Shown piece after piece: positions 1 to 64,000 of a stretch of DNA of 64,000 nucleotides. Below the pieces are notes generated by a model, which saw only the letters and a list, made by a program, of their open reading frames with translations, had not been told where the DNA came from and made no database searches. The stretch is from the IMG/VR virus record IMGVR_UViG_3300046653_000093, positions 62,001 through 126,000 of that record, one strand, 5' to 3'. A program made the position numbers and the translations under genes. The number at the start of each line of letters is the position of its first letter. Position 1 is the stretch's first letter.

Positions 1-2
1 AT

Positions 3-73
3 GCCCATGTAGTATAATGACATTACATTTCCTTGGTAAGGAAAAAAATCTGGTTTGATTCCAGCCTTGGGCT
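3..73 (+). tRNA. tRNA-Thr(GGT), slightly degenerate
   Basis: Acceptor GCCCATG/CTTGGGC (one mismatch); anticodon arm TTTCC-TTGGTAA-GGAAA; T-arm CTGG-TTTGATT-CCAG (TTT rather than TTC). Confidence 0.75.
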
Positions 74-117
74 CTAATAGTAGTTCGATTCAGAATTCAG
101 CTGATATATGCCAACGC

Positions 118-762
118 ATGAGAGCTGGATTAACATACGAAGAAGCCGGTAAACTTGGGGCAATTGCTTACGCCAAAACAGCAGCTACTCTAAAGCAACA
201 AAGAGTAGATAATTGGAACAATAATCCTAAGCTTTGTAAGGCATGTAGTAGCGCAATTCCATACGAGAAGCGTCAGAATAATTTCTGCAGCCACAAATGT
301 TCGGCAGCATTTAATAACAAGGGAATTAGAAGAAATGGTAACGCACCAATAAGCTGCCTCAACTGCGCAACTGAAACTCACAACCCAAAGTTTTGCTCTT
401 CTAATTGTGCGCTTGAATGGAATTGGAAAGAGGCAAAGCAGCATTTGATAGACACTGGAGTCGATGAATCTTGTGCTAATAAAATTGGTAAAAGATATCT
501 GATAGAATTGCACGGTAGATGCCAGCAGTGCTTGTCATCTGAGTGGCAAGGAAAAGCAATCCCGTTAGTTCTAGATCATATCAACGGAAACCCATATGAT
601 AACTCATTACCAAATCTCAGGGTAATATGTCCTAATTGCGACGCTCAAACCCCAACCTTTGCAGGAAGGAATAGAGGCAATGGTAGGTTTGAGAGAGCGA
701 AGCGTTATAAGTTTGAGAAAGATACATTTTGTGATCTAAACAGATCACAATGGAAACATTAA
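118..762 (+). CDS. HNH endonuclease with N-terminal Cys-rich zinc fingers (free-standing homing type)
   Basis: LDHINGNPYDNSLPNLRVICPNC; repeated CxxC...FCSxxC motifs; start moved to ATG 118 because the ORF-track start overlaps the tRNA. Confidence 0.85.
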   Translation: MRAGLTYEEAGKLGAIAYAKTAATLKQQRVDNWNNNPKLCKACSSAIPYEKRQNNFCSHKCSAAFNNKGIRRNGNAPISCLNCATETHNPKFCSSNCALEWNWKEAKQHLIDTGVDESCANKIGKRYLIELHGRCQQCLSSEWQGKAIPLVLDHINGNPYDNSLPNLRVICPNCDAQTPTFAGRNRGNGRFERAKRYKFEKDTFCDLNRSQWKH

Positions 763-1427
763 TTTGCATAAACCCGCATAGAAGTATGGTTTCCAAAATT
801 TCTATCGTCGGGGTTGATGATAGTGTATGTCCCGCAGATCTAGTTGATATTTCACAGACCTTTCAGTTTGTTGAGTGGGGCGTTAATCTATGCCCTGAAC
901 AAGAACAGAGGCCTGGACACCCCTCATCCGAATGGCTTGAAGAACTACTACCTTGCGCTGAAGATCTCCGATTGCGCGGAATCCTGCACGGCCGCTGGGA
1001 AAATGATGTGCTTGAAGGTGCTCCATCGCTAAAGGAGGAACGTCCAGATATCTGGGCAGCTTTTAGATGGTTGCAAGTTGACATCAGGAAAGATCCAAAG
1101 AAGATATTAACATCACTGCAACATTACCCAGATAAGATTATTCTATATACAAATCTAGAGCCAACATTTTCATCTAGGATTCTATTACCAAGAAATAAGA
1201 TATTTACATGTCTTGATTATTGTGGATACGATTTACTTGAGTCTGACCTTGATTGGTTGTGCCAAGAAACGAAGAAGTCATTTTGGGTAAGCATCGAGGG
1301 ATTTAGATCTGATGACGAGATTACCATGGACCTCTCTAGGGTAGTGAAGTTTTTGAATAGGGCAGAAGATTTTGTCACCCATGATAGTTTGGTGAAATCT
1401 CTGCGTCATAAGGGTTATCGAATATGA
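750..1427 (+). CDS. Conserved phage hypothetical protein, possibly TIM-barrel (TrpF-like)
   Basis: N-terminal GVDDSV...FQFVEWGV pattern; possible start at 786. Confidence 0.4.
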   Translation: METLICINPHRSMVSKISIVGVDDSVCPADLVDISQTFQFVEWGVNLCPEQEQRPGHPSSEWLEELLPCAEDLRLRGILHGRWENDVLEGAPSLKEERPDIWAAFRWLQVDIRKDPKKILTSLQHYPDKIILYTNLEPTFSSRILLPRNKIFTCLDYCGYDLLESDLDWLCQETKKSFWVSIEGFRSDDEITMDLSRVVKFLNRAEDFVTHDSLVKSLRHKGYRI

Positions 1428-2299
1428 TCCTGAACCACATCAAGCAAATCGCACATTCCAACTACTCCGAAGAGATTCGGCATGTAACGAAGGAAGAGGT
1501 AGCCGCCCTAAGTTCACTTGACCTATCAATGCTTCACTCAATCATGATTGGGCCGCATGTAAGTTTGGCGTTAGCGGTACTTCAGCGTATTGGTTTCTTT
1601 GAAGATCTCATCCCGGAGATTCAGGAAGGGCTTGACCTCAAGAGTTCGAAGCACTTCAAAGAAATCTGGCCGCATACGATTCAGGTAGTTGGACAAACTC
1701 CGCCGGTTATCAACATTCGCTGGGCGGCACTGTTTCACGATCTGGGTAAGGCTAAGGCATTCGATATCAAGAACAACAAGGTTACATTCCATAACCACGA
1801 ACATATCAGCGCATACATCTTCGATCAGTTTGCAAAGCGTACTGGGATTTTCAGTAACGGACAGCGAAGATCTATCCGATTCCTTGTAGCCAATTTGGGT
1901 TATGTTGAAGCGTATGATAGCTCTTGGACTGATACCGCCGTACGTAGGTTTGATAAGGAAGTTAGTATTTTTATTGATGACCTCTTGACTTTATCCGAGG
2001 CTGATATTACAACTAGCAAACCGGAAAACAGAAGGAGGATCCTTCGCAGGATTCAAGAGCTGAGAGACCGTATTGCAGATATACGAGAAAAAGACTCCAA
2101 GCAACGCCCGCTTCCAAAGGGATTGGGAAATGCTATCTCTGACAACCTAGGAATTCCGTTAGGGCCTAGAATTGGGCAGCTGATGAAAGAATTAGAGGGA
2201 AAGGTTGAGATAGGAGAAATATCGGCAAATGAAGATATCACATACTATATTGAACACCTAAGAAAGTCCCAAGTCGAGATTGCTAATACGCCAGCATAA
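1424..2299 (+). CDS. HD-domain phosphohydrolase resembling the C-terminal half of bacterial CCA-adding enzymes, without an NTase head
   Basis: HT...RWAALFHDLGK...TFHNHE...WTDTAVRRF...ADITT and a GPRIG tail; no GGxVRD or DxD motifs. Confidence 0.8.
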   Translation: MILNHIKQIAHSNYSEEIRHVTKEEVAALSSLDLSMLHSIMIGPHVSLALAVLQRIGFFEDLIPEIQEGLDLKSSKHFKEIWPHTIQVVGQTPPVINIRWAALFHDLGKAKAFDIKNNKVTFHNHEHISAYIFDQFAKRTGIFSNGQRRSIRFLVANLGYVEAYDSSWTDTAVRRFDKEVSIFIDDLLTLSEADITTSKPENRRRILRRIQELRDRIADIREKDSKQRPLPKGLGNAISDNLGIPLGPRIGQLMKELEGKVEIGEISANEDITYYIEHLRKSQVEIANTPA

Positions 2300-2304
2300 G
2301 GTGT

Positions 2305-2706
2305 ATGTCAGAAACAATCATTATCGACAATAGCTTCTTCACTTTGTCATATAACCCAGATACCAAGATCGTTCATCACGAAATAAAAGTTGCCCTCACT
2401 CACCAGGCGTTCATTAACTTGCTCACTGGTGGAGAGGCGGCTTTGAAAAGCAACCAGGCTATCAAGTGGTTGTCAGATGACCGTAAGTACAGCTCTCTAA
2501 CTGCCGAAAATATGGATTGGTCTGGCCAGTGGTTACCTGGGGCCATGGCAGAGACCGGCTGGAAATATTGGGCGAGGGTTGTTGATAAGATGCCACCAAA
2601 GCCAATTCAGGATCAATTCGTTTCCGGTTATGGCAGTTACGGTCTTGTGGCAAAGATATTCACAGATATGTCTGCGGCAATGAAGTGGCTAGAAGATCAG
2701 GTGTAA
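2305..2706 (+). CDS. STAS/SEC14 (SpoIIAA-like) domain protein
   Basis: KWLSDDR...WLPGAMAETGWKYWARV...FTDMSAAMKWL pattern. Confidence 0.6.
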   Translation: MSETIIIDNSFFTLSYNPDTKIVHHEIKVALTHQAFINLLTGGEAALKSNQAIKWLSDDRKYSSLTAENMDWSGQWLPGAMAETGWKYWARVVDKMPPKPIQDQFVSGYGSYGLVAKIFTDMSAAMKWLEDQV

Positions 2707-2838
2707 GCTACTAATACTTTGGAATAATTATCTAACCTGTCTCTTGAACACAACGATGATAGTTGGTTGGAACAGGACAAACCACTAACCATGGTTTGTG
2801 GCCATACCATAGCAGAATAATTCAGGGTGGTCATTTTT

Positions 2839-2910
2839 GCGGGCGTAGTTCAGCGGTAGAACGCGATCCTTCCAAGTTCGATGTCAGGAGTTCGATCCTC
2901 CTCGCCCGCT
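2839..2910 (+). tRNA. tRNA-Gly(TCC)
   Basis: GCGGGCG/CGCCCGC acceptor, U73, anticodon loop CTTCCAA, GTTCGATC T-loop. Confidence 0.92.
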
Positions 2911-2934
2911 CTACCAATAATCTGGAGTTCTAAC

Positions 2935-3030
2935 ATGGGTATTAAGAAACATAGAAGTATTAAGACGCATCGTGTTCCTGGTGGTGCTGGTAGTGGATCA
3001 AAAGTGATTCCAATCAAGAGAACTAGTTAA
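2935..3030 (+). CDS. Small basic peptide (31 aa, MGIKKHRSIKTHRVPGGAGSGSKVIPIKRTS)
   Basis: GGAG 7 nt upstream of the ATG; fills the spacer between two tRNAs. Confidence 0.45.
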   Translation: MGIKKHRSIKTHRVPGGAGSGSKVIPIKRTS

Positions 3031-3035
3031 TATTT

Positions 3036-3108
3036 GCGGGCGTAACTCAATTGGCAGAGTACCAGCTTCCCAAGCTGGAGGTTGAGGGTCCGATGCCCTT
3101 CGCCCGCT
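3036..3108 (+). tRNA. tRNA-Gly(CCC)
   Basis: CCAGC-TTCCCAA-GCTGG anticodon arm; atypical T-loop TCCGATG. Confidence 0.88.
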
Positions 3109-3193
3109 CTCCCACCGGCGGTGGGAACAAATGGTTCTTAAGTGAACTGTTTCTGACTGTCACGATGTGAAAGCAGCGATTGATGGTCATTTC

Positions 3194-3274
3194 GCGGGCG
3201 TAGTCTAATGGTATGACAACAGCCTTCCAAGCTGTCTCCGAAAGGAATTGAGAGTTCGAGTCTCTTCGCCCGCT
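3194..3274 (+). tRNA. tRNA-Gly(TCC) with long variable arm
   Basis: ACAGC-CTTCCAA-GCTGT anticodon arm; 14-nt variable region containing TCC-GAAA-GGA. Confidence 0.88.
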
Positions 3275-3284
3275 CTCAACCCAC

Positions 3285-3357
3285 GCGGGTAACTCCTCAA
3301 TGGTGAGGTGCCTCGTTGCCAACGAGGAAGCGGCCAGTTCGATCCTGGTTACCCGCT
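3285..3357 (+). tRNA. tRNA-Gly(GCC)
   Basis: GCGGGTA/TACCCGC acceptor; CCTCG-TTGCCAA-CGAGG anticodon arm; A at position 8. Confidence 0.88.
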
Positions 3358-3390
3358 CAAACAACACAACGCATATCCTGGAATTATACC

Positions 3391-4305
3391 ATGGATTCCA
3401 ATAAGCTCCTTAAACGCTGGGCATCTTCAAATAGAGATATCAATTCTCAATTGGTAGTTTCTGAAAATCTATTAGATGGTTTCTTTGGTACCAAAGTTGC
3501 TGCTGAATCTATGGATGATGAAGCCTGTAAGATTCTATCAGCCTACGTGGCGTTCACCAGAGCGCTCTACTTAGTACATCAACAGAATCATTGGGACGCC
3601 CAAGCATATGGAGATCACTTACTCTTTCAACGACTATACGAAGGGGCACAAGAACTAGCAGACGACGCGGCTGAGCGTGTAAAGGGTCTGTGTGGTGACG
3701 TTATTTTTGAAGGTGAAGAGGCCATCACAAAGAAGTTTGAACCAAGTATCAAGACACTAAGCTCACTTCTAGAATCCTCGTTGGAGATTGAACGCGCATT
3801 CCAGGATGTATGTCAAAACACCTATGATGCCATGAAGAAAAAAGATATGATGACTCTTGGGCTTGATGATCTTCTTATGTCACAAGCCAGTCAAGGTGAA
3901 GTACATATTTACCTTCTGCAGCAGGCTTTAAAGGGACTAGGAGAAGATATGAGTAGTGTAGCTGATAATGCTAAAGAGATTCTTGAAAAGACCGAGAGTT
4001 TTAGGGATATTTTGGTGGTGGCCGGCAGGAAGCGCAAGCCAGAATATAAGCCAAAGGACATCATCGAGTATATCGAAGCTGCCCTCAAGGTTCGTCCACA
4101 TGAAGAAGTTTTCGCTTATATCAAGGGATTGGAAGAAGCCCTGCTAGATCAGGTCATCAACATCTTGATGAAAACTAACCCTGCTTTGTTGAAGAAGATC
4201 TTTGTTAGCAGCATCGCAAAGCCTGAAGTTGAAATTGAAGAAAAGATTGAATCTCCTGAGCTGCCAGGCTTGGAAGATGCGCAGAAGAGTGTTGTCCTGT
4301 TGTAA
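3391..4305 (+). CDS. Dps/ferritin-like protein with C-terminal extension
   Basis: HQQNHW...YGDHLLFQRLYE...DDAAER ferroxidase-type pattern; start moved to ATG 3391. Confidence 0.7.
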   Translation: MDSNKLLKRWASSNRDINSQLVVSENLLDGFFGTKVAAESMDDEACKILSAYVAFTRALYLVHQQNHWDAQAYGDHLLFQRLYEGAQELADDAAERVKGLCGDVIFEGEEAITKKFEPSIKTLSSLLESSLEIERAFQDVCQNTYDAMKKKDMMTLGLDDLLMSQASQGEVHIYLLQQALKGLGEDMSSVADNAKEILEKTESFRDILVVAGRKRKPEYKPKDIIEYIEAALKVRPHEEVFAYIKGLEEALLDQVINILMKTNPALLKKIFVSSIAKPEVEIEEKIESPELPGLEDAQKSVVLL

Positions 4306-4335
4306 TAGAAAAGAGGTAGTTGTTATGCTTTAGTT

Positions 4336-4569
4336 ATGCAAACAACCAACAATTACGTTCCGACAATTATAGAACGCAGCGCCCGTCGAGCTACCCGCCG
4401 TATCTGCGGGGGTGATAGAGCTTTGCGTTACTTTAAAAAATCATCACATCGTTCTTATCGAAGAATGATGAACCAACAACTCAGCGACATTACGTCTGGT
4501 TACATCGACGTGGAAGATTACAACGATGAACCCGGTCATTGCAAATGCACCAGCTGGGATATTTGGTAG
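4336..4569 (+). CDS. Hypothetical basic protein
   Basis: ORF with upstream GAGG. Confidence 0.5.
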   Translation: MQTTNNYVPTIIERSARRATRRICGGDRALRYFKKSSHRSYRRMMNQQLSDITSGYIDVEDYNDEPGHCKCTSWDIW

Positions 4570-4659
4570 TTGATTGTATTACCTATTAATTGGCAACAGG
4601 TGATATTTCCCTATTATTTATAGGGTTTCAATAAAATTCAAAAATTACAGGGAGGTTAT

Positions 4660-5745
4660 ATGTCCACATCATTTTCTAGACTTATCACAAGTGTAGTTGT
4701 ATTCATGGCGCTTTCCTGTGGCAGCAAAGGGCAAGAGAGCGGCAATGGAAATACTGGAGGATCTGGTTACGTAATTCAAACTGGCGGAACCGGATCTGAT
4801 ATTGATGGAGGCTCTAATGGAGGTGGAACAACCTGTGCTCAGCAACAAGTCCCACTAAAAGTATTGCCTCCAGACATCTTGATAATTCAAGACAGATCTC
4901 AGTCGATGACTGATAACTCCAACGATAAAACCTGTACTGGTGGGTGCGGAGCGGCATCAAAATGGGCACAGGTAACCACCGCTATCGAGGATGTAGTTAA
5001 CTCTACCCAAAATTCTGTAAATTGGGGACTGTTCTATTTCAGCAATGGAGTTACCGAATGTGGAGTTAATACAACACCAGCTGTGTCTGTATCTCTAGGC
5101 AATGCCAGTCAGATTGTTACTTCTCTAACGGCAAATTCTCCAAGTGGCGCAACCCCAACAACTGCAACTGTAAATAATGCAGTTGCCTATATGCAGACAC
5201 TTACAGATCCTAATCCAAAGTATCTTTTGCTCGCAACAGATGGAGAACCAAACTGCCTTGGTGGAAATGCAAACAACAAAGACATTGCTGGGGCTACCGC
5301 AGCAATTGATAATGCAAAGTCTCTGGGCTTCCCCGTATTCGTTGTGGGTATTGGTAATGTCACTACAGCAACCTCAACACTAAATGGAATGGCTAACGCT
5401 GGTGGAAAAGCTCAAGCGGGCACCACAGCTTATTATGCGGTTACTGATACTGCGAGTCTTGAAACGGCCTTGACCAATATTGTAGGTATGGTATCTTCAT
5501 GTACCATCTCATTGCAAAATGTACCAAGTGGTCAATGGACAATTGCTATTTGGGCAACCGATTCTTCTGGTAAAACAATTCAGATCCAAAATAGCGCATC
5601 AGATGGTTGGGCCTATACTGACACAAACAAGTCGAGCATTGCACTGGTTGGACCAATATGTGATAACCTAAAGAATGGTACATATTCAAATATTCAGTTT
5701 GTTTATACTTGCCAAGATCAGGTTATTAATCCACCAGTGAACTAA
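4660..5745 (+). CDS. VWA-domain lipoprotein, myxobacterial type (CglB-like)
   Basis: GGAGG RBS; signal peptide with lipobox ALSC; Gly/Thr/Ser linker; MIDAS DRSQS, GATPT and TDGEPN; many Cys. Confidence 0.85.
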   Translation: MSTSFSRLITSVVVFMALSCGSKGQESGNGNTGGSGYVIQTGGTGSDIDGGSNGGGTTCAQQQVPLKVLPPDILIIQDRSQSMTDNSNDKTCTGGCGAASKWAQVTTAIEDVVNSTQNSVNWGLFYFSNGVTECGVNTTPAVSVSLGNASQIVTSLTANSPSGATPTTATVNNAVAYMQTLTDPNPKYLLLATDGEPNCLGGNANNKDIAGATAAIDNAKSLGFPVFVVGIGNVTTATSTLNGMANAGGKAQAGTTAYYAVTDTASLETALTNIVGMVSSCTISLQNVPSGQWTIAIWATDSSGKTIQIQNSASDGWAYTDTNKSSIALVGPICDNLKNGTYSNIQFVYTCQDQVINPPVN

Positions 5746-5746
5746 A

Positions 5747-5914
5747 GTGCCCAGACATATTCAAGAAAATCAATTATTATTAGCTAAAGAGAAAGATGTA
5801 GATAGGTTAGCTCAATATTTAGGTATTGATACAACAGGTTTATCAAAAGAAGATATAGCAAGTATTGTTGCTAGAAAAATTCAATTCTATACTGAGCCTG
5901 TTAATTACTATTGA
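5747..5914 (+). CDS. Small hypothetical protein (55 aa, GTG start)
   Basis: Open frame VPRHIQENQLLLAKEKDVDRLAQYLGID... filling the gap before tRNA-Ser. Confidence 0.45.
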   Translation: MPRHIQENQLLLAKEKDVDRLAQYLGIDTTGLSKEDIASIVARKIQFYTEPVNYY

Positions 5915-5915
5915 T

Positions 5916-5998
5916 GGAAAGACAAGCCAATTGGCGATGGCATCAATTTCGAAAATTGACGAGCGCAAGCCTTGGGGATTCGAATTCCTCTCTTTCCG
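5916..5998 (+). tRNA. tRNA-Ser(CGA)
   Basis: GGAAAGA/TCTTTCC acceptor, G73, TCAAT-TTCGAAA-ATTGA anticodon arm, long variable arm. Confidence 0.88.
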
Positions 5999-6011
5999 CA
6001 AAAATTATTAT

Positions 6012-6094
6012 GGTAGGACAATCCAATTGGTGATGGAACCTGTTTTGAAAACAGTCGAGCGCAAGCCTTGGGGATTCGAATTCCTCTCCTACCG
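6012..6094 (+). tRNA. tRNA-Ser(TGA)
   Basis: GGTAGGA/TCCTACC acceptor, G73, loop TTTGAAA; 3' half nearly identical to tRNA-Ser(CGA). Confidence 0.88.
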
Positions 6095-6098
6095 CAGA

Positions 6099-6401
6099 AT
6101 GAGTAGATACACAGAAATTGCTAAGCGTCTCCAAAGCGGAGAAACTGTCACGTATAAAGAGTTCGGTAATTCAATGTTACCAAAGATGAAAAGTGGCGTG
6201 AAGGTAAGTGTCCGCCCCTGTAAATTAGAAGATTGTAATGTTGGTGATATTGTCCTATCTAAAGTACATGGAGCCCATTATTTGCACTATGTCAAGGCTG
6301 TAGCCTCTGATGGTAAGGTTCAGATTGGAAATGCCCATGGACATATTAATGGATGGACAAGAACTGTCTTTGGTAAATTAGACTCCTTTGAAAATCCATA
6401 G
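6099..6401 (+). CDS. S24/S26-family peptidase-like protein
   Basis: GNSMLP serine motif, VGDIVL and GHINGW; true start is ATG 6099. Confidence 0.7.
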   Translation: MSRYTEIAKRLQSGETVTYKEFGNSMLPKMKSGVKVSVRPCKLEDCNVGDIVLSKVHGAHYLHYVKAVASDGKVQIGNAHGHINGWTRTVFGKLDSFENP

Positions 6402-6463
6402 TCGAGAAACGCGAAGTTCACGGCTATAAATTCAGCTAATAATTAAGAATAGATTTAATACCA

Positions 6464-6913
6464 AGATGCTTTACATAGGTAAAGTAAACCACATCGGTTC
6501 AGCCCCGCCGCCTTAGTTGGCCGTGGGGCTTTTGGGGTAGGTGCTCAATACTCAGATGGTACGAGAGCCACACCTGGATCCATTAGGCAGCGGTGACCAT
6601 GACGCAGGGATAGACCGAATTCGATGACAAGCGGATATTACAGCTAGTCTGGCATTGGAAAGACAATTGACAGCTCTGAGAAAGATCAGAGATCGAAGGT
6701 AAGCGGATTGCAGCTCCCTGGAATCTGGGAAGACAGATGACGGCCGGAAAGACAGCAAAGTCGATGAGTAAAGCGGACATGTATAAGCAGCTTCCCGACA
6801 ATTCGGATAGACGATTGACAGCTGGAATTAGACAGCAAATCTCGATGATAAGCGGAGCAAATTTATACAGCTACAGACAGCGGGAAAGACAGCTGACGGC
6901 GGGAACAGACCGC
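6464..6913 (+). ncRNA. Candidate large structured ncRNA upstream of tRNA-Ser(GGA)
   Basis: GC-richer than its flanks, no credible ORF, many stems; strand inferred from the flanking + strand tRNAs. Confidence 0.6.
6600..6913 (+). repeat. Tandem array of four 68-81 nt units plus one partial unit, each with two GAAAGA-type hairpins
   Basis: Units start at 6621, 6693, 6761 and 6842; shared TCGA(T)GA..AAGCGGA..CAGCT..stem-GRWAGA-stem-GACR-stem-GAAAGA-like-stem. Confidence 0.85.
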
Positions 6914-6918
6914 ATTAT

Positions 6919-7003
6919 GGAGAGTCAATCCGATTGGCGACGGAACCTGCTTGGAAAGTAGACGAGCGTAACAGCCTTGTGAGTTCGAATCTCACACTCT
7001 CCG
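6919..7003 (+). tRNA. tRNA-Ser(GGA)
   Basis: GGAGAGT/ACTCTCC acceptor, G73, loop TTGGAAA, GTGAG-TTCGAAT-CTCAC T-arm. Confidence 0.9.
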
Positions 7004-7008
7004 CAAAG

Positions 7009-7455
7009 ATGAATGTTAACCAAAAAGGCGTGGTTGGTTTGGTTAAGGTAATATCCGATTTAGTAAGTAGAGGATATGAAGTATTCACGCCAATTTCTGA
7101 TTTTTGCCCAGTTGATATTATTGTGGCAGATAGTAAAATGAACCTTAGGAGGATACAGGTAAAATACCGTGAACATGACAACAGGAATAAGAATGCAATA
7201 GTTGTACAACTTGACTCAATAGTAAATGGGAAAAGAGTTCCAGTTGATGTTTCGCTAATTGATGGGTGGGCAATATATTTCCCTGAAACTAATGAAATTT
7301 ACTACGTTCCCAAAAGTGAAGTGCAGGGCAGGAGTATTTGGCTATGCATTAGGGAGTATAAATTAAGAAGAAACAAATTAGCAAGTAAGTTTCTTGATCC
7401 TGATAGAATTTTTGGAGAGGCAATCCAACAGCTGGCGATGGAATCTGGTTGCTAA
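7009..7455 (+). CDS. PD-(D/E)XK endonuclease (group I intron-associated/homing type)
   Basis: KG...DLVSRGYEVFTPISDFCPVDII...RIQVKY pattern; start at ATG 7009. Confidence 0.8.
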   Translation: MNVNQKGVVGLVKVISDLVSRGYEVFTPISDFCPVDIIVADSKMNLRRIQVKYREHDNRNKNAIVVQLDSIVNGKRVPVDVSLIDGWAIYFPETNEIYYVPKSEVQGRSIWLCIREYKLRRNKLASKFLDPDRIFGEAIQQLAMESGC

Positions 7456-7503
7456 CCAGACGAGTTCGAAAGGGCCTTGCGAGTTCGACCCTCGCCCTCT
7501 CCG
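7414..7503 (+). tRNA. tRNA-Ser(GCT)
   Basis: GGAGAGG/CCTCTCC acceptor, G73, TCTGG-TTGCTAA-CCAGA anticodon arm, long variable arm. Confidence 0.9.
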
Positions 7504-7517
7504 CAATATGAGTACCT

Positions 7518-8018
7518 ATGAAAAAAGATACCTTCTACGATCAATATCCACTTGTATTTCCCACACGAGAACCTGAACAAGGTTTTCATTGTGGCAAGGG
7601 ATGGTATCAACTTCTGGATTGCCTATTCGAAGTAATCCAAAAACACCTTGAGAAGCTTGCAGAGCCGCCTCCGTTCCGCATTACTTACATCAAAGAGAAG
7701 TATGGCACGGTGCGCATCGGCTACGAGCACGCCACAGACTACATCAAGGAAACCCTCATCCAAGCCGAAGAGATGAGCGGACACATTTGCGAAACATGCG
7801 GCGAGTATGGCAAGCTTCGTGACTCCGCGCTTTGGATCAAGGTTCGCTGCGATGATTGCGAAGAGAAACATTTCGCATATCAAAACGCACCATTGTCTCC
7901 AGAGTCTCAAGCGGCGCTGGATGAGGGGCTACGTAGCGCCAAGGCTGACATCGAAGCTGGGAAGCCCCCGATTGATCTCGGGAGCTTCGCTCAGTACGCT
8001 GATGACGATGAAGAGTAG
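7518..8018 (+). CDS. Conserved phage hypothetical protein
   Basis: CGKGW...IKEKYGTVR...ICETCG...C pattern common in phage ORFs. Confidence 0.6.
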   Translation: MKKDTFYDQYPLVFPTREPEQGFHCGKGWYQLLDCLFEVIQKHLEKLAEPPPFRITYIKEKYGTVRIGYEHATDYIKETLIQAEEMSGHICETCGEYGKLRDSALWIKVRCDDCEEKHFAYQNAPLSPESQAALDEGLRSAKADIEAGKPPIDLGSFAQYADDDEE

Positions 8019-8027
8019 GTGTTACTC

Positions 8028-8618
8028 TTATAGTATCACCATAGTCTCTCCGCTCGGTGCAACAAACCAATCTTTCGTCAGCTTGTCTCGAAAGATTAAC
8101 CAATCAGTAGATAAGATCTTATCATCTACAATTTCGCACCTAAGCCTTTCTTGAATTCGCTTTAAGTTCTTATAATATCTCTGCTGATTGTTTCCGTAAA
8201 AATTACCTAGCACATATGCGTGCTTATCTGTCCATAGGTGCCATGACCCAAAACAAGCGGCCACGTCACCCTTTTCTTTTCGGAATTTTCTTGTCGGAAT
8301 TGGATCGCCTTCTTTGACCGTTTTGCGAAATTCTTCTAGAAAGCTAGGATAACGATCTAGAATTTGTTCATTTGTCAGGTTTATAGATGGGAATCCTGTG
8401 AATAAACAAGACATCAAGCTGCCATCTTCCCATATAGCCCTATCATGCTTGAAAATCTCAACGTCATACTTACCACTTGAGAACATAGGATAGACCCGAA
8501 TATGGGCGCTTCTTCTGCTCTTCCACTTACCCTTCGGCTTGATATCAGGAATATCAATTCCGGCAAAAATATCAAAGTCATCATCGCTTCGGACTTCTCC
8601 AAAAATATCTAGTTCCAT
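8028..8618 (-). CDS. Hypothetical protein
   Basis: 196 aa ORF. Confidence 0.55.
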   Translation of the reverse strand: MELDIFGEVRSDDDFDIFAGIDIPDIKPKGKWKSRRSAHIRVYPMFSSGKYDVEIFKHDRAIWEDGSLMSCLFTGFPSINLTNEQILDRYPSFLEEFRKTVKEGDPIPTRKFRKEKGDVAACFGSWHLWTDKHAYVLGNFYGNNQQRYYKNLKRIQERLRCEIVDDKILSTDWLIFRDKLTKDWFVAPSGETMVIL

Positions 8619-8651
8619 AACATTAAACTTTCTATCTTTAGGCGATGATGC

Positions 8652-9257
8652 TTATGATGCCAATGGTAATGGATAAAGATCCGGATTGATTGTATTGGTG
8701 GTTACAATACGATTCCTATTACTCCGCTTGAACCTGCGAAGAGTACCATCATTTTTGCGCAGAGACATTTCGGTTCCATCTGGTCCAGCATACACACCCA
8801 TACCTGGATAGATCCAATGATTAAATGGAGAAACCAATACATTGCCAACGAGTAATGGTATGTACTCGTCACAATTGAATATATTGATATCAACTCCAAA
8901 GAATTCACTCATGGCGATGAGAAGCTGGTCCACGAATGGAGCTTGGATTTGAGTGCCATGACCAGTTATAATGTTGCCAAGAATAAACAGAATAGTAAAC
9001 CTACCAGTTCTATAGCTGATTGCCTTTGGATCTTCGTAGTGCATCTTATGAATCGCCCCAGAACCTTCCAATTCTTCATCTTTGAATCCATCCAACCCAC
9101 GTGTAGTGGAGAATGGATATCTATCTCCAGCCACATCAAAAATAGGATTTGACTCAATATCCAAATACAAGCCAACAGAGCGATGCTCTGTTACTCTAGA
9201 TTCAGCACCAACAATGAGGGTTTCATAGTAGTCTAGCGGTATATATCTAAGTGCCAT
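8652..9257 (-). CDS. Hypothetical protein
   Basis: 201 aa ORF preceded by repeated AAAGGA. Confidence 0.55.
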   Translation of the reverse strand: MALRYIPLDYYETLIVGAESRVTEHRSVGLYLDIESNPIFDVAGDRYPFSTTRGLDGFKDEELEGSGAIHKMHYEDPKAISYRTGRFTILFILGNIITGHGTQIQAPFVDQLLIAMSEFFGVDINIFNCDEYIPLLVGNVLVSPFNHWIYPGMGVYAGPDGTEMSLRKNDGTLRRFKRSNRNRIVTTNTINPDLYPLPLAS

Positions 9258-9262
9258 GTTTT

Positions 9263-9289
9263 TCCTTTATCCTTTATCCTTTATCCTTT
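9263..9289 (-). repeat. Four AAAGGA (SD-like) copies with 7-nt period
   Basis: + strand TCCTTT at 9263, 9270, 9277 and 9284. Confidence 0.85.
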
Positions 9290-9344
9290 TTGGAGGATAT
9301 GAAAAGGAAGTGCATCTAGGCGGGATCCTCGACGGGGAAAATAG

Positions 9345-9569
9345 CTACTTCTCATTCTTACAAGCAAACTCAACGATAGCCGATTCCAAATCACAATCCT
9401 CGATGTAGAACAGCGGAACCTTAGGTGCTGTTTCCGAGGCACGGATAGCATTCACAATCAATTGACCAAGGCGCAAATCTGGACACTTGATCCACGATTG
9501 AAAGATAGCCTCGATCATCATACTTTTCTGGGCCACAGTAATTGATCGCCCCTCTATCGGCTTAGTCAT
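9345..9569 (-). CDS. Hypothetical protein
   Basis: W..CPDLRLGQLIVN...LFYIED phage-type motif. Confidence 0.6.
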   Translation of the reverse strand: MTKPIEGRSITVAQKSMMIEAIFQSWIKCPDLRLGQLIVNAIRASETAPKVPLFYIEDCDLESAIVEFACKNEK

Positions 9570-9769
9570 TGACTAATGCGCTCTTATTAGCTCAACGTAG
9601 TAGGTTTCATCTTGGTCTGCCACACGTTGAAATACCTTACGGCAATCATGACACTCTACCACTGACGTCACCCTAAGGCCAATTAGAGTACCATTGCACT
9701 TTGGGCAATTGGCTTCTGAAATCAATTCCTGTGTATTTCAAGCATTATCATATTGTACTCATCATTCCG

Positions 9770-10018
9770 TCAGGAAACGAAGTCTGCTCGACCCAATCTT
9801 GACCGAATACATCCAAGCAATACCTCTGATACTGGACATCCATCTTTTCTCTCAATTGTAAGAGGGTACGGATTGAGAATGTAATCTTCTCTTGCATATC
9901 CGAGGAAATCAATAATAGTAAAAACTTCGTGTTGAATTACTTGAAATAGACCAGCTATAGAGTTCTTGAAAGTTGGTTTATATTCTAATTCATTGTTGAG
10001 AATTGTTACTGCACCCAT
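9770..10018 (-). CDS. Hypothetical protein
   Basis: ORF in the minus-strand gene run. Confidence 0.45.
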   Translation of the reverse strand: MGAVTILNNELEYKPTFKNSIAGLFQVIQHEVFTIIDFLGYAREDYILNPYPLTIERKDGCPVSEVLLGCIRSRLGRADFVS

Positions 10019-10021
10019 ACT

Positions 10022-10522
10022 TCACCCCTGATCGTATACAGTAACATTGATACCTCTTTTCAATAACTCATTCTCAATAAGTGGCTCAATTTCTTCCCAG
10101 TTACCCTGAGCGAGCCCACACCCAATCCTGGGCATGTGTACTGCTGCGTTATACTTACTGATTTCGTCACCAGCCTTATCCAAACACTTTTGTAGGGCGC
10201 TGTAGTCAATTGGCTTAGGATTTTTTGGACCCACGATACCTTTTTGGGCGACCATATTGATCACCACAAGGTCGCTGAGAATTTGTATAATCTGGATGTC
10301 TCCGAGAAGCAATTTTCCGTAACGTTCACGCCACCACTTGCGATATTCAATCTCGACTTTTGGCCATCGCCTTGCAAGCGCTCCAGAGAAGCCCGCTCCG
10401 TATTTACCCTCATCATTGACAATCTGAATTACGTAACGGGTGTTACTTCCAAGAGGATTGGTAGCATCGCCATTCACGAACTTGAGCAGACCTTTTGGAT
10501 TATGATCACTTGGTTTTACCAT
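10022..10522 (-). CDS. Macrodomain ADP-ribose hydrolase (TARG1/Poa1p-like class)
   Basis: GDAT...IVND.G.YGAGFSGAL...MPRIGCGLAQGNW. Confidence 0.9.
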   Translation of the reverse strand: MVKPSDHNPKGLLKFVNGDATNPLGSNTRYVIQIVNDEGKYGAGFSGALARRWPKVEIEYRKWWRERYGKLLLGDIQIIQILSDLVVINMVAQKGIVGPKNPKPIDYSALQKCLDKAGDEISKYNAAVHMPRIGCGLAQGNWEEIEPLIENELLKRGINVTVYDQG

Positions 10523-10619
10523 ATTTTTCCTACTTAAAAGAGGTAGTTTTTTGATTCTGAAACTACCAAAACAGCCGCACCACCGATCACCACTGCGCCG
10601 CCGACCAAGCGGAAAGACA

Positions 10620-10847
10620 TTATTTTTTTCTATAGATTATTCTACATTTGGTCATGTCGAATGTATCCAGCTCAACATCAACCTTATCGCCCTCAACAAC
10701 TTTTATATTATTGGTGCGCATCTTACCGGAAAGTTGTCCCATCACTTTTTTTGTATTACCGTTTTCAAGATCTATGCTAACGGCGAAGAATCCGTTACCG
10801 CAAGCTCTATCAATTATTCCGTTGAATCTTGGTTTTTCAGAAGGCAT
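10620..10847 (-). CDS. infA: Translation initiation factor IF-1
   Basis: GNGFFAV...LSGKMRTNNIKVVEGDKVDVELDTFDMTKCRIIYR. Confidence 0.92.
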   Translation of the reverse strand: MPSEKPRFNGIIDRACGNGFFAVSIDLENGNTKKVMGQLSGKMRTNNIKVVEGDKVDVELDTFDMTKCRIIYRKK

Positions 10848-11371
10848 CTAACTCTTTCCTTAAGATTTTTTTCTTCAATTGGAATTCCTGAAACCCAAGC
10901 TTCCTCGATTTCGAAATCTTTAGGATATGAAATATTGGTTGGCTTAATTAATCTTGTATTTGTTTCAAGATATCCATTTACTATATATCGAAGAGTATTG
11001 ATTCCTAACAATAAAGGACTGATATTATTCTTCCAAATACCACCCTCAAAATAACAACTGCGAAGTTTACCGTCATTACCAAGAAATGTAATGATGTCTT
11101 TTTCTTTTGCAGAATATAGAATAAACCAATAACTATTCTTTCCGATCAGGGCTGGCCTTGCCTTGCGGAAGATGTCCTTGGTCTTTGTGGCTGGGACAAG
11201 CGCCGGATAAACCTGTACTGCTCGGTTCTTAAAGATACGCAACCGATTACCTTCCGAATCGAGCCAAAAGTGCCAGTCACCCTTTGGCTCAAGCATTAGC
11301 ATGTCAGCCAGGATATCAAATGGGCAGTTGATTGCCGCCCGCGCCGAAGCTATTGCCCTATCCTTTTGCAT
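10814..11371 (-). CDS. Hypothetical protein
   Basis: 185 aa ORF overlapping both neighbours. Confidence 0.5.
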   Translation of the reverse strand: MQKDRAIASARAAINCPFDILADMLMLEPKGDWHFWLDSEGNRLRIFKNRAVQVYPALVPATKTKDIFRKARPALIGKNSYWFILYSAKEKDIITFLGNDGKLRSCYFEGGIWKNNISPLLLGINTLRYIVNGYLETNTRLIKPTNISYPKDFEIEEAWVSGIPIEEKNLKERVRCLLKNQDSTE

Positions 11372-12081
11372 AACTGTGGTTTATCAGAAACTATTGGATA
11401 TGGCTTTGTAATCATCTTATGGCGAGTTAGTTTTTCCCTCTGCCATACTAAGGCAATAATAGCCTTCTGATTTGAGATGAAATACGGCCACCTTGGATGT
11501 TTATTTGGAGCCTCGGTGCTCGTAACGATTCCGTACAACGCTTCTGCCTCATTAGCGAATTCAATATCAGCTATTGGAGGCTGCTTATTGTATGTACTGA
11601 ATCTGCAATCGCCCCAAGAGAACTCACCTATGTTTGGCCAAAGGTTTCCGACTACATTATGTATATCAGAGTATTCAAGATCAAACAACGGAAAGATATC
11701 TGCATTGCCATCTGATCTCTTTCCATAACTTCGATGGTAAAGGCCAAACGTTCTATCTACTGAACCCACTACTAGACCATTGTCCCCGGCAATTTCGGCG
11801 CAAGTCAAATAGAAATTTTCATCTGATAAAAACGGACGATCATAGTATGTTATCTTTCCGTTGAATACGTTTTGTGTTCCAATCCTTTCTCCTCTACATA
11901 AAGCATGAGTAGATAACCATCCCCCATACATCTCAGTAGCTTTTGAACAAATACTAAGTAGAAGGGCATCGGAGCGGCAACCTCGAAAACCTACAACAAA
12001 TACACTTCGTCCAGCAGCCTTGGCGTACTCCGCTAGCCACGTTGCTAAATGTTTAATAAGTAGATCTTGATTGATAATCAT
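11350..12081 (-). CDS. Degenerate NAD synthetase (NadE)-like protein
   Basis: WLAEYAKAAG..VFVVGFRGCRSDAL, GLVVGS, YGKRSDGNADIFPLFDLEYSDI and EKLTRHK follow NadE motif order; SGGxDS motif lost. Confidence 0.6.
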   Translation of the reverse strand: MIINQDLLIKHLATWLAEYAKAAGRSVFVVGFRGCRSDALLLSICSKATEMYGGWLSTHALCRGERIGTQNVFNGKITYYDRPFLSDENFYLTCAEIAGDNGLVVGSVDRTFGLYHRSYGKRSDGNADIFPLFDLEYSDIHNVVGNLWPNIGEFSWGDCRFSTYNKQPPIADIEFANEAEALYGIVTSTEAPNKHPRWPYFISNQKAIIALVWQREKLTRHKMITKPYPIVSDKPQLCKRIGQ

Positions 12082-12302
12082 TTCTTCTTTGAATCTTTTA
12101 CTACCCTATCAACCAAACCCTGAATATCTAGGTTTGGCATTGTTGGGGTATCATCAACTGATTTAAATCTATCCAATGCGTAATCTGCAATTTTGCCAGC
12201 CCTATGAATAACATCATCAGCAGAGTAATTTGAACATTTCATCATAGCTGTAGTTATACGAGTATATACATGATACCAAACTTGATACTCTGAATATTTC
12301 AT
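12078..12302 (-). CDS. Hypothetical protein
   Basis: Coupled ORF. Confidence 0.5.
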   Translation of the reverse strand: MKYSEYQVWYHVYTRITTAMMKCSNYSADDVIHRAGKIADYALDRFKSVDDTPTMPNLDIQGLVDRVVKDSKKK

Positions 12303-12613
12303 GATGGTATTACTTCCTTCTTCTTTCGTGATTTCTTAACTCTAACAGGTGATGTTGGGCTATGATAATTGGAAATTATCTGCTTGATCTCAAGTGTCTC
12401 TTCGGGAGTGCAAGCATTGCCAAGAGAATTCATAACTTCCAGACCATAATTGTTTGTCTGTTGGTTTTTGTGAATTATTACCCATGCTCTTGGAAGGCTA
12501 TCCATAATTGCCTTCCTGTAGCTTATCATAAGATTGAGATCTGTACTTATCTCAAACAAGTCTTTTCGCTGTTCAATAGGCGTTGTCATATTATTCTTTC
12601 TATAGCAAACCAA
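12299..12613 (-). CDS. Hypothetical protein
   Basis: Coupled ORF. Confidence 0.5.
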   Translation of the reverse strand: MVCYRKNNMTTPIEQRKDLFEISTDLNLMISYRKAIMDSLPRAWVIIHKNQQTNNYGLEVMNSLGNACTPEETLEIKQIISNYHSPTSPVRVKKSRKKKEVIPS

Positions 12614-13169
12614 GCAACATCATTGCTAGCACACATCCATGTCCGAATTTGATATTCTCGTTCTCAATAAGTTTAAAAATATCATATCCAATCACATTGA
12701 TATTGTGAGCATCAAAGTCTTGAAGTACCAATATATCAGATGAGTCAAATGCGTCCTGAAGCTTGGAAAATGCTATTGTATTTCTTACAGCTTCAGAATA
12801 TATAGGAAGATATATCTTCTTCCTTGCCTCAATATATCCAAATTTTTGGCCATCCCACAAAGAATACAGTGGCCTAGCTCCTCGACCTTTGGGATAACGA
12901 TCGGCCATGCGCTTATCCCAACCCTTCTGAGCCCAATCGAAATAGGATTGGTTGGGTTCGTTGTTCTCGTCCGTATACTCAACATACACCTTAGAATACT
13001 GCCAAGCATTCTCTACGTTCTGCGATGTATAATCTCCATATAGCTTGACTGGTCCAAGGAAGAATGGAGATAGTCCTCTGCCCCAATCTCCAGAGCGTGA
13101 TGTTGTATTGACAACAGTTGCCCCCTCTGGGGCCGCATATGAATGCATGGCTACAATTAGTTGTTTCAT
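12600..13169 (-). CDS. DUF6939-like protein
   Basis: TTSRS...LSPF..GP...VENAWQYSKVY...YIEARKKIYLP.Y...GHG.VL. Confidence 0.6.
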   Translation of the reverse strand: MKQLIVAMHSYAAPEGATVVNTTSRSGDWGRGLSPFFLGPVKLYGDYTSQNVENAWQYSKVYVEYTDENNEPNQSYFDWAQKGWDKRMADRYPKGRGARPLYSLWDGQKFGYIEARKKIYLPIYSEAVRNTIAFSKLQDAFDSSDILVLQDFDAHNINVIGYDIFKLIENENIKFGHGCVLAMMLLGLL

Positions 13170-13762
13170 TTGTATACTAAAGAAATTCCACTAGCCGGGT
13201 CTTCTGCCAAGATAGTAAGTCGTTGCTTGAAATCGAATTCTAAGTCTTTTTGCAGACTAACATACTCTTGTTTTCTTTCTGTTGACTTACTAATAAGTCT
13301 AGAAAGAGATCCTTTAGGATCAAGATACGCCCCATACAGATATTGCATCCTGATTTTAGAAGTGGCCTCTCGAACTTCTTTAGCAGCAAGTTCTTTGAAC
13401 TTTTCTACATTACTTTCTATTCTGGTGCTCTTGAGAATTCCACAGTCAATATCAAAGAACATATCCTCTTCATACATTGAGCCATACCCGGCGTGAACAT
13501 AATGAAGTTCATGACCTTTCCAAACATGAAGTTCTTGAGAAACCCAATCGGCAAAAAATGGGCCTTTCCCCTTCATAACTCCGCCAACCACTCGATTGAG
13601 ATATAGCTTATTATCTACAATCTCCCACTCCCCAACGTACCCTCGATAGTTGGCTGTGTGAAATGGATGACTTGGATTAGCCTTACCATTTAGGCTTGGA
13701 TTAGAGATCATATCCAGCTTCTCATCTTCATAGATAAGAATTTCAGGTTCTTGCGCAGTCAT
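13166..13762 (-). CDS. Hypothetical protein
   Basis: TANYRGYVGEWEI...FADW..HAGYGSMYE conserved-looking motif. Confidence 0.55.
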   Translation of the reverse strand: MTAQEPEILIYEDEKLDMISNPSLNGKANPSHPFHTANYRGYVGEWEIVDNKLYLNRVVGGVMKGKGPFFADWVSQELHVWKGHELHYVHAGYGSMYEEDMFFDIDCGILKSTRIESNVEKFKELAAKEVREATSKIRMQYLYGAYLDPKGSLSRLISKSTERKQEYVSLQKDLEFDFKQRLTILAEDPASGISLVYK

Positions 13763-14055
13763 ACTGTATCATCTTCTTCTGGTCCAATGAAAATTCTAGC
13801 CCTATCTATTGCGCCAGATAGATCTTCCAATTCTCTCAAGATCCAATCGCGATTAGTTTCGCGTTGTTCAGGTGGAATATCGGGGTTGGTACTTTCCAAT
13901 CCCCAGCGTTGAGTTTTACCAACTGCTGCAAGAACTTCACCACACTCTTCTACGAGATATCCAAGTGCCTGTTTGGTTGTTTTTGGTTCGTATTGTGGTT
14001 TCATGTTACCATCATTCTTTAATACTAAGAGATTTGTATAGAGAATCTTTGTCAA
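13759..14055 (-). CDS. MazG-like NTP pyrophosphatase
   Basis: EECGEV...ELEDL all-alpha motif. Confidence 0.6.
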   Translation of the reverse strand: MTKILYTNLLVLKNDGNMKPQYEPKTTKQALGYLVEECGEVLAAVGKTQRWGLESTNPDIPPEQRETNRDWILRELEDLSGAIDRARIFIGPEEDDTV

Positions 14056-14362
14056 CTGGTGATGGTTCTGGTCTGCGGAATATCATTGGATTCGGTGGCA
14101 ACGAAAGATATTCTGTATACAGATGTCCCCATTCAGGAACCTTAGGATGGCATTGATCATTCATTTCCTTGACTAAATCCAAAGCCGCTACAGCTGTTAT
14201 CTTAATATTCTCGGGATCATTAGATTCAATAATGATATGTAGAGCCTCTATCAAGTTAGCAATCAAAACACCACGACCATCATAGTATCTAGCCAGAGCA
14301 TTCAACCTATCATAAGATACCATTTCTTCTCTATACTTTTCAATGGTCATAATAACCATCAC
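14012..14362 (-). CDS. Hypothetical protein
   Basis: ORF in the minus-strand gene run. Confidence 0.45.
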   Translation of the reverse strand: MMVIMTIEKYREEMVSYDRLNALARYYDGRGVLIANLIEALHIIIESNDPENIKITAVAALDLVKEMNDQCHPKVPEWGHLYTEYLSLPPNPMIFRRPEPSPVDKDSLYKSLSIKE

Positions 14363-15173
14363 TTTCGAGAGCTATCTTCAAATTGCTATATAATACATCA
14401 GGATCGTTATCAGAAAGTCCCGACATTTGACCATCATTCAATTCGATAAGAATCCATTCACCAGCGGCTGTCTTTGCCACATCAATCACATAGTAATCTG
14501 GCGGCTCGCTCAGCTCTGTGTTTTGAACTTTATCGATAATAGCATTTAGGAAAGAGCGTGGTACCTCGTCCGGATTTACGTTGACACCTTCGGCTTTGAT
14601 ATCTTCAGAATGAGATGCCCAGTAGAAGCCGCCGCTGAGTATCTTATGTTTATAAATAAAGAAGCGATACTCTCTGGTAATTGGGAGTCCTTGAAGTCCT
14701 TCTGAAAGTGTCTCTAATGGCACATATTGTCGAATATATATCTTTTGGTATTGCAGCATCGAATCAGCTGTGAGGCGTCCATGAACTTCGATAGCCTCCC
14801 TCTTGTCCTTCGCGAACATATGGGTATTCCATAAGAATTTCTTCGAGTTTGTCTCGCCCTTCAGAACGAATGTCCCTTGCTCTGGAATGGTATGAAGCTC
14901 ATTCCAAGTTCGCGGCGTGAATTCTGCAAGGTCCATATACCAATTACCCAAGTCAGCAATGTATAGATGCTGCTCGTAGGTATTGATCATCTTACATCCC
15001 ACATACCCAAGATCTTTTTCTTGTTCCTTGTAGAATGGCAGAGCGGAGAATCTAGCAATCACCAAATTGTCTTTAAGTAGCATTCGGCTATCTATACAAG
15101 TGAAGTGCTTCTTTGCTACTTCTGCTTCTTGACGCCAATCTACATCATTGCGAAAGAGAATAACAGGCTTCAT
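14340..15173 (-). CDS. ATP-grasp domain protein (R2K/DUF4343-like)
   Basis: FVLKG...EYRFF...YVIDVA...WILIELNDGQMSG. Confidence 0.8.
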   Translation of the reverse strand: MKPVILFRNDVDWRQEAEVAKKHFTCIDSRMLLKDNLVIARFSALPFYKEQEKDLGYVGCKMINTYEQHLYIADLGNWYMDLAEFTPRTWNELHTIPEQGTFVLKGETNSKKFLWNTHMFAKDKREAIEVHGRLTADSMLQYQKIYIRQYVPLETLSEGLQGLPITREYRFFIYKHKILSGGFYWASHSEDIKAEGVNVNPDEVPRSFLNAIIDKVQNTELSEPPDYYVIDVAKTAAGEWILIELNDGQMSGLSDNDPDVLYSNLKIALESDGYYDH

Positions 15174-15423
15174 TTATTGCACCAAAAGCTATAAGATCCT
15201 CAGCAGCCATTATATCCTCAATGGCTCGTCTTTGAACTAATTGAAAAACATCATCCTCTGCATGGTTCATCATTTCTATAAATAGAAGATGCCTTCCCAA
15301 TATTGCTCTTCTAACATCGGCTTTAGAGACTTTTCGGACAAGTTCTCCAAACTCATTCTCGCGCCAACCACGAGGCAACATGGACTTGATGATCTTGCGC
15401 TTTTCACGATGTTTCTTTCCCAT
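15145..15423 (-). CDS. Hypothetical protein
   Basis: ATG 4 nt after tRNA-Pro; ORF-track start overlaps the tRNA. Confidence 0.5.
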   Translation of the reverse strand: MGKKHREKRKIIKSMLPRGWRENEFGELVRKVSKADVRRAILGRHLLFIEMMNHAEDDVFQLVQRRAIEDIMAAEDLIAFGAINEACYSLSQ

Positions 15424-15427
15424 TTTG

Positions 15428-15501
15428 TCGGAGTGGTCAGATTTGAACTGACAACCTTTCGGACCCAAACCGAACGCGCTACCAAGTTACGCTACACTCC
15501 G
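15428..15501 (-). tRNA. tRNA-Pro(TGG)
   Basis: CGGAGTG/CACTCCG acceptor, A73, TTCGG-TTTGGGT-CCGAA anticodon arm, GTTCAAATC T-loop. Confidence 0.92.
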
Positions 15502-15537
15502 ATTTTTAAGCTAAGCTATTCTAGTATATATCAGTAA

Positions 15538-15885
15538 TCAATCGTCGTAATCACTATTGCTATAACTCATATCAAGCATTTCAGCCAACTCTTCTAGAAC
15601 CGCCTTTACCTCAGCCCTTCTTTTTGCTTCTGGCATATTGGCTTCCATCTTCTTTATGATCTTGGAAACTTCATTTGCTTCCTCGATTGATTCTAGTGTT
15701 TGCGTCCTGACCTTGACTGATACAACTTCTCCGAGCATTGTTGCTCTAATATATCTAAAAGCCAGATCTTCTTTATCATTGTAAGATCCAACCACTACAG
15801 CACCATCTAGTTGACTCATGCCACCTGCGACTTCAGTCACTTCAGCTGCTATATATGTCTTCTTGGATGTCTCTATAATCTTCAT
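15538..15885 (-). CDS. Hypothetical protein
   Basis: 115 aa ORF. Confidence 0.5.
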   Translation of the reverse strand: MKIIETSKKTYIAAEVTEVAGGMSQLDGAVVVGSYNDKEDLAFRYIRATMLGEVVSVKVRTQTLESIEEANEVSKIIKKMEANMPEAKRRAEVKAVLEELAEMLDMSYSNSDYDD

Positions 15886-16061
15886 GATATACCCTTCTTA
15901 TACTTTCCAGAAAAGTATAAATACTTTTCTTTTATTTTCAATACCAACTTCAATTTCATTAAATTCAGCTAGTTCATAAGATCCTTGATCGCTATGAACA
16001 ACAGGTAAATCTCCGTGAATCAAAATAAGCTCTTCAAGTTTAGTGCTAAGTTCTTTTGCAT

Positions 16062-16841
16062 TCATATTGAAATCTTTGCCTGTAGTATTTGGGCTTTACC
16101 ATCTAGAACATCACGAATCCAAGCTTTAGTATCTCCAGGATCTCTTACCGGTACATTATTGAGACCCATCTCAACTGCGGCATAATCGCTGCCGCCTTTG
16201 AAAATCGAATCTCCCACATATACTACATCATCTTTGCTTACATGAAGTCTCTTCATCAGCTCATCAATACCATACTTCTTATTGATACCCTTCATAGATA
16301 CATCAATTGAATTCATACCGGCAATGCGGACATCATAGCTTTGAAGCTTTTTACGCAACGACTCCACCAAGACTCGACGCTTATTGCCATCGACATCCCA
16401 CTTCTCTTTGACTTCAAACGGAACTTTTTGTCCGAGTGCCGCAAAGGTTATTTTAGAATCACAGTTTTCGAATTGCTTACCCCAGAGCTTTTGAGGTGTC
16501 TCAAAAGAAGACTCTGCAATTGCCTCTTCAAAGGCATTATTGATTCGATCAATATCTCGTGTAGCCAGCTTGTGTTGATACGCTGCCACCCAGCCATACC
16601 TTGGCCAGGACTGATATAGGCTTCCACCAGATGCTGGCAGCAAATACAGGTTATTGAGTAATCCCTGATCAAGACTTAGGAGTCCATTGATCTGTTTGCA
16701 AACTTGCTTCCATGGAGCCCCAGAGATTATAGCTACATTATAAGATGGTAAAATCTTACTAATCAACGTTACCATTTCATCGTCTAAGGGGTCTTTGGAT
16801 ACAGTAAGAGTACCGCCAAGATCTAAAACAATTGTCTTCAT
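16062..16841 (-). CDS. HAD-IIB hydrolase, phosphomannomutase-like
   Basis: DLGGTL, IISG, SIDV..KGINK, YVGDSIFKGGSD. Confidence 0.8.
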   Translation of the reverse strand: MKTIVLDLGGTLTVSKDPLDDEMVTLISKILPSYNVAIISGAPWKQVCKQINGLLSLDQGLLNNLYLLPASGGSLYQSWPRYGWVAAYQHKLATRDIDRINNAFEEAIAESSFETPQKLWGKQFENCDSKITFAALGQKVPFEVKEKWDVDGNKRRVLVESLRKKLQSYDVRIAGMNSIDVSMKGINKKYGIDELMKRLHVSKDDVVYVGDSIFKGGSDYAAVEMGLNNVPVRDPGDTKAWIRDVLDGKAQILQAKISI

Positions 16842-17562
16842 ACTATTCTCTGCTACAGAAGTTATAAACTACTCGCCGCTCTCGACTTTTAATAATTCAA
16901 TCCATCCATATCTAATTGCCTTCTTAGCCAAGGACCAATCTAACGTCTGGATTATCGCATTTAGTTTCTGCTCTAAATAGAAATTGTTGTCTCCAACATT
17001 AGTGTATACAATATCATTTGTTCCAATTATTACACTTGGATGTTCAGAACAAAATCCACTTATAATCTTGTAACTTCTATTCCTAATTTGTGACATATAA
17101 TAATGCCTAATTAGACCAATGCCGTATCACTATCTCTCCAAATTCGAATGCTTTCTTTTATTTCACGAGGCAACGAATCAAGCCGGACATACTGTGATAT
17201 AACCGGCTTGGAATTATCACTCTTCAATACAAAAATGGTATCTGGAAGATTTGAATCTTCCACAATTAATACCGTATTGAGTGTTGGAATGTTGGTAGCC
17301 GCAGCCATTACTTAACCCGCTTCTTTACCCGCACCTTTCTCCTGGCAGCCTTGCGCTTGTTGCGAGCCTTTCTCTTTTCTTCCAGTTCTTTTCCCAAAGA
17401 CTGAGAAGCTTCCCTAATTAGTTGTTCTTTTAAATATTCCATATTATTTACTCCACTCTTTATATAACCATTCCTTAATGCACGGACTAAGATTTTCGTA
17501 AAACGAATCATCTGGTAATTTACCAAAGAGATTTACTAAATATAGAAGAAATCTATATTCCA

Positions 17563-18255
17563 TTAAATATCATCCATATCTGGAGAATCATCTCCAACAA
17601 CAACTTCTTTATGTGGAACTCTTCCTATCAAAGATACATGTTCAGTATGTGAATTAATTAGCCAATTATATAGTTCGACAGTGTTTTGGACATCTACCTC
17701 TGCGCTGTGAGCCCCAAGCTTTGGTACTAACCCAATCCCGAGCATGAAGTTGTTCAGACCGAACTTGGGCTTGAGGGCACCGTACTTGTCCCGCTTGATC
17801 TCGACGCCGGCATCAACTTGAGCCTGGGCAATCTTCTCGCCGTTGCGGTGCTTGGCCACGTGCCTCTTAGCGAAGCTCTGAGTGCAAAGCCAAAGATCGG
17901 CTAGGAACTCCTTGCCAGCCTTATCCCAGGCCCGGTGGATGAATTTTCGGTCAAAGGGAGCGTTATGTGCTATGATGCAGCGGCTAGCTTGGGTTTGGCC
18001 GTCCTCCTTGAGGAACATGTCAATGGACTCAATCGCCTCCTCAATCGGAATCCCTTTCTTCAGGTCATCTGGCGTAATCCCTTGAACTTCAAGGGCTTGC
18101 GCGCTATAAACGTGAGGTCGTTTCACCCTAATTTGAAGACTCAATTGTTCTCTATCGATAACTCTAAGTACTGAGATTTGGTTAATCTCATGCACGTCGC
18201 AACTAAGTCCGCTAGTTTCCGTATCTATGATATAATAATGTATTCCGTTTGACAT
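17563..18255 (-). CDS. DEDDh 3'-5' exonuclease (DnaQ/RNase T-like) 1
   Basis: IDTETSG, AHNAPFD, AHSAEVD. Confidence 0.88.
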   Translation of the reverse strand: MSNGIHYYIIDTETSGLSCDVHEINQISVLRVIDREQLSLQIRVKRPHVYSAQALEVQGITPDDLKKGIPIEEAIESIDMFLKEDGQTQASRCIIAHNAPFDRKFIHRAWDKAGKEFLADLWLCTQSFAKRHVAKHRNGEKIAQAQVDAGVEIKRDKYGALKPKFGLNNFMLGIGLVPKLGAHSAEVDVQNTVELYNWLINSHTEHVSLIGRVPHKEVVVGDDSPDMDDI

Positions 18256-18389
18256 GTATCTTCATGTCAAGATGTCACCAGCTCTCGACGTTTGCTTTTA
18301 AATTTTGGATATCTTGCTGGAAATTTAATTGTTCCATGATAAGGAATCCAAGATGACTCGATATAGAGATATGCGTACATTGCAGTTGA

Positions 18390-18776
18390 TTATCTTGCCT
18401 TTATAACTATCTTGGATTCATATTCTTTAATCATAAGGCAAATCTTAGTCCCAATTAATTTTGATGCATACACCAAGGCATCATCTGGGCTGCTTTTGTT
18501 TGGATTATCTCCAATGAACGCATCAACTCCAGCGTCATATTCAATTGGAAGTATAACAGAGTCATGCACATAAAAACCATCTTTTTTAAGATCTATATTT
18601 GCCTCTATAACATTACCAGGAATACTAATCGACAATCCTATATTTAAATTCTTTCCATATTTCTTTGAGGATTTTACTATAGTTATCAATTGATTTTCAA
18701 GTTCGTCAAGCGCCACCGAAAGATCTCCGCCAATTGCCCGATTAAGTGCCTCTTCTGCTTTTTTGATATCGTACAT
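18390..18776 (-). CDS. Hypothetical protein
   Basis: AGGAG RBS. Confidence 0.5.
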   Translation of the reverse strand: MYDIKKAEEALNRAIGGDLSVALDELENQLITIVKSSKKYGKNLNIGLSISIPGNVIEANIDLKKDGFYVHDSVILPIEYDAGVDAFIGDNPNKSSPDDALVYASKLIGTKICLMIKEYESKIVIKAR

Positions 18777-18831
18777 ATTTACTCCTAATATTTAACTTAT
18801 AATTCTATTATGAACCCACGGCCATCCTCGA

Positions 18832-19113
18832 TTAGAAGTTCTTAACTAACTTAACTAATGATGTATTGGCATCTTTTACAGTAATCTTCTTTCTAAGTAA
18901 TCTTGGTATATCAAGCTCTGGTTTCTCAAGCATGCTTAGTAAATGTGGATTATCTAATTGTTTGAGAGCCTCTGCTTCATCTACTGCAAATGTTTGGAAG
19001 CGTATCTTGGCAGGAACTAATCCCTCAACTAATACAATAAACCTTTGTCGAGGTTTTGGAGCCTCCGCCTTCTTTTGAACTGGCCTTTTACTTTCACCTT
19101 TCTTTTCTACCAT
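18832..19113 (-). CDS. Hypothetical protein
   Basis: AGGAG before ATG 19113. Confidence 0.5.
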   Translation of the reverse strand: MVEKKGESKRPVQKKAEAPKPRQRFIVLVEGLVPAKIRFQTFAVDEAEALKQLDNPHLLSMLEKPELDIPRLLRKKITVKDANTSLVKLVKNF

Positions 19114-19120
19114 AACTCTC

Positions 19121-19969
19121 CTATGTTTTAGATTGTCTTCCAGGTCTGACACACGTTCCTTTATATGGACGCCAAGTTTTCCAAATCTTGTACAATTCAA
19201 ATTTCCTAGATAATGAGAAGTTTGAATTTTCGTATATATGATTCAAAAAAGATAAAGCGTGTCTTCCAACAAAATACACATCAGTTTTACCAACACAACT
19301 ATTTATATCATACTTATCGCAAAACTTCTCAATATCAAATCTCATAGCATCTGAATATGATGTTATCTTACATCTTGGAGATGTACATCCGAACCAAGGA
19401 TTTGTAATACTACCATCACTATCACTCAGCCCCCTAATAAAGTGCCACATTAATTCATCCGGTAGGTTTGGTAAAGATAATGAGTAGCATTTTTTACCAG
19501 GAACTATCCTAAGATGACCGCAAATATCTTCTACAATTCTTGTTGAGTTTATTTTCACAGATAGGCAGTTTTCATCAGGTACTATATTGAGTGTCGGCGC
19601 AACAAATGATCGTAGTAAATTCAAGCTCTCCACATCGTTTTTGTTGGCGTGAAGAGCAATCCGTTTGTTGTCGATGCTGCCATCACCAGCTATCAAACCT
19701 AATAGGTAAGCCTTGATTTCCGAGTCTATTTCTAAGAAACACGTTTCATTCTTTCGGTGTACAAACGCACCATTTCTTTCCCCAACATTCACCGACTTGT
19801 TATAGCAGTATGTGCAAATATCTTTATCTTGATTTTTTAATCTAGACTTTACAATCCACCTGTATCCCTTTAAATATCGACCCTTACATTTGATAGAAGA
19901 TTTTAAGTCACACTCTATCAGTACCTTAGAATTTGTATTTTTGTAACTAGATAGGTCTACAATAACCAT
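19121..19969 (-). CDS. LAGLIDADG homing endonuclease with N-terminal zinc-binding region
   Basis: AYLLGLIAGDGSI and HFIRGLSDSDGSI. Confidence 0.88.
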   Translation of the reverse strand: MVIVDLSSYKNTNSKVLIECDLKSSIKCKGRYLKGYRWIVKSRLKNQDKDICTYCYNKSVNVGERNGAFVHRKNETCFLEIDSEIKAYLLGLIAGDGSIDNKRIALHANKNDVESLNLLRSFVAPTLNIVPDENCLSVKINSTRIVEDICGHLRIVPGKKCYSLSLPNLPDELMWHFIRGLSDSDGSITNPWFGCTSPRCKITSYSDAMRFDIEKFCDKYDINSCVGKTDVYFVGRHALSFLNHIYENSNFSLSRKFELYKIWKTWRPYKGTCVRPGRQSKT

Positions 19970-21560
19970 GACATCCCTCACATTTTCCACAAAAGAAACG
20001 AAAATATTCAATTTATTGCTATCCGTAGTTACTACTAAAACACCAAGTACCATTCTACGAGTAGCTGGGGGTTATATTAGGGATAAGTTATTATGCCTAG
20101 ATTCCAATGACATAGATATTACCGTTGATAATATGACTGGCGAAGCTTTTGCCAATTTAGTCAGCAACTACATGACTGAACATGGACTCAAAAAGCAGAA
20201 CGTTACTGTTGTAGGGGCAAACCCAGATCAATCGAAACATCTAGCTACTGCTATGATCAAACTGTTCGGGCTGCCGATCGACTTCGTGAATCTGCGTACA
20301 GAGACATACGCAACAAGCCGAATCCCAACCATGAAAATGGGCACCCCCGAAGAGGATGCTCAACGTAGAGATCTTACCATCAACTCGCTGTTCTACAATA
20401 TTAATAATGGCGAAATTGAGGATTATGTAGGCGGAATCAAAGACCTTCGTGCAGGCATTGCGCGCACCCCTCTCGATCCGATGCAAACATTTCTTGACGA
20501 TCCTTTGCGCATTCTTCGAACGGTTAGGTTTGCGGCTAAGTACGGACTGGAACTTGATCCGGCTATCATTACAGCTGCTCACAAACCAGAAGTCAAAAAA
20601 TCATTCAAGAACAAGATTTCAAATGATCGCATCTGGGCTGAGCTTGCCGGCAAGAAAGAAGGCGACAAGTACAAGGCCGGTGCTCTGATTGGCCAAAACC
20701 CAACACGCGCCATCGAGCTGCTAAAAGAGCTTGGCTTGATGGAGGCGATATTTGACCCCACACCAGAAGAGGTCAAGAACCTGGCTCCGCCCCCAAAGCC
20801 GCCAGAAGACCCAAACGTCCCTGTTGAACCACCGCGCGAAGAACGAATGGTTCCATGGGAAACTCCACAGAACAACCCTCATCATCAGTTCGATATTTGG
20901 AATCATACTCTGCAAGTGGTGAAGAATCTAATTGATCAAACACCACAACCAATTCGTGAAGACCAAGAGACGTACCTTGTGCGTAACCTAGCAGCATTGC
21001 TGCATGACATAGGAAAACGATACACTGGAATTCAACGCACTTCGGAGAACGGCGGTCATACCTCATATCATGGACATGAGGAAACCTCTGCTAGATTGGC
21101 TAATGCCGTACTAAACAGATTGCGAGTTCCACAGAATATTATCAAAAGAGTTATGGATTTGATTTCTGTGCACTTGCGCCCTCATACCCTATTGGATCAG
21201 GGAAGTTCCAGGAACTATCGAAGATTCGTTCGTGATTATCCTGATTGGGAGCATAGTGTCGATCTTGCTATTGCTGACAATCTTGGGAAGCAAAACTTCA
21301 CTCAGGAACAAGTAGAAACTGAGAAACAAAAGTACGAAGACTTGCGTGGAAAAATCCAAGAATCCATGCAGTGGTCAAACCATAACCCACGACACAACCG
21401 GACTATTCCTCGTCCAATTACTGGCAATGACCTCATTGCCATTGGTATAAAGCCAGGCCAAATCATGGGTCAGATTATGGCGGCTCTCGACGAAGCCCTG
21501 CTGGACAATCCAGGTATGAGCAAAGAAGAAGCTCTTGATTTAGCAAGAACCTTTATTTGA
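19968..21560 (+). CDS. cca: Class II CCA-adding tRNA nucleotidyltransferase with C-terminal HD domain
   Basis: AGGYIRD..DIDI, DFVNLRTE, EDAQRRDLTINSL, DDPLRILR..RFA; HD motif LLHDIGK. Confidence 0.92.
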   Translation: MTSLTFSTKETKIFNLLLSVVTTKTPSTILRVAGGYIRDKLLCLDSNDIDITVDNMTGEAFANLVSNYMTEHGLKKQNVTVVGANPDQSKHLATAMIKLFGLPIDFVNLRTETYATSRIPTMKMGTPEEDAQRRDLTINSLFYNINNGEIEDYVGGIKDLRAGIARTPLDPMQTFLDDPLRILRTVRFAAKYGLELDPAIITAAHKPEVKKSFKNKISNDRIWAELAGKKEGDKYKAGALIGQNPTRAIELLKELGLMEAIFDPTPEEVKNLAPPPKPPEDPNVPVEPPREERMVPWETPQNNPHHQFDIWNHTLQVVKNLIDQTPQPIREDQETYLVRNLAALLHDIGKRYTGIQRTSENGGHTSYHGHEETSARLANAVLNRLRVPQNIIKRVMDLISVHLRPHTLLDQGSSRNYRRFVRDYPDWEHSVDLAIADNLGKQNFTQEQVETEKQKYEDLRGKIQESMQWSNHNPRHNRTIPRPITGNDLIAIGIKPGQIMGQIMAALDEALLDNPGMSKEEALDLARTFI

Positions 21561-22236
21561 TGCTTCTGCCTTTGCTTTAGAAAACTCCTCTATAAGTTCT
21601 GGCTTGGCAGAAAATACACAATTTTCATCACGCGCTGTATCACGGCATCCATTTTCATGTTTACAGTATTCACAAGTCCATGCCCTGTGAAGTTCATATA
21701 AAGTTTCTGGTTTCCAGAGTCCCATCATGTTTCCTTACTGCGTAGATTGGTTTCGATAATCGCGCAACCTGCGCCTAACGATTCCCAGATACAATTCAAC
21801 CTCCTCTTCATCCTCAAGTGGTCCGAAGAGGTACATGACAACAGCCAGACAAGCTGTATGCTCTAGGGTTTTTGTGTCTGGGAATTGCTTTTCGAAGTTT
21901 TCGACAAGCTCCACTATACGCGGCTTGTATCGACTATCATCATTCCACGATTTATTCTTGCAAATCTCTTCCCATTCTTTAATCATTTTTCATCTCCAAC
22001 AATAACTGTCCTAATAGCCCTAGGATGGCCGGATAATGCGCGAGGATTAATGAACCCAATTCCAATACGCTCAACTATTCTAAATTCTCCACCCAGTAAG
22101 TCAGGTAATACTTCTGGCTTTGGCCCCTTCCAGATATGTCTTTCAGGATTAATTGGAGTCATCTCAATTACAATCTCATTAGCAGGATGAAGATCATCCT
22201 CGGTAATATCTGGGTAGCCTTCTCTTTTAATAACAA

Positions 22237-23271
22237 TCATAGTATGATGCTATGTGGATGTGATTCTTTCAAGCCAGCATTGGATATTACTACAAACTCA
22301 GGATCTAATTTCAGTTCTTTAAGATTGCGCGCACCTTGATATGAGCACCCACTTCTTATACCCTCAGTAAGTTTAATAACAACGTCAGCAACTTTTCCCT
22401 TATAGGGGACAAGGGCAACAACACCCTCTATATGATTTTGTTTATGGGTAGAGCTACCCTCATACTTCTTGAATTTTGAACCTCCATCTAAGATGCCTGT
22501 GGGCCTATAACGATCATCAATAACCGAACCTGGCGCTTCATCAGTTCCAGCAAATAGATTGCCAATCATTACCAGATCTGCAAAGGCCAAAGCCTTCACA
22601 CAATCACCTGCGCTCTTGATTCCGCCATCGGCTATAAATATTGGCCATTCGCCATCGTGCTCACCATAGCAACCATTGCATACGTTGTCTAAAGCGCTGA
22701 GTTGTGGATATCCATTGCCAGTCTCAATTCTTGTTGTGCAAAGAGATCCTGGCCCAACACCAATCTTGATAATATCAGCTCCAGCACTCCACAGATGATT
22801 GGCCCCGGTCTCAGTAACCACATTACCAGCTATAATAAGAATGCTTGGATATTTGGCGCGAATATCTGCAACAAAATCATATACTTTATCATGATCTCCA
22901 TGGGCAACATCTACGCAAATTACATTGCACCCAATGTTATAGAAATCACTTACTAATACTTTATCCTCATCCTTTATACCAACTGAAACCCCAATCAACC
23001 CATCAGATACCGAGTTCCTAGCTGTATCGAAGTTCTTTAGAAGAGTTATATGGTCATCAAACCGATGAAGGATAGGGAGCCCGCCAAGATTGGCTATGGC
23101 AATTGTCATCTTAATTTCGGTAACAGTCTTCATATTTGCCGAAAGAATAGGCAACTTCAAACTATTACCTTTTGGTAACCTAACTGATAAATCTACATCA
23201 TCGCGAGATTTGAGAGAGCTGCGTTTGGGGATTAGAAGCACATCGTCAAAAGTATATCCTTGAGTGAACAT
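22237..23271 (-). CDS. IMP dehydrogenase/GMP reductase family protein (no CBS domains)
   Basis: TFDDVLLIP, DVAHG, GVGPGSLCTTR, IADGGI. Confidence 0.9.
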   Translation of the reverse strand: MFTQGYTFDDVLLIPKRSSLKSRDDVDLSVRLPKGNSLKLPILSANMKTVTEIKMTIAIANLGGLPILHRFDDHITLLKNFDTARNSVSDGLIGVSVGIKDEDKVLVSDFYNIGCNVICVDVAHGDHDKVYDFVADIRAKYPSILIIAGNVVTETGANHLWSAGADIIKIGVGPGSLCTTRIETGNGYPQLSALDNVCNGCYGEHDGEWPIFIADGGIKSAGDCVKALAFADLVMIGNLFAGTDEAPGSVIDDRYRPTGILDGGSKFKKYEGSSTHKQNHIEGVVALVPYKGKVADVVIKLTEGIRSGCSYQGARNLKELKLDPEFVVISNAGLKESHPHSIIL

Positions 23272-23431
23272 GTGTACTAAATAGTACGGCGAAAAGTATG
23301 CGCTCTCGACGATTCTTATATTGACAGCTCTAAATTGATGTGCATATTGAAACCCAACGAGGAATCCAGAAGGGAGCCCTAGGTATGCTTAGAGGTAGCT
23401 CGATACCTTATAAATCGAGACGAGGATAGTC

Positions 23432-23773
23432 ATGATTATTAAAATGAGAAACGGTAATATAGCTCTCGAAGAGTTAGCTTCTAACGAAAGAACGTCTGGT
23501 GGAATTTACATTCCAACAACAGCCGCTCGTATAGGAAGTCTACGGCACGGTAAAGTAGTTGAAGTTGGCCCCGGTGAATTGGTTCAGGGTCAGTTCGTAG
23601 CGGTAGATTTTGAAAAGGGACAAGAAGTAATCTTTGATGTTTCGCGCTCAGAAACCATAGAGGTTGACGGCAGAAAATTGACCATATGTAATATGGTTGA
23701 TATTATAGCTATCGTAAGCGCTAAGCACTTGTCAGTAGTTCCGACAGCCACAATCCCAAATGAAACCGCTTAA
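23432..23773 (+). CDS. groES: Co-chaperonin GroES
   Basis: ERTSGGIYIP...GKVVEVGPG...DIIAIV. Confidence 0.85.
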   Translation: MIIKMRNGNIALEELASNERTSGGIYIPTTAARIGSLRHGKVVEVGPGELVQGQFVAVDFEKGQEVIFDVSRSETIEVDGRKLTICNMVDIIAIVSAKHLSVVPTATIPNETA

Positions 23774-24011
23774 TTAGGCGCTTCATCTGAGACGGCATCT
23801 GGCTCTACGGCGTATACTTCTATCGAACCATCACTGTTAAGTTCGCACGTGATTTCTCCATCGAAATCATCTGGGAGATCTCTATACCAGATTGCAAAGG
23901 AAATGTATTCAAGCGCTTCTTTAACAGAAAGAGTCTTGTGTCGTGTTACTGCCGGCATAACTATCTCCAATAGTGATCTTGCGTAAGCAAGTGTCTATTA
24001 GATATATAACA

Positions 24012-24713
24012 CTATGCCAAGGAAAGATGTGTCCGCATATTTTTTGCGGCCTCTTCGTCTGACCTAAAATTATTGATATCAAACAATATACCATTATGGT
24101 ATTCATTACCCATGGTAATATTATCTTGCCTATCATCAAAATACTTTACTTCTCTTCCCCATCCATAATTAATTAAGAAGCTCTGGAAAAACAATCTAGT
24201 TGGTTTTCTTGCCCCAACATCACAAGAGAAGTGTTGGATACACTTATTAAATATCTTGCAATTATCACGAACGAAATAAGCGTGATCTGGTCCTATATTA
24301 GATAGAAGGGCAACATCATAATTATTACCAATCAATTCTTCTACAAGATCTATCATTGGTAATGATGGTGAGAATGTTTCCATCCATCTGTCATGAATAT
24401 CCTGTAGTGTCTTATTTGATAGATGTGGATTTAGTTGATAGAAGCTTTGCTTTATATCGTATAACCCAATTTCCTGAGAGTGCTGAAAGCTGCCTCCCAT
24501 GAACTCATAAGCCAAACTGGTATTCTCAACTATATTGAGACCAATCAACAGATCTAATAGTGGGGTAAGATCAAAATGAAATAAGACATTCCCAATATCA
24601 AATGCGACCTTCCTAACCGGACTAATCTGAATGTAATCTTTCGTCAAGCTGCCTCCATTTTTGAACAGATAGAGATGGGTGGGGAGCTGAACGCTCGACC
24701 TGCCTCTTGACAA
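24012..24713 (-). CDS. HAD-superfamily phosphatase
   Basis: FDIGNVL, LLSN, RKP, FDDR..N; true start uncertain. Confidence 0.75.
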   Translation of the reverse strand: MSRGRSSVQLPTHLYLFKNGGSLTKDYIQISPVRKVAFDIGNVLFHFDLTPLLDLLIGLNIVENTSLAYEFMGGSFQHSQEIGLYDIKQSFYQLNPHLSNKTLQDIHDRWMETFSPSLPMIDLVEELIGNNYDVALLSNIGPDHAYFVRDNCKIFNKCIQHFSCDVGARKPTRLFFQSFLINYGWGREVKYFDDRQDNITMGNEYHNGILFDINNFRSDEEAAKNMRTHLSLA

Positions 24714-25473
24714 AATCCATATTCATTGATCTGCCAATATTAATCGCAACTCCATACCACTGCAACAATTGCGCATTTAGCACTTGTTCAATTTCTGATG
24801 GATTGGGACTTATAAAGAAAGACTTCCCAGAATACAAACAATCTGATACAAAGCTTGTTTCGCCTGTAGTTACCAAAGAGTTTTCAGGAATTAGTCTTTG
24901 AATATTTGATATGTCTATTTCTGATGTCAACTCTTTAGGGCTTGTAGTATATGGTCTTACCCACTCAAAGCCGCGCTTCAATAATGGCCTAGCTGAAATA
25001 TCACAGAGTGGAGAATACACTAGATAAGCGTCACCACGCGGTAGTGATTTGAGATACAGTTTCGTTGTATCCATTATCTTGGTATTCAGCTCTTTTCGTT
25101 CATGCTCAATACCAATCATCTGGAGCATTGGACTGCAATACCATAGCGGAACTTCCAATACTTTTGCAACCATCGCTGTGAAGAACTCACAATCGCTGAT
25201 CACTAATTCTGGTCCCCACTCCAATAGATCATTGATGATCATGTCTGCCATATCATGATCCACTGGTGGTCCGGCAATCCCATACTTATCTTTGAAGTAG
25301 TTCTTCTCACATCGGACAGATAGTGCATCCAAACACCAATCTATAGATTGTAGATATATACTATTTCTATAGTAAGCGGCAATGCTAACCTCATGTTCCT
25401 GAGCATGCTGAAGAAATCGAGACAACATGATATTGGAACCTATGTTATTGTTAGCTCCAAACAGAATTTTCAT
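24622..25473 (-). CDS. GT-B glycosyltransferase-like protein (MJ1255/VC2487-like)
   Basis: PELVISDCE..., TTG...SDCLYSGK...P...EQVLNA. Confidence 0.6.
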   Translation of the reverse strand: MKILFGANNNIGSNIMLSRFLQHAQEHEVSIAAYYRNSIYLQSIDWCLDALSVRCEKNYFKDKYGIAGPPVDHDMADMIINDLLEWGPELVISDCEFFTAMVAKVLEVPLWYCSPMLQMIGIEHERKELNTKIMDTTKLYLKSLPRGDAYLVYSPLCDISARPLLKRGFEWVRPYTTSPKELTSEIDISNIQRLIPENSLVTTGETSFVSDCLYSGKSFFISPNPSEIEQVLNAQLLQWYGVAINIGRSMNMDFVKRQVERSAPHPSLSVQKWRQLDERLHSD

Positions 25474-25685
25474 GCATTTCCAGTGTCATAGGCATTGAAG
25501 ATCATGTCATCTTCTATTTCTACAGAATCACCAGGACATAGCGTTCCTGCACGCTGCATATCACCAACAACTTTGCCTCTGTAAGTTACACTTATGATTC
25601 TACTGGGATTATATCCAGCACGAGAAAGTATCTCTTCATAAGTAAGTTTCAGTGGTTTTTTATTACCGTTTATTGTAATTTCCAT
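25470..25685 (-). CDS. Ubiquitin-like (multi-ubiquitin/beta-grasp) protein
   Basis: ITING...LTYEEI...SVTY...GTLCPGDSVEIEDDMIFN...TGNA. Confidence 0.65.
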   Translation of the reverse strand: MEITINGNKKPLKLTYEEILSRAGYNPSRIISVTYRGKVVGDMQRAGTLCPGDSVEIEDDMIFNAYDTGNA

Positions 25686-26065
25686 TATTCTTCCTCATTC
25701 GCAATCCAAGCTAGAACATGACCATGGCATAGCTTAGGGCTACAAAAGCAGCCGAGCACTTTAGATTTCAATTCTCTCTTAATCATAGCCATCATTTCTG
25801 GCTGTGATCGTATCCATTCCTCATATTTTTTTACGGCCTCAGCTCTTGATTCAACTTTGAATTTTGCTAAAGTACCATCTTCATGGGAGAACGGATTTCC
25901 ATATTTCGAAGGACGTCCAATATAGACATCATAAGGTTTTTTACCTTTATTAACTACTAGATGCCAAATTTTTCTAAAATCCATATCGAAGTCCCAGCCC
26001 CAAATATCTATCATATCATGATCAGATATATACAAACTTTCCTGTAACATATTATTTAAATACAC
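25685..26065 (-). CDS. DUF4326 protein
   Basis: YDVYIGRPSKYGNPF...LGCFC.P..CHGHVL. Confidence 0.85.
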   Translation of the reverse strand: MYLNNMLQESLYISDHDMIDIWGWDFDMDFRKIWHLVVNKGKKPYDVYIGRPSKYGNPFSHEDGTLAKFKVESRAEAVKKYEEWIRSQPEMMAMIKRELKSKVLGCFCSPKLCHGHVLAWIANEEE

Positions 26066-26286
26066 CTAATTTTAGACCATGTGGTCTTACGCGCATTACG
26101 CTACCCTCGGATATAACAACCAAATGATTTTTTTCTTTATAACCCTTGCCTTAGGAAGCTTGCTCTTATACAGAAAGAATAACCATTCCAACAGCTCATC
26201 ATTTGCATAGTAAGCCACATTGAATATTTTATCACTAATTCTTTCGTATTCTTTGTCAGTCATCACTATCAACTATAGTTGTCAAA

Positions 26287-26751
26287 CTACATTTTATGAG
26301 CCATCAACTCAGAGCGAATTTCCATCCACAACTTCCCCAATTGATTCCTACCATCCCTATTAGGTCCCCAGCCCCAGAAATCATCACGCCAAGAATTCTC
26401 CACAAGCTCACGATCGCCAGTAGCAAGAAGCTTGCGGCGTACATATTCATGCTGGTTGACTTTGGCGCGTAGAATATCTCGCATGATGTCAACCTTAACA
26501 AGATCCCAATCAATCAGACGTATCGCCTTATTTTTCTCAGCAATTTTGAATGCTTCGTGAGCGCTTGGGGCTGTTTGAATAGCCGCTCGTACAATGATCT
26601 CTCCTGGAAATTTCTCCCAGTGGTAAGCAGCTTCGCTAGTGTCGAATCTCAAGTTCTTCCAACTTAAAGTAAATGCCGAGAAGTTGGATAATACGTAGAA
26701 ATCTTGCTCGTAAAAGCAAATACGCTCGTCAGTATCTAGGCCGTGATTCAT
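26287..26751 (-). CDS. NADAR family protein
   Basis: LSNF...TSEAAYH..KF...LLATG..ELVE....D.FWG......NQLG.LWM..R. Confidence 0.9.
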   Translation of the reverse strand: MNHGLDTDERICFYEQDFYVLSNFSAFTLSWKNLRFDTSEAAYHWEKFPGEIIVRAAIQTAPSAHEAFKIAEKNKAIRLIDWDLVKVDIMRDILRAKVNQHEYVRRKLLATGDRELVENSWRDDFWGWGPNRDGRNQLGKLWMEIRSELMAHKM

Positions 26752-26752
26752 A

Positions 26753-27403
26753 TCAATTCCTTTCTGAGTAGGATTCACTAAATGCTGCAATGATTGGATC
26801 TTTGAGAACTGCAATAATCTTCTCGAATAATTCCTTGGTCATCTTAACGTCACCGTCAGCTCTATGGGCCGTAGCCTTAGTAATGCTGAAGTCTTTGACC
26901 AAAGCTCCGAGACCATAACGTGCTCGCTTCTTTCCAGTGCAAACATCGATCAGTCGAGCAAGCTGCATCGTATCGATGATGTATCCCTGATTGCGTCTCT
27001 TGCCTTTGCCCTCGATCCAATATCCGAATGGAAAATCGTCTTCGGAGCCGGCCTTGCGCCACAGAGCAAGAAGGAATTGATAATCGAAGTCAGGATTCTG
27101 ACCGATGAATACCCGCTCTTCCGCAGCTGCCCCATCCTCCATCAGCCACATTTCGATCTCTGGAAGAACTTCGCTTGGGAGCCTATATGTTTCCCTTCCC
27201 TTTTGAGTTTTACAAAGGATATCTTCCAGAAGATGTCCATTGACACGAAGAGCTTCATCTTCGATATTCTCCGGAGATAAAGGCTTAAGACACCAAGTCT
27301 TGCTTTCGACGTCACCTATACGCCAAAGGCAAAGTTCAATGACATCGTGTTTTTCTGGATCTGTACCTGTTGTTTCTACGTCACAGACATATTGAACATA
27401 CAT
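26753..27403 (-). CDS. DEDDh 3'-5' exonuclease 2
   Basis: DVETTG, GQNPDFD, AHRADGD. Confidence 0.88.
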   Translation of the reverse strand: MYVQYVCDVETTGTDPEKHDVIELCLWRIGDVESKTWCLKPLSPENIEDEALRVNGHLLEDILCKTQKGRETYRLPSEVLPEIEMWLMEDGAAAEERVFIGQNPDFDYQFLLALWRKAGSEDDFPFGYWIEGKGKRRNQGYIIDTMQLARLIDVCTGKKRARYGLGALVKDFSITKATAHRADGDVKMTKELFEKIIAVLKDPIIAAFSESYSERN

Positions 27404-27586
27404 GTCATTTAGACGGACTCAGCGAATCGCTCTCGACTGGCTTTGTTGGCGGAGATAAACGATCGAAGTACCGCATAAACCAGATCATTATTTCCTCAGC
27501 AACAGGAATATCAATCGTAGACCCTAGTTCATTAGAGAATCGAAGGAAATGATCATCTCTTATACTTCTTGTTCCTTGGAATATAA

Positions 27587-27940
27587 TCATACCTTTACCT
27601 GCAACTGTCTTTTGAATTCAGAAACAGATTTCCATCCATTTTTAATTCCACTGATGATGAACATCACTCCATCTGTTGTTCGAAGAAATTCTTTTTCCTT
27701 AGATGTGAAACGTATTCCCTTAAGAACAAGAGCTTCTTGTTCGTTTATGAATATCTTCCAATCCTCATGAGAGCTGTTAGCAACTCTCTTTACTCTTACA
27801 GAATTACCTGGAATATAATCTTCATCATTGAAGAACTCGGAGTCTTGTTTTATAAAAGACCCTTTCTTACCAGCTTTTTCGTCATAGGCAAATTGATCAT
27901 CATCTGCATATTTATTGTAAGCACTTTCGCTTCCATTCAT
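27587..27940 (-). CDS. Hypothetical protein
   Basis: Coupled ORF. Confidence 0.5.
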   Translation of the reverse strand: MNGSESAYNKYADDDQFAYDEKAGKKGSFIKQDSEFFNDEDYIPGNSVRVKRVANSSHEDWKIFINEQEALVLKGIRFTSKEKEFLRTTDGVMFIISGIKNGWKSVSEFKRQLQVKV

Positions 27941-29184
27941 CTTGCAGCTCCTTCAGCTGCCACCGCTCCCATAATGCCGGCAGCTGCTATACCTTTAATT
28001 CCTGCACATTCTCCAGCGACAAATAAACCATCAACCTCGGTTTCTAAGTTGTTAGCTATATTTATCTTGCTTATATTTGTATCAATATCTGGAACATGGA
28101 AATATCCTCTATTGATAATATTAGGGAATACTGGCTCAAGAGATTTTAGAACTCCTCCAACCCAAGAGTATTCTGGCATTTCTGCCAAATCTCCAACGCC
28201 ATGAGTAAAGCTCTTTATCTTCTCTCTACCTACCCTATCACCAGATAACAAATGTGATAGTTTTGCAATCCTATCCACATGCGCACATGGACTGGTATTC
28301 ACTTCAATGCTTTTCTGTACTGAGAAGAATACCTTGTCTGACTTCCACCTATCTTCATTAGATCTGAAAGCGGCGATAGTCATGTCGTCATGATCTTCTT
28401 GTATTACGGAGCCCATCCATTGAAGAGGGCCAATATCCAAATCACCTTTTACCAAAGAGCAATGAGATTTATGGAACTCTTTCAAGGCCGATGATGGCAT
28501 TTCGACTCTGACGCCATACCTTGCTATATTATCTTGCTGTAAGAGACCTAGGTTTTTGTAAATGTTATTAACCCAGCGCCAGCCGCTTCTACCAACTCCC
28601 AGAATAAGCTTCTTACAATTGAAATCTCCTTGAGAAGTATTGACAACGAATTTCTTATCGTTCTTCAGGAAATCGAATACCTCAGTGTCAAAGCTTAGGT
28701 ATACATTACCAGCGGATTCAATCTTCTCTGAAGATATCTTTGATAACTGATGTATCTGATCTGGATTCCATTGATCATAATTATGTACAACCAAATCAAA
28801 TCCATTATCAGCAATAGTCTTCTTAATAGCCGGAGATGGTTGTTTGGTTTTTATGTTTCGTTGGACATTTACTTCACTCAATTGCAAATCTAGCCAGTCT
28901 TTTATTGCACGGACTCGCCTACCATCAGCAATTTCCAAAACCTTATCAGCATCCTCATCTAAGTAGATCTTACCATCCCCTGTAGGGAAACATCCTAGAT
29001 ATCCTTCTAATTGGCGACGTCTACGTTTCACATGGATTGGATCTTGGCGCAAACAATTAGGAGGAGGTGGCCCGAACTCGAACACAACAACTTTCAGGCT
29101 CTTGTGTCGTTCGGCTAATCTTAACGCCGCGAATACGCCAGAAACACCAGCACCAATAATTCCGATATCATAATTATAGTTCAT
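27937..29184 (-). CDS. FAD-dependent oxidoreductase
   Basis: IIGAGVSG Rossmann motif, GRSG, GLFVAGE.AG..GI. Confidence 0.8.
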   Translation of the reverse strand: MNYNYDIGIIGAGVSGVFAALRLAERHKSLKVVVFEFGPPPPNCLRQDPIHVKRRRRQLEGYLGCFPTGDGKIYLDEDADKVLEIADGRRVRAIKDWLDLQLSEVNVQRNIKTKQPSPAIKKTIADNGFDLVVHNYDQWNPDQIHQLSKISSEKIESAGNVYLSFDTEVFDFLKNDKKFVVNTSQGDFNCKKLILGVGRSGWRWVNNIYKNLGLLQQDNIARYGVRVEMPSSALKEFHKSHCSLVKGDLDIGPLQWMGSVIQEDHDDMTIAAFRSNEDRWKSDKVFFSVQKSIEVNTSPCAHVDRIAKLSHLLSGDRVGREKIKSFTHGVGDLAEMPEYSWVGGVLKSLEPVFPNIINRGYFHVPDIDTNISKINIANNLETEVDGLFVAGECAGIKGIAAAGIMGAVAAEGAAR

Positions 29185-29848
29185 AGGAGGATGTGGCGCT
29201 CAAATAAGATTGCCTTACACAATCATATATCGCGTCTGTTCCTGATATAACATCATCCTGAATATCTTTGATCTTATTCTCTAATTTACCAGATACTCCC
29301 AATGGCCACATAAACCAATAAGCAGAGCTTTTGAAATATTTGGTATCTATTTTTGTGGCATCCGCAGAGAGTAATTCAGCTATCTTGCTAGGTTGATTTT
29401 TTAAGAATTTGAGTTGTGAGTTCGATACAAACAAACTCATCGCATATGCATCAATCTCAAAATAAGTTCTAAATGGCGCTGGTAATGGAGCTGCACAAAC
29501 CAAGAATAGCAAAAACCATATAGAAAATGGCGCTAAGAGAGCAAGAATAACCAAGCATTGCGGAAATAAATACAATAGACCAAATAGTATTTTACCATAC
29601 TTATTAGCTTGCTTCACATGAACTAATTCATGAGCTAATAATATAATTGAAGATTGGTCATTATTTTTGACAAAATCTTTACTTGGGAAATATATAGTAC
29701 TTCCAATAGTTGATACGAAATTAGTCATGAAGCTTTTGCTAAAGAATAATAGAGCTCCAAGGAACTTCATAAACAATGATTCATTTTTGTATTTGATATC
29801 GAACTTATACAACTTATGCATGTTGTCTTCGAAAGCTTTAAAATACAT
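29174..29848 (-). CDS. Membrane-associated HExxH metalloprotease-like protein
   Basis: LAHELVHVKQ, hydrophobic segment, downstream EIDAY. Confidence 0.6.
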   Translation of the reverse strand: MYFKAFEDNMHKLYKFDIKYKNESLFMKFLGALLFFSKSFMTNFVSTIGSTIYFPSKDFVKNNDQSSIILLAHELVHVKQANKYGKILFGLLYLFPQCLVILALLAPFSIWFLLFLVCAAPLPAPFRTYFEIDAYAMSLFVSNSQLKFLKNQPSKIAELLSADATKIDTKYFKSSAYWFMWPLGVSGKLENKIKDIQDDVISGTDAIYDCVRQSYLSATSSYEL

Positions 29849-29854
29849 AACATC

Positions 29855-31420
29855 CTATGATTTTTCAACAGCAAAACATAGTCTTGTCAGACTAACTTCT
29901 GGTGTGATTATATTACCACCTTGAGATTCAGCAAAGAATTCTAATGTAGCTGCTGTTAGACCTGTTATTATGACTAGTAATTCGACACCATTTGTTACAG
30001 TTGGAATTATAGTCCTTTCGGTGCTGGCTCCTGGCTGAGAGGTCTTACTTCCACCATCTATTATGTAAGATACTCTGAAATCTAATATATCAGCATTTGG
30101 TGAGTTTACATCCAAGCTCAATCTACAAATCCAAGAATTTGTAGGAACCGACTCTCCTACAATAACGCTATACGCTCCCATGCTTGCCCATGATGGAGCA
30201 TCTATTAATGTTGGTGTTGTAATTGAGTAGGATCCTGCATATTTAATATCACTATTGTCATTGCTACAATTTCCCAAAATATGGTTGAAGTATAATACCT
30301 CTACAGTATCACCTGGAATTAAAGATCCAGAAGTCAGCGTAATAGTATTTCCGACAACTATATAATCTGTCTGCTTGATTCCATCAATAAACAAAAGAAC
30401 AAAATCATTCCACGCTTCATTTGATAGTGTTAATATCATTTGACCAATCATTGTAACTGTCAATGATTCTGTAATTGGCTGCCAGATATCTCCTTCCGTA
30501 TCTGTAACAGTATAGTAGGCCTCAACTACATCGCTTGTAATTAATGAAGGAGTGCCTGTCCAAGTAAGACTTTGACCAATCACGGTGTAGCTACTTATTG
30601 GTTGTTTTAGGCCGCCAATGAATAGGGTAACAAGACCATTTTTTGGTACTAATGATAGTGTAAAGGCAGTCTGACCATTTATCAAAACTGGAAGGACTTC
30701 AAGAGTTGGCCTGTATACATTTCCTAAGTTAGTATCATGGAAAACTTCATAGAAAACTTCAAAATTATCTGATGTAGAGACGGCTTGTCCAGACCATATT
30801 AAGCTGGAACCAGATACAATGTAATCATCAACTTCTTGCTTGATTCCATCTATGAAAACCATTACTATGTGGTTGTAAGGGACAAGAGATAAAGTAAAGC
30901 TTGTCTGACCATTTGATGTGACTGGTAATGATTCTTGAATTGGCTGATAACCATCAATACATTTACCAGTACCGCCTCCACAACAAGGAATATGAACATT
31001 CACACGGCCATTTATAGCAAAGTCTATATCTTCGGTTACTGTTACTCCATCTCCGAAGAAATTGATCTGTTTAACTTGAGCATTATCAGTTACTGTTGCC
31101 GAATTGTAAAAAACTCCAATACCAATAGATGCCCAAATAGAGCAGAGCAATGCCTCCATTGCGTCTAAACGGTCTCTTACAGTTGTATAAGTTCCACTGG
31201 GCTGAATTCCCAATTCGCCTTCAACCGCCAGAATTGACTCTCTATGGCGGTTTACAACTTCAGCTTTTACCGGAGTCTGCAAGTCTACAATTACGGGCAA
31301 ACCACGGGTATCCGTAGGGCGCGGGTCATCCTGATCGCACGGATAGCGGGTATAGGTATATGCCGGATTCACCCCGCAAGGTACTGGATTACTAAAATCG
31401 CATGGGTTGATAGTTACCAT
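29855..31420 (-). CDS. Probable virion/fibre-associated protein with three beta-rich repeats
   Basis: Three copies of GQT.FTLS..P....V..FI.G.KQ...Y.V.G..L......D..E..Y. Confidence 0.55.
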   Translation of the reverse strand: MVTINPCDFSNPVPCGVNPAYTYTRYPCDQDDPRPTDTRGLPVIVDLQTPVKAEVVNRHRESILAVEGELGIQPSGTYTTVRDRLDAMEALLCSIWASIGIGVFYNSATVTDNAQVKQINFFGDGVTVTEDIDFAINGRVNVHIPCCGGGTGKCIDGYQPIQESLPVTSNGQTSFTLSLVPYNHIVMVFIDGIKQEVDDYIVSGSSLIWSGQAVSTSDNFEVFYEVFHDTNLGNVYRPTLEVLPVLINGQTAFTLSLVPKNGLVTLFIGGLKQPISSYTVIGQSLTWTGTPSLITSDVVEAYYTVTDTEGDIWQPITESLTVTMIGQMILTLSNEAWNDFVLLFIDGIKQTDYIVVGNTITLTSGSLIPGDTVEVLYFNHILGNCSNDNSDIKYAGSYSITTPTLIDAPSWASMGAYSVIVGESVPTNSWICRLSLDVNSPNADILDFRVSYIIDGGSKTSQPGASTERTIIPTVTNGVELLVIITGLTAATLEFFAESQGGNIITPEVSLTRLCFAVEKS

Positions 31421-31498
31421 TGATCCTCAAAAGCTAGCCATGGTTTCATTTTATATGGCAGATTATGTATACCCGGATCTAACGGATTAAACGAAATA

Positions 31499-31524
31499 AC
31501 CCTGGAAGTTTTCACTTCCAGGGT
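31499..31524 (-). terminator. Intrinsic terminator
   Basis: ACCCTGGAAGT-tttc-ACTTCCAGGGT 11-bp stem followed by a T-rich tract on the minus strand. Confidence 0.7.
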
Positions 31525-31549
31525 CATTTACCACAAATGTTGTCAGCAA

Positions 31550-31858
31550 TTATTCTGCTTGGAACAACGTTTTGATTTGCCGCTGAGTTACTTTGCTCGG
31601 ATTGATGCGGTAATAGAACGTCCTCCGGCTGGTCTTGCGAGCTAGGTCATCAGAGCTTTTACACTCAACCCGGAACCCACCAAATTCAGCCTTTCGCAGA
31701 TCTCGTACCCTGGCAGTTGCTGACGGAATCCTACTCAAACGAGAACGTGGGATCCATTCGCCATCAGCTGACAATAGGCGTACACCAACGCGCTGGGTGT
31801 TATTGGTTATCTTGGTCATCTTCTGAATTGCTTGGATTGTTGTCTTCAATGTTTTCAT
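31550..31858 (-). CDS. Putative winged-HTH protein
   Basis: SATARVRDLRK..FGG..V motif. Confidence 0.5.
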   Translation of the reverse strand: MKTLKTTIQAIQKMTKITNNTQRVGVRLLSADGEWIPRSRLSRIPSATARVRDLRKAEFGGFRVECKSSDDLARKTSRRTFYYRINPSKVTQRQIKTLFQAE

Positions 31859-32066
31859 TTTGTCTTCCTTGTTGTACGATTGGGCCTGAAACAGACTTCA
31901 CAGCTTCAATCAATTTTGCTAATGATACTTCAGCCGAATTTACTAGTAACTCCAGATGATTGTCTGCTTTCCTAACCGCGACTAGCACATGAATATGATG
32001 TGCCTTTTTTGATCGCTGAAGTTCTAAGTACCCACCATCACCGAAAGAAATTCGCATTGCTCGACC

Positions 32067-32870
32067 TCAAAAATCTTTGGCACTTATACCGTGATCAGTA
32101 ATAATATGCCTGTTTCCATCTTCATCAATGGTTACACTATGTTCAAAATGACATCCGATGTCATGAGTTACAACTGTCCATTTATCAACCAATGTTCTTG
32201 CCCGAGTATTATTACCAAGGACAAACATAGGCTCTATTGCAATTGACATTCCTGGTTGAAGCTTCACCCCTTCATTAACTCCAGATTTATTTGATACAAA
32301 TGGATCTGCGTGCAATTTATCATTGTCGATTCCATGACCGCCAAAATCTGTAATTACTCCAAACTTGTCTTGCTTAGATCTTTCCCAAATCGCCTTGCCG
32401 AGTTCGCCAATACGCCTACCAATCTCTACAAGCTTTATGGCATCATGCAAAGCTTCTTGACAAGATATTAGCATACGGCCAATTTCAGGATTGGTTATCT
32501 TACCATATACATATGTTACGGCACAGTCTCCAATTGCCCCTTCGAAAGTTGCTCCGATATCTACTTTTAGAACGTCCCCATCCTTCAAATTGATATCTCT
32601 GGTGCCAATGCCATGAACAAGCTCTTTATTCAAAGAGGCACAAATAGAAGCCGGGAATCCTCGATAGTAAAGGAAAGTTGGAGTACAATTATTATATCTA
32701 ATCAACTCCTCTACTAAGGAATTAAGCTTGGAAAGCGTTAGGCCACTGGCCGTGCCTTTCAACATAGCATAAATCTCATTATGAGCCTTAGCTACAACAC
32801 GACCAGCAATCTTCTGCCGCTCAATCCACTCTTTGTCCTTCAGAACAATTATTTCACTCTTTTGGGTCAT
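32067..32870 (-). CDS. map: Methionine aminopeptidase type I
   Basis: FPASIC.S.N...HG, VDIG...GDCA, GHGI...H, IEPM, HFEHSV. Confidence 0.93.
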   Translation of the reverse strand: MTQKSEIIVLKDKEWIERQKIAGRVVAKAHNEIYAMLKGTASGLTLSKLNSLVEELIRYNNCTPTFLYYRGFPASICASLNKELVHGIGTRDINLKDGDVLKVDIGATFEGAIGDCAVTYVYGKITNPEIGRMLISCQEALHDAIKLVEIGRRIGELGKAIWERSKQDKFGVITDFGGHGIDNDKLHADPFVSNKSGVNEGVKLQPGMSIAIEPMFVLGNNTRARTLVDKWTVVTHDIGCHFEHSVTIDEDGNRHIITDHGISAKDF

Positions 32871-33663
32871 CTTCTTTCTTAGAAACCCTCTTGTTGCTGC
32901 GACCTTGCTTCTTTAGTATTTCTTTTTGTGCTTTGACGCGCTCGGCAATCAATGCCAACTCAGCCTCTTCGGAATCATCAACCGGCTCGGGTTTGGCCTC
33001 TCCCTTGAACTTCTTAACTGCTTCCTTATCGGCCTCATTCTTGAAATAAAAATCATGAATTTCAGCCTTCTCTTTATCAGTTAGATCTCGACAAAGTTTT
33101 TCCTCTAACTTTAGTTCATCTTCTCTTTGAGAGTATCTAGCTTCATCAATATATCTTCTAGCTTGCTCATCATCTGGATGATCTGGTGCAGTATCAGCAT
33201 CTTCCCAAAATCCATCTGATGACGATGTATCAAGAGATACAGTTGCCTCATTAAGATCACGGATAGCTGAAGAACCAATCTCTATTGTTGGAATTTCAGT
33301 ATTGGGAACTATAGTTATATTGCCATCCTTATTCAACTCGAATTTGACAATATTGACCGCATTATGAGAGAATATTTTGAAGTCAGGATCTTTTTTTGAC
33401 TCCTCAAATACCTTTCTCCAATTCTCAAGATCTATTTGAGTTGGTTTATAATTATCATCGCCAATCTTGACCAGAAGTAATTCATTTGGAAACAAATCAT
33501 CAATATTTGTTTCTCTTAATACTTCAATAAACTTCTTATCAAGCTTAATTCTCATATCATTGAGAGGCCTGAAATCATCTTTGCCAGAAACGCCCTTATC
33601 ATTCATTACTACATTAATATGATTACGTACAGTAACAAGGGCGGCCAGATCAGATATCTTCAT
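32854..33663 (-). CDS. Hypothetical acidic protein
   Basis: 269 aa ORF. Confidence 0.55.
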   Translation of the reverse strand: MKISDLAALVTVRNHINVVMNDKGVSGKDDFRPLNDMRIKLDKKFIEVLRETNIDDLFPNELLLVKIGDDNYKPTQIDLENWRKVFEESKKDPDFKIFSHNAVNIVKFELNKDGNITIVPNTEIPTIEIGSSAIRDLNEATVSLDTSSSDGFWEDADTAPDHPDDEQARRYIDEARYSQREDELKLEEKLCRDLTDKEKAEIHDFYFKNEADKEAVKKFKGEAKPEPVDDSEEAELALIAERVKAQKEILKKQGRSNKRVSKKEDDPKE

Positions 33664-33665
33664 TT

Positions 33666-34034
33666 TTACTCTACCCCTTCAGAAGGTTCAACCTCTACCT
33701 TTGGATCTTCGACTACCGCAACCTTCTTATTACGCTTCTTCTTTTCAGGCTTATCAGCAGGGCCTTGCTCATCATCATCCTCAGTTGCCTTTGGCCATTC
33801 AACAGTTCCGGTAGAAACATCTACACGACAATTTTGAGCAAGCCCCTTAGCCAAGTACAACTGTTGAATTTGAACCTTAAACTCAAGCTCTGACAATCGA
33901 GCATCCTTCAATGCCTTTTCGGCAACAGAAGCAGCTTCAATAGCCTTTGCTCGTGCAGCGACAATAGGTTCCATGTCTTCTTTGCTAATCTGCGTAACTT
34001 TAGTCATTCTCATTCTCCTCTTGATCAAATACAC
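33666..34034 (-). CDS. Hypothetical protein
   Basis: ORF with GAGGAG RBS before an internal ATG. Confidence 0.55.
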   Translation of the reverse strand: MYLIKRRMRMTKVTQISKEDMEPIVAARAKAIEAASVAEKALKDARLSELEFKVQIQQLYLAKGLAQNCRVDVSTGTVEWPKATEDDDEQGPADKPEKKKRNKKVAVVEDPKVEVEPSEGVE

Positions 34035-34380
34035 TCCATGTATTTACGACCATCTCATAATAAAGCTTCTTGGCTAATGTTCTCGCCTTAATATCTTTTC
34101 GCATGATAAATTTAGGCTTGAACCATTGAGCTAGTTTAGTATCCTGACAATAGATTTCATATCCTCTATCACCATCTTCTATAATCTCTACTTCTAGTTC
34201 ACCAAGCAAACCACGTAGTTTTATCTTTTCTTCTACAGTTAGTAATATATCAGGCCAAATATCTTCTAGAGGAACACCTATCTGTTCTAGTATGCTTTTA
34301 ATAAAAAGGTTTCTCTCCTCTTCCTCTACAACCTTTTCGTCTCCTCTATCTAGATAAACCGACCGATTCATTACCCACAT
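34000..34380 (-). CDS. Hypothetical protein
   Basis: Coupled to the RNR stop. Confidence 0.5.
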   Translation of the reverse strand: MWVMNRSVYLDRGDEKVVEEEERNLFIKSILEQIGVPLEDIWPDILLTVEEKIKLRGLLGELEVEIIEDGDRGYEIYCQDTKLAQWFKPKFIMRKDIKARTLAKKLYYEMVVNTWSVFDQEENEND

Positions 34381-37300
34381 CCACTATATGTACACTCCTC
34401 GTTGGTACAATTACCACAGGCAGCTCCAGTCTTTCGATATGTTCGCTTGCCACAAGATGGGCACTTTTCCATAGGGACTGCGTTTTTCCTATCAAAATCT
34501 TCAATAGTAGATGTCTTAGACTCTTCCTCTTGCTGCTCTTCTGCATAAGTTCGCAAGACACGAGCAATATTAGTTGGCAAAGAGAATATATACTGTCCGC
34601 CAATCTTATCCAACTGCTCACAGATGAACATGATAGGAACACCATGCCTCAAGTTCATGCTGGTTGTTCTTGCTGTCAGCTCTAGGATTTGAAGATCTTT
34701 TTCGCTCAATCCAAAATACGGGGCAATCACCAAGACCTCATACGGCTTCTTGGTACCAGGGAAGAAGCTCACTGTAACATAAGCATTTCTCGGTTCACCA
34801 TTACCAAAATCAATTCGAATCTTGTGCGTCTCTGAATCCAGAATCTTGTCACGCTTTGGAGCAAATGCCTGACCGGGCGCATCAAAGATTGGTGTAAACC
34901 AACTAAGTACATCTTGCTTCGTATACTTGGGCAATGATATACCATCTGCCGTTTCCCAATCAAAATTGCCCTGAGCTAAACTCTTAGCCTTGGCAATCTC
35001 CTTCAATTCCTTGCTGACATCTTCCAGCTTAGAGGCGATGGCATCCCACAGATCAAATCCTTCCTTATCAAAGACTTGACTATAATGTCCGATAAGATAG
35101 TTTTCGCACTTCAGCGCCTGCTTATCGCCTGTTACCAAAACTCCATCGCGAGATCCGTCAACATAAACGGTGACTCCTTTGAGGCCATATTTCCAAGCCT
35201 CCATATAGATCTTAGAAACAACACTATTGGGAGTTCCTGCAGGTAAATTGATAGTACTACTAATCGAATGATCGATATGCTTCTGCTCAGCAGCCTGGAT
35301 CATGATTCGCTTTGTCCAGTCTACCTCATCCGAGTTAACAAAGAATTCAGGAAGTGGTGCGCTCTCATCTAGGCCGAACTTCTCTAGATATGCTCTAGCA
35401 TTGTGTGAGAACTGCTTGTACTCTTGCCATGAATCACCATTGACGTCTGTGAAGTCAACACGTACACCAACATCATTTGGATTCACCTTCTTGCGGCGAA
35501 TGAAGTAGATACGGAAGACTGGTTCAACACCCGAAGAAACATTGAAGTAAGAAAAATTGCCTAGTTTGGAAATGATAGCCACCGAACCAGTTGGGGCTTG
35601 CGTCAACATAGAAATGTTGCGCCTTCCATATATAGCCATATCAGCTAGGATGTCTGCTGGTAGGTCTTTGATGAAAGGATTGTCCTTTTCCAATTCCCAA
35701 TTGAACTCTGGGAAGGGCCCACGAATTTTTGCCAACTCTACAGATGTTCTATAGGCCGTTTCTTTGAATGTTCGGTAGATTTTATCTACCATTTCAATAG
35801 CAGCATCAGAATCATACCTAATACGAAGCTGTGCTAAAGCATCGGCTAGCCCATGAGTTCCTAAGCCAGTTCTACGACCATCACGCCCGGCATCATGAAG
35901 CTTCTGCCAGATAACAATCTCCTGATCGACATCCTCTTGGGTAGTGCCAGTGTCTTTGATAACCGTTATGATCTTCTCAATCAATTCCAATTCAAGATCA
36001 ACAAGGTTATCACCCATCCTTGCTTGAATAGCAACATCGGCAATGAAGCGATCGAAATCGAACTGGGCTGTTCCCTCAAATGGGTTGTTGACGTAATTCG
36101 TTAGATTCAAAGATATCAAACGGCAACTATCGCTTGCTGAAAGAATAATCTCTGAACATGGGTTAGTTGAAACTGACTTGAATCTTGGATAGCAATGTGC
36201 TGGTAATGTTCGTACGGCGTTATTCCAGAGAACCAAACCAGGCTCTGCTGACTTGGTTGCAGAATCAACAATAGCATCCCAAACACGGCGCGCAGAAACC
36301 TTTCGGCTGATCTTCGGCGTCTTACTTTCACAAGGCCAACGAACTTCATAATCAGTTCCATCTTCAACAGCCTTGAGGAACTCATCACTCAAGCGCAAGG
36401 AGATGTTAGCTCCTGTAACTTGAGTTAGGTCATGCTTCATGTTCGTAAACTTGAGCACATCTGGATGATGGACATCCAAAGTTATCATCAAAGCGCCACG
36501 CCTCCCGCTGTTATGAACATAAAATCCTTCGCACCAAAATAGATGTTCTTCAGGAAGCTCTAAATCGAATGTCTCTTCAACTCCGTCCTCTGTAATTGAT
36601 GATACGGTCGCCTTTATAAGCAGACCGCTCTGAGCCAGCTTTTCGCCAGCAGACTTGATCTTCAAATACGCAGTGGCCGATACAAAATGTGAGTTATCAG
36701 GTATAAAATCATATTGATTATGAGTTACGCCAAGTGACTTTGCTTTGTATGGTGTTGTATAATTGTCTCGCTTAGAAATGAAGCGTTCATATATCTTTTC
36801 TGCAGGAAAAGTACCACCATCAATACAGGCAACCAATGCCTCTTGTGCATGTGTTCCTGTAATCGCTACAGAGTATAAATCTCTCCACTCTTTTGATGTA
36901 CGATCTTCTGTGTGAATTTTACTAATAATTCCATTTGCCATCAACATTATCTGAATATCCTTGGCAAAAGAAAATGAAGTTGTTGAAAAAGAATATCCTT
37001 TTTTGGATTTACCGTTAGTTCCATCGGCGTCAAAGAAACCTGCCAAGAATGACATTTGAATCTCTGATGAGGCTTTTAATATACTAGATGGTACCCTAAT
37101 TTTGGTTGATTTTTCCTTGAGTAGTGAATTAGCCTTCAACCAATGACAAACCAACTTACTGTTAATTGTGACCTTATTAACGGCACCATCACCGGGCCTA
37201 ATTGATGCATCAATACCAAATACTCTTTTAATTATCTTACAAGCTTGTGCCTGAACCGCCGGATGTTCATGAGCACATGCTATTGAAATCAATAATGGTT

Positions 37301-38297
37301 CGTTGAATTTATCATACTCAACGCCCCCATCACCATACATTAACCCAAGGATATATGCTAAATCAGTATTTATATTACGCGGTAAATTTACATCTTCATT
37401 TAATCTATTTGAATTATTGTATTGCTTCTTTACGTATTCTGGACAAACCAGATCATCAGTTCCAACGCCAACCCTCCAAGCTCCAGGTATTAATACTACA
37501 GAGTCACCCTCTTCAAAATCACCTAGGCGCTTTTCTATCAGGACACCATCCTCTTCTGTTAAGAATAGATGATCTTCCGACGCCCGAACAGAGAAACCAT
37601 ACGATGTTTGTAGTTTGTAAATCTTCTTTGAACCATTAATGAATAAATTAGAAACCCCAATAAATCCATTCTTGGTCCATACAGAATCAATACTAGGCCT
37701 TACTTCCTCAATTGGAATTAGCCCATTTCTAGTAAGAACCCTCTCGCCTTTAGCAATACACTGTCCTATCTTTCTGGTAACTTCAGAGAAGAAATCTGCA
37801 AAGCTCCATGCTCCAGTTGTTGTGCGTGCGGCATTGTTCACCGTCATCCCATCTGGGCGCAGGGATGATAAATCAAACCCAACTCCACAGCGTCTTTTAT
37901 AGAGTTGGGCAAGATTGTGAGCGGTCCTAAAAATACCAGAAATTGAATCTTCTGGAGATGCTTCAACGACGCAGTTGGAAGCACTCATTGTTTGGTAGGG
38001 ATTTCCTACCGCCGCCATAACTGAACCTTGTGGTACAATGCGTCCAAATTGAGACATGGCATTGTAATATATAGCTGTTTGATTTGTGTTATCAATAGAA
38101 TCATCGTATCTAGTATCAATACGAGCAAACTCTGTAGCCAGCCTATTGTGCATACTCTCTGGAGTTGGTTCTACAATATCACCATCAGAATCACGCATTG
38201 CGTATTTGTTCAGGTATACGCTGGCTGATATCTCCTCTCCGTTGAAGTAAGCAAGTGCTAGTTTATGGGCATCTTCGTATGAATACTTTTCCGACAT
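34371..38297 (-). CDS. nrdJ: Class II (B12-dependent) ribonucleotide reductase, intein-containing
   Basis: SNC, GRRGALM, TNPCSE, APTGS, SSGVEP, SSTIN, KG.T.Y.DGSR; C-terminal zinc ribbon. Confidence 0.93.
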   Translation of the reverse strand: MSEKYSYEDAHKLALAYFNGEEISASVYLNKYAMRDSDGDIVEPTPESMHNRLATEFARIDTRYDDSIDNTNQTAIYYNAMSQFGRIVPQGSVMAAVGNPYQTMSASNCVVEASPEDSISGIFRTAHNLAQLYKRRCGVGFDLSSLRPDGMTVNNAARTTTGAWSFADFFSEVTRKIGQCIAKGERVLTRNGLIPIEEVRPSIDSVWTKNGFIGVSNLFINGSKKIYKLQTSYGFSVRASEDHLFLTEEDGVLIEKRLGDFEEGDSVVLIPGAWRVGVGTDDLVCPEYVKKQYNNSNRLNEDVNLPRNINTDLAYILGLMYGDGGVEYDKFNEPLLISIACAHEHPAVQAQACKIIKRVFGIDASIRPGDGAVNKVTINSKLVCHWLKANSLLKEKSTKIRVPSSILKASSEIQMSFLAGFFDADGTNGKSKKGYSFSTTSFSFAKDIQIMLMANGIISKIHTEDRTSKEWRDLYSVAITGTHAQEALVACIDGGTFPAEKIYERFISKRDNYTTPYKAKSLGVTHNQYDFIPDNSHFVSATAYLKIKSAGEKLAQSGLLIKATVSSITEDGVEETFDLELPEEHLFWCEGFYVHNSGRRGALMITLDVHHPDVLKFTNMKHDLTQVTGANISLRLSDEFLKAVEDGTDYEVRWPCESKTPKISRKVSARRVWDAIVDSATKSAEPGLVLWNNAVRTLPAHCYPRFKSVSTNPCSEIILSASDSCRLISLNLTNYVNNPFEGTAQFDFDRFIADVAIQARMGDNLVDLELELIEKIITVIKDTGTTQEDVDQEIVIWQKLHDAGRDGRRTGLGTHGLADALAQLRIRYDSDAAIEMVDKIYRTFKETAYRTSVELAKIRGPFPEFNWELEKDNPFIKDLPADILADMAIYGRRNISMLTQAPTGSVAIISKLGNFSYFNVSSGVEPVFRIYFIRRKKVNPNDVGVRVDFTDVNGDSWQEYKQFSHNARAYLEKFGLDESAPLPEFFVNSDEVDWTKRIMIQAAEQKHIDHSISSTINLPAGTPNSVVSKIYMEAWKYGLKGVTVYVDGSRDGVLVTGDKQALKCENYLIGHYSQVFDKEGFDLWDAIASKLEDVSKELKEIAKAKSLAQGNFDWETADGISLPKYTKQDVLSWFTPIFDAPGQAFAPKRDKILDSETHKIRIDFGNGEPRNAYVTVSFFPGTKKPYEVLVIAPYFGLSEKDLQILELTARTTSMNLRHGVPIMFICEQLDKIGGQYIFSLPTNIARVLRTYAEEQQEEESKTSTIEDFDRKNAVPMEKCPSCGKRTYRKTGAACGNCTNEECTYSGCG
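36510..37760 (-). mobile_element. Intein (417 aa) with LAGLIDADG endonuclease in NrdJ
   Basis: GQ|CIAKGERV...SEDHLF...LGLMYGDG...FLAGFFDADG...YVHN|SGRRG. Confidence 0.92.
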
Positions 38298-38303
38298 AAT
38301 TCC

Positions 38304-38963
38304 TCAAAACAAGTCTATCAATTCTCGTTTCAGCGTCTTCTTTGCTTCTGTTAATAACTTTATGCAGCTCATCCTAGAAATACTTAATCTATCGCAAATC
38401 TTACCAATAGAATAAAGGTCTCTGCGATTCTCGGATGCTCCGCCTAGTTCATAATGTAAGGTTATTACCTTACGCTGATCCTCTGGCAATTTATCCACCG
38501 CACTCCGAATCAAAGTAACCGCTTCGTCTTTAGCAATATGATCGAGAGCACTAATCTCTCCGTCGATAATTATTGGAAGTTGAGATACTTTGTACGGTTG
38601 AACATGCTTGGCATGTTTCAGCGGCACCTTGATAGTAGAGTGGCGATTCGCCTCTCGACTAATCTTGGTTTTGATGTACTTATTTGCCCACCAGTAGAAA
38701 TCGCCCTTTTCGGGCTTATAAGTCTGCAATGCCCTATACAAAGCAATACGGCCATCTTGTTTAAGGTCTTCGTAATTTGCGAATCCCTTATATCTTCTAG
38801 TACGTGCATCAACTAAGTATTCAAGTTCTTTGGTACATTCTGATTGAATATCTTCAAGTTCTCTTTTTAGATTGTTGCTCTTAGACTTTACACATTTCTT
38901 TCTAAGGACAACCATATTACTCAAAAGAGCATTAATCCTATCTTGATCAATTACATTATTCAA
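38304..38963 (-). CDS. Sigma-70-family RNA polymerase sigma factor
   Basis: Region 2 EDLKQDG.IAL..A...Y.PEKG.F..WA; region 4 LPEDQRKVI.L.Y...HTH. Confidence 0.88.
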   Translation of the reverse strand: MNNVIDQDRINALLSNMVVLRKKCVKSKSNNLKRELEDIQSECTKELEYLVDARTRRYKGFANYEDLKQDGRIALYRALQTYKPEKGDFYWWANKYIKTKISREANRHSTIKVPLKHAKHVQPYKVSQLPIIIDGEISALDHIAKDEAVTLIRSAVDKLPEDQRKVITLHYELGGASENRRDLYSIGKICDRLSISRMSCIKLLTEAKKTLKRELIDLF

Positions 38964-38975
38964 AGTTCTCCTATA

Positions 38976-39239
38976 TTAATCGTTATTGCCGTATAAATTA
39001 CGAGCAAGCTTTTCATCTTTTCTAGCCTGACGAGCTATATCTTTCCCTTCTTTCCATAGCTTTTGTACAAGATCTCGACCAGTCAATTCAACTTGAGCAG
39101 AAACATTACAAGATATTAATCTTTTCACTTGTCCTTCAACTCCACAATTAGGACATGCTGTAGGAATAGGTGCATGTATACTGTATGTATCTTCAAATTC
39201 TTGTTGACAAGCTTCGCACAAATGATCATAAGTTGGCAT
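38976..39239 (-). CDS. FmdB-family zinc ribbon protein
   Basis: MPTYD..C..C...FE...CP.CG...V.RLIS. Confidence 0.85.
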   Translation of the reverse strand: MPTYDHLCEACQQEFEDTYSIHAPIPTACPNCGVEGQVKRLISCNVSAQVELTGRDLVQKLWKEGKDIARQARKDEKLARNLYGNND

Positions 39240-39418
39240 ATATTATCTCCTAATTTCCTTGAGTGTTTTACCAAGGAGTACTAATTCAACATCATCCATC
39301 CAATTGTCTCGTACTCTTTGTTTAAAGCTCTCATCAATAACCTTAAATACCAAATACAAATCACCTGTAATTGGATCAACTTCCATTCTAATGGCTCGTG
39401 CAACAGTATCAAAGACCA

Positions 39419-40870
39419 TCAACTATCCTTTGCCTTATTCTTTGCCTCCTGAATTGATCTAATCAGGTCTGGTATATTGGCAGTTACATCTCCAGGAATT
39501 TCTCTCTGATCATATGGTACATCTATAAGAGATGCATTGGCAAAATTCTTAATCAAATTACCTTGACCCAATGGACCCTTTCGATTCTTGACTACATGAA
39601 TCTTCAAATCTGGAAAGCTCATCTCGTTTTGCCTTGTCTCTATTTGAATACCCAAATTTACGTGATGCATTATCAAAGATGAACGTCCCCATCGATGCAT
39701 ACCAACTGCACGATTCTCATCCTTGGATCCTGTTGCGTTCCTCTTGAGATCTGTAAGCTGGGCAGCTGTAATAATTGCATTGTCATAAGCTCTTCCGAAC
39801 TCATGCAATGATGCAGCTATCCCTCCAAGCTTCAACCAATCTTGTTCTTTTGCAAGAGCCGTACTGTGCATCAAACCCATATAATCAACGACTACCACGT
39901 CTGGACGATATCGTAACAGTGCATCATGATATCGCAGCTCAACCTCTTCAATTGTAAGGTTTCGTGGGACATCTACAATGTCAAAATAATAGCCGCTTCC
40001 TTGATATGCTTTGATAAAATCATAAGCCTTTTGTACTCTCATCTCTTCCTCACGAGATAGAGTGGCTTTGGTCAAGCCTCGCTGTGGAACATTAGCTAAG
40101 CTGGCAAGGAACCTAACAAAGCAGTCCTCATAGGGCATTTCCAGGGAGAAATAGAGGATATTGTAACCCTTCACCATTGAGGTGCTGGCAGACGACTCGA
40201 TTGTATTTCCCTGAAGCCAAATCTGCTTGGCCATATTGTTAAGCAACTGCGACTTGCCGGCATTGCTCTCACCACCAATCATAATCAGCTCGCCAGGTGA
40301 AATGCCCCCAGAAACGGCATCAATCATACTGTAGCCGGTCTTGATTTCTACGGAATCTTCGGGGTTAAGCTTGCGCGCCTCGTAAGAATCAATGAATTCA
40401 GGGATATAATCGCCGACAGGCTTTTGGGTATAGGTTCGTTCAAGCTCTATCGAGGTAATTCGGTTGATAGCCAACGATAGCTTGTTGAAATACTCCTCTG
40501 GGTTATCTGGAGAATCAGGATCATCAGATGACGCCTGCGCACGGATATCCTCTACCGCCTGTTGTTGAAACCTCTTCTTCAACTGTTCGAGATCATAGGG
40601 ATATTCGCGAGTGTCGTATTCTAGCCCTTCTATCTCACTCCAAGCATCCTCTATATTGGCCACGAGCAGTGGATTGCCACTGTGATGTTCGATAAGGGTT
40701 CGTTTGGTAGGGGGCGATCTGAAGTGTTTGGTATAATCCAGGACTAGTTTGGCGAAACGCTGAACGTCAATATCGAACAGAGTATGATCATAACGAGAAA
40801 CGAATGTGAGCGCGCTTACCTTGTCATGTACAAGGGCTTTAAGAATCTTAAGATCTAGTTCCTCTATCAT
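39419..40870 (-). CDS. dnaB: DnaB-like replicative helicase
   Basis: TGY..ID...GG..PGEL..IGG...AGKS, FSLEM, VVDYMGL, AAQL, KNRKGP. Confidence 0.88.
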   Translation of the reverse strand: MIEELDLKILKALVHDKVSALTFVSRYDHTLFDIDVQRFAKLVLDYTKHFRSPPTKRTLIEHHSGNPLLVANIEDAWSEIEGLEYDTREYPYDLEQLKKRFQQQAVEDIRAQASSDDPDSPDNPEEYFNKLSLAINRITSIELERTYTQKPVGDYIPEFIDSYEARKLNPEDSVEIKTGYSMIDAVSGGISPGELIMIGGESNAGKSQLLNNMAKQIWLQGNTIESSASTSMVKGYNILYFSLEMPYEDCFVRFLASLANVPQRGLTKATLSREEEMRVQKAYDFIKAYQGSGYYFDIVDVPRNLTIEEVELRYHDALLRYRPDVVVVDYMGLMHSTALAKEQDWLKLGGIAASLHEFGRAYDNAIITAAQLTDLKRNATGSKDENRAVGMHRWGRSSLIMHHVNLGIQIETRQNEMSFPDLKIHVVKNRKGPLGQGNLIKNFANASLIDVPYDQREIPGDVTANIPDLIRSIQEAKNKAKDS

Positions 40871-42636
40871 AATTCTCCCTTTTTAATCATGTCTCGCATA
40901 TCCTGCCCACCAATAACAGGAACCAATTTAACCACTTTCATCAAACTTTCAATACTTGCTCGCAAAGGTCCAGAGAAACTTTCCTCAACCTTCACGCTGT
41001 TGGTACAGAAGAATAGAGGTACCTTATTTTGAATTCTGGTCCTCATAATTGGCTCAAGAATGCGGCCAAATAGATCGGCGGCATTCTCACTGCCCATAAA
41101 GCGAGCATCGAACTCATCTATTACCAAAAAGTCTATAGATAGTAATATCTCTCGCGCCTGAGATTTTACCTCTGGCGAGGAATACAGCATGATATGGATT
41201 ATGTCCGTCAGATTGACATACAGAGCGCTGTAGCTCTTTTCGACGGCTCGCTTCAGGATGCAGCAGGAAACCATCGTATTGTGCGTTGCGATAAAATTGC
41301 GCGTAATCAAAAATAAATGAGATGGGCTATCAACCGTAAGGCATCTCATTGGCCTTGGATCAATTATAGAAACCTTAGTTATGAACCTGTGAGTTGTTCT
41401 GGTTTCCTGTGATTTTTCCAATCTTATATTTTGAAGTTTTCGAGTAATTCTACAGATTGGTAGTTTTGTAGTAAATGTTACTCGATAACGATCCTGGCAT
41501 CGCTTACCATTGAGAAAGCTTTTGTTTTTATTGATTGTTGCCTTTATCCCAAAGCTCAAAATCAATTGTAAAAACCCCCTAGCTAATGGCTCAATAACAG
41601 AACAGAACTCACATAGGCCAGTATCAGTTATATGGCCATCAGTATCCATCAATCCCTGAACTAAAGCAAGTCTCTGTTCAAATGAAGAATGTAAATATTC
41701 CCAAGGTATATACTTATTCTGTATTAGCCCAAATTCTCTCAATTCTTTAGCTAATCTTCCGGTTTTTCTCTTAAACTTTCCAACAGGAATCAATTTACCA
41801 ATTCTATAAAGAAAAGATTTTGATTTAGAACTAACTGATGAAGGCTTCAAAAACGCTTCATATCCAATCAGCTCTATATTATGAATAATCTCTATATCTG
41901 CAGATTCAATCGATCCCTCTCTACAAGTCCCATCACCAAGCCAGCAACCCAAAACATAAGGATCTATTAGTAGTGATTTGCTGCTGTAATTTATTGGCCT
42001 CGAACACTCAATGGAATGATTAGATATTTTTTGCTTACCATTAACCTTTTGAGTTAGGAATATTTCCTTAGTAGTCCTTACTTCTGGAGCTGATTTATCA
42101 AGTCTGCTTTTTCTAGTATGAGTAAGCCATAAATGATCAGCACAAGCATTTACTTTTAAACCATCATCAAACTCTAGTTCATAAGATTCTGGGCTTATCT
42201 GTATTGGGTGTAATTTTAATACCTTACAAATATTACCATTTTCATCAAATAAAGAATCTCCTTCGCAAAGATCCTTTAGCTTGATAAATCCGGTTGGTGT
42301 TGGCAACTCGGTCTCAAGATCTAATTGTTTACCGATTCCATGTTTACCGGCAAAGAATGCCCGCTCACCATTCTTGTAAGTCTCCTTGATGTCTTTTGTA
42401 ACATCTTGATAGACTTTACCCAGAATAGCGGGGCCTGACCAATCCGTCATGTCACGCCACCAGTAATCAACTGGTATATTGGCGTCGTAATAGCGCTGGA
42501 ATGCAGTTGTAAGAGAAGCACCAGCTGTGGTTAGTATGCCATCGTTGGATTGACTATCAAGAAGGTCACTGACGGAATCATCTAGCTTTCTTCTTGGGAT
42601 GTTTAGGAATGGGTTTTGTAAATATTGGGTATCCAA
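40867..42636 (-). CDS. DnaC/IstB-like AAA+ ATPase (helicase loader), intein-containing
   Basis: Walker A GKHGIGK|T split by an intein; Walker B LVIDE; adjacent to dnaB. Confidence 0.8.
   Translation of the reverse strand: MDTQYLQNPFLNIPRRKLDDSVSDLLDSQSNDGILTTAGASLTTAFQRYYDANIPVDYWWRDMTDWSGPAILGKVYQDVTKDIKETYKNGERAFFAGKHGIGKQLDLETELPTPTGFIKLKDLCEGDSLFDENGNICKVLKLHPIQISPESYELEFDDGLKVNACADHLWLTHTRKSRLDKSAPEVRTTKEIFLTQKVNGKQKISNHSIECSRPINYSSKSLLIDPYVLGCWLGDGTCREGSIESADIEIIHNIELIGYEAFLKPSSVSSKSKSFLYRIGKLIPVGKFKRKTGRLAKELREFGLIQNKYIPWEYLHSSFEQRLALVQGLMDTDGHITDTGLCEFCSVIEPLARGFLQLILSFGIKATINKNKSFLNGKRCQDRYRVTFTTKLPICRITRKLQNIRLEKSQETRTTHRFITKVSIIDPRPMRCLTVDSPSHLFLITRNFIATHNTMVSCCILKRAVEKSYSALYVNLTDIIHIMLYSSPEVKSQAREILLSIDFLVIDEFDARFMGSENAADLFGRILEPIMRTRIQNKVPLFFCTNSVKVEESFSGPLRASIESLMKVVKLVPVIGGQDMRDMIKKGEL
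41278..42327 (-). mobile_element. Class 3 intein (350 aa, Gln1) with LAGLIDADG endonuclease
   Basis: QLDLETELPTPTG...ADHLW...LGCWLGDG...QGLMDTDG...MRCLTVDS...ATHN|T. Confidence 0.88.
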
Positions 42637-43003
42637 ATTCTACCTCGGGAAGTACTTCGATCTTCTGTGATCTTTTCAGCAATTCACGAGCCCGCTTTCT
42701 TTCCTCTTCCGCTTTGAGCTTATGCAACTCTGCCAAATTCTTGGCTCTCATATCCTCTCGGGGATAATAACGGTCAGGCTCGGGCTCTTCTTCTAGAAAG
42801 ACCTTCCCTGGCTCGCTCGACCCCGTTGTTTGATGAGTGATCTTAATTGCCAATACATTCTTAAATGGATCCTGCACAATAAACACAGATCTATCAAACA
42901 GTTCAAGAACCATCTGCTCGTCCGTTAGCTCAATCAGCCTACCCGCCTCAATAACGTTGTTCGCACAAATGATCTTGATAACAGATCCAATCTCAATTTC
43001 CAT
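42578..43003 (-). CDS. Hypothetical protein
   Basis: ORF in the replication gene run. Confidence 0.5.
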   Translation of the reverse strand: MEIEIGSVIKIICANNVIEAGRLIELTDEQMVLELFDRSVFIVQDPFKNVLAIKITHQTTGSSEPGKVFLEEEPEPDRYYPREDMRAKNLAELHKLKAEEERKRARELLKRSQKIEVLPEVEFGYPIFTKPIPKHPKKKAR

Positions 43004-43631
43004 CTAGTCTCCCTAAAACACTATCATCGAAGCCAATACTCTTCAGATCATCAAACATCTTTGTATATATCTGAAGTTCGTTATTACCAGGATCATTCTC
43101 GACAGCAATTTTAGCAAATGCTAAATCACCATATGTACTAACATCAAGATTAAGATTATTAACCACGCTCTTACAATCCTGTGGTAATAAAGTTGATCTT
43201 GTAATCTTGGTTTCTTTACGGAACTTCTTTTTGAATTCAAATATGAAGTTCGTTGTGAAAAAGTAAGCGATAGAACTTAAAGAAACCTTCTTTGGAACTA
43301 TATACTGATCAAATACGAAATCTATATAGTCCTTTATGGTTTGATTATCATCAACTCCTAGAAATGAAATCATTCTCTTTATACAAAATAACTCAGAGCA
43401 TTTACTTGGTGGGCCGCTGTAAGAAAGAGTAAAGTCAATGCCCATGTAGTCTTTGTAGCGCTTCAATATATGGCCAAGGAAATGATGGTCTTTCCATTCC
43501 GAAATATCATCAAAACTATACCCGGACAATTTTGATTTGAACTTTAGCCAAGAACTATTCGGCGAGCCATCTTCTTTGAGCCCACTCACCTTTCGAACTT
43601 TAGTTGTTGCTACTTTTTTTCCTGTGGCCAT
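42993..43631 (-). CDS. Hypothetical protein
   Basis: ORF in the replication gene run. Confidence 0.55.
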   Translation of the reverse strand: MATGKKVATTKVRKVSGLKEDGSPNSSWLKFKSKLSGYSFDDISEWKDHHFLGHILKRYKDYMGIDFTLSYSGPPSKCSELFCIKRMISFLGVDDNQTIKDYIDFVFDQYIVPKKVSLSSIAYFFTTNFIFEFKKKFRKETKITRSTLLPQDCKSVVNNLNLDVSTYGDLAFAKIAVENDPGNNELQIYTKMFDDLKSIGFDDSVLGRLDGN

Positions 43632-45088
43632 GTTACATCGAACTCCGATTCGTATATCTCGCGTCTAATTTCGGCATGCTCTGTAAGATATGGAGCTTGA
43701 TCTGCAAAGTCTATAATAGCCGACATGTCTTTTCCCTTGTAGGGACGAATGACTCGACCTATTCTCTGCAAAGCTCTTACAGATGATTTACCAGATCCGG
43801 CAATAACAAGTCCTGAAAGTATTGGTAGGTCAATTCCAATATCGAAGATTTTACTTGCAACCAAGCATTTGATTTTGCCAGCTTCCAATTCATCTTTAAT
43901 TTTGTCACGCTGTTTTGCGCTGTCTTTTCCACTAAGAAGACCAGTTGGAACATTTTTCTTCAGCGAATCAAAAAGAACATCCCCATGTTTGATGGTGTGG
44001 AAGAGAACCAACGGCACAAAGCCTTGCTCGACCATACTTGTAGCCGCTCTCAAAATCATAGAGTTGCGTTGTTCGTTCTCTACAACGTATTTGGAATAAA
44101 CCTTGGGATATTTTCCTGTTCTGAAAGGATAAGGCTTAGGAGCTAGGAATCGTATATTTGGCTGTACAAGATATCCTTGCTTAATTAATGTTTGTGCAGA
44201 TATATCAACAATTATCTTACCAAGAAATGCTTCAATTAGCATATCTGCGTTATCATCTCTCCATGGACTTGCAGACATACCGTATACGTATTCGGCTTTT
44301 ATGTTTTTTGAAATAACCTGAACTGTATCACATGCCGCCAAATGGCATTCATCCATAATATGTACAGAGCTATTCAATAGCATCTCTTTGATCTTGCTAA
44401 ACTTGTTAGGATCTATTTTCTTTTCAGTTTCACTAACATCATCAAGAGTGATATTCTTCTTCAGACCTAATGCCTGACCAACACTCCAGATTGTTGCGAT
44501 ATTTATGTTCTTTATCTCGCACTTACCGTCTCCAATGATTCCAATTTCCTCATCGAATATCTTAGAGAAGAACTCTTGCAACTGGTAAAGAAGATCTTTT
44601 CCAATTACGTAAACAATCGTTGGCTTGCCAAGCTTTGCAGTAATGAGAGCGGCGATCAGGGTCTTTCCGCCACCGGTTGCCAATCTGATGATGCCGCGCT
44701 CCGTCCCCACGGCCTGATTGGCGGCATACTCTTGGTACGGTCGAGGTTCTTTGCCAATCGTACGCAGTTTTTCAGAGACATCAATTGGAGTTGATTTTTC
44801 TATTGGCAATCTTTCGTCAACAATTAATGGATGGATTCCCTTCTGTGAATAGAAGTCCAAAACTCTTGGAAGAAGCCCAACTGGGAATTTTCCAGATGAA
44901 GATAGCAGATGCCTCTTCCCATCCCAAGAAACGAACTCACCAAGTTCATTTACATATCCCTTATACGCAGGAGAAAATTCGGCACCAAGTATTTGAAATG
45001 ACAACTCTCGATCCAAATCACTAAGGATCTCATCATCATCTTCGTCAACAACCTTGCAGGAGTTTTGGTGCCGAATAATTGCTGTCAT
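43610..45088 (-). CDS. SF2 helicase (UvsW/XPB-like)
   Basis: PRPYQ, ATGGGKT, DECH, SAS, QRIGRVIR. Confidence 0.9.
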   Translation of the reverse strand: MTAIIRHQNSCKVVDEDDDEILSDLDRELSFQILGAEFSPAYKGYVNELGEFVSWDGKRHLLSSSGKFPVGLLPRVLDFYSQKGIHPLIVDERLPIEKSTPIDVSEKLRTIGKEPRPYQEYAANQAVGTERGIIRLATGGGKTLIAALITAKLGKPTIVYVIGKDLLYQLQEFFSKIFDEEIGIIGDGKCEIKNINIATIWSVGQALGLKKNITLDDVSETEKKIDPNKFSKIKEMLLNSSVHIMDECHLAACDTVQVISKNIKAEYVYGMSASPWRDDNADMLIEAFLGKIIVDISAQTLIKQGYLVQPNIRFLAPKPYPFRTGKYPKVYSKYVVENEQRNSMILRAATSMVEQGFVPLVLFHTIKHGDVLFDSLKKNVPTGLLSGKDSAKQRDKIKDELEAGKIKCLVASKIFDIGIDLPILSGLVIAGSGKSSVRALQRIGRVIRPYKGKDMSAIIDFADQAPYLTEHAEIRREIYESEFDVTWPQEKK

Positions 45089-45624
45089 TCAACCTTCAAA
45101 ACTTGAACAGCTTCTGTTGAAAGACCTCTACTTCCAAATAAACAATATAGGCGATCCATATCTTTTTGATCATCAGAAGAAACTGAACCAAAACATCCAA
45201 AGAATTCTGGATCTGGTAATATCATGCAAACATTATCTTCTATATCATCAATTCCAAATACTCTATTTGATTCTATTTGTTTTTTCAAAGAAGTGCTGCA
45301 CACGATATTACGATCTTGAATTAGATTGAAGTTATACTTATTCATTTTCTTCTCAAGACCTTCATTGATGTAATCATCTATGATAAACTTCAAAAGTTTA
45401 TTAGCCATCTCAACTATACCAAAGATATCAGGATCTATAAGCCTCATCATCAACCTATCTCTGACATCAACTTTTCGCTTACAAATACTACCATCTGCTT
45501 GTAGTAAATAATAAGTTGTTTCATCAGCTTCATAGACAGGTTGATAGTAATTGGATAGCCTCCCTAAACAATCACACACAAATATGCGCTGCAGGCTATC
45601 AATCGAGCCATGTTTGAATTCCAT
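45085..45624 (-). CDS. Hypothetical protein
   Basis: 179 aa coupled ORF. Confidence 0.5.
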   Translation of the reverse strand: MEFKHGSIDSLQRIFVCDCLGRLSNYYQPVYEADETTYYLLQADGSICKRKVDVRDRLMMRLIDPDIFGIVEMANKLLKFIIDDYINEGLEKKMNKYNFNLIQDRNIVCSTSLKKQIESNRVFGIDDIEDNVCMILPDPEFFGCFGSVSSDDQKDMDRLYCLFGSRGLSTEAVQVLKVE

Positions 45625-47018
45625 TACTTCTTTCTCCGGTCATGAACGGCAGCGTTGTGTAGCTTGGTAAAGGAAGATGCCTTCTGCTGAATCCTGCGCT
45701 TGATTTCCTCAACCTGATTGGTGCTCTCTTCTCCAACATCAACCTTAATGGTCATGTTGCGCTCATCGTCCTTGCGCTGAGCAGCTCCCATTTTCAACTG
45801 GGCCTCGGTCTTCAATTGATTAACTCTTTCCTCTGGTAATCCAAGACCGGAGAACATTGAATAGACCTTTACGCAGTCATCCTCAGACTCTTCTTTGTAA
45901 ATACCATGGAAGGGCACAACGCCTTCACACGTATCAAGAATCATCGATTGTGCAAAGTGTAGGCTGGAACTTGGAATTTTGTTCCACACCCTATCAGGGG
46001 CCACAAGCATGAATCCAGCATATCTAGCCTGACGAATATTGAATCCTGAAGCCAGCAAATTACCCTTGAGAGACTCTAGAATTGCTGAGGCAATTGCCAT
46101 CTCATCTTCATAATCCGGGACAGTGGTAACGCCATATACCGTGAAGCCTTTGCCGTCCATAAATAGCTTACCAAACTCAGAGGAATCAAGAACCTTGACT
46201 CCTTCATCTGGGCGGCGGCTCATTGTATTGAAAACATCCAAAGGCTCTACAATAGCCTTATTCGAAACCTGGAAGAAGTTGAATGGACCAACATCACTAT
46301 ACAATGACTCAATCTTTGCGTTATCAACAGCAATGATGTTGTGTATCTTGCCAGCGGTAAAGAGCTTCGTAAACGTGCTTAGTGTCTGCCATGCATTGTG
46401 CTTCAGCTGAGCATCTTCGCTGGCTTTTGGTAGAACCGTAAGTACAGCAATTGGCTTTTCTAGCTGCGACAGAATATCAACGACAACTGGCACAGAACCA
46501 GCACCAGAACCACCACCAAGTGATGTGCAGAAAATGAATACTTCTACATCGCTCAAATGACGCTGAATAAGTTGATTGATAGCTGCTCGATAGGCATCCG
46601 CAGCATCATGGCCAATGGTCAGATCTTTTGCAGCGCCTCCAAGACCAAAGTCAAGCAATAGCTTTTGCCGCTCTGGAAGCTTGATATTCTCCAAATCCTG
46701 AGGGGCTGTGTTCATGCAAACCGCTGGGTAACCAAGAGCAAAGAATTGTTCTGCCAAGCGGCTTCCTGCCTGACCAGACCCAACAATTCCAAAGCGCAGG
46801 CTTCGTTGCTGCTCCTCTACAATACGTGGTGGCATAACCTCCTCCTTTACCTCCTCTTTTGTCTCGTTGAGCTTGGCAAGTTCCTTTGCTTCTTCTGCTC
46901 TCTTCTGTGCGGCTCGCGCCTTCAGAGCGGCCAATTTTTCTTCATCAACTTGTGGTGTTTCGATATCGTTCACTATTTCCTCTCGATTTAATTTTTCAAT
47001 CTTTGATTGAGTTACCAT
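45624..47018 (-). CDS. Tubulin/FtsZ-family GTPase (PhuZ/TubZ/CetZ-like)
   Basis: GSGQAGSRLAE, NTA..D, GLGGAAKD..G, LGGGSGAG, VDN. Confidence 0.9.
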   Translation of the reverse strand: MVTQSKIEKLNREEIVNDIETPQVDEEKLAALKARAAQKRAEEAKELAKLNETKEEVKEEVMPPRIVEEQQRSLRFGIVGSGQAGSRLAEQFFALGYPAVCMNTAPQDLENIKLPERQKLLLDFGLGGAAKDLTIGHDAADAYRAAINQLIQRHLSDVEVFIFCTSLGGGSGAGSVPVVVDILSQLEKPIAVLTVLPKASEDAQLKHNAWQTLSTFTKLFTAGKIHNIIAVDNAKIESLYSDVGPFNFFQVSNKAIVEPLDVFNTMSRRPDEGVKVLDSSEFGKLFMDGKGFTVYGVTTVPDYEDEMAIASAILESLKGNLLASGFNIRQARYAGFMLVAPDRVWNKIPSSSLHFAQSMILDTCEGVVPFHGIYKEESEDDCVKVYSMFSGLGLPEERVNQLKTEAQLKMGAAQRKDDERNMTIKVDVGEESTNQVEEIKRRIQQKASSFTKLHNAAVHDRRKK

Positions 47019-47032
47019 TATTTACCTAATTA

Positions 47033-47992
47033 TTACATATTTAGCACATATTTATTGCTAACGTACCACTGGCAAGTTTGGGCAATCCCGTCTCTGAATT
47101 TGAATTGCGGATTCCATCCAAGAGTCTTTATCTTATCATTAGACATAGCTAATCTACGATCAAAATTACTCTCGACGTGTTTGATTAACTCATGACCTTT
47201 ACCAATGGTATTACAAATCATCTGAACAACTTCCAGATTGCTAAATTCCTGCTTAGAAGTTATATTGTATATCTCTCTATCAACCCCATTATCAATGATG
47301 CTAAATAACGCAGAGCATGTATCAAATACATGTGTCCACTCTTTAGTATGAGCACCCGAATCATTGATGTTTATATTTTCTTCACTTATATATCTATCAT
47401 TCAATATACAATCAATAATTCTTGGTATTAGATTAGATGCAGTCTGCCATGGACCATAGTTATCACTCAGACGAACAATATTGTAGTGCAAACCTGATAG
47501 CCCATAAAAACTAGAAGCCTTCACCAACAACTCACCAGCCGCTTTTGTAGCAGCAAAGGTTCCTCGCGGATTTGGAGTATCTAATTCATTATATGGGCTA
47601 TCGTTCTCAGACTTTAGTTCGCCATATATATTATTGTCGCTGACATAAACCAATCTAGCATCTATTTTCATGCATTCATTGATAATATTTTGCGTTCCAA
47701 CAAGATTACTACTTACCATGGAGGCTTCATCTTTTGATTCTGCGGCTCCATGGATAACAATATCTGGGCGTTCCTTCTCAAATATTACATGTAGGGTATG
47801 AGCATCTCTAACATCTGCAATATAAAACGAATGATCGGTATTTACGTAGATGTTATGAATAATATGAGAGTCTCGCACCCTATCCATACTAGAAATGGTG
47901 TAGGGCAGTTTCGAATAGAAAACTTGCCGAATGAAGTTCCCGAAAATAAACCCCCCCGACCCCGTGATCAACAATCGCCTTCTTTTAGCCAT
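47033..47992 (-). CDS. RmlB (dTDP-glucose 4,6-dehydratase)-like SDR with degenerate active site
   Basis: HGAAES, NYGPWQ..LIP, EWTHV.D, D.R..M...KI..LGW.P; YxxxK replaced by FAATK. Confidence 0.7.
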   Translation of the reverse strand: MAKRRRLLITGSGGFIFGNFIRQVFYSKLPYTISSMDRVRDSHIIHNIYVNTDHSFYIADVRDAHTLHVIFEKERPDIVIHGAAESKDEASMVSSNLVGTQNIINECMKIDARLVYVSDNNIYGELKSENDSPYNELDTPNPRGTFAATKAAGELLVKASSFYGLSGLHYNIVRLSDNYGPWQTASNLIPRIIDCILNDRYISEENININDSGAHTKEWTHVFDTCSALFSIIDNGVDREIYNITSKQEFSNLEVVQMICNTIGKGHELIKHVESNFDRRLAMSNDKIKTLGWNPQFKFRDGIAQTCQWYVSNKYVLNM

Positions 47993-48141
47993 TAAATAAT
48001 CCCTTTTTATACATCTCTCTTAATGTATCTATACTTCTTCCAAAATATACTGGACATATATCTTTGACGCCTTGATATGTCACAATGCTACAACCAAAAT
48101 ACCACCACTGCCAGTTACCAGAACTTTCTTTCTCTTAGCCA

Positions 48142-49689
48142 TTAGGTCCTTAGTATCTCATCTTTAATTGACTTCAAATGGAACAGTATTTTCTTTAGTT
48201 TGCTTATACGTGGCAACTTTGCCTCAAAGGCTTTCAAATCAGCCAACAGAGATGGTGGTTCCACCAGCTTCGCCATCTTTTCATTTGCCATGAACATAAC
48301 TTCTACGTCAGTAACATTACGAAGTGGAGATGAGAATGGTTGTGTGCTTGGTGTGAAAGCTGAAACACCTCGCTTACCTTTATCATTAGGGTTCAGCCTA
48401 TTTTGACCAATACCAAAGCGATTCTCATACGCCTCAATGGCCTTTTTATATTCGGCAACAACCTCGGAAGCTTTCTTGACGAAGCGCGGTTTTATTCCAT
48501 CCTGTTCTACGCGCCTAAAATTGCCAGCATGCTTCTGTTTCCTATATTCAGAAGTAAACTTACTCTGAGATTTCGCATTAAGTTCTTCCTTAATGGTTGG
48601 CTGTTTAGTAATTGGCAAATCAATATTAGTTATCACGGCCATATTTCTAGCTGATTCAGGATCTATTCCAGCACGAACTAATGATTTTACATACTCATCA
48701 TTTCCACGTACTGCCACTGATACCAGCTTACCACGATCAGGAAAGGTTATTTTTTCAACTACCTTACCATCTGCTGATTTCACCTCTTTAGTATCATTGA
48801 ATGTCGAGTTGATTTTATTTGCCAACTCCTTCAAGATGCGAGCCTCTTCTGTTTCAGTGTTTTTTATCGCTCTCTCCAAAACCTCACTTATAAATTTGAC
48901 ATCAATAACCTTAGAGAATGCCAAATTATTTTCCACCAAAAGAGCAGATAGCAAGAAGCCAAAATTTCCTTTATGCCCAGCCTTATACTCATCAACTTGT
49001 CTCGGATGTGCCGCCATCACTTTCATGCATAGAGGAATCAATTTAATCTCTTCCAAGATACGCTCATCTTCGGCATCTCGAATGCTTTCAGCATTTTTGC
49101 GAGTTATTTCAGACTTAGATAATTGAACGAATTTATATCTGAATTTTGTACACACCCCATCCTTATCTGCAGATGTTGACAAAACTTCATAACGACATCC
49201 TGTCAGACCAACCAATACATCGCCATTTTGAATTAAACTAGAGGTTGTCCAACCTCCAAACTCAGAATCAAATCTAACTTTTGTGATGCCAAGATTTTTC
49301 TCAGACCTAACCACGTTAACCGTTTCACCTGCCTTTTCCAAAAGTGAATCCAAATGTTCACGCTCACGCCTGAGGCGAAGCTTATTAGCTTCGGCCTCTG
49401 ACTTCTCAAAATCAGCACGCAATTTATCCCTATAAGAAGATGATAATGGCAGCTCTAGTTCTGATATTGGTAGCTGGAATGGATAGAAACCATCCATAAA
49501 GGAAAGGCGTGGGTGTTTTTCAGTAACAATCTTTGGCAAAGAATTAAGATCGGGATAGCTCGCCTTGAGAACTTCCCAGCTAATCTGGACGGTAAGTTTT
49601 CCATTACCTTCTATGATATTAATGTCTGAAATATTTACGTTGCTAGGTATTGTATTACCAATGACCTGTTTAATAGTTGAAAGATCCAT
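48142..49689 (-). CDS. Mosaic hypothetical protein with an internal GatB/YqeY-like segment
   Basis: VMAAHPRQVDEYKAG.KG.FGFLL. Confidence 0.5.
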   Translation of the reverse strand: MDLSTIKQVIGNTIPSNVNISDINIIEGNGKLTVQISWEVLKASYPDLNSLPKIVTEKHPRLSFMDGFYPFQLPISELELPLSSSYRDKLRADFEKSEAEANKLRLRREREHLDSLLEKAGETVNVVRSEKNLGITKVRFDSEFGGWTTSSLIQNGDVLVGLTGCRYEVLSTSADKDGVCTKFRYKFVQLSKSEITRKNAESIRDAEDERILEEIKLIPLCMKVMAAHPRQVDEYKAGHKGNFGFLLSALLVENNLAFSKVIDVKFISEVLERAIKNTETEEARILKELANKINSTFNDTKEVKSADGKVVEKITFPDRGKLVSVAVRGNDEYVKSLVRAGIDPESARNMAVITNIDLPITKQPTIKEELNAKSQSKFTSEYRKQKHAGNFRRVEQDGIKPRFVKKASEVVAEYKKAIEAYENRFGIGQNRLNPNDKGKRGVSAFTPSTQPFSSPLRNVTDVEVMFMANEKMAKLVEPPSLLADLKAFEAKLPRISKLKKILFHLKSIKDEILRT

Positions 49690-49736
49690 ACTTTTGTATA
49701 TATCTATACTTTCGCCACCATTTCAGCTTCATGGCA

Positions 49737-50729
49737 TCATTTTGAGCGTTCGATATGAGCTAATCTGGCCCCATAGAATCTGGCGGCCCTCTGTGACACC
49801 TTATACCAATTGATGGTTTCTATCAGCCCATCAATTAATGACGTCCTGGCTTCAAATCCTAAAATCTCTTTAGCCCTAGACACATCAAGGCATCTACGAG
49901 GTTGCCCATCTGGATTTTCATAGTCGTAAATAATAGTTCCTTTATATCCAACAATATCACAAACAGCAGTTACGACCTCATGAATGCTGGTCTCCACCCC
50001 AGTGCCAAGATTGATTATTAGATTAGTATTTAGCTCTCGTTGAATTGCAAGCAACAAATAATGACTAACATCCTTTGCAAAAATAAAGTCTCTAGTAGCC
50101 TTTCCGGTTCCCCAGATATTAACACTATCTTGATTGAGATAATGGGCATCGCATACTTTTTTAACTATAGCCGGTATTACATGAGAGTTCTCTAGATCAA
50201 AATGATCTTTTGGCCCAAATATATTTGATGGAAGAAAGAACACAGAGTTTAATCCATATTGATCCCTATATTTCTCTCCAAGAACAAGTAATGCCTTTTT
50301 GGCAAAAGAATATCCACTATTAGAGCGGTCCTCTCTCCCATTCCAAAAATCATCTTCTTTAAATGGAGTTGCGCAATTTAATGGATAACCACAAGCAGAT
50401 CCGCAATTGTATACATTCTTAATTCTATCCAAATTAGCTTCAATTCCAGAATATAAATTTATACCCATCAACAAGTTTGTATGAGTTAAATTTGCTGGTC
50501 TGCGTTTATTCAATCCAATCCCACCAACAAAGGCAGCTAAATGTAAGATAGTATCGAAATCATTGCTCTTGAAATAGTCAAGAACGCCACCAACATTTGT
50601 AAGGTCCAATTCCTTTGATGATGGTGTTAAAATATCCAAACCATTATTAACAGCTTCTTCAACGACATGCTGCCCAAGAAAGCCAGAGGCTCCAGTAATT
50701 AATATTTTCACATCACCTCCATATTCCAT
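49737..50729 (-). CDS. fcl: GDP-L-fucose synthase
   Basis: GASGFLG, LAAFVGGIG.N, YSFAK, FDLENSHVIPA, WGTG.ATRDF, PDGQPRRCLD. Confidence 0.9.
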   Translation of the reverse strand: MEYGGDVKILITGASGFLGQHVVEEAVNNGLDILTPSSKELDLTNVGGVLDYFKSNDFDTILHLAAFVGGIGLNKRRPANLTHTNLLMGINLYSGIEANLDRIKNVYNCGSACGYPLNCATPFKEDDFWNGREDRSNSGYSFAKKALLVLGEKYRDQYGLNSVFFLPSNIFGPKDHFDLENSHVIPAIVKKVCDAHYLNQDSVNIWGTGKATRDFIFAKDVSHYLLLAIQRELNTNLIINLGTGVETSIHEVVTAVCDIVGYKGTIIYDYENPDGQPRRCLDVSRAKEILGFEARTSLIDGLIETINWYKVSQRAARFYGARLAHIERSK

Positions 50730-51661
50730 GCATCTAATATTTCCAACTCTCTTTCACTTACAATTCCATTATTTACCAAAGATATATATATATGATTCAT
50801 GTTTTGAACCTTATTTTCTCCCAAATGGCACCTGTCCAATATCTCTACTGTTCTTTCCACATCGGAATACATCTGGATTTCATCCACAAAATCCTTCATA
50901 TAATCTTGCCTAAATCTATTTTGATAGACTATAGATTTAGAAAATCCCAAATACAAATTGTCCTGTCTTAGTAATCTTTGTGCGATGTAAGATCTGAGTA
51001 TATCAGCGAATCTCCAAGATACAGTTGACGGGAAATACATATATTGGAAACATTCTTTATTCCAGAATGTACTTTGAGAATTGAATGGGGCATAAGAATT
51101 ACTATCCAATACAAATGGATATTTTACATCAAAATTCAATTGATGATTGAAAACCAATCGGTAGATAGCATCGACATCAGGGTCCTGGTCTATTAGTGTT
51201 TGCCATATACCAACCTTTTTACTATCTCTATTCGACATAGTGTATGTAATGTTTTTATTGATATAACTTAATGGAAATCCCCTATTCCAAATTTTCTCAT
51301 TTGAAAGATATCCATATATATTGGCAAATTTCTCAGAGCTTGATAATACATTATCGCACACAAATCCAGTATCAAAATTCCATGAGTCGTATGGAATGTT
51401 ATCATCATCTGTTTCGTAAATTATGTCGCTACCACAGCGCATAGCCATTAGATATCCTAAGTTCTTTCGACTATAGCGATTTGGCCCAATCATATTTGAT
51501 AGTTTTGAATTTTCTTCATAACGCAAAAATTCAATTTGTGCATCATTATATTCTGGAGTTTTCTTATCACCAACAAGAATAAGCTTCCAATTAGGGATAT
51601 TCTTGAACTTATAAATTGATTCTGTTTCAGAGTTTATTGTGGTTATGATTGTGCTATTCAT
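50708..51661 (-). CDS. STELLO/DUF288-family glycosyltransferase-like protein
   Basis: VGDKKTP, YSRKNLGYL.A, ETDDDN, RGFP, DPDVDAIYRL, PFNSQ.T.W, DILRSY.AQR. Confidence 0.85.
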   Translation of the reverse strand: MNSTIITTINSETESIYKFKNIPNWKLILVGDKKTPEYNDAQIEFLRYEENSKLSNMIGPNRYSRKNLGYLMAMRCGSDIIYETDDDNIPYDSWNFDTGFVCDNVLSSSEKFANIYGYLSNEKIWNRGFPLSYINKNITYTMSNRDSKKVGIWQTLIDQDPDVDAIYRLVFNHQLNFDVKYPFVLDSNSYAPFNSQSTFWNKECFQYMYFPSTVSWRFADILRSYIAQRLLRQDNLYLGFSKSIVYQNRFRQDYMKDFVDEIQMYSDVERTVEILDRCHLGENKVQNMNHIYISLVNNGIVSERELEILDAWNMEVM

Positions 51662-51989
51662 TGTATATTTTTACGCTATCCTCAAATAGCGATTTACCTT
51701 CTATGATAGATTTTTCAATCAATTTATTAATGGCCTCTACTAACCTTGGTCGCTTTTGTTTGAAACAGATATCTATTTTTCTTTTCAATGCCCCTAATTC
51801 CTGATCTGATATGTCTTTATGAATCAAATCTTCAAGCATCCAGGTTCGAATGTGAACTATAATTAGCTTGTCAAGAACTTCCCCTAAACTATCAGTCTCA
51901 ATATATTCTTTAGCTTCAGGAATCTCTTTCTTACCACAGATTTCTGCAACATACTCTTTTATCCGCAAATCTATAATGTCCTTTGGCAT
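51654..51989 (-). CDS. DUF4254-like protein
   Basis: SLGEVLDKL.I.HIR.W.LED. Confidence 0.5.
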   Translation of the reverse strand: MPKDIIDLRIKEYVAEICGKKEIPEAKEYIETDSLGEVLDKLIIVHIRTWMLEDLIHKDISDQELGALKRKIDICFKQKRPRLVEAINKLIEKSIIEGKSLFEDSVKIYNE

Positions 51990-51994
51990 ATAAA

Positions 51995-52804
51995 TTACAA
52001 TCCTTTTATTTCTTGTTTGATCATTTCAGGAGATACGAGTTTTATTTTTAGATTACTAAATGTAACACTTGATGAAAAAAACAGAGGATGCCGTTCACAA
52101 AGACATGCACAGTTTTTTATGAGCAATAGCTTTGAATCACAACAAATCTGGCAAACTGCACCACCTCCACTTGCTGGTGAAATAATTACATTGCATAAAG
52201 GATGATGCATAACAGATGCCCAATCTTGCAAGTTATCAAGATATGTTACGCCTTTGTCTTTCCAAACCCTTTCAGATCCAATTCCAAAAACAAATACCTG
52301 GCTATATTTTGATTTAAGCATATCTATAACTGATCGATAATAATAATCATTTAGATTTCTATCAGAACACCAATTTCTAATTCTAATCAAAACTCCTGCA
52401 AATTTTTTGGAAATATGATATTTTTCTTCAACATTTGAATAGTCAACTTTCAAAATATCATCTTTACATTCTGGATATTTGTAATGATCAATTTTACCGC
52501 AACTATATTCGTCATGTAATTCCCCAAGATCTTCAAATTTACAAACACGATCTTCTGTATATTTAAAGACATCTTCTGTATCCGGTAGGTCTTCAATCCC
52601 AATAACATTCTTGGCTATTTTTGTATATAGGAATTTTCTATCGGCTATGGTAACGACAACATCATCTGGAGTCCATATCCCTTTATGCAAATCTCTAATA
52701 TACGCCAATCTAGAGACCATAAGTTCCCAGCCGAGTTCAGTATAGTTTTCTGTTGTTCCAATATCAGATTTTTGGCCAGTACCAGTTATTATATATGTCA
52801 TCAA
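51995..52804 (-). CDS. Putative glycosyltransferase
   Basis: Cluster context; weak GT-B-like C-terminus. Confidence 0.4.
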   Translation of the reverse strand: MMTYIITGTGQKSDIGTTENYTELGWELMVSRLAYIRDLHKGIWTPDDVVVTIADRKFLYTKIAKNVIGIEDLPDTEDVFKYTEDRVCKFEDLGELHDEYSCGKIDHYKYPECKDDILKVDYSNVEEKYHISKKFAGVLIRIRNWCSDRNLNDYYYRSVIDMLKSKYSQVFVFGIGSERVWKDKGVTYLDNLQDWASVMHHPLCNVIISPASGGGAVCQICCDSKLLLIKNCACLCERHPLFFSSSVTFSNLKIKLVSPEMIKQEIKGL

Positions 52805-53884
52805 TTACCTCGAATCTGCTAAGCTCTCAACCATAGTTACTAATTTATCAGTCAGGAAATTCCAATCATTATCCTTGCGATCAAGATGAGTTTGAATTAG
52901 TTCTTGTCTTATTTTGTAATACTCATCTTTGAAATCATTACTCAAAAGTCTCTTTAGATTGGCTAGATTTTGATCTTGGCGCGCAGGGTCATATGTCCAC
53001 TTCAGGATATCGTGACCATATGGATCCCACCACTCTTCGTGGCCAAATAGCGGAAGTCCTTGGCAAAGGAACTCATTAGCAAAGTATGGAAACCCTTCTG
53101 AATATGAGGTGTGTGCCAAATATGCAAAATCGGATAATATCTCTCTAACCGCTCTGTCTGTTTTGTAAATGTGACTTATCACATTATACGATGAACTGTC
53201 AAAGTTGTTTGACTTTAGCATATCTATGAGCTGTTCTGCATTTTTGCCACCAGCATCTTTCCCACCTCTATTATAGATTAGCATTTTCAATTTAGATAAT
53301 CTAATATTTCTATTATAGAATGTAGAGAAATAGGCTTTGTCTATTGGGTGCGGAACTAGCTCTATATTTTGTATGCTTGATACTAGTAATTGTTTCGTTT
53401 CAAGCACATCAATATTATCTGAATTCCATTTGCGTATTGCTACATCATTAGTTTTGAAGATTGCGCCATAAAGCCCTTCAAGTAAAGATGGGTGAGTGGG
53501 ATATGTATTAGATCCTATTCCATACTTATTGAATTTACCATACTTCCACTTATCAACTTCAAAATTATCGTTGTCAATAATAATTGAGCGCTCAGGAAAC
53601 TTTTTCAATTGGTAAGAGGGGCGTGCAGAAATGAATACATCTTTATTTGTCATTTGTATTTCATTTTTAGGTAATACAAACTCTTCAGTTGGCCCATTTT
53701 TCCAATTGGTATATATTGTATTCTTTGGAAATTTTGCTAATATAGAATTGTATACAAAATATGTTATCTGATCCCATGAACATCTTCTGCCATGCAAATA
53801 ACCATTTGGATTTTCTGGAGGTAATGATATGTAGATATTCATAACCTTATCCACTCTGGAGGTGCTAGGTCTGTTGTTGACCAT
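52805..53884 (-). CDS. Putative GT-B glycosyltransferase
   Basis: SYSEGFPYFANEFLCQGLP (EX7E motif). Confidence 0.55.
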   Translation of the reverse strand: MVNNRPSTSRVDKVMNIYISLPPENPNGYLHGRRCSWDQITYFVYNSILAKFPKNTIYTNWKNGPTEEFVLPKNEIQMTNKDVFISARPSYQLKKFPERSIIIDNDNFEVDKWKYGKFNKYGIGSNTYPTHPSLLEGLYGAIFKTNDVAIRKWNSDNIDVLETKQLLVSSIQNIELVPHPIDKAYFSTFYNRNIRLSKLKMLIYNRGGKDAGGKNAEQLIDMLKSNNFDSSSYNVISHIYKTDRAVREILSDFAYLAHTSYSEGFPYFANEFLCQGLPLFGHEEWWDPYGHDILKWTYDPARQDQNLANLKRLLSNDFKDEYYKIRQELIQTHLDRKDNDWNFLTDKLVTMVESLADSR

Positions 53885-54564
53885 GCGCTATAAGCGGGAC
53901 CAAACCAATTGCTAGGCGCAACAACTACCTTATCTTCTGCCTTACTTAACCACGCCGCCCACCAAGAAAAAGAACTATTTGCTATAATGAAATCGGAACA
54001 ACTAACCATTTTACTGAAATCAGAAATTGTAGAAGATGTCTCGTTTATAGTAAACTCATTGCCCTTGAAGTTTTGTTTGCACCATTCAGTATCATCAGAA
54101 AATACCATGAATTTCTTCGTTGGAATCTTTTCTGCTGCACTCATATAATATTGCATCGTTTGAGTTGGATGATGCTTTGGATAGTTTAAATAATCTCCAC
54201 GGCGAACATGAATACAACAATAATCCTTCATGTCTTCAACTGGAATTGGCGATAATATTTCTTTGATGTAATCCTTGCAATTATCAAAGTATCTCCAGCT
54301 TTGAAAATAACCAGATAATGAACAGTTATTCTGAAATGGTATCTCTACATAATGATACCCAGATTCTTTGTATTGTGTAGATATCTTAATAGAAGACTTA
54401 TCAATAAAATACTCGTCTGGTATGTTTGTCCAACTTTGAAATTCCCATTTTGGAAAGCAAAACTGAACATTGTATCTCTTCGCATATCCAATAGTTGCAG
54501 CTATCTGAAATAAGGAATTACCAAATCGACCATGATGCCCAAGTTCAATAAATGTAGCTGTCAT
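53839..54564 (-). CDS. GT11 alpha-1,2-fucosyltransferase
   Basis: GRFGNSLFQ, GYFQS, HVRRGDY, FSDD, IANSSFSWW.AWL. Confidence 0.92.
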   Translation of the reverse strand: MTATFIELGHHGRFGNSLFQIAATIGYAKRYNVQFCFPKWEFQSWTNIPDEYFIDKSSIKISTQYKESGYHYVEIPFQNNCSLSGYFQSWRYFDNCKDYIKEILSPIPVEDMKDYCCIHVRRGDYLNYPKHHPTQTMQYYMSAAEKIPTKKFMVFSDDTEWCKQNFKGNEFTINETSSTISDFSKMVSCSDFIIANSSFSWWAAWLSKAEDKVVVAPSNWFGPAYSAWSTTDLAPPEWIRL

Positions 54565-54565
54565 A

Positions 54566-55324
54566 TCATCTATCCATGATTCTCTTGTATGGAAGCATCG
54601 ACCTGATTCTTCTTTCTGTTTCAATTTGCAAACTTCGGTCTACTTTCGCTTCATTAATTGGCGATGTATAATTGTATACATATAATACATCTGGTATAAA
54701 TGATTGCTTAGGACCGGCAAGCTCAAGCATTGGGAACATAGTAGCCAAATCTCCAGCCGCCCTAAACCAATCACCTTTGTACATCAAATCTTCTTTGCGT
54801 ATCATCTTGTAAAGCCAAGCATAATGAGTTCTTAAGTGAGATGAACACCATTGATAGCGCCTAAACATATTGGAATCAATTATGTTCTTAGGTATCTCAC
54901 ACGAAAATCCATGACTATTATCTGAATATGATATCCATTGACCATAGGTAATCCATATATCTTTTTCATTGTACTCTCTATTTACACGAGTCAATACATC
55001 ATTGTTTGCAAGCCAATCATCACCATCTAACAGAACAACAATCTCGTCATCATCACAACTATGTATCATGTTGTATGTATTACCAATTGGTAATAGACGT
55101 TTAGTATTTCTAGTCAGAATAATTTTATGATTATTGTCATGCTTGGAGATAATGCGTTCTACCTCATCGGCGGTCCCATCAGTTGAACAATCATCTGCAT
55201 AAATAATCCTAAAGTCTGGATAATTCTGGTTCAAGGCAGAAAGAAGATTCTTCTCGCACCAATCTATATTTTGATAGCTTGGAATTACAATAACAAATCG
55301 ATTAACTTTTGACATACAAAGCAT
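54566..55324 (-). CDS. GT2 glycosyltransferase
   Basis: DDCSTD, LDGDDWL. Confidence 0.85.
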   Translation of the reverse strand: MLCMSKVNRFVIVIPSYQNIDWCEKNLLSALNQNYPDFRIIYADDCSTDGTADEVERIISKHDNNHKIILTRNTKRLLPIGNTYNMIHSCDDDEIVVLLDGDDWLANNDVLTRVNREYNEKDIWITYGQWISYSDNSHGFSCEIPKNIIDSNMFRRYQWCSSHLRTHYAWLYKMIRKEDLMYKGDWFRAAGDLATMFPMLELAGPKQSFIPDVLYVYNYTSPINEAKVDRSLQIETERRIRSMLPYKRIMDR

Positions 55325-55913
55325 CTCCCCAAGTCATACCATCCCACCAGGTACCAACTCTCTTGAATCCATAGCTACCCAGAAAGCCATCTATCTCACC
55401 AACTAAAGCACAGTTTTTGTATAACTCTGCTCTATTAACCTCAGCATATACATAATCTATGCCCTTCAAAGTATCAATTCCACCTTTAAAAACCTCCAAC
55501 TCATATCCCTGTACATCAATATTTATGAAGTTGTACAAAGCACAATCAAATGGCAACAAATCAAGCTTTGTAACACCAACCTTAATCTTGCCGTTGAATA
55601 TTATATCTGGATACTGACTTAGGTGCTGATGTGGCTGTAATAAAGACGATGATTGACCTTGATTGGCAACTTCAGTAAACATATCTGCTTCGCCTTCAAA
55701 ATTGCCAAGAGCAACATTGAATAATGTGCACTCGCTCCCAACATTTTTTGAAAGAATGTTGAAGTTGTCTAGTTGTGGCTCTACAAATATTATATTAGTC
55801 AGTCCGATGTCTTTGTAATAAACATACTCCTGACCACGGTGGCCTCCTATGTGAATTACACCGCGAATATTCAAATCAAAATCAGAAATAAGATTCGGAA
55901 GAGGTTTTAGCAT
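55302..55913 (-). CDS. FkbM-family methyltransferase
   Basis: HIGGH.GQE, VEP, IDVQGYELEV.KG. Confidence 0.88.
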   Translation of the reverse strand: MLKPLPNLISDFDLNIRGVIHIGGHRGQEYVYYKDIGLTNIIFVEPQLDNFNILSKNVGSECTLFNVALGNFEGEADMFTEVANQGQSSSLLQPHQHLSQYPDIIFNGKIKVGVTKLDLLPFDCALYNFINIDVQGYELEVFKGGIDTLKGIDYVYAEVNRAELYKNCALVGEIDGFLGSYGFKRVGTWWDGMTWGDALYVKS

Positions 55914-55947
55914 ATAAACCCATATATAACACGATATATTTGCAATT

Positions 55948-56871
55948 ATGGATATTAATATTGTATACGACGCTATCAAAACCACCGAGATTTTATATGA
56001 AGGACCAGAGGGGAAGGTATATTATTCGCCTACTAGAAAAGAAAGAATGCCAAATATTTTTCAAAGCCTATGCAACAACCCAAACCCAAATGATAGCGCT
56101 CTTATGGCTGAACCAATAGTAGTCTCACCAGGAAACTACGATGTTAATTATCTGTCAAGGTTCAGGAAAGTATTTGGATGTTTTGAAAAAGCTTTCGAAA
56201 ACACCAAAATCAAAGAAAAATATGTGTGCGTAAATTATGGATATGATTTGAAAATTCACTCTCCATTATTGCAAATAGATGCAGAATCTATAAGAGAAAA
56301 TTGGAAATCATGGAACCAACGCAACGGAATGATTGTTATTGCCGGTGGTAGTAAGAATTCCACACATCAGGCATCAATTTATTGCCTAAGATTAATGATT
56401 GCAGATTTGTTCTATCAAAACAATTTTGAAGTAGCATGGTATGGTCAGCAACACTGCAATAGACCATATTACAAAGGAGCGGTTCACGACAAAATTAGTG
56501 AAATAGGCAAATACAAGTTTGTAATATGTTCTGAAAATACATATGACCCAATTTATTCACATAATTATCTAACAGAAAAATTACCTCATGCTATTTACGG
56601 AGGAGCTCTTCCTCTTTATATTGGCTGCTATAATATAGATGACCTTGCACCTAAACATACATTTTTTGATCTGAGAAATTTTGTCTTACAAAATTACGGC
56701 CAAGTAACACTATTAAAAGAACCATTGCTAGAAGCTATAAAATCATTTAGTCAAGAAAATTTCGAACGATATCAAGAGGCAGCATATCAATTCATAAAAG
56801 ATCCTCTTGGTATTAATTATCATATGGATCCTAATAGAGTTTACAAAAAAATGTTAGATACATTACAATAG
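55948..56871 (+). CDS. GT10 alpha-1,3-fucosyltransferase-like protein
   Basis: YKFVICSEN......YLTEKL..A...GALPLY.G. Confidence 0.8.
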   Translation: MDINIVYDAIKTTEILYEGPEGKVYYSPTRKERMPNIFQSLCNNPNPNDSALMAEPIVVSPGNYDVNYLSRFRKVFGCFEKAFENTKIKEKYVCVNYGYDLKIHSPLLQIDAESIRENWKSWNQRNGMIVIAGGSKNSTHQASIYCLRLMIADLFYQNNFEVAWYGQQHCNRPYYKGAVHDKISEIGKYKFVICSENTYDPIYSHNYLTEKLPHAIYGGALPLYIGCYNIDDLAPKHTFFDLRNFVLQNYGQVTLLKEPLLEAIKSFSQENFERYQEAAYQFIKDPLGINYHMDPNRVYKKMLDTLQ

Positions 56872-57588
56872 ATTGAATATCTTATTCAATTCATTGTTAT
56901 ACTTCGAATATGGCCTAACCGAATGAATATCATAATAGTAACCTTTGCTAACCAATTTTCTATCGTATCTCCAAGTTGAGCGATCTATCCTGTGCCCATT
57001 CTGACCGCCATCTCGCTGAATGAAATGAAACAGTGACTTATACTCATAATTATTTATTAGCATTGTTGAAGATACTTCATCAACAGACCAATGCTCATTA
57101 CCATCATGGTTAGTATTAATTCCATTTGAGGATATAATTGCTTTATCTATATACATATCAAAATCAACATTCCCAAGAACCTTGCTGTAAGTATTCCCAG
57201 ATGCAATATGATAGCAAGCCGGGATATTGTTTGCACATGGGTTTATGTGAACGTATTTATCGTTCGAGATCTGCTCTAGTTGAGTATTGAAGTAAAAATT
57301 TGACAGCGGATACATATCAATATCAGAAATAATACCAATCTTATTTCCAAGTTGTGTCGCATACCAATACCTAACAATTTGACATTGTAAAGATATTGAA
57401 AATCTTGGAATTGGCTTTATTCTAATTACATTACCATATTCTTCTGATATATTAATACTCTCGTTATCTTCTATATAAAGCAATATAGGGTTTATATTCA
57501 ATCTTCTCCATGCTTTAGACACAGAAGGCCAAAAATCCAAATAGAATGAATTTGAGTTAGAACTATTTATAGCAACATCTATTTTCAT
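56863..57588 (-). CDS. Putative GT-A glycosyltransferase
   Basis: ISDIDMYPLS DxD motif; cluster context. Confidence 0.5.
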   Translation of the reverse strand: MKIDVAINSSNSNSFYLDFWPSVSKAWRRLNINPILLYIEDNESINISEEYGNVIRIKPIPRFSISLQCQIVRYWYATQLGNKIGIISDIDMYPLSNFYFNTQLEQISNDKYVHINPCANNIPACYHIASGNTYSKVLGNVDFDMYIDKAIISSNGINTNHDGNEHWSVDEVSSTMLINNYEYKSLFHFIQRDGGQNGHRIDRSTWRYDRKLVSKGYYYDIHSVRPYSKYNNELNKIFNLL

Positions 57589-58520
57589 TACAAGATTTTC
57601 CTAAAATAAGATATAGTCTCCTTAAGCCCATCATCTATATTTACGGATGGCTCCCAAGAAAGTTTGTTCTTAGCCAAGCTAATATCTGGTTTACGTTGCT
57701 TTGGATCATCCTGCGGAAGAGATTTGAATATCAGTTTCGACTTAGCTTTAGTCTGAGTCAATATCTTCTCTGCTAGCTCTAACATCGTAAACTCACCAGG
57801 ATTTCCCAGATTGATTGGTCCGGTAAAGCCAGCCTCTGTATCCATCATGCGCAACATGCCTTCCACCAAATCATCAACATAACAGAAAGAACGTGTCTGC
57901 CTGCCATCTCCATAGATTGTGATGTCCTCACCACGTAAGGCCTGCACAATGAAATTGGAAACTACGCGCCCATCGTTTGGATGCATTCGAGGCCCATAGG
58001 TATTGAATATCCTAATCACTTTGATATCAAGGTTATGCTGCCTGTGATAATCGAAAAACAATGTCTCGGCACAGCGCTTACCCTCATCATAACAACTGCG
58101 AATGCCAATCGGATTAACTCGGCCCCAATAACTTTCAGGCTGGGGATGTACCTCAGGATCACCATAGACTTCTGAGGTTGAAGCCTGAATAATGCGTGCT
58201 TTGACTCGTTTAGCCAGGCCAAGCATGTTGATGGCCCCGTGTACGGATGTTTTGGTCGTTTGCACAGGGTCAAACTGGTAGTGCACTGGGGATGCTGGGC
58301 AGGCTAGATTGAAAATTCGCTCAACTTCAACATACAGAGGAAATGTCACATCGTGTCGCATCATTTCAAAAAGTGGATTATTAAGCAGATGAGCAATGTT
58401 CTTCTTGGTACCCGTGAAGTAATTGTCCACGCAAAGAACTTCGTTCCCAGACTTCAACAGACGTTCACATAGATGCGAGCCAATAAATCCAGCGCCGCCA
58501 GTGACCAAAACTTTATTCAT
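57588..58520 (-). CDS. uxs: UDP-glucuronate decarboxylase (UDP-xylose synthase)
   Basis: [54 protein letters not shown]. Confidence 0.95.
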
Positions 58521-58522
58521 AA

Positions 58523-59350
58523 TTATCCTTTGAATGGAATATGGATTGGCTTAAAGTGATTCATATACAATCCACAATTCTTCTTGAAAGCATCTACAAG
58601 CTCATCATGTTGCTGAGTTTTGAATTTACGATATTCATTTACCTCACCATTATCCTCACCCAAATGAATGCCCATCTTTTCAACGTATCCCATCTTAAAG
58701 TTGGCAACTCTGGCGCGAATTCCAAAATCGCTGTCCTCAAGGCCATACTTATTGTACTCAGTATTGAAGAAGCCTATCATTTGGTGTAGCTGTTTGCGAA
58801 ACACCATACAGGCCGTTCCCAAATTACCAGCTGGCTTATCCTGGAAGACGCAGCCATTATGAGTTACCAAAGGATAGGATTTTGGTTCGAAGTTTACCCC
58901 AATAGCGCCATAGCCTTTATTGGACTCCAGAATTTTGATGCTGTCCTCTAACCATCCATTTGGTAGTTGAACATCATTATCAATAGTGCAATACCAAGTT
59001 GGCTTCAATTCATCAGCCTTCTTTAGGGCTAGATTGCGACCAATGGCAATACCCTTATTCTCTGGGAGCAGAATCAACTCTACTTCTTTCAATGGGTCTT
59101 TGTCGCGGCCAGGGGCCATCATTGAGCTGGCAAGTTTTAACTTCTTGAGATATTCCGGGGTTCCATCACTTGATCCGTTATCTACTATTACAAGAGAAAA
59201 TGGATGTTTCGTGCTACTAGATAAAGCAGCTACCGTCTTTTTGGTAAGATCAAGCCGATCATATGTTACCATCATTAAAACAGTGTCAGTTTTCATTATT
59301 TTTCCTTTCATGCGGACAATAACCATAGGATCCGCGAGATACAGCGGCAT
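58523..59350 (-). CDS. GT2 glycosyltransferase
   Basis: [20 protein letters not shown]. Confidence 0.85.
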
Positions 59351-59353
59351 CTG

Positions 59354-60313
59354 TCATAAGCCCTCGCAAATCCCAAACACATCTATCGGAGATACATGTC
59401 GATCTGTAAATATATCATTGTTCACCCCAAGAAATTCGGCATTTTTAAACAAACTATACTGATTGTCCAGGTGTCTCGAAATAAGTTTGGCATCTGATAT
59501 AATAAGAGAAATCAACAACCAATTAATATCATTTGATAATACCATCCAAGACTTCTTGATTGTTTGTAATATGTTTCTTAGACTATATTCAATTGCCAAT
59601 ATATTTGTTCCATAAAAGGCGCTGGTTTTATGTGTAAACACAATAACTTTCCAACCCTTATGAGATGCCAGTTGAGAAAATTCTTTGATGTTCTGTAAGT
59701 TCCATCTTAGGATATCTTTATTGGTATTGCTTAAGACAATAGATATAACTTTGGTAGTTTGCCTAACTCTACCAGTGTTATGCAGCTCATCAAAGAATTC
59801 TGTTCCAAGACCACGAAGCTTTGGGACATAATTTCTCCAAGGAATCATGATATTTCCAGACATCTGTTCTAAAACAGGAGCCTTAACGACATCCGGATAC
59901 TTTCCCCAATAACTTTTGCGAACCAGATAGTTGTTCAGGATGTTTAGGTAGGCATTACCACCGTTATCTAAGAATAACGGAACTGGATACTGCTTCAATA
60001 TCTCTGGCGTTAGTTTGACCGGACTGATCTTGCATAATCCCTGAGCCCTAACAAAAAACGAATACTCAGGATTGCCAAGCCAATAAATCTTGTGAGAAGA
60101 ATCAAAAGATACAAGAGCTTCAGCTGCGCTCAAAGAGAAAAACGATTCTAACAAACCGCCGAATGCAGCAATTATAATCTCACGACCATCCAGAACTTTA
60201 TGCCAAGTTTCGAAATCAATTTCTGGAATAATATACTTTCCATTACTCAATTTCCAGGGAATTCCTGGTGAAAATGGAAAGAACCTAGACCTGTATTTCT
60301 TTTTCGGCTTCAT
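59354..60313 (-). CDS. Degenerate GT9-like protein
   Basis: FGGLLESFFSL resembles the GT9 N-terminal motif; weak. Confidence 0.35.
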   Translation of the reverse strand: MKPKKKYRSRFFPFSPGIPWKLSNGKYIIPEIDFETWHKVLDGREIIIAAFGGLLESFFSLSAAEALVSFDSSHKIYWLGNPEYSFFVRAQGLCKISPVKLTPEILKQYPVPLFLDNGGNAYLNILNNYLVRKSYWGKYPDVVKAPVLEQMSGNIMIPWRNYVPKLRGLGTEFFDELHNTGRVRQTTKVISIVLSNTNKDILRWNLQNIKEFSQLASHKGWKVIVFTHKTSAFYGTNILAIEYSLRNILQTIKKSWMVLSNDINWLLISLIISDAKLISRHLDNQYSLFKNAEFLGVNNDIFTDRHVSPIDVFGICEGL

Positions 60314-61104
60314 TAGTCGTCATACTTGTAAATCCCAGACCATTTACTTCGAAATAACTTTGCATTAGTACCCATCATTAATTTGTGCATTGGGTTCTTC
60401 TTTAAAGTTGCGCTTTCCTCATGGAATACATTGGTCTTACCACAATACATAATCTTCTTATTCATGCCATACTTTACAGATAAGCAGGCATCGATGTCTT
60501 CGAATGACCAGAAGAAGCCCTCGTCCATTCCAACTCTACCGCTCTTGTTTGAAATGCAGATCCTCCTATAATCGCCAGCCCGAATCAAGACCAATGCTCC
60601 AGTTACGGCTTGGAATTCACGATTCTTCTTAGCACTTTCATCGGCCACTTCTTGATGCCGATAATGGTATGGGAAATAGTTATACTTCTTGGAAAAATAC
60701 ACACCAGCATGCTGAAGCTTTTGCCCATCCGGATACAATATCCTAGCGCCAACCATACCTACATCATCAGTTAGCAACTTGAACATTTCCACAACCGAAT
60801 TCTTGTCATTGAACCACAAATCATTGTTGAGCAGCATGATAACGTCATCATCAGCCGGCTTGGTTCGTTCAAATAGAACGTTCATTCCACCAGCAAATGA
60901 ATCTGTATTGTGGCCACAGAAAAATGTATCCACTCTATCGCTTTGTATTGACGACAGATACTCAGCCGATCCATCCTTTGAACCATTATCCTTGATCCAC
61001 CATTTGTAATCATACATCTCAACGGCTGGTATGAGAGATTTGTAAAGGCGCTCTATTTTTTCCTTAGCGTTCCAATGAAGCGTAAATATCATCAATTTGC
61101 TCAT
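60313..61104 (-). CDS. GT2 glycosyltransferase
   Basis: DNGSKD, LLNND, AVTGA, FEDID. Confidence 0.85.
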   Translation of the reverse strand: MSKLMIFTLHWNAKEKIERLYKSLIPAVEMYDYKWWIKDNGSKDGSAEYLSSIQSDRVDTFFCGHNTDSFAGGMNVLFERTKPADDDVIMLLNNDLWFNDKNSVVEMFKLLTDDVGMVGARILYPDGQKLQHAGVYFSKKYNYFPYHYRHQEVADESAKKNREFQAVTGALVLIRAGDYRRICISNKSGRVGMDEGFFWSFEDIDACLSVKYGMNKKIMYCGKTNVFHEESATLKKNPMHKLMMGTNAKLFRSKWSGIYKYDD

Positions 61105-62096
61105 AAAGAAACCCTCTCTGTAATTTTACATTGCTTTTCGTGACAATGAGGACACCAAGTCCCAATATTCCTGACGCTGTGCATTGTAGCCAGCCATTCA
61201 TGGCCTGACTTACATTTCCATCGCAACTTTTTATTTGCCGAGACGTATTCATCGGACAAACAAAACCCACCTCGATTAGAGGCCACAAACTTAGCATCGT
61301 CTAATGTTAGTTTCTTCAAACCGCAACAAGACGGACACCAACTTCCATTTTCTATAGAATACCCAACCGCACTCCATGTGTGGCCATGTTCACATTGCCA
61401 AACCAATGGCTCATGAAAATTAATATACGCATCAGATAAACACTTACCATATCTTTCAGACGCCAAATCCTTGTAATAACCAAGCCTATCAAAACCACCT
61501 TGAAGCTTAGACATATCTACATGTATATTGTTAATGCTTGCTGGCAATGATATCCTCAACCTTTCGCACTCTTTGACCAAAAATTCACCAAGATCCTTTA
61601 GCTTAATTTCTCTAAATATCTCGGGTATAATCATCAGCTTAACTCCAAGTTCTCTGCATTTATTGGCCTTGAACAAATCTCTCGACTTTTGCTTATTCAA
61701 CGAAGATCCGTCGCGATGAAAGTATGGTACATTTGTATTGTGCTGAACTCCATTGTGTTCAAAAGCAATGGCCAACTCATGACAATATCCGTCAAGCTCT
61801 AAATTATATTTGCTGTGTTTCAGCCAAGCTGGCCGTATCTTTACAAATGGCTTTCCGAATATAGCCTCTAAATACAATCTACAAATACCCTCCCCAATAT
61901 TTGAATTGCATTGGTTGCACCAAGACTTATAATATTGGATATGCTTCCAAGCCAGAGAAAACGCATGTCCAAATTCACACTCCCACATCAATGGCTTATT
62001 TGCGTTTATATAAATGCTACTAAGGCACTTGCCGTTTTTGGATTTGGCAAGTTCATTACAGTCGTTGATTGTTATCTTCCTATATTGATTAGACAT
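61101..62096 (-). CDS. Zinc-ribbon-repeat PD-(D/E)XK-like endonuclease
   Basis: Three G.CLS..Y......L.W.C..GH.W/F...WC..C repeats; LELDGY..ELAIAFEHNG.QH. Confidence 0.8.
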   Translation of the reverse strand: MSNQYRKITINDCNELAKSKNGKCLSSIYINANKPLMWECEFGHAFSLAWKHIQYYKSWCNQCNSNIGEGICRLYLEAIFGKPFVKIRPAWLKHSKYNLELDGYCHELAIAFEHNGVQHNTNVPYFHRDGSSLNKQKSRDLFKANKCRELGVKLMIIPEIFREIKLKDLGEFLVKECERLRISLPASINNIHVDMSKLQGGFDRLGYYKDLASERYGKCLSDAYINFHEPLVWQCEHGHTWSAVGYSIENGSWCPSCCGLKKLTLDDAKFVASNRGGFCLSDEYVSANKKLRWKCKSGHEWLATMHSVRNIGTWCPHCHEKQCKITERVSL

Positions 62097-62129
62097 AGCA
62101 TTCCTATCAGTAAGAATATATAATTATGC

Positions 62130-62810
62130 CTATTTATTGCCCCATATTTCTATAAACGTTTTCTTAGACTTCAAATACAGATCTGATAATACTTTCTTCC
62201 CGGTAACTCTGCCAATGTGTCTGACAGGCACATCAACAACTTTAAACTCAATACCAAGGCCCTTAGCTCTAAAGGATAGGTCAGTATCCTCGAAGTAAGA
62301 TATGAACTTAGTAGAAAATGGACCAACATCGCCTTCTAGAATCAAACGATCCCAAGTAGCAACAGAGGCAGTGATATTCCATCCGCTTAGGTAGAAAAGA
62401 AACCCAGTCGTAGGAAGCTTGTTCATCTCACGAACAAAGTTCAAATGAATATCTAACAGCCCAATGGTTGGACCTACAAGGAACCCATTTTGAGCCTCAC
62501 GAATAATAGGCTCTGTCCACACAGAATTTTCCTCGGCAATACGAATATCATTGTTGAGGAACATTATGTTTTCATAACCGAGACTGACAGCCCTTTCGTA
62601 ACCAGTATTGCACCCCTTAGCAAACCCAAGATTCTTGGAATGTCGTACGACAGACAATCTGGCTGATGATTGTAGTTGTTTGGTACTGTCTGTGCTTCCA
62701 TTATCCACTACAACAAACCCATGGTCTTGTGGAAGATGGGATAGATCTGATAATGCGCGCTTTGTATATGCCCAATTGTTCCAGGCCGGAATAACGATAG
62801 CTAAACTCAT
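62130..62810 (-). CDS. GT2 glycosyltransferase
   Basis: VDNGSTD, NLGFAKGCN, LNND, FEDTD. Confidence 0.85.
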   Translation of the reverse strand: MSLAIVIPAWNNWAYTKRALSDLSHLPQDHGFVVVDNGSTDSTKQLQSSARLSVVRHSKNLGFAKGCNTGYERAVSLGYENIMFLNNDIRIAEENSVWTEPIIREAQNGFLVGPTIGLLDIHLNFVREMNKLPTTGFLFYLSGWNITASVATWDRLILEGDVGPFSTKFISYFEDTDLSFRAKGLGIEFKVVDVPVRHIGRVTGKKVLSDLYLKSKKTFIEIWGNK

Positions 62811-62822
62811 TTATTTCTCCAT

Positions 62823-63944
62823 TCAAGGTACGCACATGTCTATAATTTTTTGGGCTGCATTATTCCAAGTGAACTTGCTAGCAGTATCTGTCATATTTTG
62901 AGCAAACCCAGCTTTCAATGAATCTAATTCAAATACAGCCCTTCGAAGTTTTTGGGCAGCGTCATCAGTATCAATCTCAAAATGAACAGCAAATGGATTG
63001 AATGCCCAATATTGATGATCTCTTGGTGCCCTTGTGATTGTGCCATCTATAAGAATAGAATTCTCATCATTACAGAAATCTAGTTGTCCACCATATCTAG
63101 GAACTACATTAACAATTCCAGAAGCTAGAGCTTCCAATGATGGTAGATGCCAACACTCAGCATAAGTAGCAGAGAAATTTATATCACAAGACTTATAGAT
63201 GTCTGCGATATTTGTTATATATGAATGGACAAACTCTACTTCGGCGTGCTGTGGAAACTTAGATTGAAAAGTTTTAAACAACGCAGTGAAGTCTATGTCA
63301 AATGGATGGTCTTTCTTGTTATGCTTGAATACTTTAGCTATCAAACATACATCATCATCCTTGGTAAAAGCTTTACCAAAAGCCTTAAGAGCTAAATGTA
63401 ATGCTTTGCGCCGATGTGGCTGGGCAATATTAAGAAGTATCTTCTTTGTCTTCCTAGTATTTAGCTTGAATGTATTATCACTCTTGAAATCTTCAAGATT
63501 TATTCCATGAGGAACTACCATCATCTTTTCTATGGGGATACCCATACTAATAAATACATCTCTAGAGAAATTAGATGAAGGAAGAACAAGGTCAGTTGAT
63601 TTGTAAAACTTAGAAAAACCTTGAAGTAATGCTAAGTACTTATCATCTGACCTTTTATTGTTGTATTCGTAATTCCAAATACCAAATCTATTCTTTGTAC
63701 CCCATTTAAGATAATTTGGCCAATTATGAGGTGCTGTGTAGCTAATTTGGCAGTCATATAATCCAGATGGTTCTTGTTTAACAAATGGCATTATATCCTC
63801 TGGTATAAATCTCTTTTCAAGTCCATCTGTAGAAATAAACTCTACATTATGTCCTAACTTAATAAGTGATCTGCCTAAATTCTGCCCAACCACACTCCAA
63901 CTATGATTTTGGCCAAATAGAAATTGTTGGATTTTTATTCTCAT
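62823..63944 (-). CDS. GT4-like glycosyltransferase
   Basis: VPHGI, RK, AECWHLPSLEALASG. Confidence 0.85.
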   Translation of the reverse strand: MRIKIQQFLFGQNHSWSVVGQNLGRSLIKLGHNVEFISTDGLEKRFIPEDIMPFVKQEPSGLYDCQISYTAPHNWPNYLKWGTKNRFGIWNYEYNNKRSDDKYLALLQGFSKFYKSTDLVLPSSNFSRDVFISMGIPIEKMMVVPHGINLEDFKSDNTFKLNTRKTKKILLNIAQPHRRKALHLALKAFGKAFTKDDDVCLIAKVFKHNKKDHPFDIDFTALFKTFQSKFPQHAEVEFVHSYITNIADIYKSCDINFSATYAECWHLPSLEALASGIVNVVPRYGGQLDFCNDENSILIDGTITRAPRDHQYWAFNPFAVHFEIDTDDAAQKLRRAVFELDSLKAGFAQNMTDTASKFTWNNAAQKIIDMCVP

Positions 63945-64000
63945 ATACTATATGAGATATTGAATTACATATCCTCGACTTATTACTCGCAATCACCTGC

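What the first reader, a model, noticed from the sequence alone, without database searches (positions are those of the whole stretch)
3..27403. All ten tRNA genes encode C74 but not C75-A76, alongside a candidate phage tRNA 3'-end maturation/repair kit
Seen: the trinucleotide after the discriminator is CTA (Thr), CTA, CTC, CTC, CAA (Gly), CAA, CAG, CAA, CAA (Ser) and CAA (Pro), so 10/10 start with C and none is CCA. The window also encodes a full CCA-adding enzyme (19968), a separate HD-only CCA C-terminal half (1424) and two DEDDh exonucleases (17563, 26753). Established: RNase T (DEDDh) trimming is blocked by 3' C residues, and CCA-enzyme HD domains remove 2',3'-cyclic and terminal phosphates. 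Inference: trailers are trimmed to C74 and completed by the phage enzyme, and the HD proteins heal tRNA ends damaged by host defence nucleases.
Basis: partly seen in the sequence, partly recalled or inferred. Interest (0 to 1): 0.7.

Follow-up and report, generated by a model that had tools for sequence, protein, structure and literature searches.

The report
Phage tRNA genes copy host C74 rule
All tRNA genes of this 392-kb peat phage encode the first C of the CCA tail, and most lack the rest, but this is the normal tRNA gene layout of Bacteroidota and Actinomycetota and their phages, so it marks host-style tRNA processing, not a phage invention.

Summary
The window holds ten tRNA genes: Thr, four Gly, four Ser and Pro. 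All ten have C at position 74 and none has CCA. Across the whole 391,957-bp phage genome, 55 of 55 tRNAs have C74 and only 9 have full CCA. A relative sharing 85% protein identity shows 14 of 14.

The pattern is not special to this phage. CCA-less tRNA genes of Bacteroidota (58 of 59 in 28 genomes) and Actinomycetota (14 of 14) follow the same rule. So do Bacteroides phage crAss001 (20 of 21), mycobacteriophage Bxz1 (26 of 26) and the 735-kb Bacteroidetes-predicted phage LR756501 (58 of 58). Cyanobacteria, Bacillota and their phages mostly use T74. Proteobacterial phages encode full CCA.

The CCA-adding enzyme and the HD-only C-terminal half are confirmed. A third gene, encoding only the catalytic head, lies outside the window. 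The two DEDDh exonucleases are not RNase T orthologues; their best matches are DnaQ/PolC proofreading domains. The genome has no RNA ligase, RtcB or RNase Z.

Best reading: the phage pre-tRNAs follow the host's processing route to an N73-C74 end, and CA is then added, helped by the phage enzyme. The trimming and repair kit is only partly supported.

The parts
3..74 (+). tRNA-Thr(GGU) 3-73 plus templated C74; positions 74-76 are CTA
1424..2299 (+). 291-aa protein equal to the C-terminal (body/tail plus HDIG) half of a CCA-adding enzyme, with no catalytic head
   Evidence: Pfam HD. TIGR02692 positions 197-457 and HDIG. PDB 3wfo, Aquifex CC-adding enzyme residues 307-502, E 1e-11, with the HDLGK motif aligned. 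25% identical to the C-half of the full enzyme.
2839..2911 (+). tRNA-Gly(UCC) 2839-2910 plus C74; CTA
3036..3109 (+). tRNA-Gly(CCC) 3036-3108 plus C74; CTC
3194..3275 (+). tRNA-Gly(UCC), 81 nt, with an extra 3-bp hairpin in the variable region, plus C74; CTC
3285..3358 (+). tRNA-Gly(GCC) 3285-3357 plus C74; CAA
5916..5999 (+). tRNA-Ser(CGA) 5916-5998 plus C74; CAA
6012..6095 (+). tRNA-Ser(UGA) 6012-6094 plus C74; CAG
6919..7004 (+). tRNA-Ser(GGA) 6919-7003 plus C74; CAA
7414..7504 (+). tRNA-Ser(GCU) 7414-7503 plus C74; CAA. ARAGORN's start is 2 nt off; I set the register from the alignment and the sequence.
15427..15501 (-). tRNA-Pro(UGG) 15501-15428 plus C74 at 15427; CAA
17563..18255 (-). 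DEDDh 3'-5' exonuclease 1 (230 aa), generic DnaQ/PolC-exo type. Its link to tRNA processing is not supported.
19968..21560 (+). Class II CCA-type tRNA nucleotidyltransferase with a C-terminal HD domain (530 aa). Motifs A (GGyiRD..DiD), B (RRD) and D (DDPlR) are intact.
26753..27403 (-). DEDDh 3'-5' exonuclease 2 (216 aa), a 28% identical paralogue of exonuclease 1. It lies directly upstream of NADAR (26287-26814) and DUF4326 (25685-26065).

Best explanation
The phage's tRNA genes are written in the 3'-end 'grammar' of its host lineage. That grammar is: discriminator, an invariant templated C74, then a non-C base at position 75 and an A-rich trailer, with full CCA kept in only a minority of genes. 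The same layout is seen across Bacteroidota and Actinomycetota and in phages that infect them. It differs from the U74 layout of Cyanobacteria and Bacillota, which matches the RNase Z cut after the discriminator described for B. subtilis (PMC1874595). It also differs from the all-CCA layout of Proteobacteria.

The proposed pathway has three steps.
1. Host RNase P and host 3' nucleases process the polycistronic phage transcripts to tRNA-N73-C74-OH. Where two tRNAs abut, the RNase P cut at the 5' end of the downstream tRNA leaves exactly this end.
2. C74 stays in the mature tRNA and serves as the primer end.
3. A CCA-adding enzyme adds C75 and A76. The host must have such an enzyme. The phage adds its own full-length copy, probably to secure capacity for the 46 of 55 phage tRNAs that need it and to re-add lost CCA ends.

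Shown here: C74 invariance and its selection, the matching host and phage distribution, the one-nucleotide spacers, and the intact transferase and HD motifs. Inferred: which nucleases make the C74 end, why C74 is kept (RNase P L15 pairing, a stop or anti-determinant for 3' nucleases, or both), and the division of labour between host and phage enzymes. The host is probably a Bacteroidota member, but this is not established.
For: C74 is present in 55/55 tRNAs of this genome and 14/14 in a relative with 85% protein identity. Positions 75-76 differ between orthologous tRNAs of the two phages, while C74 does not.

Bacteria:
- 28 genomes drawn across the phylum of a Flavobacterium gave 62 tRNAs, 3 with CCA, and 58/59 CCA-less genes with C74. 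The one exception is a tRNA-His register shift.
- Named Bacteroidota: 10/10, 6/6 and 8/8.
- Actinomycetota: 14/14 and 7/7.
- Prochlorococcus: 7/7 T74. Bacillota CCA-less genes: 27 T, 7 C, 2 A.

Phages of known or predicted host:
- crAss001 (Bacteroides) 20/21 C74; Bxz1 (Mycobacterium) 26/26 C74.
- Cyanophage B23 17/18 T74; cyanophage S-CRM01 22 T, 12 C, 1 A; Lactobacillus phage LP65 9 T, 3 A, 1 C.
- T5, KVP40 and XacN1: 77/77 full CCA. LR756501: 58/58 C74, and that phage is predicted to infect Bacteroidetes (PMC7162821).

The trailer profile (C74 at 1.00, C depleted at 75, A-rich at 76-78) is the same in this phage, LR756501 and Bacteroidota. Three tRNA pairs are separated by C74 alone and none by zero nucleotides. 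T4 tRNA-Gln/Leu has the same junction.

The transferase has intact motifs A, B and D and no loop deletion relative to eukaryote-type CCA enzymes. [quoted passage not shown] The CCA-adding enzyme is essential in mycobacteria, where about two thirds of tRNA genes lack CCA (PMC11541572).
Against: - The host is not identified. Tests by tRNA identity, GMP reductase identity, terminase similarity and Shine-Dalgarno use were uninformative.
- No mature 3' ends were observed. The one metatranscriptome holding the region shows only contigs that read through a tRNA-Ser gene.
- CCA-type transferases also occur in phages whose hosts template CCA, for example Vibrio phages. The phage enzyme therefore need not exist because of the C74 layout.
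- The bacterial samples are tens of tRNAs per phylum, not a census.
- S-CRM01 and Bacillus phage G are mixed, so host tracking is a strong tendency and not a law.
Confidence: 0.7

Rival explanations
1. This is a phage-autonomous maturation and repair kit: the two phage DEDDh exonucleases trim trailers RNase T-style until blocked by C74, the phage CCA enzyme completes the end, and the HD domains heal ends left with phosphate or cyclic phosphate by host defence nucleases.
For: Both exonucleases carry intact DEDDh motifs, and exonuclease 1 has a weak RNase T match in the PDB (E 3e-3). The HD/HDIG motifs are intact in both HD proteins. The HD domain of E. coli CCA-adding enzyme has phosphatase and 2',3'-cyclic phosphodiesterase activity (my knowledge, not checked here). 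Defences that cut tRNA CCA tails exist, and about 45% of Cas12a3 homologues are found in Bacteroidota (PMC13594972).
Against: RNase T equivalog scores are 26 and 21 bits against a cut-off of 246. The best families are the DnaQ/PolC exonuclease group and PHROG 'DNA polymerase exonuclease subunit', and the best PDB match is a PolC exonuclease. Exonuclease 2 sits beside NADAR and DUF4326 genes. crAss001, Bxz1 and whole bacterial phyla show the same C74 rule, so no phage-specific kit is needed to explain it. The genome has no RtcB, no PF09414 RNA ligase and no RNase Z. The four genes are scattered among unrelated genes.
Confidence: 0.12
2. C74 is kept mainly for RNase P. Before CCA is completed, the single templated C pairs with the 3'-proximal G of the L15 GG motif of RNase P RNA and supports accurate 5' cleavage. 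Its role as a 3'-processing stop is secondary. This is a sub-mechanism compatible with the best explanation.
For: G293-C74 and G292-C75 pairing is established for E. coli RNase P, and C259-G74 rescue for the B. subtilis enzyme. A G74 substrate is cleaved more than 100-fold more slowly (PMC1874595). This would explain why position 74 is fixed while 75 and 76 drift.
Against: C75 pairs as well, yet it is depleted. Cyanobacteria and Bacillota manage with U74. I did not examine the L15 sequences of RNase P RNA in C74-type phyla.
Confidence: 0.3
3. The phage runs two transferases with divided tasks: the full-length enzyme, and a split one made of the head-only protein (genome 372503-373246) plus the HD half (window 1424-2299). 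For example, one adds C75 and the other A76, and neither adds C74, which must therefore be templated.
For: The genome has two PolyA_pol heads. The head-only protein covers TIGR02692 positions 22-234 and the HD half covers 197-457, so the two are complementary. Their best PDB matches are the Aquifex A-adding enzyme and the Aquifex CC-adding enzyme respectively. A PHROG family of about 245-aa head-only transferases exists.
Against: The full-length enzyme has everything a complete CCA-adding enzyme needs. LR756501 has one head only and still shows 58/58 C74. The two halves are encoded about 150 kb apart. The C74 rule also exists in bacteria, where it needs no such arrangement.
Confidence: 0.1
4. 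The C74 pattern is a detection or register artefact, or a chance effect of base composition.
For: ARAGORN extends its reported 3' end through any C, CC or CCA, so its coordinates alone could mislead.
Against: Rfam hits end at the discriminator and agree with my register. The register was set by acceptor-stem pairing. The same pipeline returns T74 in Prochlorococcus, Bacillota and cyanophages. The chance probability is 3e-36.
Confidence: 0.01

Closest known systems
CCA-less tRNA genes of Bacteroidota and Actinomycetota and the essential host CCA-adding enzyme (e.g. mycobacterial PcnA)
   Same: The layout is the same: invariant templated C74, untemplated CA, and a minority of genes with full CCA. 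These lineages depend on a CCA-adding enzyme (PMC5143459; PMC11541572).
   Different: Here the genes sit in a virus that also brings its own transferase. I found no paper in the searchable library that states the C74 rule explicitly.
Bacteroides phage crAss001 and Mycobacterium phage Bxz1 tRNA sets
   Same: Both are phage tRNA arrays with C74 in nearly all CCA-less genes: 20/21 and 26/26. The crAss001 trinucleotide spectrum (CTA, CAA, CAT, CTT) is the closest to this phage's.
   Different: They are much smaller phages of known hosts. I did not examine whether they encode a CCA-adding enzyme.
Uncultured 735-kb huge phage LR756501 (Mahaphage clade, predicted Bacteroidetes host)
   Same: 58/58 C74 with 7 CCA. 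It gives the best phage match to the CCA enzyme (32.5% identity) and has the same trailer profile.
   Different: It has only one PolyA_pol head. The terminase of this phage gave no close match to any phage record, LR756501 included.
Phage T4 tRNA-Gln/Leu and tRNA-Pro/Ser dimeric precursors
   Same: T4 tRNA-Gln is followed by a single C and then tRNA-Leu +1. T4 tRNA-Pro is followed by C-U and then tRNA-Ser. This matches the three one-nucleotide junctions here. That host nucleotidyltransferase then completes the CCA is classical T4 work recalled from memory, not re-read here.
   Different: In T4 this applies to 2 of 8 genes. T4 Ser (UAA) and Ile (UAU) lack C74, and T4 carries no CCA enzyme but does carry an RNA ligase and a kinase-phosphatase (the last clause from memory).
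Aquifex-type CC-adding and A-adding enzyme pair; E. coli multifunctional CCA enzyme with HD domain
   Same: The HD-bearing C-terminal regions match the Aquifex CC-adding enzyme. The head-only protein matches the Aquifex A-adding enzyme best.
   Different: The full-length phage enzyme's catalytic half is far closer to eukaryote-type CCA enzymes (PDB 9kma, E 2e-63). No activity data exist. The possible second enzyme would be split into two distant genes.

Membership tests
Class II CCA-adding enzyme (tRNA nucleotidyltransferase) | PolyA_pol head domain with motif A (GGxxRD...DxD) | tested here: met
   PF01743 at 92.6 bits. 'GGyiRDkllcldsnDiDi' aligns to PDB 9kma and 9ns4.
Class II CCA-adding enzyme (tRNA nucleotidyltransferase) | Motif B (RRD) and motif D ((E/D)DxxR templating residues) | tested here: met
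   'daqRRDltiN' and 'flDDPlRilR' are aligned without gaps.
Class II CCA-adding enzyme (tRNA nucleotidyltransferase) | Flexible loop between motifs A and B retained (its deletion marks CC-only enzymes) | tested here: inconclusive
   The alignment to eukaryote-type CCA enzymes across this stretch has only a one-residue gap. No CC-adding reference was aligned position by position.
Class II CCA-adding enzyme (tRNA nucleotidyltransferase) | Scores above a curated equivalog cut-off | tested here: not met
   The best is TIGR02692 at 171 bits against a cut-off of 438.8. It is a divergent member, so the family call rests on the motifs.
Class II CCA-adding enzyme (tRNA nucleotidyltransferase) | Adds C75 and A76 (and C74) to tRNA without a template | not testable with these tools
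   Needs an enzyme assay.
RNase T | DEDDh exonuclease fold and motifs | tested here: met
   PF00929 at 46.7 and 45.9 bits. The DxE, (H/Q)NxxFD and Hx4D motifs are visible in the pairwise alignment.
RNase T | Matches the RNase T equivalog model (TIGR01298) | tested here: not met
   26 and 21 bits against a cut-off of 246.2. The DnaQ/PolC-exo families and phrog_192 score higher. The best PDB match is PolC exonuclease 2p1j.
RNase T | Trims tRNA 3' trailers and is blocked by a 3' C | not testable with these tools
   Needs an enzyme assay.
HD-domain phosphohydrolase of CCA-enzyme type | H...HD...D metal-binding motif within a CCA-enzyme C-terminal region | tested here: met
   PF01966 and TIGR00277 HDIG. 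'alfHDlGK' and 'fhnHehi' align to 3wfo. TIGR02692 positions 197-457.
HD-domain phosphohydrolase of CCA-enzyme type | Removes 2',3'-cyclic or terminal phosphate from tRNA ends | not testable with these tools
   Needs an enzyme assay.
C74-templated CCA-less tRNA gene layout (Bacteroidota/Actinomycetota type) | C at position 74 in essentially all tRNA genes | tested here: met
   55/55, compared with 58/59 and 14/14 in the bacterial samples.
C74-templated CCA-less tRNA gene layout (Bacteroidota/Actinomycetota type) | CA not templated in most genes; C depleted at 75; A-rich trailer (Bacteroidota form) | tested here: met
   46/55 genes are CCA-less. The profile is C 0.10 at position 75 and A about 0.5 at 76-77, matching the Bacteroidota sample.
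T4-type tRNA break repair (kinase-phosphatase plus RNA ligase) or RtcB repair | An RNA ligase or RtcB gene is present | tested here: not met
   No PF09414 and no PF01139 match in the 91%-complete genome.
RNase Z-dependent CCA-less tRNA processing | U (or non-C) at position 74, and a phage or host RNase Z | tested here: not met
   There is no non-C at position 74. The only MBL-fold gene in the genome is an Apyc1 homologue, not RNase Z.

The most novel reading that the evidence does not exclude
Position 74 of tRNA genes may be a phylum-level processing code: C74 in Bacteroidota, Actinomycetota and most Chloroflexota, U74 in Cyanobacteria and Bacillota, full CCA in Proteobacteria. Phage tRNA genes copy it closely enough that it could predict the host phylum of uncultivated huge phages. 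It would also mark a third bacterial route of tRNA 3' maturation that ends at C74, which I did not find described in the open literature. In addition, this phage may carry a second transferase split into a head-only gene and an HD-half gene.
Probability: 0.3. Interest if true: 0.55.

Novelty: new member of a known kind. Interest (0 to 1): 0.4.

Why it matters
For this phage, the finding reduces to an ordinary host-adapted trait plus a known class of accessory gene; CCA-adding enzymes in jumbo phages are already noted in PMC7824862. The wider pattern is the useful part. The base after the discriminator separates bacterial lineages into C74, U74 and CCA types, and phage tRNA arrays follow their hosts. 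That gives a cheap, sequence-only clue to the host lineage of uncultivated tRNA-rich phages. Here it points to a C74-type host, probably Bacteroidota, in peat. It also points to a 3'-maturation route ending at C74 that I did not find described in the open literature.

Tried and rejected
- Host identification failed by every route tried. GMP reductase tblastn gave 37-46% identity for the main matches in Bacteroidota and in the other genomes tried. Phage tRNA identity to tRNAs of six phyla was flat at 0.63-0.69. The terminase has no close phage relative, and another structural-region ORF has no phage match at all. Shine-Dalgarno use is moderate. The Bacteroidota -7 motif TAnnTTTG occurs 413 times against 310 expected, which is only a weak hint.
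- The blastn search with the CCA gene found nothing.
- The metatranscriptome run X18 gave only contigs that read through tRNA-Ser(UGA) with its flanks, and nothing on mature ends.
- Complex prediction on the head-only protein with the HD half gave no verdict, so it counts neither for nor against binding.
- 'Phylum of G041', whose record is labelled Acidobacteria, drew the same genomes as the Actinomycetota centre. No separate Acidobacteriota sample was therefore obtained.
- ORF 750-1427, whose stop overlaps the start codon of the HD half, has no Pfam, NCBIfam or PHROG match and only a weak TIM-barrel / AP-endonuclease-2-like lead.
- A GATATATG-like word seen near several tRNAs is not enriched genome-wide.
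- Literature searches for an explicit description of the C74 rule found none. The library covers open-access papers only.

Full report
**What is in the window.** The window is bases 219445-283444 of a single 391,957-bp virus contig with 43% G+C, rated 91% complete. The same sequence occurs in peat and permafrost metagenomes. Default ARAGORN and Rfam at gathering score report six tRNAs in the window. Relaxed ARAGORN adds four class-II tRNA-Ser genes at 5916, 6012, 6919 and 7414, and Rfam supports two of them weakly. Their acceptor stems differ by compensatory changes, all have discriminator G, and they carry the four Ser anticodons that the genome otherwise lacks.

I set the register by acceptor-stem pairing and checked it against Rfam coordinates, which end at the discriminator. 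On that basis all 51 default ARAGORN tRNAs plus the four Ser genes have C at position 74. That is 55 of 55, with probability 3e-36 from base composition. Position 75 is T in 26, C in 13, A in 10 and G in 2 of the 51. Position 76 is A in 32 of the 51. Nine genes template full CCA, including both tRNA-Met genes, so 'none is CCA' is true only of the window. A relative whose HD protein is 85% identical has C74 in 14 of 14 tRNAs, while positions 75-76 differ between orthologues: Thr-CGU is CAA here and CTA there, and Gly-GCC is CAA here and CCC there. Selection therefore acts on C74 itself. Three tRNA pairs (genome 186665/7, 193661/3, 196517/9) are separated by that single C, and no pair is separated by zero nucleotides. 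In those cases the RNase P cut at the downstream 5' end would leave N73-C74-OH, which argues that C74 is kept in the mature tRNA.

**The same pattern occurs elsewhere.** I ran the same pipeline on other phages and on sampled bacterial genomes.

| Source | Host or phylum | tRNAs | Full CCA | Position 74 in CCA-less genes |
|---|---|---|---|---|
| T5, XacN1, KVP40 | Proteobacteria | 77 | 77 | none are CCA-less |
| T4 | Proteobacteria | 8 | 4 | Gln and Pro C; Ser U (UAA); Ile U (UAU) |
| LR756501 (735 kb) | Bacteroidetes (predicted) | 58 | 7 | 51/51 C |
| crAss001 | Bacteroides | 23 | 2 | 20/21 C |
| Bxz1 | Mycobacterium | 31 | 5 | 26/26 C |
| Cyanophage B23 | Synechococcus | 18 | 0 | 17 T, 1 A |
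| Cyanophage S-CRM01 | Synechococcus | 36 | 1 | 22 T, 12 C, 1 A |
| LP65 | Lactobacillus | 13 | 0 | 9 T, 3 A, 1 C |
| Bacillus phage G | Bacillus | 16 | 10 | 3 C, 2 T, 1 A |
| 28 genomes across the phylum of a Flavobacterium | Bacteroidota | 62 | 3 | 58/59 C |
| Phylum of Janibacter | Actinomycetota | 26 | 12 | 14/14 C |
| Anaerolineales genome | Chloroflexota | 11 | 0 | 9/11 C |
| Prochlorococcus | Cyanobacteriota | 8 | 1 | 7/7 T |
| Loci from 22 genomes | Bacillota | 125 | 89 | 27 T, 7 C, 2 A |

- In T4, tRNA-Gln is followed by one C and then tRNA-Leu, and tRNA-Pro by C-U and then tRNA-Ser.
- LR756501 gives the best phage match to the CCA enzyme, at 32.5% identity. Genomes over 634 kb from that study were all predicted to replicate in Bacteroidetes (PMC7162821).
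- The single Bacteroidota exception is a tRNA-His register shift caused by G-1.
- Named Flavobacterium, Bacteroides and seven other Bacteroidota genera agree with the phylum sample. The Janibacter genome itself adds a further 7/7.

The trailer profile is the same in this phage, LR756501 and Bacteroidota: C74 at 1.00, C depleted at position 75, A-rich at 76-78. The C74 rule is therefore a lineage-wide way of writing tRNA genes that phages copy from their hosts. It is not a device of this phage. Published surveys say that Bacteroidetes mostly do not template CCA (PMC5143459), and that about two thirds of mycobacterial tRNA genes lack CCA and depend on an essential CCA-adding enzyme (PMC11541572). 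I found no paper in the searchable library that states the C74 rule itself.

**The proteins.**

- ORF 19968-21560 is a class II nucleotidyltransferase. It has a PolyA_pol head, motifs A, B and D intact, and a C-terminal HD domain.
  - Its catalytic half is closest to eukaryote-type CCA enzymes in the PDB (9kma, E 2e-63; S. pombe Cca2 and Cca1).
  - Its HD region is closest to the Aquifex CC-adding enzyme.
  - It stays below every curated equivalog cut-off.
  - A public gene call starts it at Met56, which would delete motif A. The longer frame is the credible one.
- ORF 1424-2299 is the C-terminal half of such an enzyme. It covers TIGR02692 positions 197-457, has an intact HDIG motif, and has no head.
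- A scan of the whole genome found a second head at genome 372503-373246. It is a 247-aa head-plus-neck protein covering TIGR02692 positions 22-234, with intact motif A and a variant motif B (SRD in place of RRD). Its best PDB match is the Aquifex A-adding enzyme. A PHROG family of about 245 positions matches it.
  - The head-only and HD-half proteins are complementary on the model, so a split second transferase is possible.
  - That remains unproven. The complex prediction gave no verdict, and LR756501 has one head only.
- The two DEDDh exonucleases are the only ones in the genome and are 28% identical to each other.
  - They score 26 and 21 bits on the RNase T equivalog, whose cut-off is 246.
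  - DnaQ/PolC-exo families and the PHROG 'DNA polymerase exonuclease subunit' score higher.
  - The best PDB match of both is a PolC exonuclease domain.
  - Exonuclease 2 lies next to NADAR and DUF4326 genes, and a Macro-domain gene lies at 10022-10522. These are ADP-ribose-related domains, so this is not an RNA-processing setting.
- The genome has no RtcB and no PF09414 RNA ligase. Its only metallo-beta-lactamase-fold gene is an Apyc1 (anti-Pycsar) homologue and not RNase Z.

**How it most likely works.** Polycistronic phage tRNA transcripts are cut by host RNase P and trimmed or cut at the 3' side by host enzymes to N73-C74-OH. C74 remains, and a CCA-adding enzyme supplies C75 and A76.
- The host must already have that enzyme. 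The phage copy plausibly secures capacity for the 46 of 55 phage tRNAs that need it, and can re-add CCA ends lost to turnover or to defences that clip tRNA tails, such as Cas12a3, which is common in Bacteroidota (PMC13594972).
- The reason C74 is fixed is inferred, not shown. It may pair with the L15 GG motif of RNase P RNA before CCA is complete (PMC1874595). It may stop or repel 3' nucleases. Both could be true.
- The steps shown here are the sequence pattern, its selection, its host-linked distribution, the one-nucleotide junctions and the intact enzyme motifs. All enzymology is inferred.

**Verdict.** The need for CA addition and the presence of CCA-type and HD proteins are right. The RNase T-like trimming role of the exonucleases is not supported. 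The repair role is untested. The main explanation, host-lineage grammar, was missed. For the phage this is a new member of a known kind. The wider position-74 code and its value as a host clue are the more interesting lead, and they need a full census.

Noticed in passing
genome 210332-210422 (about 9 kb upstream of the window; outside it): A 91-nt tRNA with anticodon CUA (an amber suppressor, which ARAGORN labels 'Pyl'), also with C74. ARAGORN also labels two adjacent tRNAs with anticodon CUA in LR756501. TAG still ends 43 of 276 long ORFs here, so I did not assume any change of genetic code.
   Followed up: partly
genome 117243-117590, minus strand (outside the window): A phage-encoded tmRNA with tag peptide ANDNAYAAAA.
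   Followed up: no
genome 165351-166229 (L218:552-1430:+; outside the window): A 292-aa metallo-beta-lactamase-fold protein that matches Apyc1, the anti-Pycsar cyclic-nucleotide nuclease (PDB 7u2s, E 3e-30). It is a likely counter-defence gene and not RNase Z.
   Followed up: yes
genome 372503-373246, minus strand (L020:1004-1747:-; outside the window): A second CCA-type nucleotidyltransferase consisting of head and neck only (247 aa). On the family model it is complementary to the HD-only half at window 1424-2299.
   Followed up: partly
window 55-762 (+) and 19121-20053 (-): Two homing-endonuclease-like ORFs. An HNH type starts inside the 3' end of tRNA-Thr. A LAGLIDADG type overlaps the 5' end of the CCA-enzyme gene head to head by 86 bp.
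   Followed up: no
window 19968-20132: A public protein record starts the CCA enzyme at Met56. That would remove catalytic motif A (residues 31-55), so it looks like a gene-calling error caused by the overlapping ORF on the opposite strand.
   Followed up: yes
window 19968-20750: The catalytic half of the phage CCA enzyme is much closer to eukaryote-type CCA enzymes in the PDB (9kma at 218 bits; S. pombe Cca2 and Cca1) than to the solved bacterial ones (68 bits or less). I did not test whether this reflects origin or only which structures have been solved.
   Followed up: no
window 3194-3274: A second tRNA-Gly(UCC) of 81 nt with an extra 3-bp hairpin (UCC-GAAA-GGA) in the variable region, which is unusual for tRNA-Gly.
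   Followed up: partly
window 5865-6401 and 6934-7455: Two ORFs of 178 and 173 aa overlap the tRNA-Ser genes on the same strand, so they may be spurious. The Ser genes are missed by default tRNA finders.
   Followed up: partly
window 10022-10522, 25685-26065, 26287-26814: Macro, DUF4326 and NADAR domain genes. All three are ADP-ribose-related domains, and two of the genes lie next to DEDDh exonuclease 2.
   Followed up: no
window 750-1427: A 225-aa ORF whose stop overlaps the start of the HD-half gene. It has no family match and only a weak TIM-barrel / AP-endonuclease-2-like lead (feature score 0.79, structure TM 0.64 on a low-confidence model).
   Followed up: partly
window 22237-23271 (-), 14340-15173 (-), 40867-42636 (-): A GMP reductase/IMPDH-family gene (E 5e-91), an R2K-clade ATP-grasp gene, and a terminase large subunit with no close relative among 50,697 phage records.
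   Followed up: no

What the first reader, a model, noticed from the sequence alone, without database searches (positions are those of the whole stretch)
4660..5745. Phage-encoded myxobacterial-type VWA lipoprotein (CglB-like)
Seen: lipobox, Gly/Thr linker, intact MIDAS and a Cys-rich C-terminus, with a strong RBS and AT-rich phage-like codons, so it is not a fresh insertion. Established: Myxococcus CglB is an outer-membrane VWA lipoprotein adhesin for gliding and is shared between cells by outer membrane exchange. Inference: points to a Myxococcota host; the phage may alter motility or adhesion, mask a receptor, or spread the protein to neighbouring cells.
Basis: partly seen in the sequence, partly recalled or inferred. 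Interest (0 to 1): 0.62.

Follow-up and report, generated by a model that had tools for sequence, protein, structure and literature searches.

The report
Huge phage carries myxobacterial adhesin lipoprotein
A 392-kb phage from peat carries an intact, long-kept copy of a sticky surface lipoprotein otherwise found only in myxobacteria; this points to its likely host group and suggests the virus changes what infected cells stick to.

Summary
The ORF at 4660-5745 is real. It encodes a 361-aa protein with a lipoprotein signal (Cys20), a 38-residue Gly-rich disordered tether, a VWA domain with a complete MIDAS (D78, S80, S82, T165, D194), and a small C-terminal beta domain. Eight conserved Cys lie in the mature part.

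The window belongs to a 391,957-bp tailed huge phage from peat (terminase, portal and sheath found; no integrase found).

The protein belongs to a large family found here only in Myxococcota/Polyangia MAGs, with up to about five full-length copies per genome. The phage copies form one clade nested inside that bacterial radiation. They sit at the same locus in five related phage contigs, are under purifying selection (dN/dS about 0.12), and match the phage's base composition. The gene was therefore captured long ago and is not a fresh insertion or a chimera.

It is only a distant relative of CglB: 41.8 bits against a 200-bit cut-off. The architecture is the same, but it is not the orthologue.

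Its closest cellular relatives (65-73% identity) lie in three mid-GC Myxococcota MAGs. A second phage adhesin-type lipoprotein finds its best matches among the five MAGs searched in two of those three, which makes that lineage the likely host.

The effect on the infected cell is inferred, not shown. Supplying a host-type adhesin is the favoured reading; receptor masking is the main rival.

The parts
4580..4617 (+). Conserved upstream block (4580-4611) overlapping the best sigma-70-like promoter match of the region: TTGGCA, 16 nt, TATTAT at 4590-4617, 43 nt before the ATG.
   Evidence: The promoter scan gives 10 of 12 matches, the joint-best score in 3300-8300. The block is 27 of 32 identical in a related phage whose synonymous sites are saturated. 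It is unique in the 392-kb genome. A shared 10-mer lies at a similar offset upstream of the G001 orthologue. No function has been shown.
4650..4655 (+). Shine-Dalgarno sequence GGGAGG.
   Evidence: Read directly from the sequence. It is conserved as GGAG in related phage contigs.
4660..5745 (+). CDS of the 361-aa VWA lipoprotein (P0001), stop codon included.
4660..4719 (+). Type II (lipoprotein) signal peptide, residues 1-19, plus the lipid-modified Cys20.
   Evidence: Sequence. Cys20 is invariant in alignments A1 and A2. Position +2 is Gly and +7 is Glu, so neither the Lys(+2) nor the Ala(+7) inner-membrane retention signal reported for M. xanthus is present (PMC5562445).
4720..4833 (+). Gly-rich disordered tether, residues 21-58.
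   Evidence: pLDDT below 50. Composition and length: 35-42 residues in the phage clade against a median of 62 in the rest of the family.
4834..5496 (+). VWA domain, residues about 59-279. MIDAS codons: D78 (4891-4893), S80 (4897-4899), S82 (4903-4905), T165 (5152-5154), D194 (5239-5241).
   Evidence: Pfam PF00092 over residues 72-270. pLDDT is mostly above 90. Foldseek finds adhesin VWA domains: SpaC, integrin beta I, PilB, TRAP, CMG2. Conservation.
5497..5742 (+). Small C-terminal beta-strand domain, residues 280-361, with conserved C281, C334 and C351.
   Evidence: Strands 282-351 with pLDDT 80-94. A weak match to positions 305-389 of the CglB model (17.7 bits, E 2.5e-4).
5747..5914 (+). Conserved 55-aa ORF abutting the VWA stop codon. 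No signal peptide; possibly helix-turn-helix-like.
   Evidence: Present right after the VWA gene in five phage contigs. The four copies with DNA on hand are 47-70% identical. No Pfam or PADLOC hit. Any link to the lipoprotein is unknown.
3391..4305 (+). Upstream DUF5856/ferritin-like gene, the conserved left neighbour in the phage lineage.
2839..3358 (+). Four tRNA-Gly genes. Together with the tRNAs at 5916-5998, 6012-6094 and 6919-7003, they frame a tRNA island around the VWA gene.

Best explanation
SHOWN:
- The gene is an intact, conserved gene of a tailed huge phage from peat. No integrase was found, so the phage is probably virulent.
- It encodes a two-domain VWA protein with a lipoprotein signal and a complete MIDAS.
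- It belongs to a large, multi-copy family of Myxococcota (Polyangia) lipoproteins. That family shares CglB's architecture, but the protein is not the CglB orthologue.
- The phage copies form one clade nested inside the bacterial radiation. They are kept at one locus and are under purifying selection.

INFERRED, mechanism: During infection the gene is transcribed from its own conserved upstream element. The product is exported by Sec, lipidated at Cys20 and cleaved by signal peptidase II. It is then sorted to the outer membrane, where it hangs on a roughly 38-residue flexible tether. The MIDAS-bound metal ion then binds a ligand, as in other VWA adhesins.

INFERRED, role: The phage supplies a host-type adhesin, together with a second host-type adhesin lipoprotein (choice-of-anchor A). 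This keeps or shifts the adhesion of the infected cell to substrate or neighbours while the phage replicates.

INFERRED, host: The host is a mid-GC Polyangia-like lineage, represented by MAGs G001-G003.
For: Phage identity; no integrase.

Same gene and same flanks in independent samples and in related phages.

Family and taxonomy. Each of the five MAGs tested has 5-21 MYXO-CTERM matches over the cut-off, against none in 14 control genomes.

Nested phage clade: SH-aLRT 97-100 on the enclosing nodes.

Amelioration and selection.

Features and fold.

Own conserved upstream block.

Second adhesin-type lipoprotein: PF20597, E 4e-58. Its best matches among the five MAGs searched are in G002 (61%) and G001 (58%), two of the three MAGs that hold the closest VWA orthologues. 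In G001 such a gene directly precedes a VWA lipoprotein gene.

Outer-membrane sorting rule: PMC5562445.
Against: - There is no expression evidence. The metatranscriptome contigs laid on 3400-8200 do not cover the gene. Contigs cannot show absence.
- There is no direct host link such as a spacer, prophage or Hi-C contact. Phage GC (43%) is 10-15 points below that of the proposed hosts. The large terminase is only about 25% identical to those of cultured phages.
- Lipidation, outer-membrane location and surface exposure are predictions only.
- The ligand is unknown.
- The closest bacterial copies are AT-shifted against their flanks and lie near IS elements. Some transfers may therefore have run from phage to bacterium, and the bacterial copies may not be core adhesins.
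- Known phage outer-membrane lipoproteins act in exclusion rather than adhesion. That favours the rival below.
Confidence: 0.55

Rival explanations
1. Receptor masking or superinfection exclusion. The outer-membrane lipoprotein binds or replaces the host surface protein or glycan that this phage, or competing phages, use as receptor. Infected cells and their debris then no longer adsorb phage, as with the T5 Llp and Cor lipoproteins.
For: Phage-encoded outer-membrane lipoproteins with this role are established (reviews found; T5 Llp from my own knowledge). The phage looks virulent, as T5 is. The host family is multi-copy and variable, and its closest members lie beside IS elements, as expected of surface proteins in an arms race. 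The phage clade has a shortened tether.
Against: There is no similarity to any PHROG exclusion or lipoprotein family and no PADLOC hit. Known exclusion lipoproteins are small and are not copies of host adhesins. The full MIDAS and all eight Cys are kept under purifying selection, as in the host proteins. That suggests the native binding activity is what is retained.
Confidence: 0.25
2. A true CglB substitute. The protein docks on the Glt outer-membrane platform and changes or sustains gliding motility of the infected cell.
For: It has the same order of parts as CglB: lipobox Cys20, VWA with MIDAS, small beta domain, disulfides (PMC9946355). There are weak but ordered matches to the CglB model at positions 154-211 and 305-389.
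Against: It scores 41.8 bits against the curated cut-off of 200. None of the five MAGs holding the closest relatives, and none of the roughly 400 genomes sampled from their phylum, has an over-cut-off CglB. Some paralogues sit beside sugar-sensing kinases and uronate or sugar-transport genes rather than motility genes. It has 9 Cys against 17 in CglB.
Confidence: 0.07
3. Spread to neighbours. As an outer-membrane lipoprotein, the product is passed to kin cells by TraAB outer-membrane exchange and conditions them for, or against, infection.
For: In M. xanthus an outer-membrane lipoprotein signal is enough for transfer, and lipoprotein toxins encoded on prophage-like Mx-alpha units are exchange cargo (PMC5562445). 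P0001 lacks the inner-membrane retention signals.
Against: TraA and TraB were not looked for in the candidate hosts. Outer-membrane exchange is documented only in some myxobacteria. Nothing in the sequence is specific to exchange.
Confidence: 0.05
4. Artefact or passenger: bacterial DNA mis-assembled into a viral contig, or a decaying gene with no role for the phage.
For: The closest relatives are bacterial. IMG/VR contigs can be chimeric.
Against: The identical gene with identical phage flanks occurs on 8 contigs from separate samples and on a second IMG/VR contig. The locus is syntenic in phages that are only 71-85% identical in this protein. GC and GC3 match the phage. dN/dS is about 0.12 and all key residues are kept.
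Confidence: 0.02

Closest known systems
CglB, the gliding-motility adhesin of Myxococcus xanthus (NCBIfam NF033757; Islam et al. 2023, PMC9946355)
   Same: Both are outer-membrane-type lipoproteins with the lipid Cys at position 20. Both have an integrin-like VWA domain with a full D-x-S-x-S...T...D MIDAS, a small beta domain and conserved disulfide Cys. Both are confined to Myxococcota. There is a weak, colinear HMM match.
   Different: The score is far below the family cut-off (41.8 against 200 bits). The protein is 361 aa against 416, has 9 Cys against 17, and has a shorter stretch between the D-x-S-x-S motif and the MIDAS Thr. It belongs to a separate, much larger paralogous family. No link to Glt genes was seen. 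It is carried by a phage.
Unnamed Polyangia VWA-lipoprotein family (e.g. HXJ22736.1, 'vWA domain-containing protein [Polyangia bacterium]')
   Same: Full-length homology at 45-73% identity. The lipobox, tether, MIDAS, eight Cys and C-terminal domain are the same. This is the family the phage gene belongs to.
   Different: The phage clade has a shorter tether (35-42 against a median of 62 residues), lacks a 6-8-residue loop next to the MIDAS that many members have, and has phage-like base composition. No member has a tested function.
VWA adhesins of pili and cells: SpaC (6M3Y), S. sanguinis PilB (7B7P), integrin beta I domains, Plasmodium TRAP, CMG2
   Same: These are the best structural matches of the model (Foldseek E 1e-11 to 5e-8). 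All use MIDAS-dependent ligand binding.
   Different: Sequence identity is only 10-17% and TM-score 0.4-0.45 over the whole model. Their anchoring differs (pilus or transmembrane, not lipid) and so do their partner domains.
Phage outer-membrane lipoproteins that block receptors (T5 Llp, Cor)
   Same: They are phage-encoded, lipid-anchored in the outer membrane and made during infection. This is a plausible functional analogy.
   Different: There is no sequence or size similarity and no PHROG hit. Those proteins are small and are not derived from host adhesins.
SitA lipoprotein toxins on Mx-alpha prophage-like elements (PMC5562445)
   Same: They are myxobacterial lipoproteins with outer-membrane sorting signals encoded on phage-derived elements. 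They show that such cargo reaches the outer membrane and can be exchanged.
   Different: SitA proteins carry toxin domains and have immunity partners. P0001 has an adhesin domain, no toxin domain and no immunity-like neighbour.
Viral VWA proteins in BFVD (giant viruses, Gordonia, Rhodobacter and haloarchaeal phages)
   Same: They share the generic VWA fold.
   Different: TM-score is at most 0.45 and identity 10-18%. None shows the same lipoprotein-plus-C-domain build; many are virion or CobT-like proteins.

Membership tests
CglB (NCBIfam NF033757, equivalog) | Score at or above the curated cut-off of 200 bits | tested here: not met
   41.8 bits, E 6.9e-11. There are two short pieces, at model positions 154-211 and 305-389.
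CglB (NCBIfam NF033757, equivalog) | Lipoprotein signal with a lipobox Cys (C20 in CglB) | tested here: met
   A-L-S-C20 after R7 and a hydrophobic run. Invariant in 66 relatives.
CglB (NCBIfam NF033757, equivalog) | VWA domain with a complete MIDAS (D56, S58, S60, T182, D211 in CglB) | tested here: met
   D78, S80, S82, T165 and D194.
CglB (NCBIfam NF033757, equivalog) | Second small beta-jellyroll domain | tested here: inconclusive
   A beta-strand domain at residues 280-361 is modelled with pLDDT 80-94. It matches CglB model positions 305-389 weakly. Its fold was not compared on its own.
CglB (NCBIfam NF033757, equivalog) | Many disulfide Cys (17 of 416) | tested here: not met
   9 of 361, of which 8 in the mature protein are conserved.
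CglB (NCBIfam NF033757, equivalog) | Co-occurrence with the Agl-Glt gliding machinery; needed for gliding | not tested
   Glt and Agl genes were not searched for in the candidate hosts. No over-cut-off CglB was found in the genomes searched.
Pfam VWA (PF00092) | Score above the gathering threshold | tested here: met
   45.6 bits against 23.8, residues 72-270.
Polyangia VWA-lipoprotein paralogue family (unnamed) | Full-length homology with a shared lipobox, MIDAS, eight Cys and C-terminal domain | tested here: met
   E down to 1e-199. Alignments A1 and A2. The tree places the protein inside the family.
Phage receptor-blocking lipoproteins (Llp, Cor) | Sequence membership in a known phage exclusion family | tested here: not met
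   The only PHROG hit is a chance-level one to a holin (E 0.088). No PADLOC hit.
Phage receptor-blocking lipoproteins (Llp, Cor) | Blocks adsorption or DNA entry | not testable with these tools
   This needs a host and plaque or adsorption assays.
Outer spanin (Rz1-type lysis lipoprotein) | Small lipoprotein paired with an inner spanin in a lysis cassette | tested here: not met
   It is 361 aa with a folded VWA domain. Its neighbours are tRNAs, a DUF5856 gene and a small cytoplasmic ORF.
Outer-membrane-exchange cargo (M. xanthus type) | Outer-membrane sorting signal: no Lys at +2 and no Ala at +7 | tested here: met
   Position +2 is Gly and +7 is Glu. Rule taken from PMC5562445.
Outer-membrane-exchange cargo (M. 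xanthus type) | Host has TraA and TraB | not tested
   No model accession was at hand, so this was not searched.

The most novel reading that the evidence does not exclude
A virulent huge phage of uncultured peat Polyangia carries a kit of host-type surface adhesin lipoproteins: this VWA protein, a choice-of-anchor A protein and several more. With it the phage reprograms the adhesion or social contacts of infected cells. For example, it could hold them in contact with susceptible kin, or pass the proteins to neighbours by outer-membrane exchange. The gene also shuttles between phage and host chromosomes. That would be virus-driven manipulation of myxobacterial social surface behaviour.
Probability: 0.12. 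Interest if true: 0.8.

Novelty: new variant of a known kind. Interest (0 to 1): 0.5.

Why it matters
It assigns a likely host group to a 392-kb peat phage that has no cultured relatives: its large terminase is only about 25% identical to those of known phages. The proposed hosts are uncultured mid-GC Polyangia-like Myxococcota.

It also shows that a CglB-type adhesin architecture has been kept in a phage lineage for a long time. None of the papers retrieved in the searches here describes a phage-borne VWA adhesin lipoprotein.

If the protein changes adhesion or phage adsorption of infected cells, it would be a new kind of phage auxiliary gene, one that acts on surface behaviour rather than metabolism. 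It would also give a handle on a large, unstudied family of myxobacterial surface lipoproteins.

Tried and rejected
- Host from phage relatives. Megablast of 25 kb found only a tRNA-like match. Large-terminase tblastn gave at most about 25% identity, mostly to Bacillus phages. Neither is informative.
- Host from the upstream GT51 transglycosylase. It is a core gene of a clade of huge phages with contigs up to 512 kb, not a recent host gene.
- Fetching a true CglB for direct alignment. No over-cut-off match was found in five MAGs or in samples of 151 and 401 genomes from their phylum, and none in the control genomes. The CglB comparison therefore rests on the HMM and on the paper.
- Expression. 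Contigs of four metatranscriptome runs do not cover the gene. This is not evidence of silence.
- The upstream block as a general phage promoter. It is unique in the genome.
- Sequence search of PDB with the family profile: only a marginal collagen VI VWA hit.
- IMG/VR scan: only a second contig of the same phage.
- PADLOC and PHROG gave no meaningful hit.
- Conserved operon partner in bacteria. Neighbourhoods differ by subfamily: sugar-sensing hybrid kinase, glucuronate isomerase/MFS, or unknown proteins. The closest bacterial clade showed no same-strand neighbour that looks like a partner.

Full report
THE OBJECT

The ORF at window 4660-5745 (+) is open and encodes 361 residues. It has:
- a lipoprotein signal: R7, a hydrophobic run, then A-L-S-C20;
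- a 38-residue Gly-rich stretch (15 Gly, 5 Ser, 5 Thr) that AlphaFold leaves disordered;
- a VWA domain (Pfam PF00092, 45.6 bits against 23.8) with a complete MIDAS: D78, S80, S82, T165, D194;
- a small beta-strand domain at residues 280-361.

The mature protein has eight Cys, all conserved across the family. 'Cys-rich C-terminus' is therefore an overstatement, since only three of them lie in the last 81 residues. A GGGAGG Shine-Dalgarno sits four bases before the ATG.

The model has mean pLDDT 84, and above 90 through most of the VWA core. Its best solved-structure matches are adhesin VWA domains: SpaC, integrin beta I domains, S. sanguinis PilB, TRAP and CMG2. Viral VWA proteins in BFVD match only generically.

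THE CARRIER

The window is bases 219,445-283,444 of a 391,957-bp IMG/VR virus record rated 91% complete. The record encodes a large terminase (phrog_675, E 2.5e-55), a portal (E 1.3e-46) and a weak tail-sheath match. The window itself holds ribonucleotide reductase, a DnaB-type helicase, other helicases and a CCA-adding enzyme, an IF1-like gene and many tRNAs. No tyrosine integrase or large serine recombinase was found. This is a tailed, probably virulent huge phage.

The identical protein, with identical flanks, occurs on eight contigs from several JGI and SRA samples and on a second IMG/VR contig. The runs that hold the stretch are peat and permafrost metagenomes. A chimeric assembly is excluded.

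THE FAMILY AND ITS RANGE

A word-indexed search found 778 homologues. An exhaustive search of 1.84 billion cluster representatives found 290 at E <= 1e-30 and 1,962 at E <= 1e-10, most of them aligned over the full length.

A pattern scan of 185,579 species genomes returned 70 loci. Every one lies in a MAG labelled Polyangia, Polyangiaceae, Myxococcales, Myxococcota, Deltaproteobacteria or just 'proteobacterium'. Five of these MAGs, including the vaguely labelled ones, each carry 5-21 MYXO-CTERM matches over the cut-off, against none in 14 control genomes. The nearest ESM Atlas clusters, by features and by structure, are all listed as 'commonest Myxococcota'. A single genome holds up to about five full-length copies; one search lists 1-9 matches per genome, some of them partial pieces. 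The pattern scan cannot see very distant relatives, so 'restricted to Myxococcota' holds only for this family as defined here.

RELATION TO CglB

The curated CglB model gives 41.8 bits against a cut-off of 200. There are two colinear pieces, at model positions 154-211 and 305-389.

According to PMC9946355, CglB is 416 aa with lipobox C20, MIDAS D56/S58/S60/T182/D211, a small beta-jellyroll domain and 17 Cys. The phage protein shares that build but is not the orthologue.

No over-cut-off CglB was found in the five MAGs, nor in samples of 151 and 401 genomes from their phylum. That means 'not found in those searched', not 'absent'.

Some bacterial paralogues lie next to a sugar-binding hybrid histidine kinase, or to glucuronate isomerase and MFS transporter genes. 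Nothing links the family to gliding genes.

HISTORY OF THE PHAGE COPY

Relatives at 71-87% identity (P0002, P0007, P0008, P0014) lie on contigs with the same phage gene order: HD protein, DUF5856 protein, VWA gene, then a small conserved ORF. Relatives at 63-70% identity (P0015, P0017, P0020 and loci L002-L004) lie in bacterial contexts.

In a maximum-likelihood tree the phage sequences form one clade (SH-aLRT 87). Its sister is a bacterial clade (99), and both are nested (97, 100, 99) inside the Polyangia radiation.

The gene's GC (43.5%) and GC3 (0.32) match the phage. Between two phage lineages synonymous sites are saturated (dS about 1.7) while dN/dS is about 0.12. All key residues are retained. 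The phage clade has a shortened tether, 35-42 residues against a family median of 62. The gene was therefore captured once, long ago, and is maintained by selection.

One complication: the closest bacterial copies are AT-shifted against their flanks. The G002 copy has GC3 0.35 against about 0.6 nearby, and it lies at a contig end beside IS110 and rve genes. Some transfers may therefore have run from phage back to bacterium.

HOST

Only three of the species genomes scanned hold copies that are 65-73% identical. These are G001-G003, genomes or partial genomes of 2.3-8 Mb with 52-58% GC.

A second predicted phage lipoprotein (G000 30,503-31,834) has a choice-of-anchor A / pAdhesive_15 domain (E 4e-58). 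Among the five MAGs searched, its best matches are in G002 (61%) and G001 (58%), ahead of G005 (43%) and G004 (30%); G003 gave no match. In G001 such a gene is directly followed by a VWA lipoprotein gene.

Two independent genes thus point to the same lineage. This is inference from gene sharing only. The large terminase and the GT51 protein gave no host signal.

REGULATION AND EXPRESSION

The joint-best sigma-70-like match in 3300-8300 lies 43 nt before the ATG. It overlaps a 32-nt block that is 27 of 32 identical in a related phage despite saturated synonymous sites. The block is unique in the genome. A 10-mer from it recurs at a similar offset upstream of the G001 orthologue. This suggests the gene travels with its own control element.

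Contigs of four metatranscriptome runs do not cover the gene. Expression remains unshown.

MECHANISM

The likeliest course is export, lipidation at Cys20, sorting to the outer membrane, and metal-dependent ligand binding at the end of a flexible tether. Outer-membrane sorting is predicted because the protein lacks Lys at +2 and Ala at +7, the retention signals reported for M. xanthus (PMC5562445).

The phage keeps the host protein's binding apparatus intact and also carries a second host-type adhesin lipoprotein. I therefore favour supply or alteration of host adhesion during infection (0.55, counting the molecular identity).

Receptor masking of the Llp/Cor kind is the main rival (0.25). A true CglB role (0.07), spread by outer-membrane exchange (0.05) and an artefact (0.02) are less likely.

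NOVELTY

Phage genes derived from hosts are known, and so are VWA adhesin lipoproteins. None of the papers retrieved describes a phage-borne member of this adhesin class. I rate it a new variant of a known kind, with interest 0.5.

Noticed in passing
window 6551-6854: Contigs from three metatranscriptome runs match this stretch at 100% identity, with contig depth up to 126. A fourth run gives only short pieces inside it, with a joint. The stretch has no called ORF, no Rfam family, no tandem repeat and no unusual fold energy (z 0.14). It lies between tRNA genes. It may be an abundant unannotated phage RNA.
   Followed up: partly
window 5916-5998, 6012-6094, 6919-7003, 7414-7502: Rfam finds three more tRNAs that ARAGORN missed, plus a tRNA-Sec-like match below the gathering score. 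ORFs 5865-6401 and 6934-7455 overlap them and may be spurious. The VWA gene sits inside a tRNA island.
   Followed up: partly
G000:C1:30503-31834 (locus L097; outside the window): A second predicted phage lipoprotein has a choice-of-anchor A / pAdhesive_15 adhesive domain (E 4e-58). Among the five MAGs searched, its best matches lie in G002 and G001, which also hold two of the closest VWA orthologues. In G001 (L103) such a gene directly precedes a VWA lipoprotein gene.
   Followed up: partly
G000:C1, e.g. 69962-71638, 109541-113021, 184327-185166, 191315-192178: A rough lipobox scan gives about ten further lipoprotein candidates in the phage genome, including a cluster at 109.5-113 kb. One has an FGE-sulfatase-like domain.
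   Followed up: no
G000:C1:214171-215895 (about 3.5 kb before the window; L072 68-1792): A 574-aa GT51 transglycosylase-domain protein is conserved at 40-83% identity on many contigs of 200-512 kb. It looks like a core gene of a clade of huge phages. One such 463-kb contig is labelled Pacearchaeota in NCBI.
   Followed up: partly
window 5747-5914: A 55-aa ORF abuts the VWA stop codon. A small ORF sits in the same position in all five phage contigs, and the four copies with DNA on hand are 47-70% identical. It has no signal peptide and carries a helix-turn-helix-like motif.
   Followed up: partly
window 34371-38297 (-): The ribonucleotide reductase large subunit is split in its profile match (residues 27-170 and 596-1305) by a segment that matches an endonuclease family (302-485). 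This suggests an intein or homing-endonuclease insert.
   Followed up: no
L108 17515-18567 (G002), L004, L078, L105: The bacterial orthologues closest to the phage gene are AT-shifted against their flanks. They lie near IS110 or rve transposase genes or at a contig end, which hints at transfer from phage to bacterium.
   Followed up: partly
L005, L008 (downstream of the match); L048 and relatives: Subfamilies of the bacterial paralogues have conserved neighbours. One is a periplasmic sugar-binding hybrid histidine kinase. Others are glucuronate isomerase, an MFS transporter and a lectin-like protein. This hints at a role in glycan binding for some members.
   Followed up: partly
window 10620-10847 (-): An IF1-like gene (Pfam eIF-1a, 75 aa) is conserved in related phage contigs.
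   Followed up: no

Follow-up and report, generated by a model that had tools for sequence, protein, structure and literature searches.

A tandem array of twin-hairpin RNA modules upstream of a jumbo phage tRNA-Ser gene belongs to a widespread phage RNA family with no match in Rfam

Results

The array lies in a tRNA-rich stretch of a jumbo phage genome

The window analyzed here is a 64-kb stretch (bases 219445-283444) of a 392-kb virus record that CheckV rates 91% complete and that represents a jumbo phage from peat and permafrost metagenomes. ARAGORN finds 52 tRNAs and a tmRNA in this genome, but it misses four class II tRNA-Ser genes in the window, which lie at 5916-6001 (CGA), 6012-6097 (UGA), 6919-7003 (GGA) and 7414-7504 (GCU). 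These genes were recognized as mutual repeats and as BLAST matches to annotated phage tRNA-Ser genes. The tRNA-Ser(GGA), which has a long variable arm and an anticodon loop reading UUGGAAA, scores 33.6 bits with the Rfam tRNA model (gathering score 29) over 6919-7003 when the region is searched alone. The neighboring open reading frames are a 100-aa S24-like ORF upstream (6099-6401) and a PD-(D/E)XK endonuclease ORF of family PF11645 downstream (7009-7455). Between the S24-like ORF and the tRNA lie a terminator-like hairpin at 6501-6534 (GCCCCGCC...GGCCGUGGGGC), followed by UUUU, and the array itself (6551-6918, about 0.37 kb, + strand), for which the 5' limit is approximate and the 3' limit is the inferred RNase P site. 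The terminator-like hairpin was read from the sequence and is not called by a simple terminator scan; however, it is conserved with compensatory changes (GCUCCAGAGC...AGCCUGGGGC) in L284, a contig from a syntenic relative of this phage.

The array consists of four tandem units that start at 6621, 6693, 6761 and 6842, and a decayed unit 0 (GGCAGCGGUGACCAUGACGCAGGGAUAGACCGAAU) at 6578-6620. Thus, the observation made in the preliminary description, four structured units and a partial one directly upstream of the tRNA gene, is confirmed. The unit head pattern TCGANG-N(1-4)-AAGCGGA occurs exactly four times in the window, always on the + strand, whereas shuffled sequences give 0.02 matches, and the only other match in the 392-kb genome lies inside a coding region. 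In unit 1 (6621-6692), the head UCGAUGAC-AAGCGGA-UAUUA-CAGCU is followed by two adjacent hairpins, AUUG-GAAAGA-CAAU and CUCUGA-GAAAGA-UCAGAG, joined by UGAC. In unit 2 (6693-6760), the head is followed by AUCUG-GGAAGA-CAGAU, GAC and GCCG-GAAAGA-CAGC. Unit 3 (6761-6841) has a head with an 11-nt variable loop, then UCG-GAUAGA-CGA, UUGAC and GCUG-GAAUUAGA-CAGC, and unit 4 (6842-6913) has a head, then AGCGG-GAAAGA-CAGCU, GAC and GCGG-GAACAGA-CCGC. The six hairpins originally listed are present as written, and the two that were left out (hairpin B of unit 2 and hairpin A of unit 4) also fit the pattern, each with one mismatch. The last hairpin ends at 6913, an AU-rich spacer AUUAU (6914-6918) follows, and the tRNA starts at 6919.

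Within 6551-6918, AGAC occurs 9 times against 2.3 expected and TGAC occurs 7 times against 1.3, and none of 2000 shuffles reaches either count. GGA opens nearly every loop, but its count (14 against 10 +/- 2.6) is not significantly enriched. Tandem Repeats Finder reports no array, because the units are too diverged. Thermodynamic folding was unremarkable, with z-scores of -0.04 to -1.5 for individual units and -0.74 for the whole array, so that the sequence of this phage alone would not prove structure and the case for structure rests on covariation in homologs. A match to a known Rfam family had been named in advance as an outcome that would remove the novelty; however, no Rfam 15 family overlaps 6540-6918 at E<=10, small self-cleaving ribozymes (hammerhead, twister, pistol, hatchet, HDV-like) included, and none overlaps canonical members of the family described below in nine other loci at E<=1. 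CRISPR geometry (near-identical repeats of 24-47 nt separated by unique spacers of similar length) does not fit either, since only about 15 nt of the head and scattered loop nucleotides are shared between units.

The repeat unit belongs to a widespread, covarying RNA family

The first two patterns used to collect similar sequences were too loose to read on their own, and every locus but one showed a single match. The exception, L199, is an unrelated 45.7-kb phage contig with the same hairpin-linker-hairpin grammar next to tRNA-like minihelices. A much more specific pattern, for which we estimated fewer than about 20 chance hits, returned more than 105 loci in viral contigs, which is a lower bound. 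Nearly all hits read (U)GAC-N-stem-G-GAAAGA-C-stem'-UGAC-RGC-stem-G-GA(A/C/G/U)AGA-C-stem'. In these phages the AAGCGGA sequence that was initially taken as a conserved unit head is simply the 5' strand and loop start of hairpin 1 (AAGCG-GAAAGA-CGCUU), and the AAGCGGA...CAGCU heads in our window are therefore decayed extra (third) hairpins of the same kind. We call the 44-nt core the GANAGA twin hairpin: two adjacent 4-6 bp stems, each with a six-nucleotide GANAGA loop closed by an invariant G-C pair, preceded by (U)GAC and joined by UGAC-RGC. That the unit is not unique to this phage and that its usual copy number is one to three had been missed in the preliminary description.

The absence of covariation among homologs would have counted against the RNA reading from the outset, and it was examined in two alignments. 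In an alignment of 20 members from other phages and bacteria (A3), 97.5% of cells are paired against 77% in shuffles, with 43 double-sided changes against 11.5, and sliding the partners by 1-3 columns leaves only 20-38% paired. A covariance model built from A3 (R1), which contains no sequence from this phage, recovered 169 hits in the viral loci collected. In 65 distinct viral sequences, 95.6% of cells are paired against 76.5% and 8 of 10 pairs show compensatory change, although this second alignment is fitted to the model and therefore leans toward the structure. G-U and U-G pairs are frequent, so the structure is specific to the strand that is co-oriented with the genes.

R1 matches the four units over model positions 1-44, at 6650-6693 (23.6 bits, E 1e-7), 6718-6759 (29.7 bits, E 4e-10), 6796-6839 (26.6 bits, E 7e-9) and 6874-6916 (36 bits, E 1e-12) for units 1 to 4, respectively, and nothing else in the window or in the whole genome. 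Unit 0 gives only a weak match (6594-6619, 5 bits), but it aligns with the corresponding segment of L284. Units 2-4 keep the GANAGA loop with its closing pair, the UGAC linker and the RGC start of hairpin 2, whereas hairpin B of unit 1 has AGAU in place of AGAC; units 3 and 4 have 8- and 7-nt loops in hairpin B. In total, the array carries eight canonical and four degenerate hairpins.

Genomic context and phyletic distribution

All 141 distinct contexts of the module are co-oriented with their neighbors. In 25 of them, an ARAGORN tRNA starts 1-6 nt after the model end (2 nt in the present array), which is 4-9 nt after the last base pair, whereas none starts at 7-51 nt and no minus-strand tRNA lies within 300 nt. 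Unit 4, 5 nt from the tRNA, occupies this canonical place. The count is a lower bound, because several downstream sequences are evident tRNAs or tRNA-like minihelices that ARAGORN does not call, but about half of the contexts have no tRNA-like RNA downstream. In other contexts a Shine-Dalgarno sequence follows within about 2-11 nt, and the genes there encode small HTH regulators, a nuclease and a primase-like protein; some copies are followed by a U-run. Copy number is low, with 2-3 clustered copies per ~100-kb phage record; two such records have only two hits each, roughly 0.4-1 kb apart. No protein family within 5 kb is shared by more than 10 of 79 locus groups, the commonest being a CI-like repressor about 1.2 kb upstream.

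Cultured phages with one or two hairpins include lambdoid mEp390, where the motif lies in the leftward early operon, Tetrasphaera TJE1, Cronobacter ESP2949-1, Klebsiella P7641, Acinetobacter Alexa and Pseudomonas Medea1. In ESP2949-1, the hairpin precedes a tmRNA-like piece, with a tmRNA-like tag frame about 120 nt downstream. A BLAST search of cultured phages with the region from our window found only the tRNA parts; the second piece in these hits, which could have suggested an integration duplicate of the tRNA, turned out to be further tRNA-Ser genes.

In 185,579 bacterial species genomes, the strict pattern gives 115 loci, about half of which are Acidimicrobiia. There, three tandem hairpins with the same loops and linkers lie inside the tmRNA gene, within its pseudoknot region, and in a sample of that class 23 of 101 genomes have exactly one R1 hit. 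The remaining loci look like prophage regions, judged by their similarity to the viral contexts, and come from Clostridia, Spirochaetes, Gamma- and Betaproteobacteria, Prevotella, Saccharibacteria and others. In Anaerolinea thermophila, the motif lies between two identical 37-nt repeats, which marks it as a CRISPR spacer; that at least one bacterium carries a spacer against the module fits a conserved, exposed phage sequence. A search of the E. coli genome found rare, unannotated matches. The loop octamer GGAAAGAC equals E. coli 23S rRNA 2056-2063, but 37% of shuffles give such a match and the third loop position varies in the family, so we treat it as a lead only.

The array is found as RNA and has recently expanded

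Lack of transcription was another outcome that would have spoken against the initial proposal. Six metatranscriptome runs hold 13-17% of the sampled words of window positions 5800-7600, and four of them were examined in detail. In three independent runs, from peat, permafrost and bioreactor samples, the only contigs on this 1.8-kb stretch cover the array alone: 6551-6854 (depth 126), 6588-6874 (depth 20) and 6559-6814 (depth 11). All are 100% identical to the window, and the flanking ORFs have depth 0 in those runs, a pattern that uniform DNA carry-over would not give. These contigs carry no strand information and their ends may be assembly breaks at repeats, so the true 5' and 3' ends are not known. 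The contigs start just after the terminator-like hairpin and run uninterrupted for 256-304 nt through three to four units. The array therefore accumulates as a multi-unit RNA. The fourth run holds a variant array in which 203 nt are replaced by 232 other letters.

A search based on synteny of flanking proteins gave one identical contig and two relatives that lack the array at this site. In contrast, L284 has the decayed unit 0, unit 3 and unit 4, but not units 1 and 2, and has 34 extra nt before its tRNA-Ser(GGA); thus, tight spacing to the tRNA is not obligatory. A conserved protein encoded across the region would also have refuted the RNA reading, but 1-nt and 4-nt indels within the aligned units exclude a conserved reading frame. 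Units 1 and 2 are therefore a recent tandem expansion.

Discussion

The interpretation offered in the preliminary description is partly supported. Selection acts on RNA structure rather than on a DNA repeat or a protein, as had been proposed, and neither a known RNA family nor CRISPR geometry fits. The proposal that RNase P would release the array is consistent with its place as a tRNA 5' leader, although the position is observed and the cleavage is not. No protein partner is shown for the proposed multivalent binding RNA, a boxB/nut-like scaffold is not demonstrated, and precursors of ~70-nt small RNAs are disfavored.

The analysis directly establishes that the array is made of members of a widespread, covarying, strand-specific RNA module, that its last copy sits in the canonical place of the family before a tRNA, and that it is present as abundant multi-unit RNA, whereas co-transcription with the tRNA, cleavage by RNase P at 6918/6919 after AUUAU, and persistence of the released ~0.37-kb leader are deduced. 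Function is not shown. Our preferred reading, which is tentative, is that the module normally forms the last ~45 nt of RNA before a functional 5' boundary, most often the +1 of a tRNA or tRNA-like RNase P substrate and otherwise a Shine-Dalgarno sequence. About 24 nucleotides are invariant on short, freely covarying stems, the host range crosses many phyla, copy number per genome is low, no phage protein is shared near the module, and a chromosomal tmRNA lineage uses it. Together these point to recognition by a conserved host machine that handles tRNA and tmRNA, rather than by a phage protein or by the fold alone. RNase P is the most economical candidate, given the tight spacing, but its involvement is inferred from position alone, and the ribosome or RNA polymerase are alternatives; no complex was modeled, because no single candidate partner was well enough motivated. 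The tmRNA copies, which lie some 200 nt from the RNase P site, and the roughly half of contexts without a tRNA-like RNA downstream speak against this reading, and the hairpins are not unusually stable, so stability alone does not explain the accumulation. In this view, a single module would act in cis to define, insulate and protect the boundary, and the fourfold expansion would make a high-capacity, multivalent version, whereas the close relative has only two good copies.

A bolder extension, which we consider unlikely although the data do not rule it out, is that the twin hairpin is a universal RNA handle for a core machine of tRNA and tmRNA biology, most economically RNase P and alternatively the ribosome. 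Phages of at least eight bacterial phyla would place it at the 5' boundary of their own tRNAs, tRNA-like RNAs and early messages to capture that machine, Acidimicrobiia would have built the same handle into their tmRNA, and this jumbo phage would have multiplied it into an abundant ~0.37-kb RNA that recruits or titrates the machine during infection.

Other explanations are each less likely than the preferred one. A trans-acting sponge or decoy, in which the released RNA titrates a host RNA-binding or defense protein and the repeat number sets the capacity, is unlikely but would agree with the abundance of the RNA, its many hairpins with invariant loops and the recent gain of units relative to L284; however, most family members are single or double modules placed tightly in cis before a gene, and no toxin gene is adjacent. 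Processive antitermination, with the nascent twin hairpin binding the elongating RNA polymerase directly or through a factor and allowing read-through of terminators and Rho sites in untranslated tRNA and early operons, seems somewhat less likely still. It is favored by two adjacent hairpins with purine-rich loops resembling boxB (GAAAA/GAAGA/GACAA), by low copy number, by co-orientation at the head of genes, by the CI-like repressor in 10 of 79 locus groups, and by downstream genes of early types (HTH regulators, primase, nuclease). On the other hand, the array lies downstream of, not upstream of, the nearest terminator-like hairpin, the tmRNA-internal copies are hard to explain, and mEp390 already has room for put-like hairpins right after its likely promoter, separate from this motif.

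A passive module without a partner, a folding insulator and exonuclease block that keeps flanking RNA from misfolding the tRNA or the ribosome-binding site, is about as doubtful as antitermination. After cleavage it would leave the upstream RNA with a hairpin and a 3-5 nt tail too short for 3' exonucleases, and in tmRNA it would replace pseudoknots, which are largely replaceable, as filler. The tight spacing to the tRNA +1, the placement in the tmRNA pseudoknot region, the accumulation of the leader and the U-runs after some copies agree with this view, but a passive block does not explain some 24 invariant nucleotides (loops, closing pairs and the UGAC linker) held across many phyla, and the stems are short and of ordinary stability. 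Cutting into ~70-nt RNAs by self-cleavage or a dedicated endonuclease is very unlikely: the units are of tRNA-like length and, as ribozymes are, rich in conserved nucleotides, but the RNA contigs are uninterrupted, no Rfam ribozyme matches, no ToxN/AbiQ-like gene is adjacent, and the usual family member is a single module. Least likely is a DNA-level element (iterons, a promoter, or single-stranded DNA hairpins for replication or recombination). Repeated AGAC and TGAC words and hairpins that could in principle form in single-stranded DNA are outweighed by covarying stems with G-U pairs on one strand only, constant co-orientation with genes, presence inside mature tmRNA genes, and abundant RNA with silent flanks. 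Degenerate tRNA genes were rejected for lack of acceptor pairing, and C/D-box or K-turn and hammerhead readings were rejected because UCGAUGA does not fit CUGAUGA or RUGAUGA.

On the evidence available, the module belongs to no known system. Literature searches gave no description of the motif, although it may be present unnamed in the large IMG/VR catalogue of candidate structured RNAs (PMC10690425), which was not checked for it. If the family is as undescribed as the Rfam and literature searches suggest, it is a compact RNA module that is easy to test and is shared by very different phages and a chromosomal tmRNA lineage. A module that sits exactly at the RNase P site of phage tRNAs bears on how phages get their own tRNAs matured and used in competition with those of the host, and on what tRNA leaders do after they are cut off. 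It is also a practical marker that flags unusual tRNAs and tRNA-like genes that ARAGORN misses, including the four tRNA-Ser genes in this window.

Like lambda-type nut sites and HK022 put RNA, the family consists of short hairpins with purine-rich loops in phage RNA, co-oriented with genes, present in few copies per genome and found in early operons; in put, two adjacent stem-loops act without a phage protein, and similarity to put was not tested. Compared with nut, the 4-6 bp stems carry loops of 6-8 nt with consensus GANAGA rather than a GNRA-like pentaloop, no boxA (CGCUCUUA-like) was found in 6401-6925 with up to one mismatch, and no conserved N-like gene was found nearby, while a cognate arginine-rich N protein and terminator read-through were not tested; the family also sits at position -5 of tRNAs and inside tmRNA. 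CsrB/RsmZ-type RNAs, which titrate CsrA, likewise carry many repeated short hairpins with GGA at the start of the loop in an abundant non-coding RNA. Here, the invariant part is GGANAGAC plus UGAC, not ANGGA, and the family occurs in phages of phyla that lack CsrA (Actinomycetota, Bacteroidota, Cyanobacteria), mostly as one or two modules in cis; we consider a CsrA sponge disfavored, but with a GGA excess short of significance and the host of this peat phage not identified, the comparison does not settle the matter for this array. Type III antitoxin arrays (ToxI) and phage pseudo-ToxI, which neutralizes ToxN, share tandem RNA repeats whose number has expanded in a phage lineage. However, the units here are 68-81 nt long, built of simple hairpins and not cut apart in the RNA data, and a tRNA and a PD-(D/E)XK endonuclease, rather than a ToxN/AbiQ-type gene, lie downstream. 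Spacer-derived RNAs such as the 3'ETS-leuZ sponge are also by-products of tRNA processing that persist and may act on their own, but ordinary tRNA leaders are short, unstructured and unconserved, whereas this one carries a module conserved across phyla and multiplied fourfold. Finally, in Acidimicrobiia the same module, in three tandem copies, lies within the region that the Rfam tmRNA model aligns to pseudoknots PK2-PK4; these copies are plain hairpins rather than H-type pseudoknots, and in phages they stand outside any tmRNA.

tRNA, tmRNA and endonuclease genes of the jumbo phage

The window contains four class-II tRNA-Ser genes that are not called by ARAGORN, located at positions 5916-6001 (anticodon CGA), 6012-6097 (UGA), 6919-7003 (GGA) and 7414-7504 (GCU). 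Only the GGA copy was checked with Rfam. By standard wobble rules, together these four genes cover all six serine codons. Two open reading frames in the window look like homing-endonuclease genes scattered among the tRNAs: a PD-(D/E)XK endonuclease ORF (PF11645; 7009-7455), whose 3' end overlaps the start of tRNA-Ser(GCU), and an ORF directly after tRNA-Thr (55-762), which reads like an HNH endonuclease, although it was not searched against Pfam. Outside the window, in the same phage genome (G000:C1), ARAGORN calls a 91-nt "tRNA-Pyl" with anticodon CUA at 210332-210422. This may be an amber suppressor, which would hint at stop-codon recoding in this jumbo phage. The genome also encodes a tmRNA with the tag ANDNAYAAAA (G000:C1:117243-117590), which is not hit by R1, the covariance model of the twin-hairpin module.

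Immediate surroundings of the array

A terminator-like hairpin followed by UUUU (6501-6534) lies between the S24-like ORF and the array. It is conserved with compensatory changes in the relative contig L284, and the metatranscriptome RNA contigs start just after it. No sigma-70-like promoter is evident between this hairpin and the array. In two relatives (contigs L123 and L124, positions 4300-4880), in which the S24-like protein is 72-74% identical, the S24-like gene is followed directly by another ORF, which we did not identify, instead of the array and tRNA.

Elements associated with the motif in other phages and bacteria

In Anaerolinea thermophila (locus L325, around 1690-1717), the twin-hairpin sequence lies between two identical 37-nt repeats (GTTGCACCCGTCTCGATCCGTTAGAGGATACTGAAAC) and is therefore a CRISPR spacer aimed at this conserved phage motif. 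In enterobacterial and gut phage contigs (L405 at 2520-2650, L408 at 760-850 and 1220-1300, L229, L230 and L238), a recurrent element, ACAUG-RR-AGCG..., opens a long hairpin directly after the motif. "ORF036" of phage mEp390 is partly homologous to non-coding DNA of Klebsiella phage P7641, so it may not be a real gene. In L251 (422-928, minus strand), L245, L230 and similar contigs of ~100 kb, tRNA genes of 117-128 nt carry inserts of about 40-55 nt in the anticodon loop. Weak matches to YrlA (Y RNA-like) occur nearby in L143 and L251.

Possible resemblance to rRNA and RNase P RNA, and observations on tmRNA

The loop octamer GGAAAGAC is identical to the segment of E. coli 23S rRNA that holds A2058 (23S rRNA 2056-2063; positions 2315-2322 of the rrlH locus, L419). 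However, 37% of shuffles give such a match, and the third loop base varies in the family. The universally conserved GGAAAGUCC of RNase P RNA also looks similar, although this resemblance was not tested.

Two further observations concern tmRNA. In Cronobacter phage ESP2949-1 (L407, 2001-2175), a single hairpin is followed about 120 nt later by a tmRNA-like tag frame (ANDDLMLMAA, then stop) in an unannotated region, for which Rfam gives a weak match to permuted tmRNA (24.9 bits); this may be a phage tmRNA-like gene. In Acidimicrobiia (L299 at 6484-6863 and L337 at 4729-5115, both on the minus strand, as well as L293 and L364), tmRNA genes carry three tandem copies of the hairpin, with GAAAGA loops and UGAC linkers, in the pseudoknot region, and 23 of 101 sampled genomes of this class have exactly one R1 hit.
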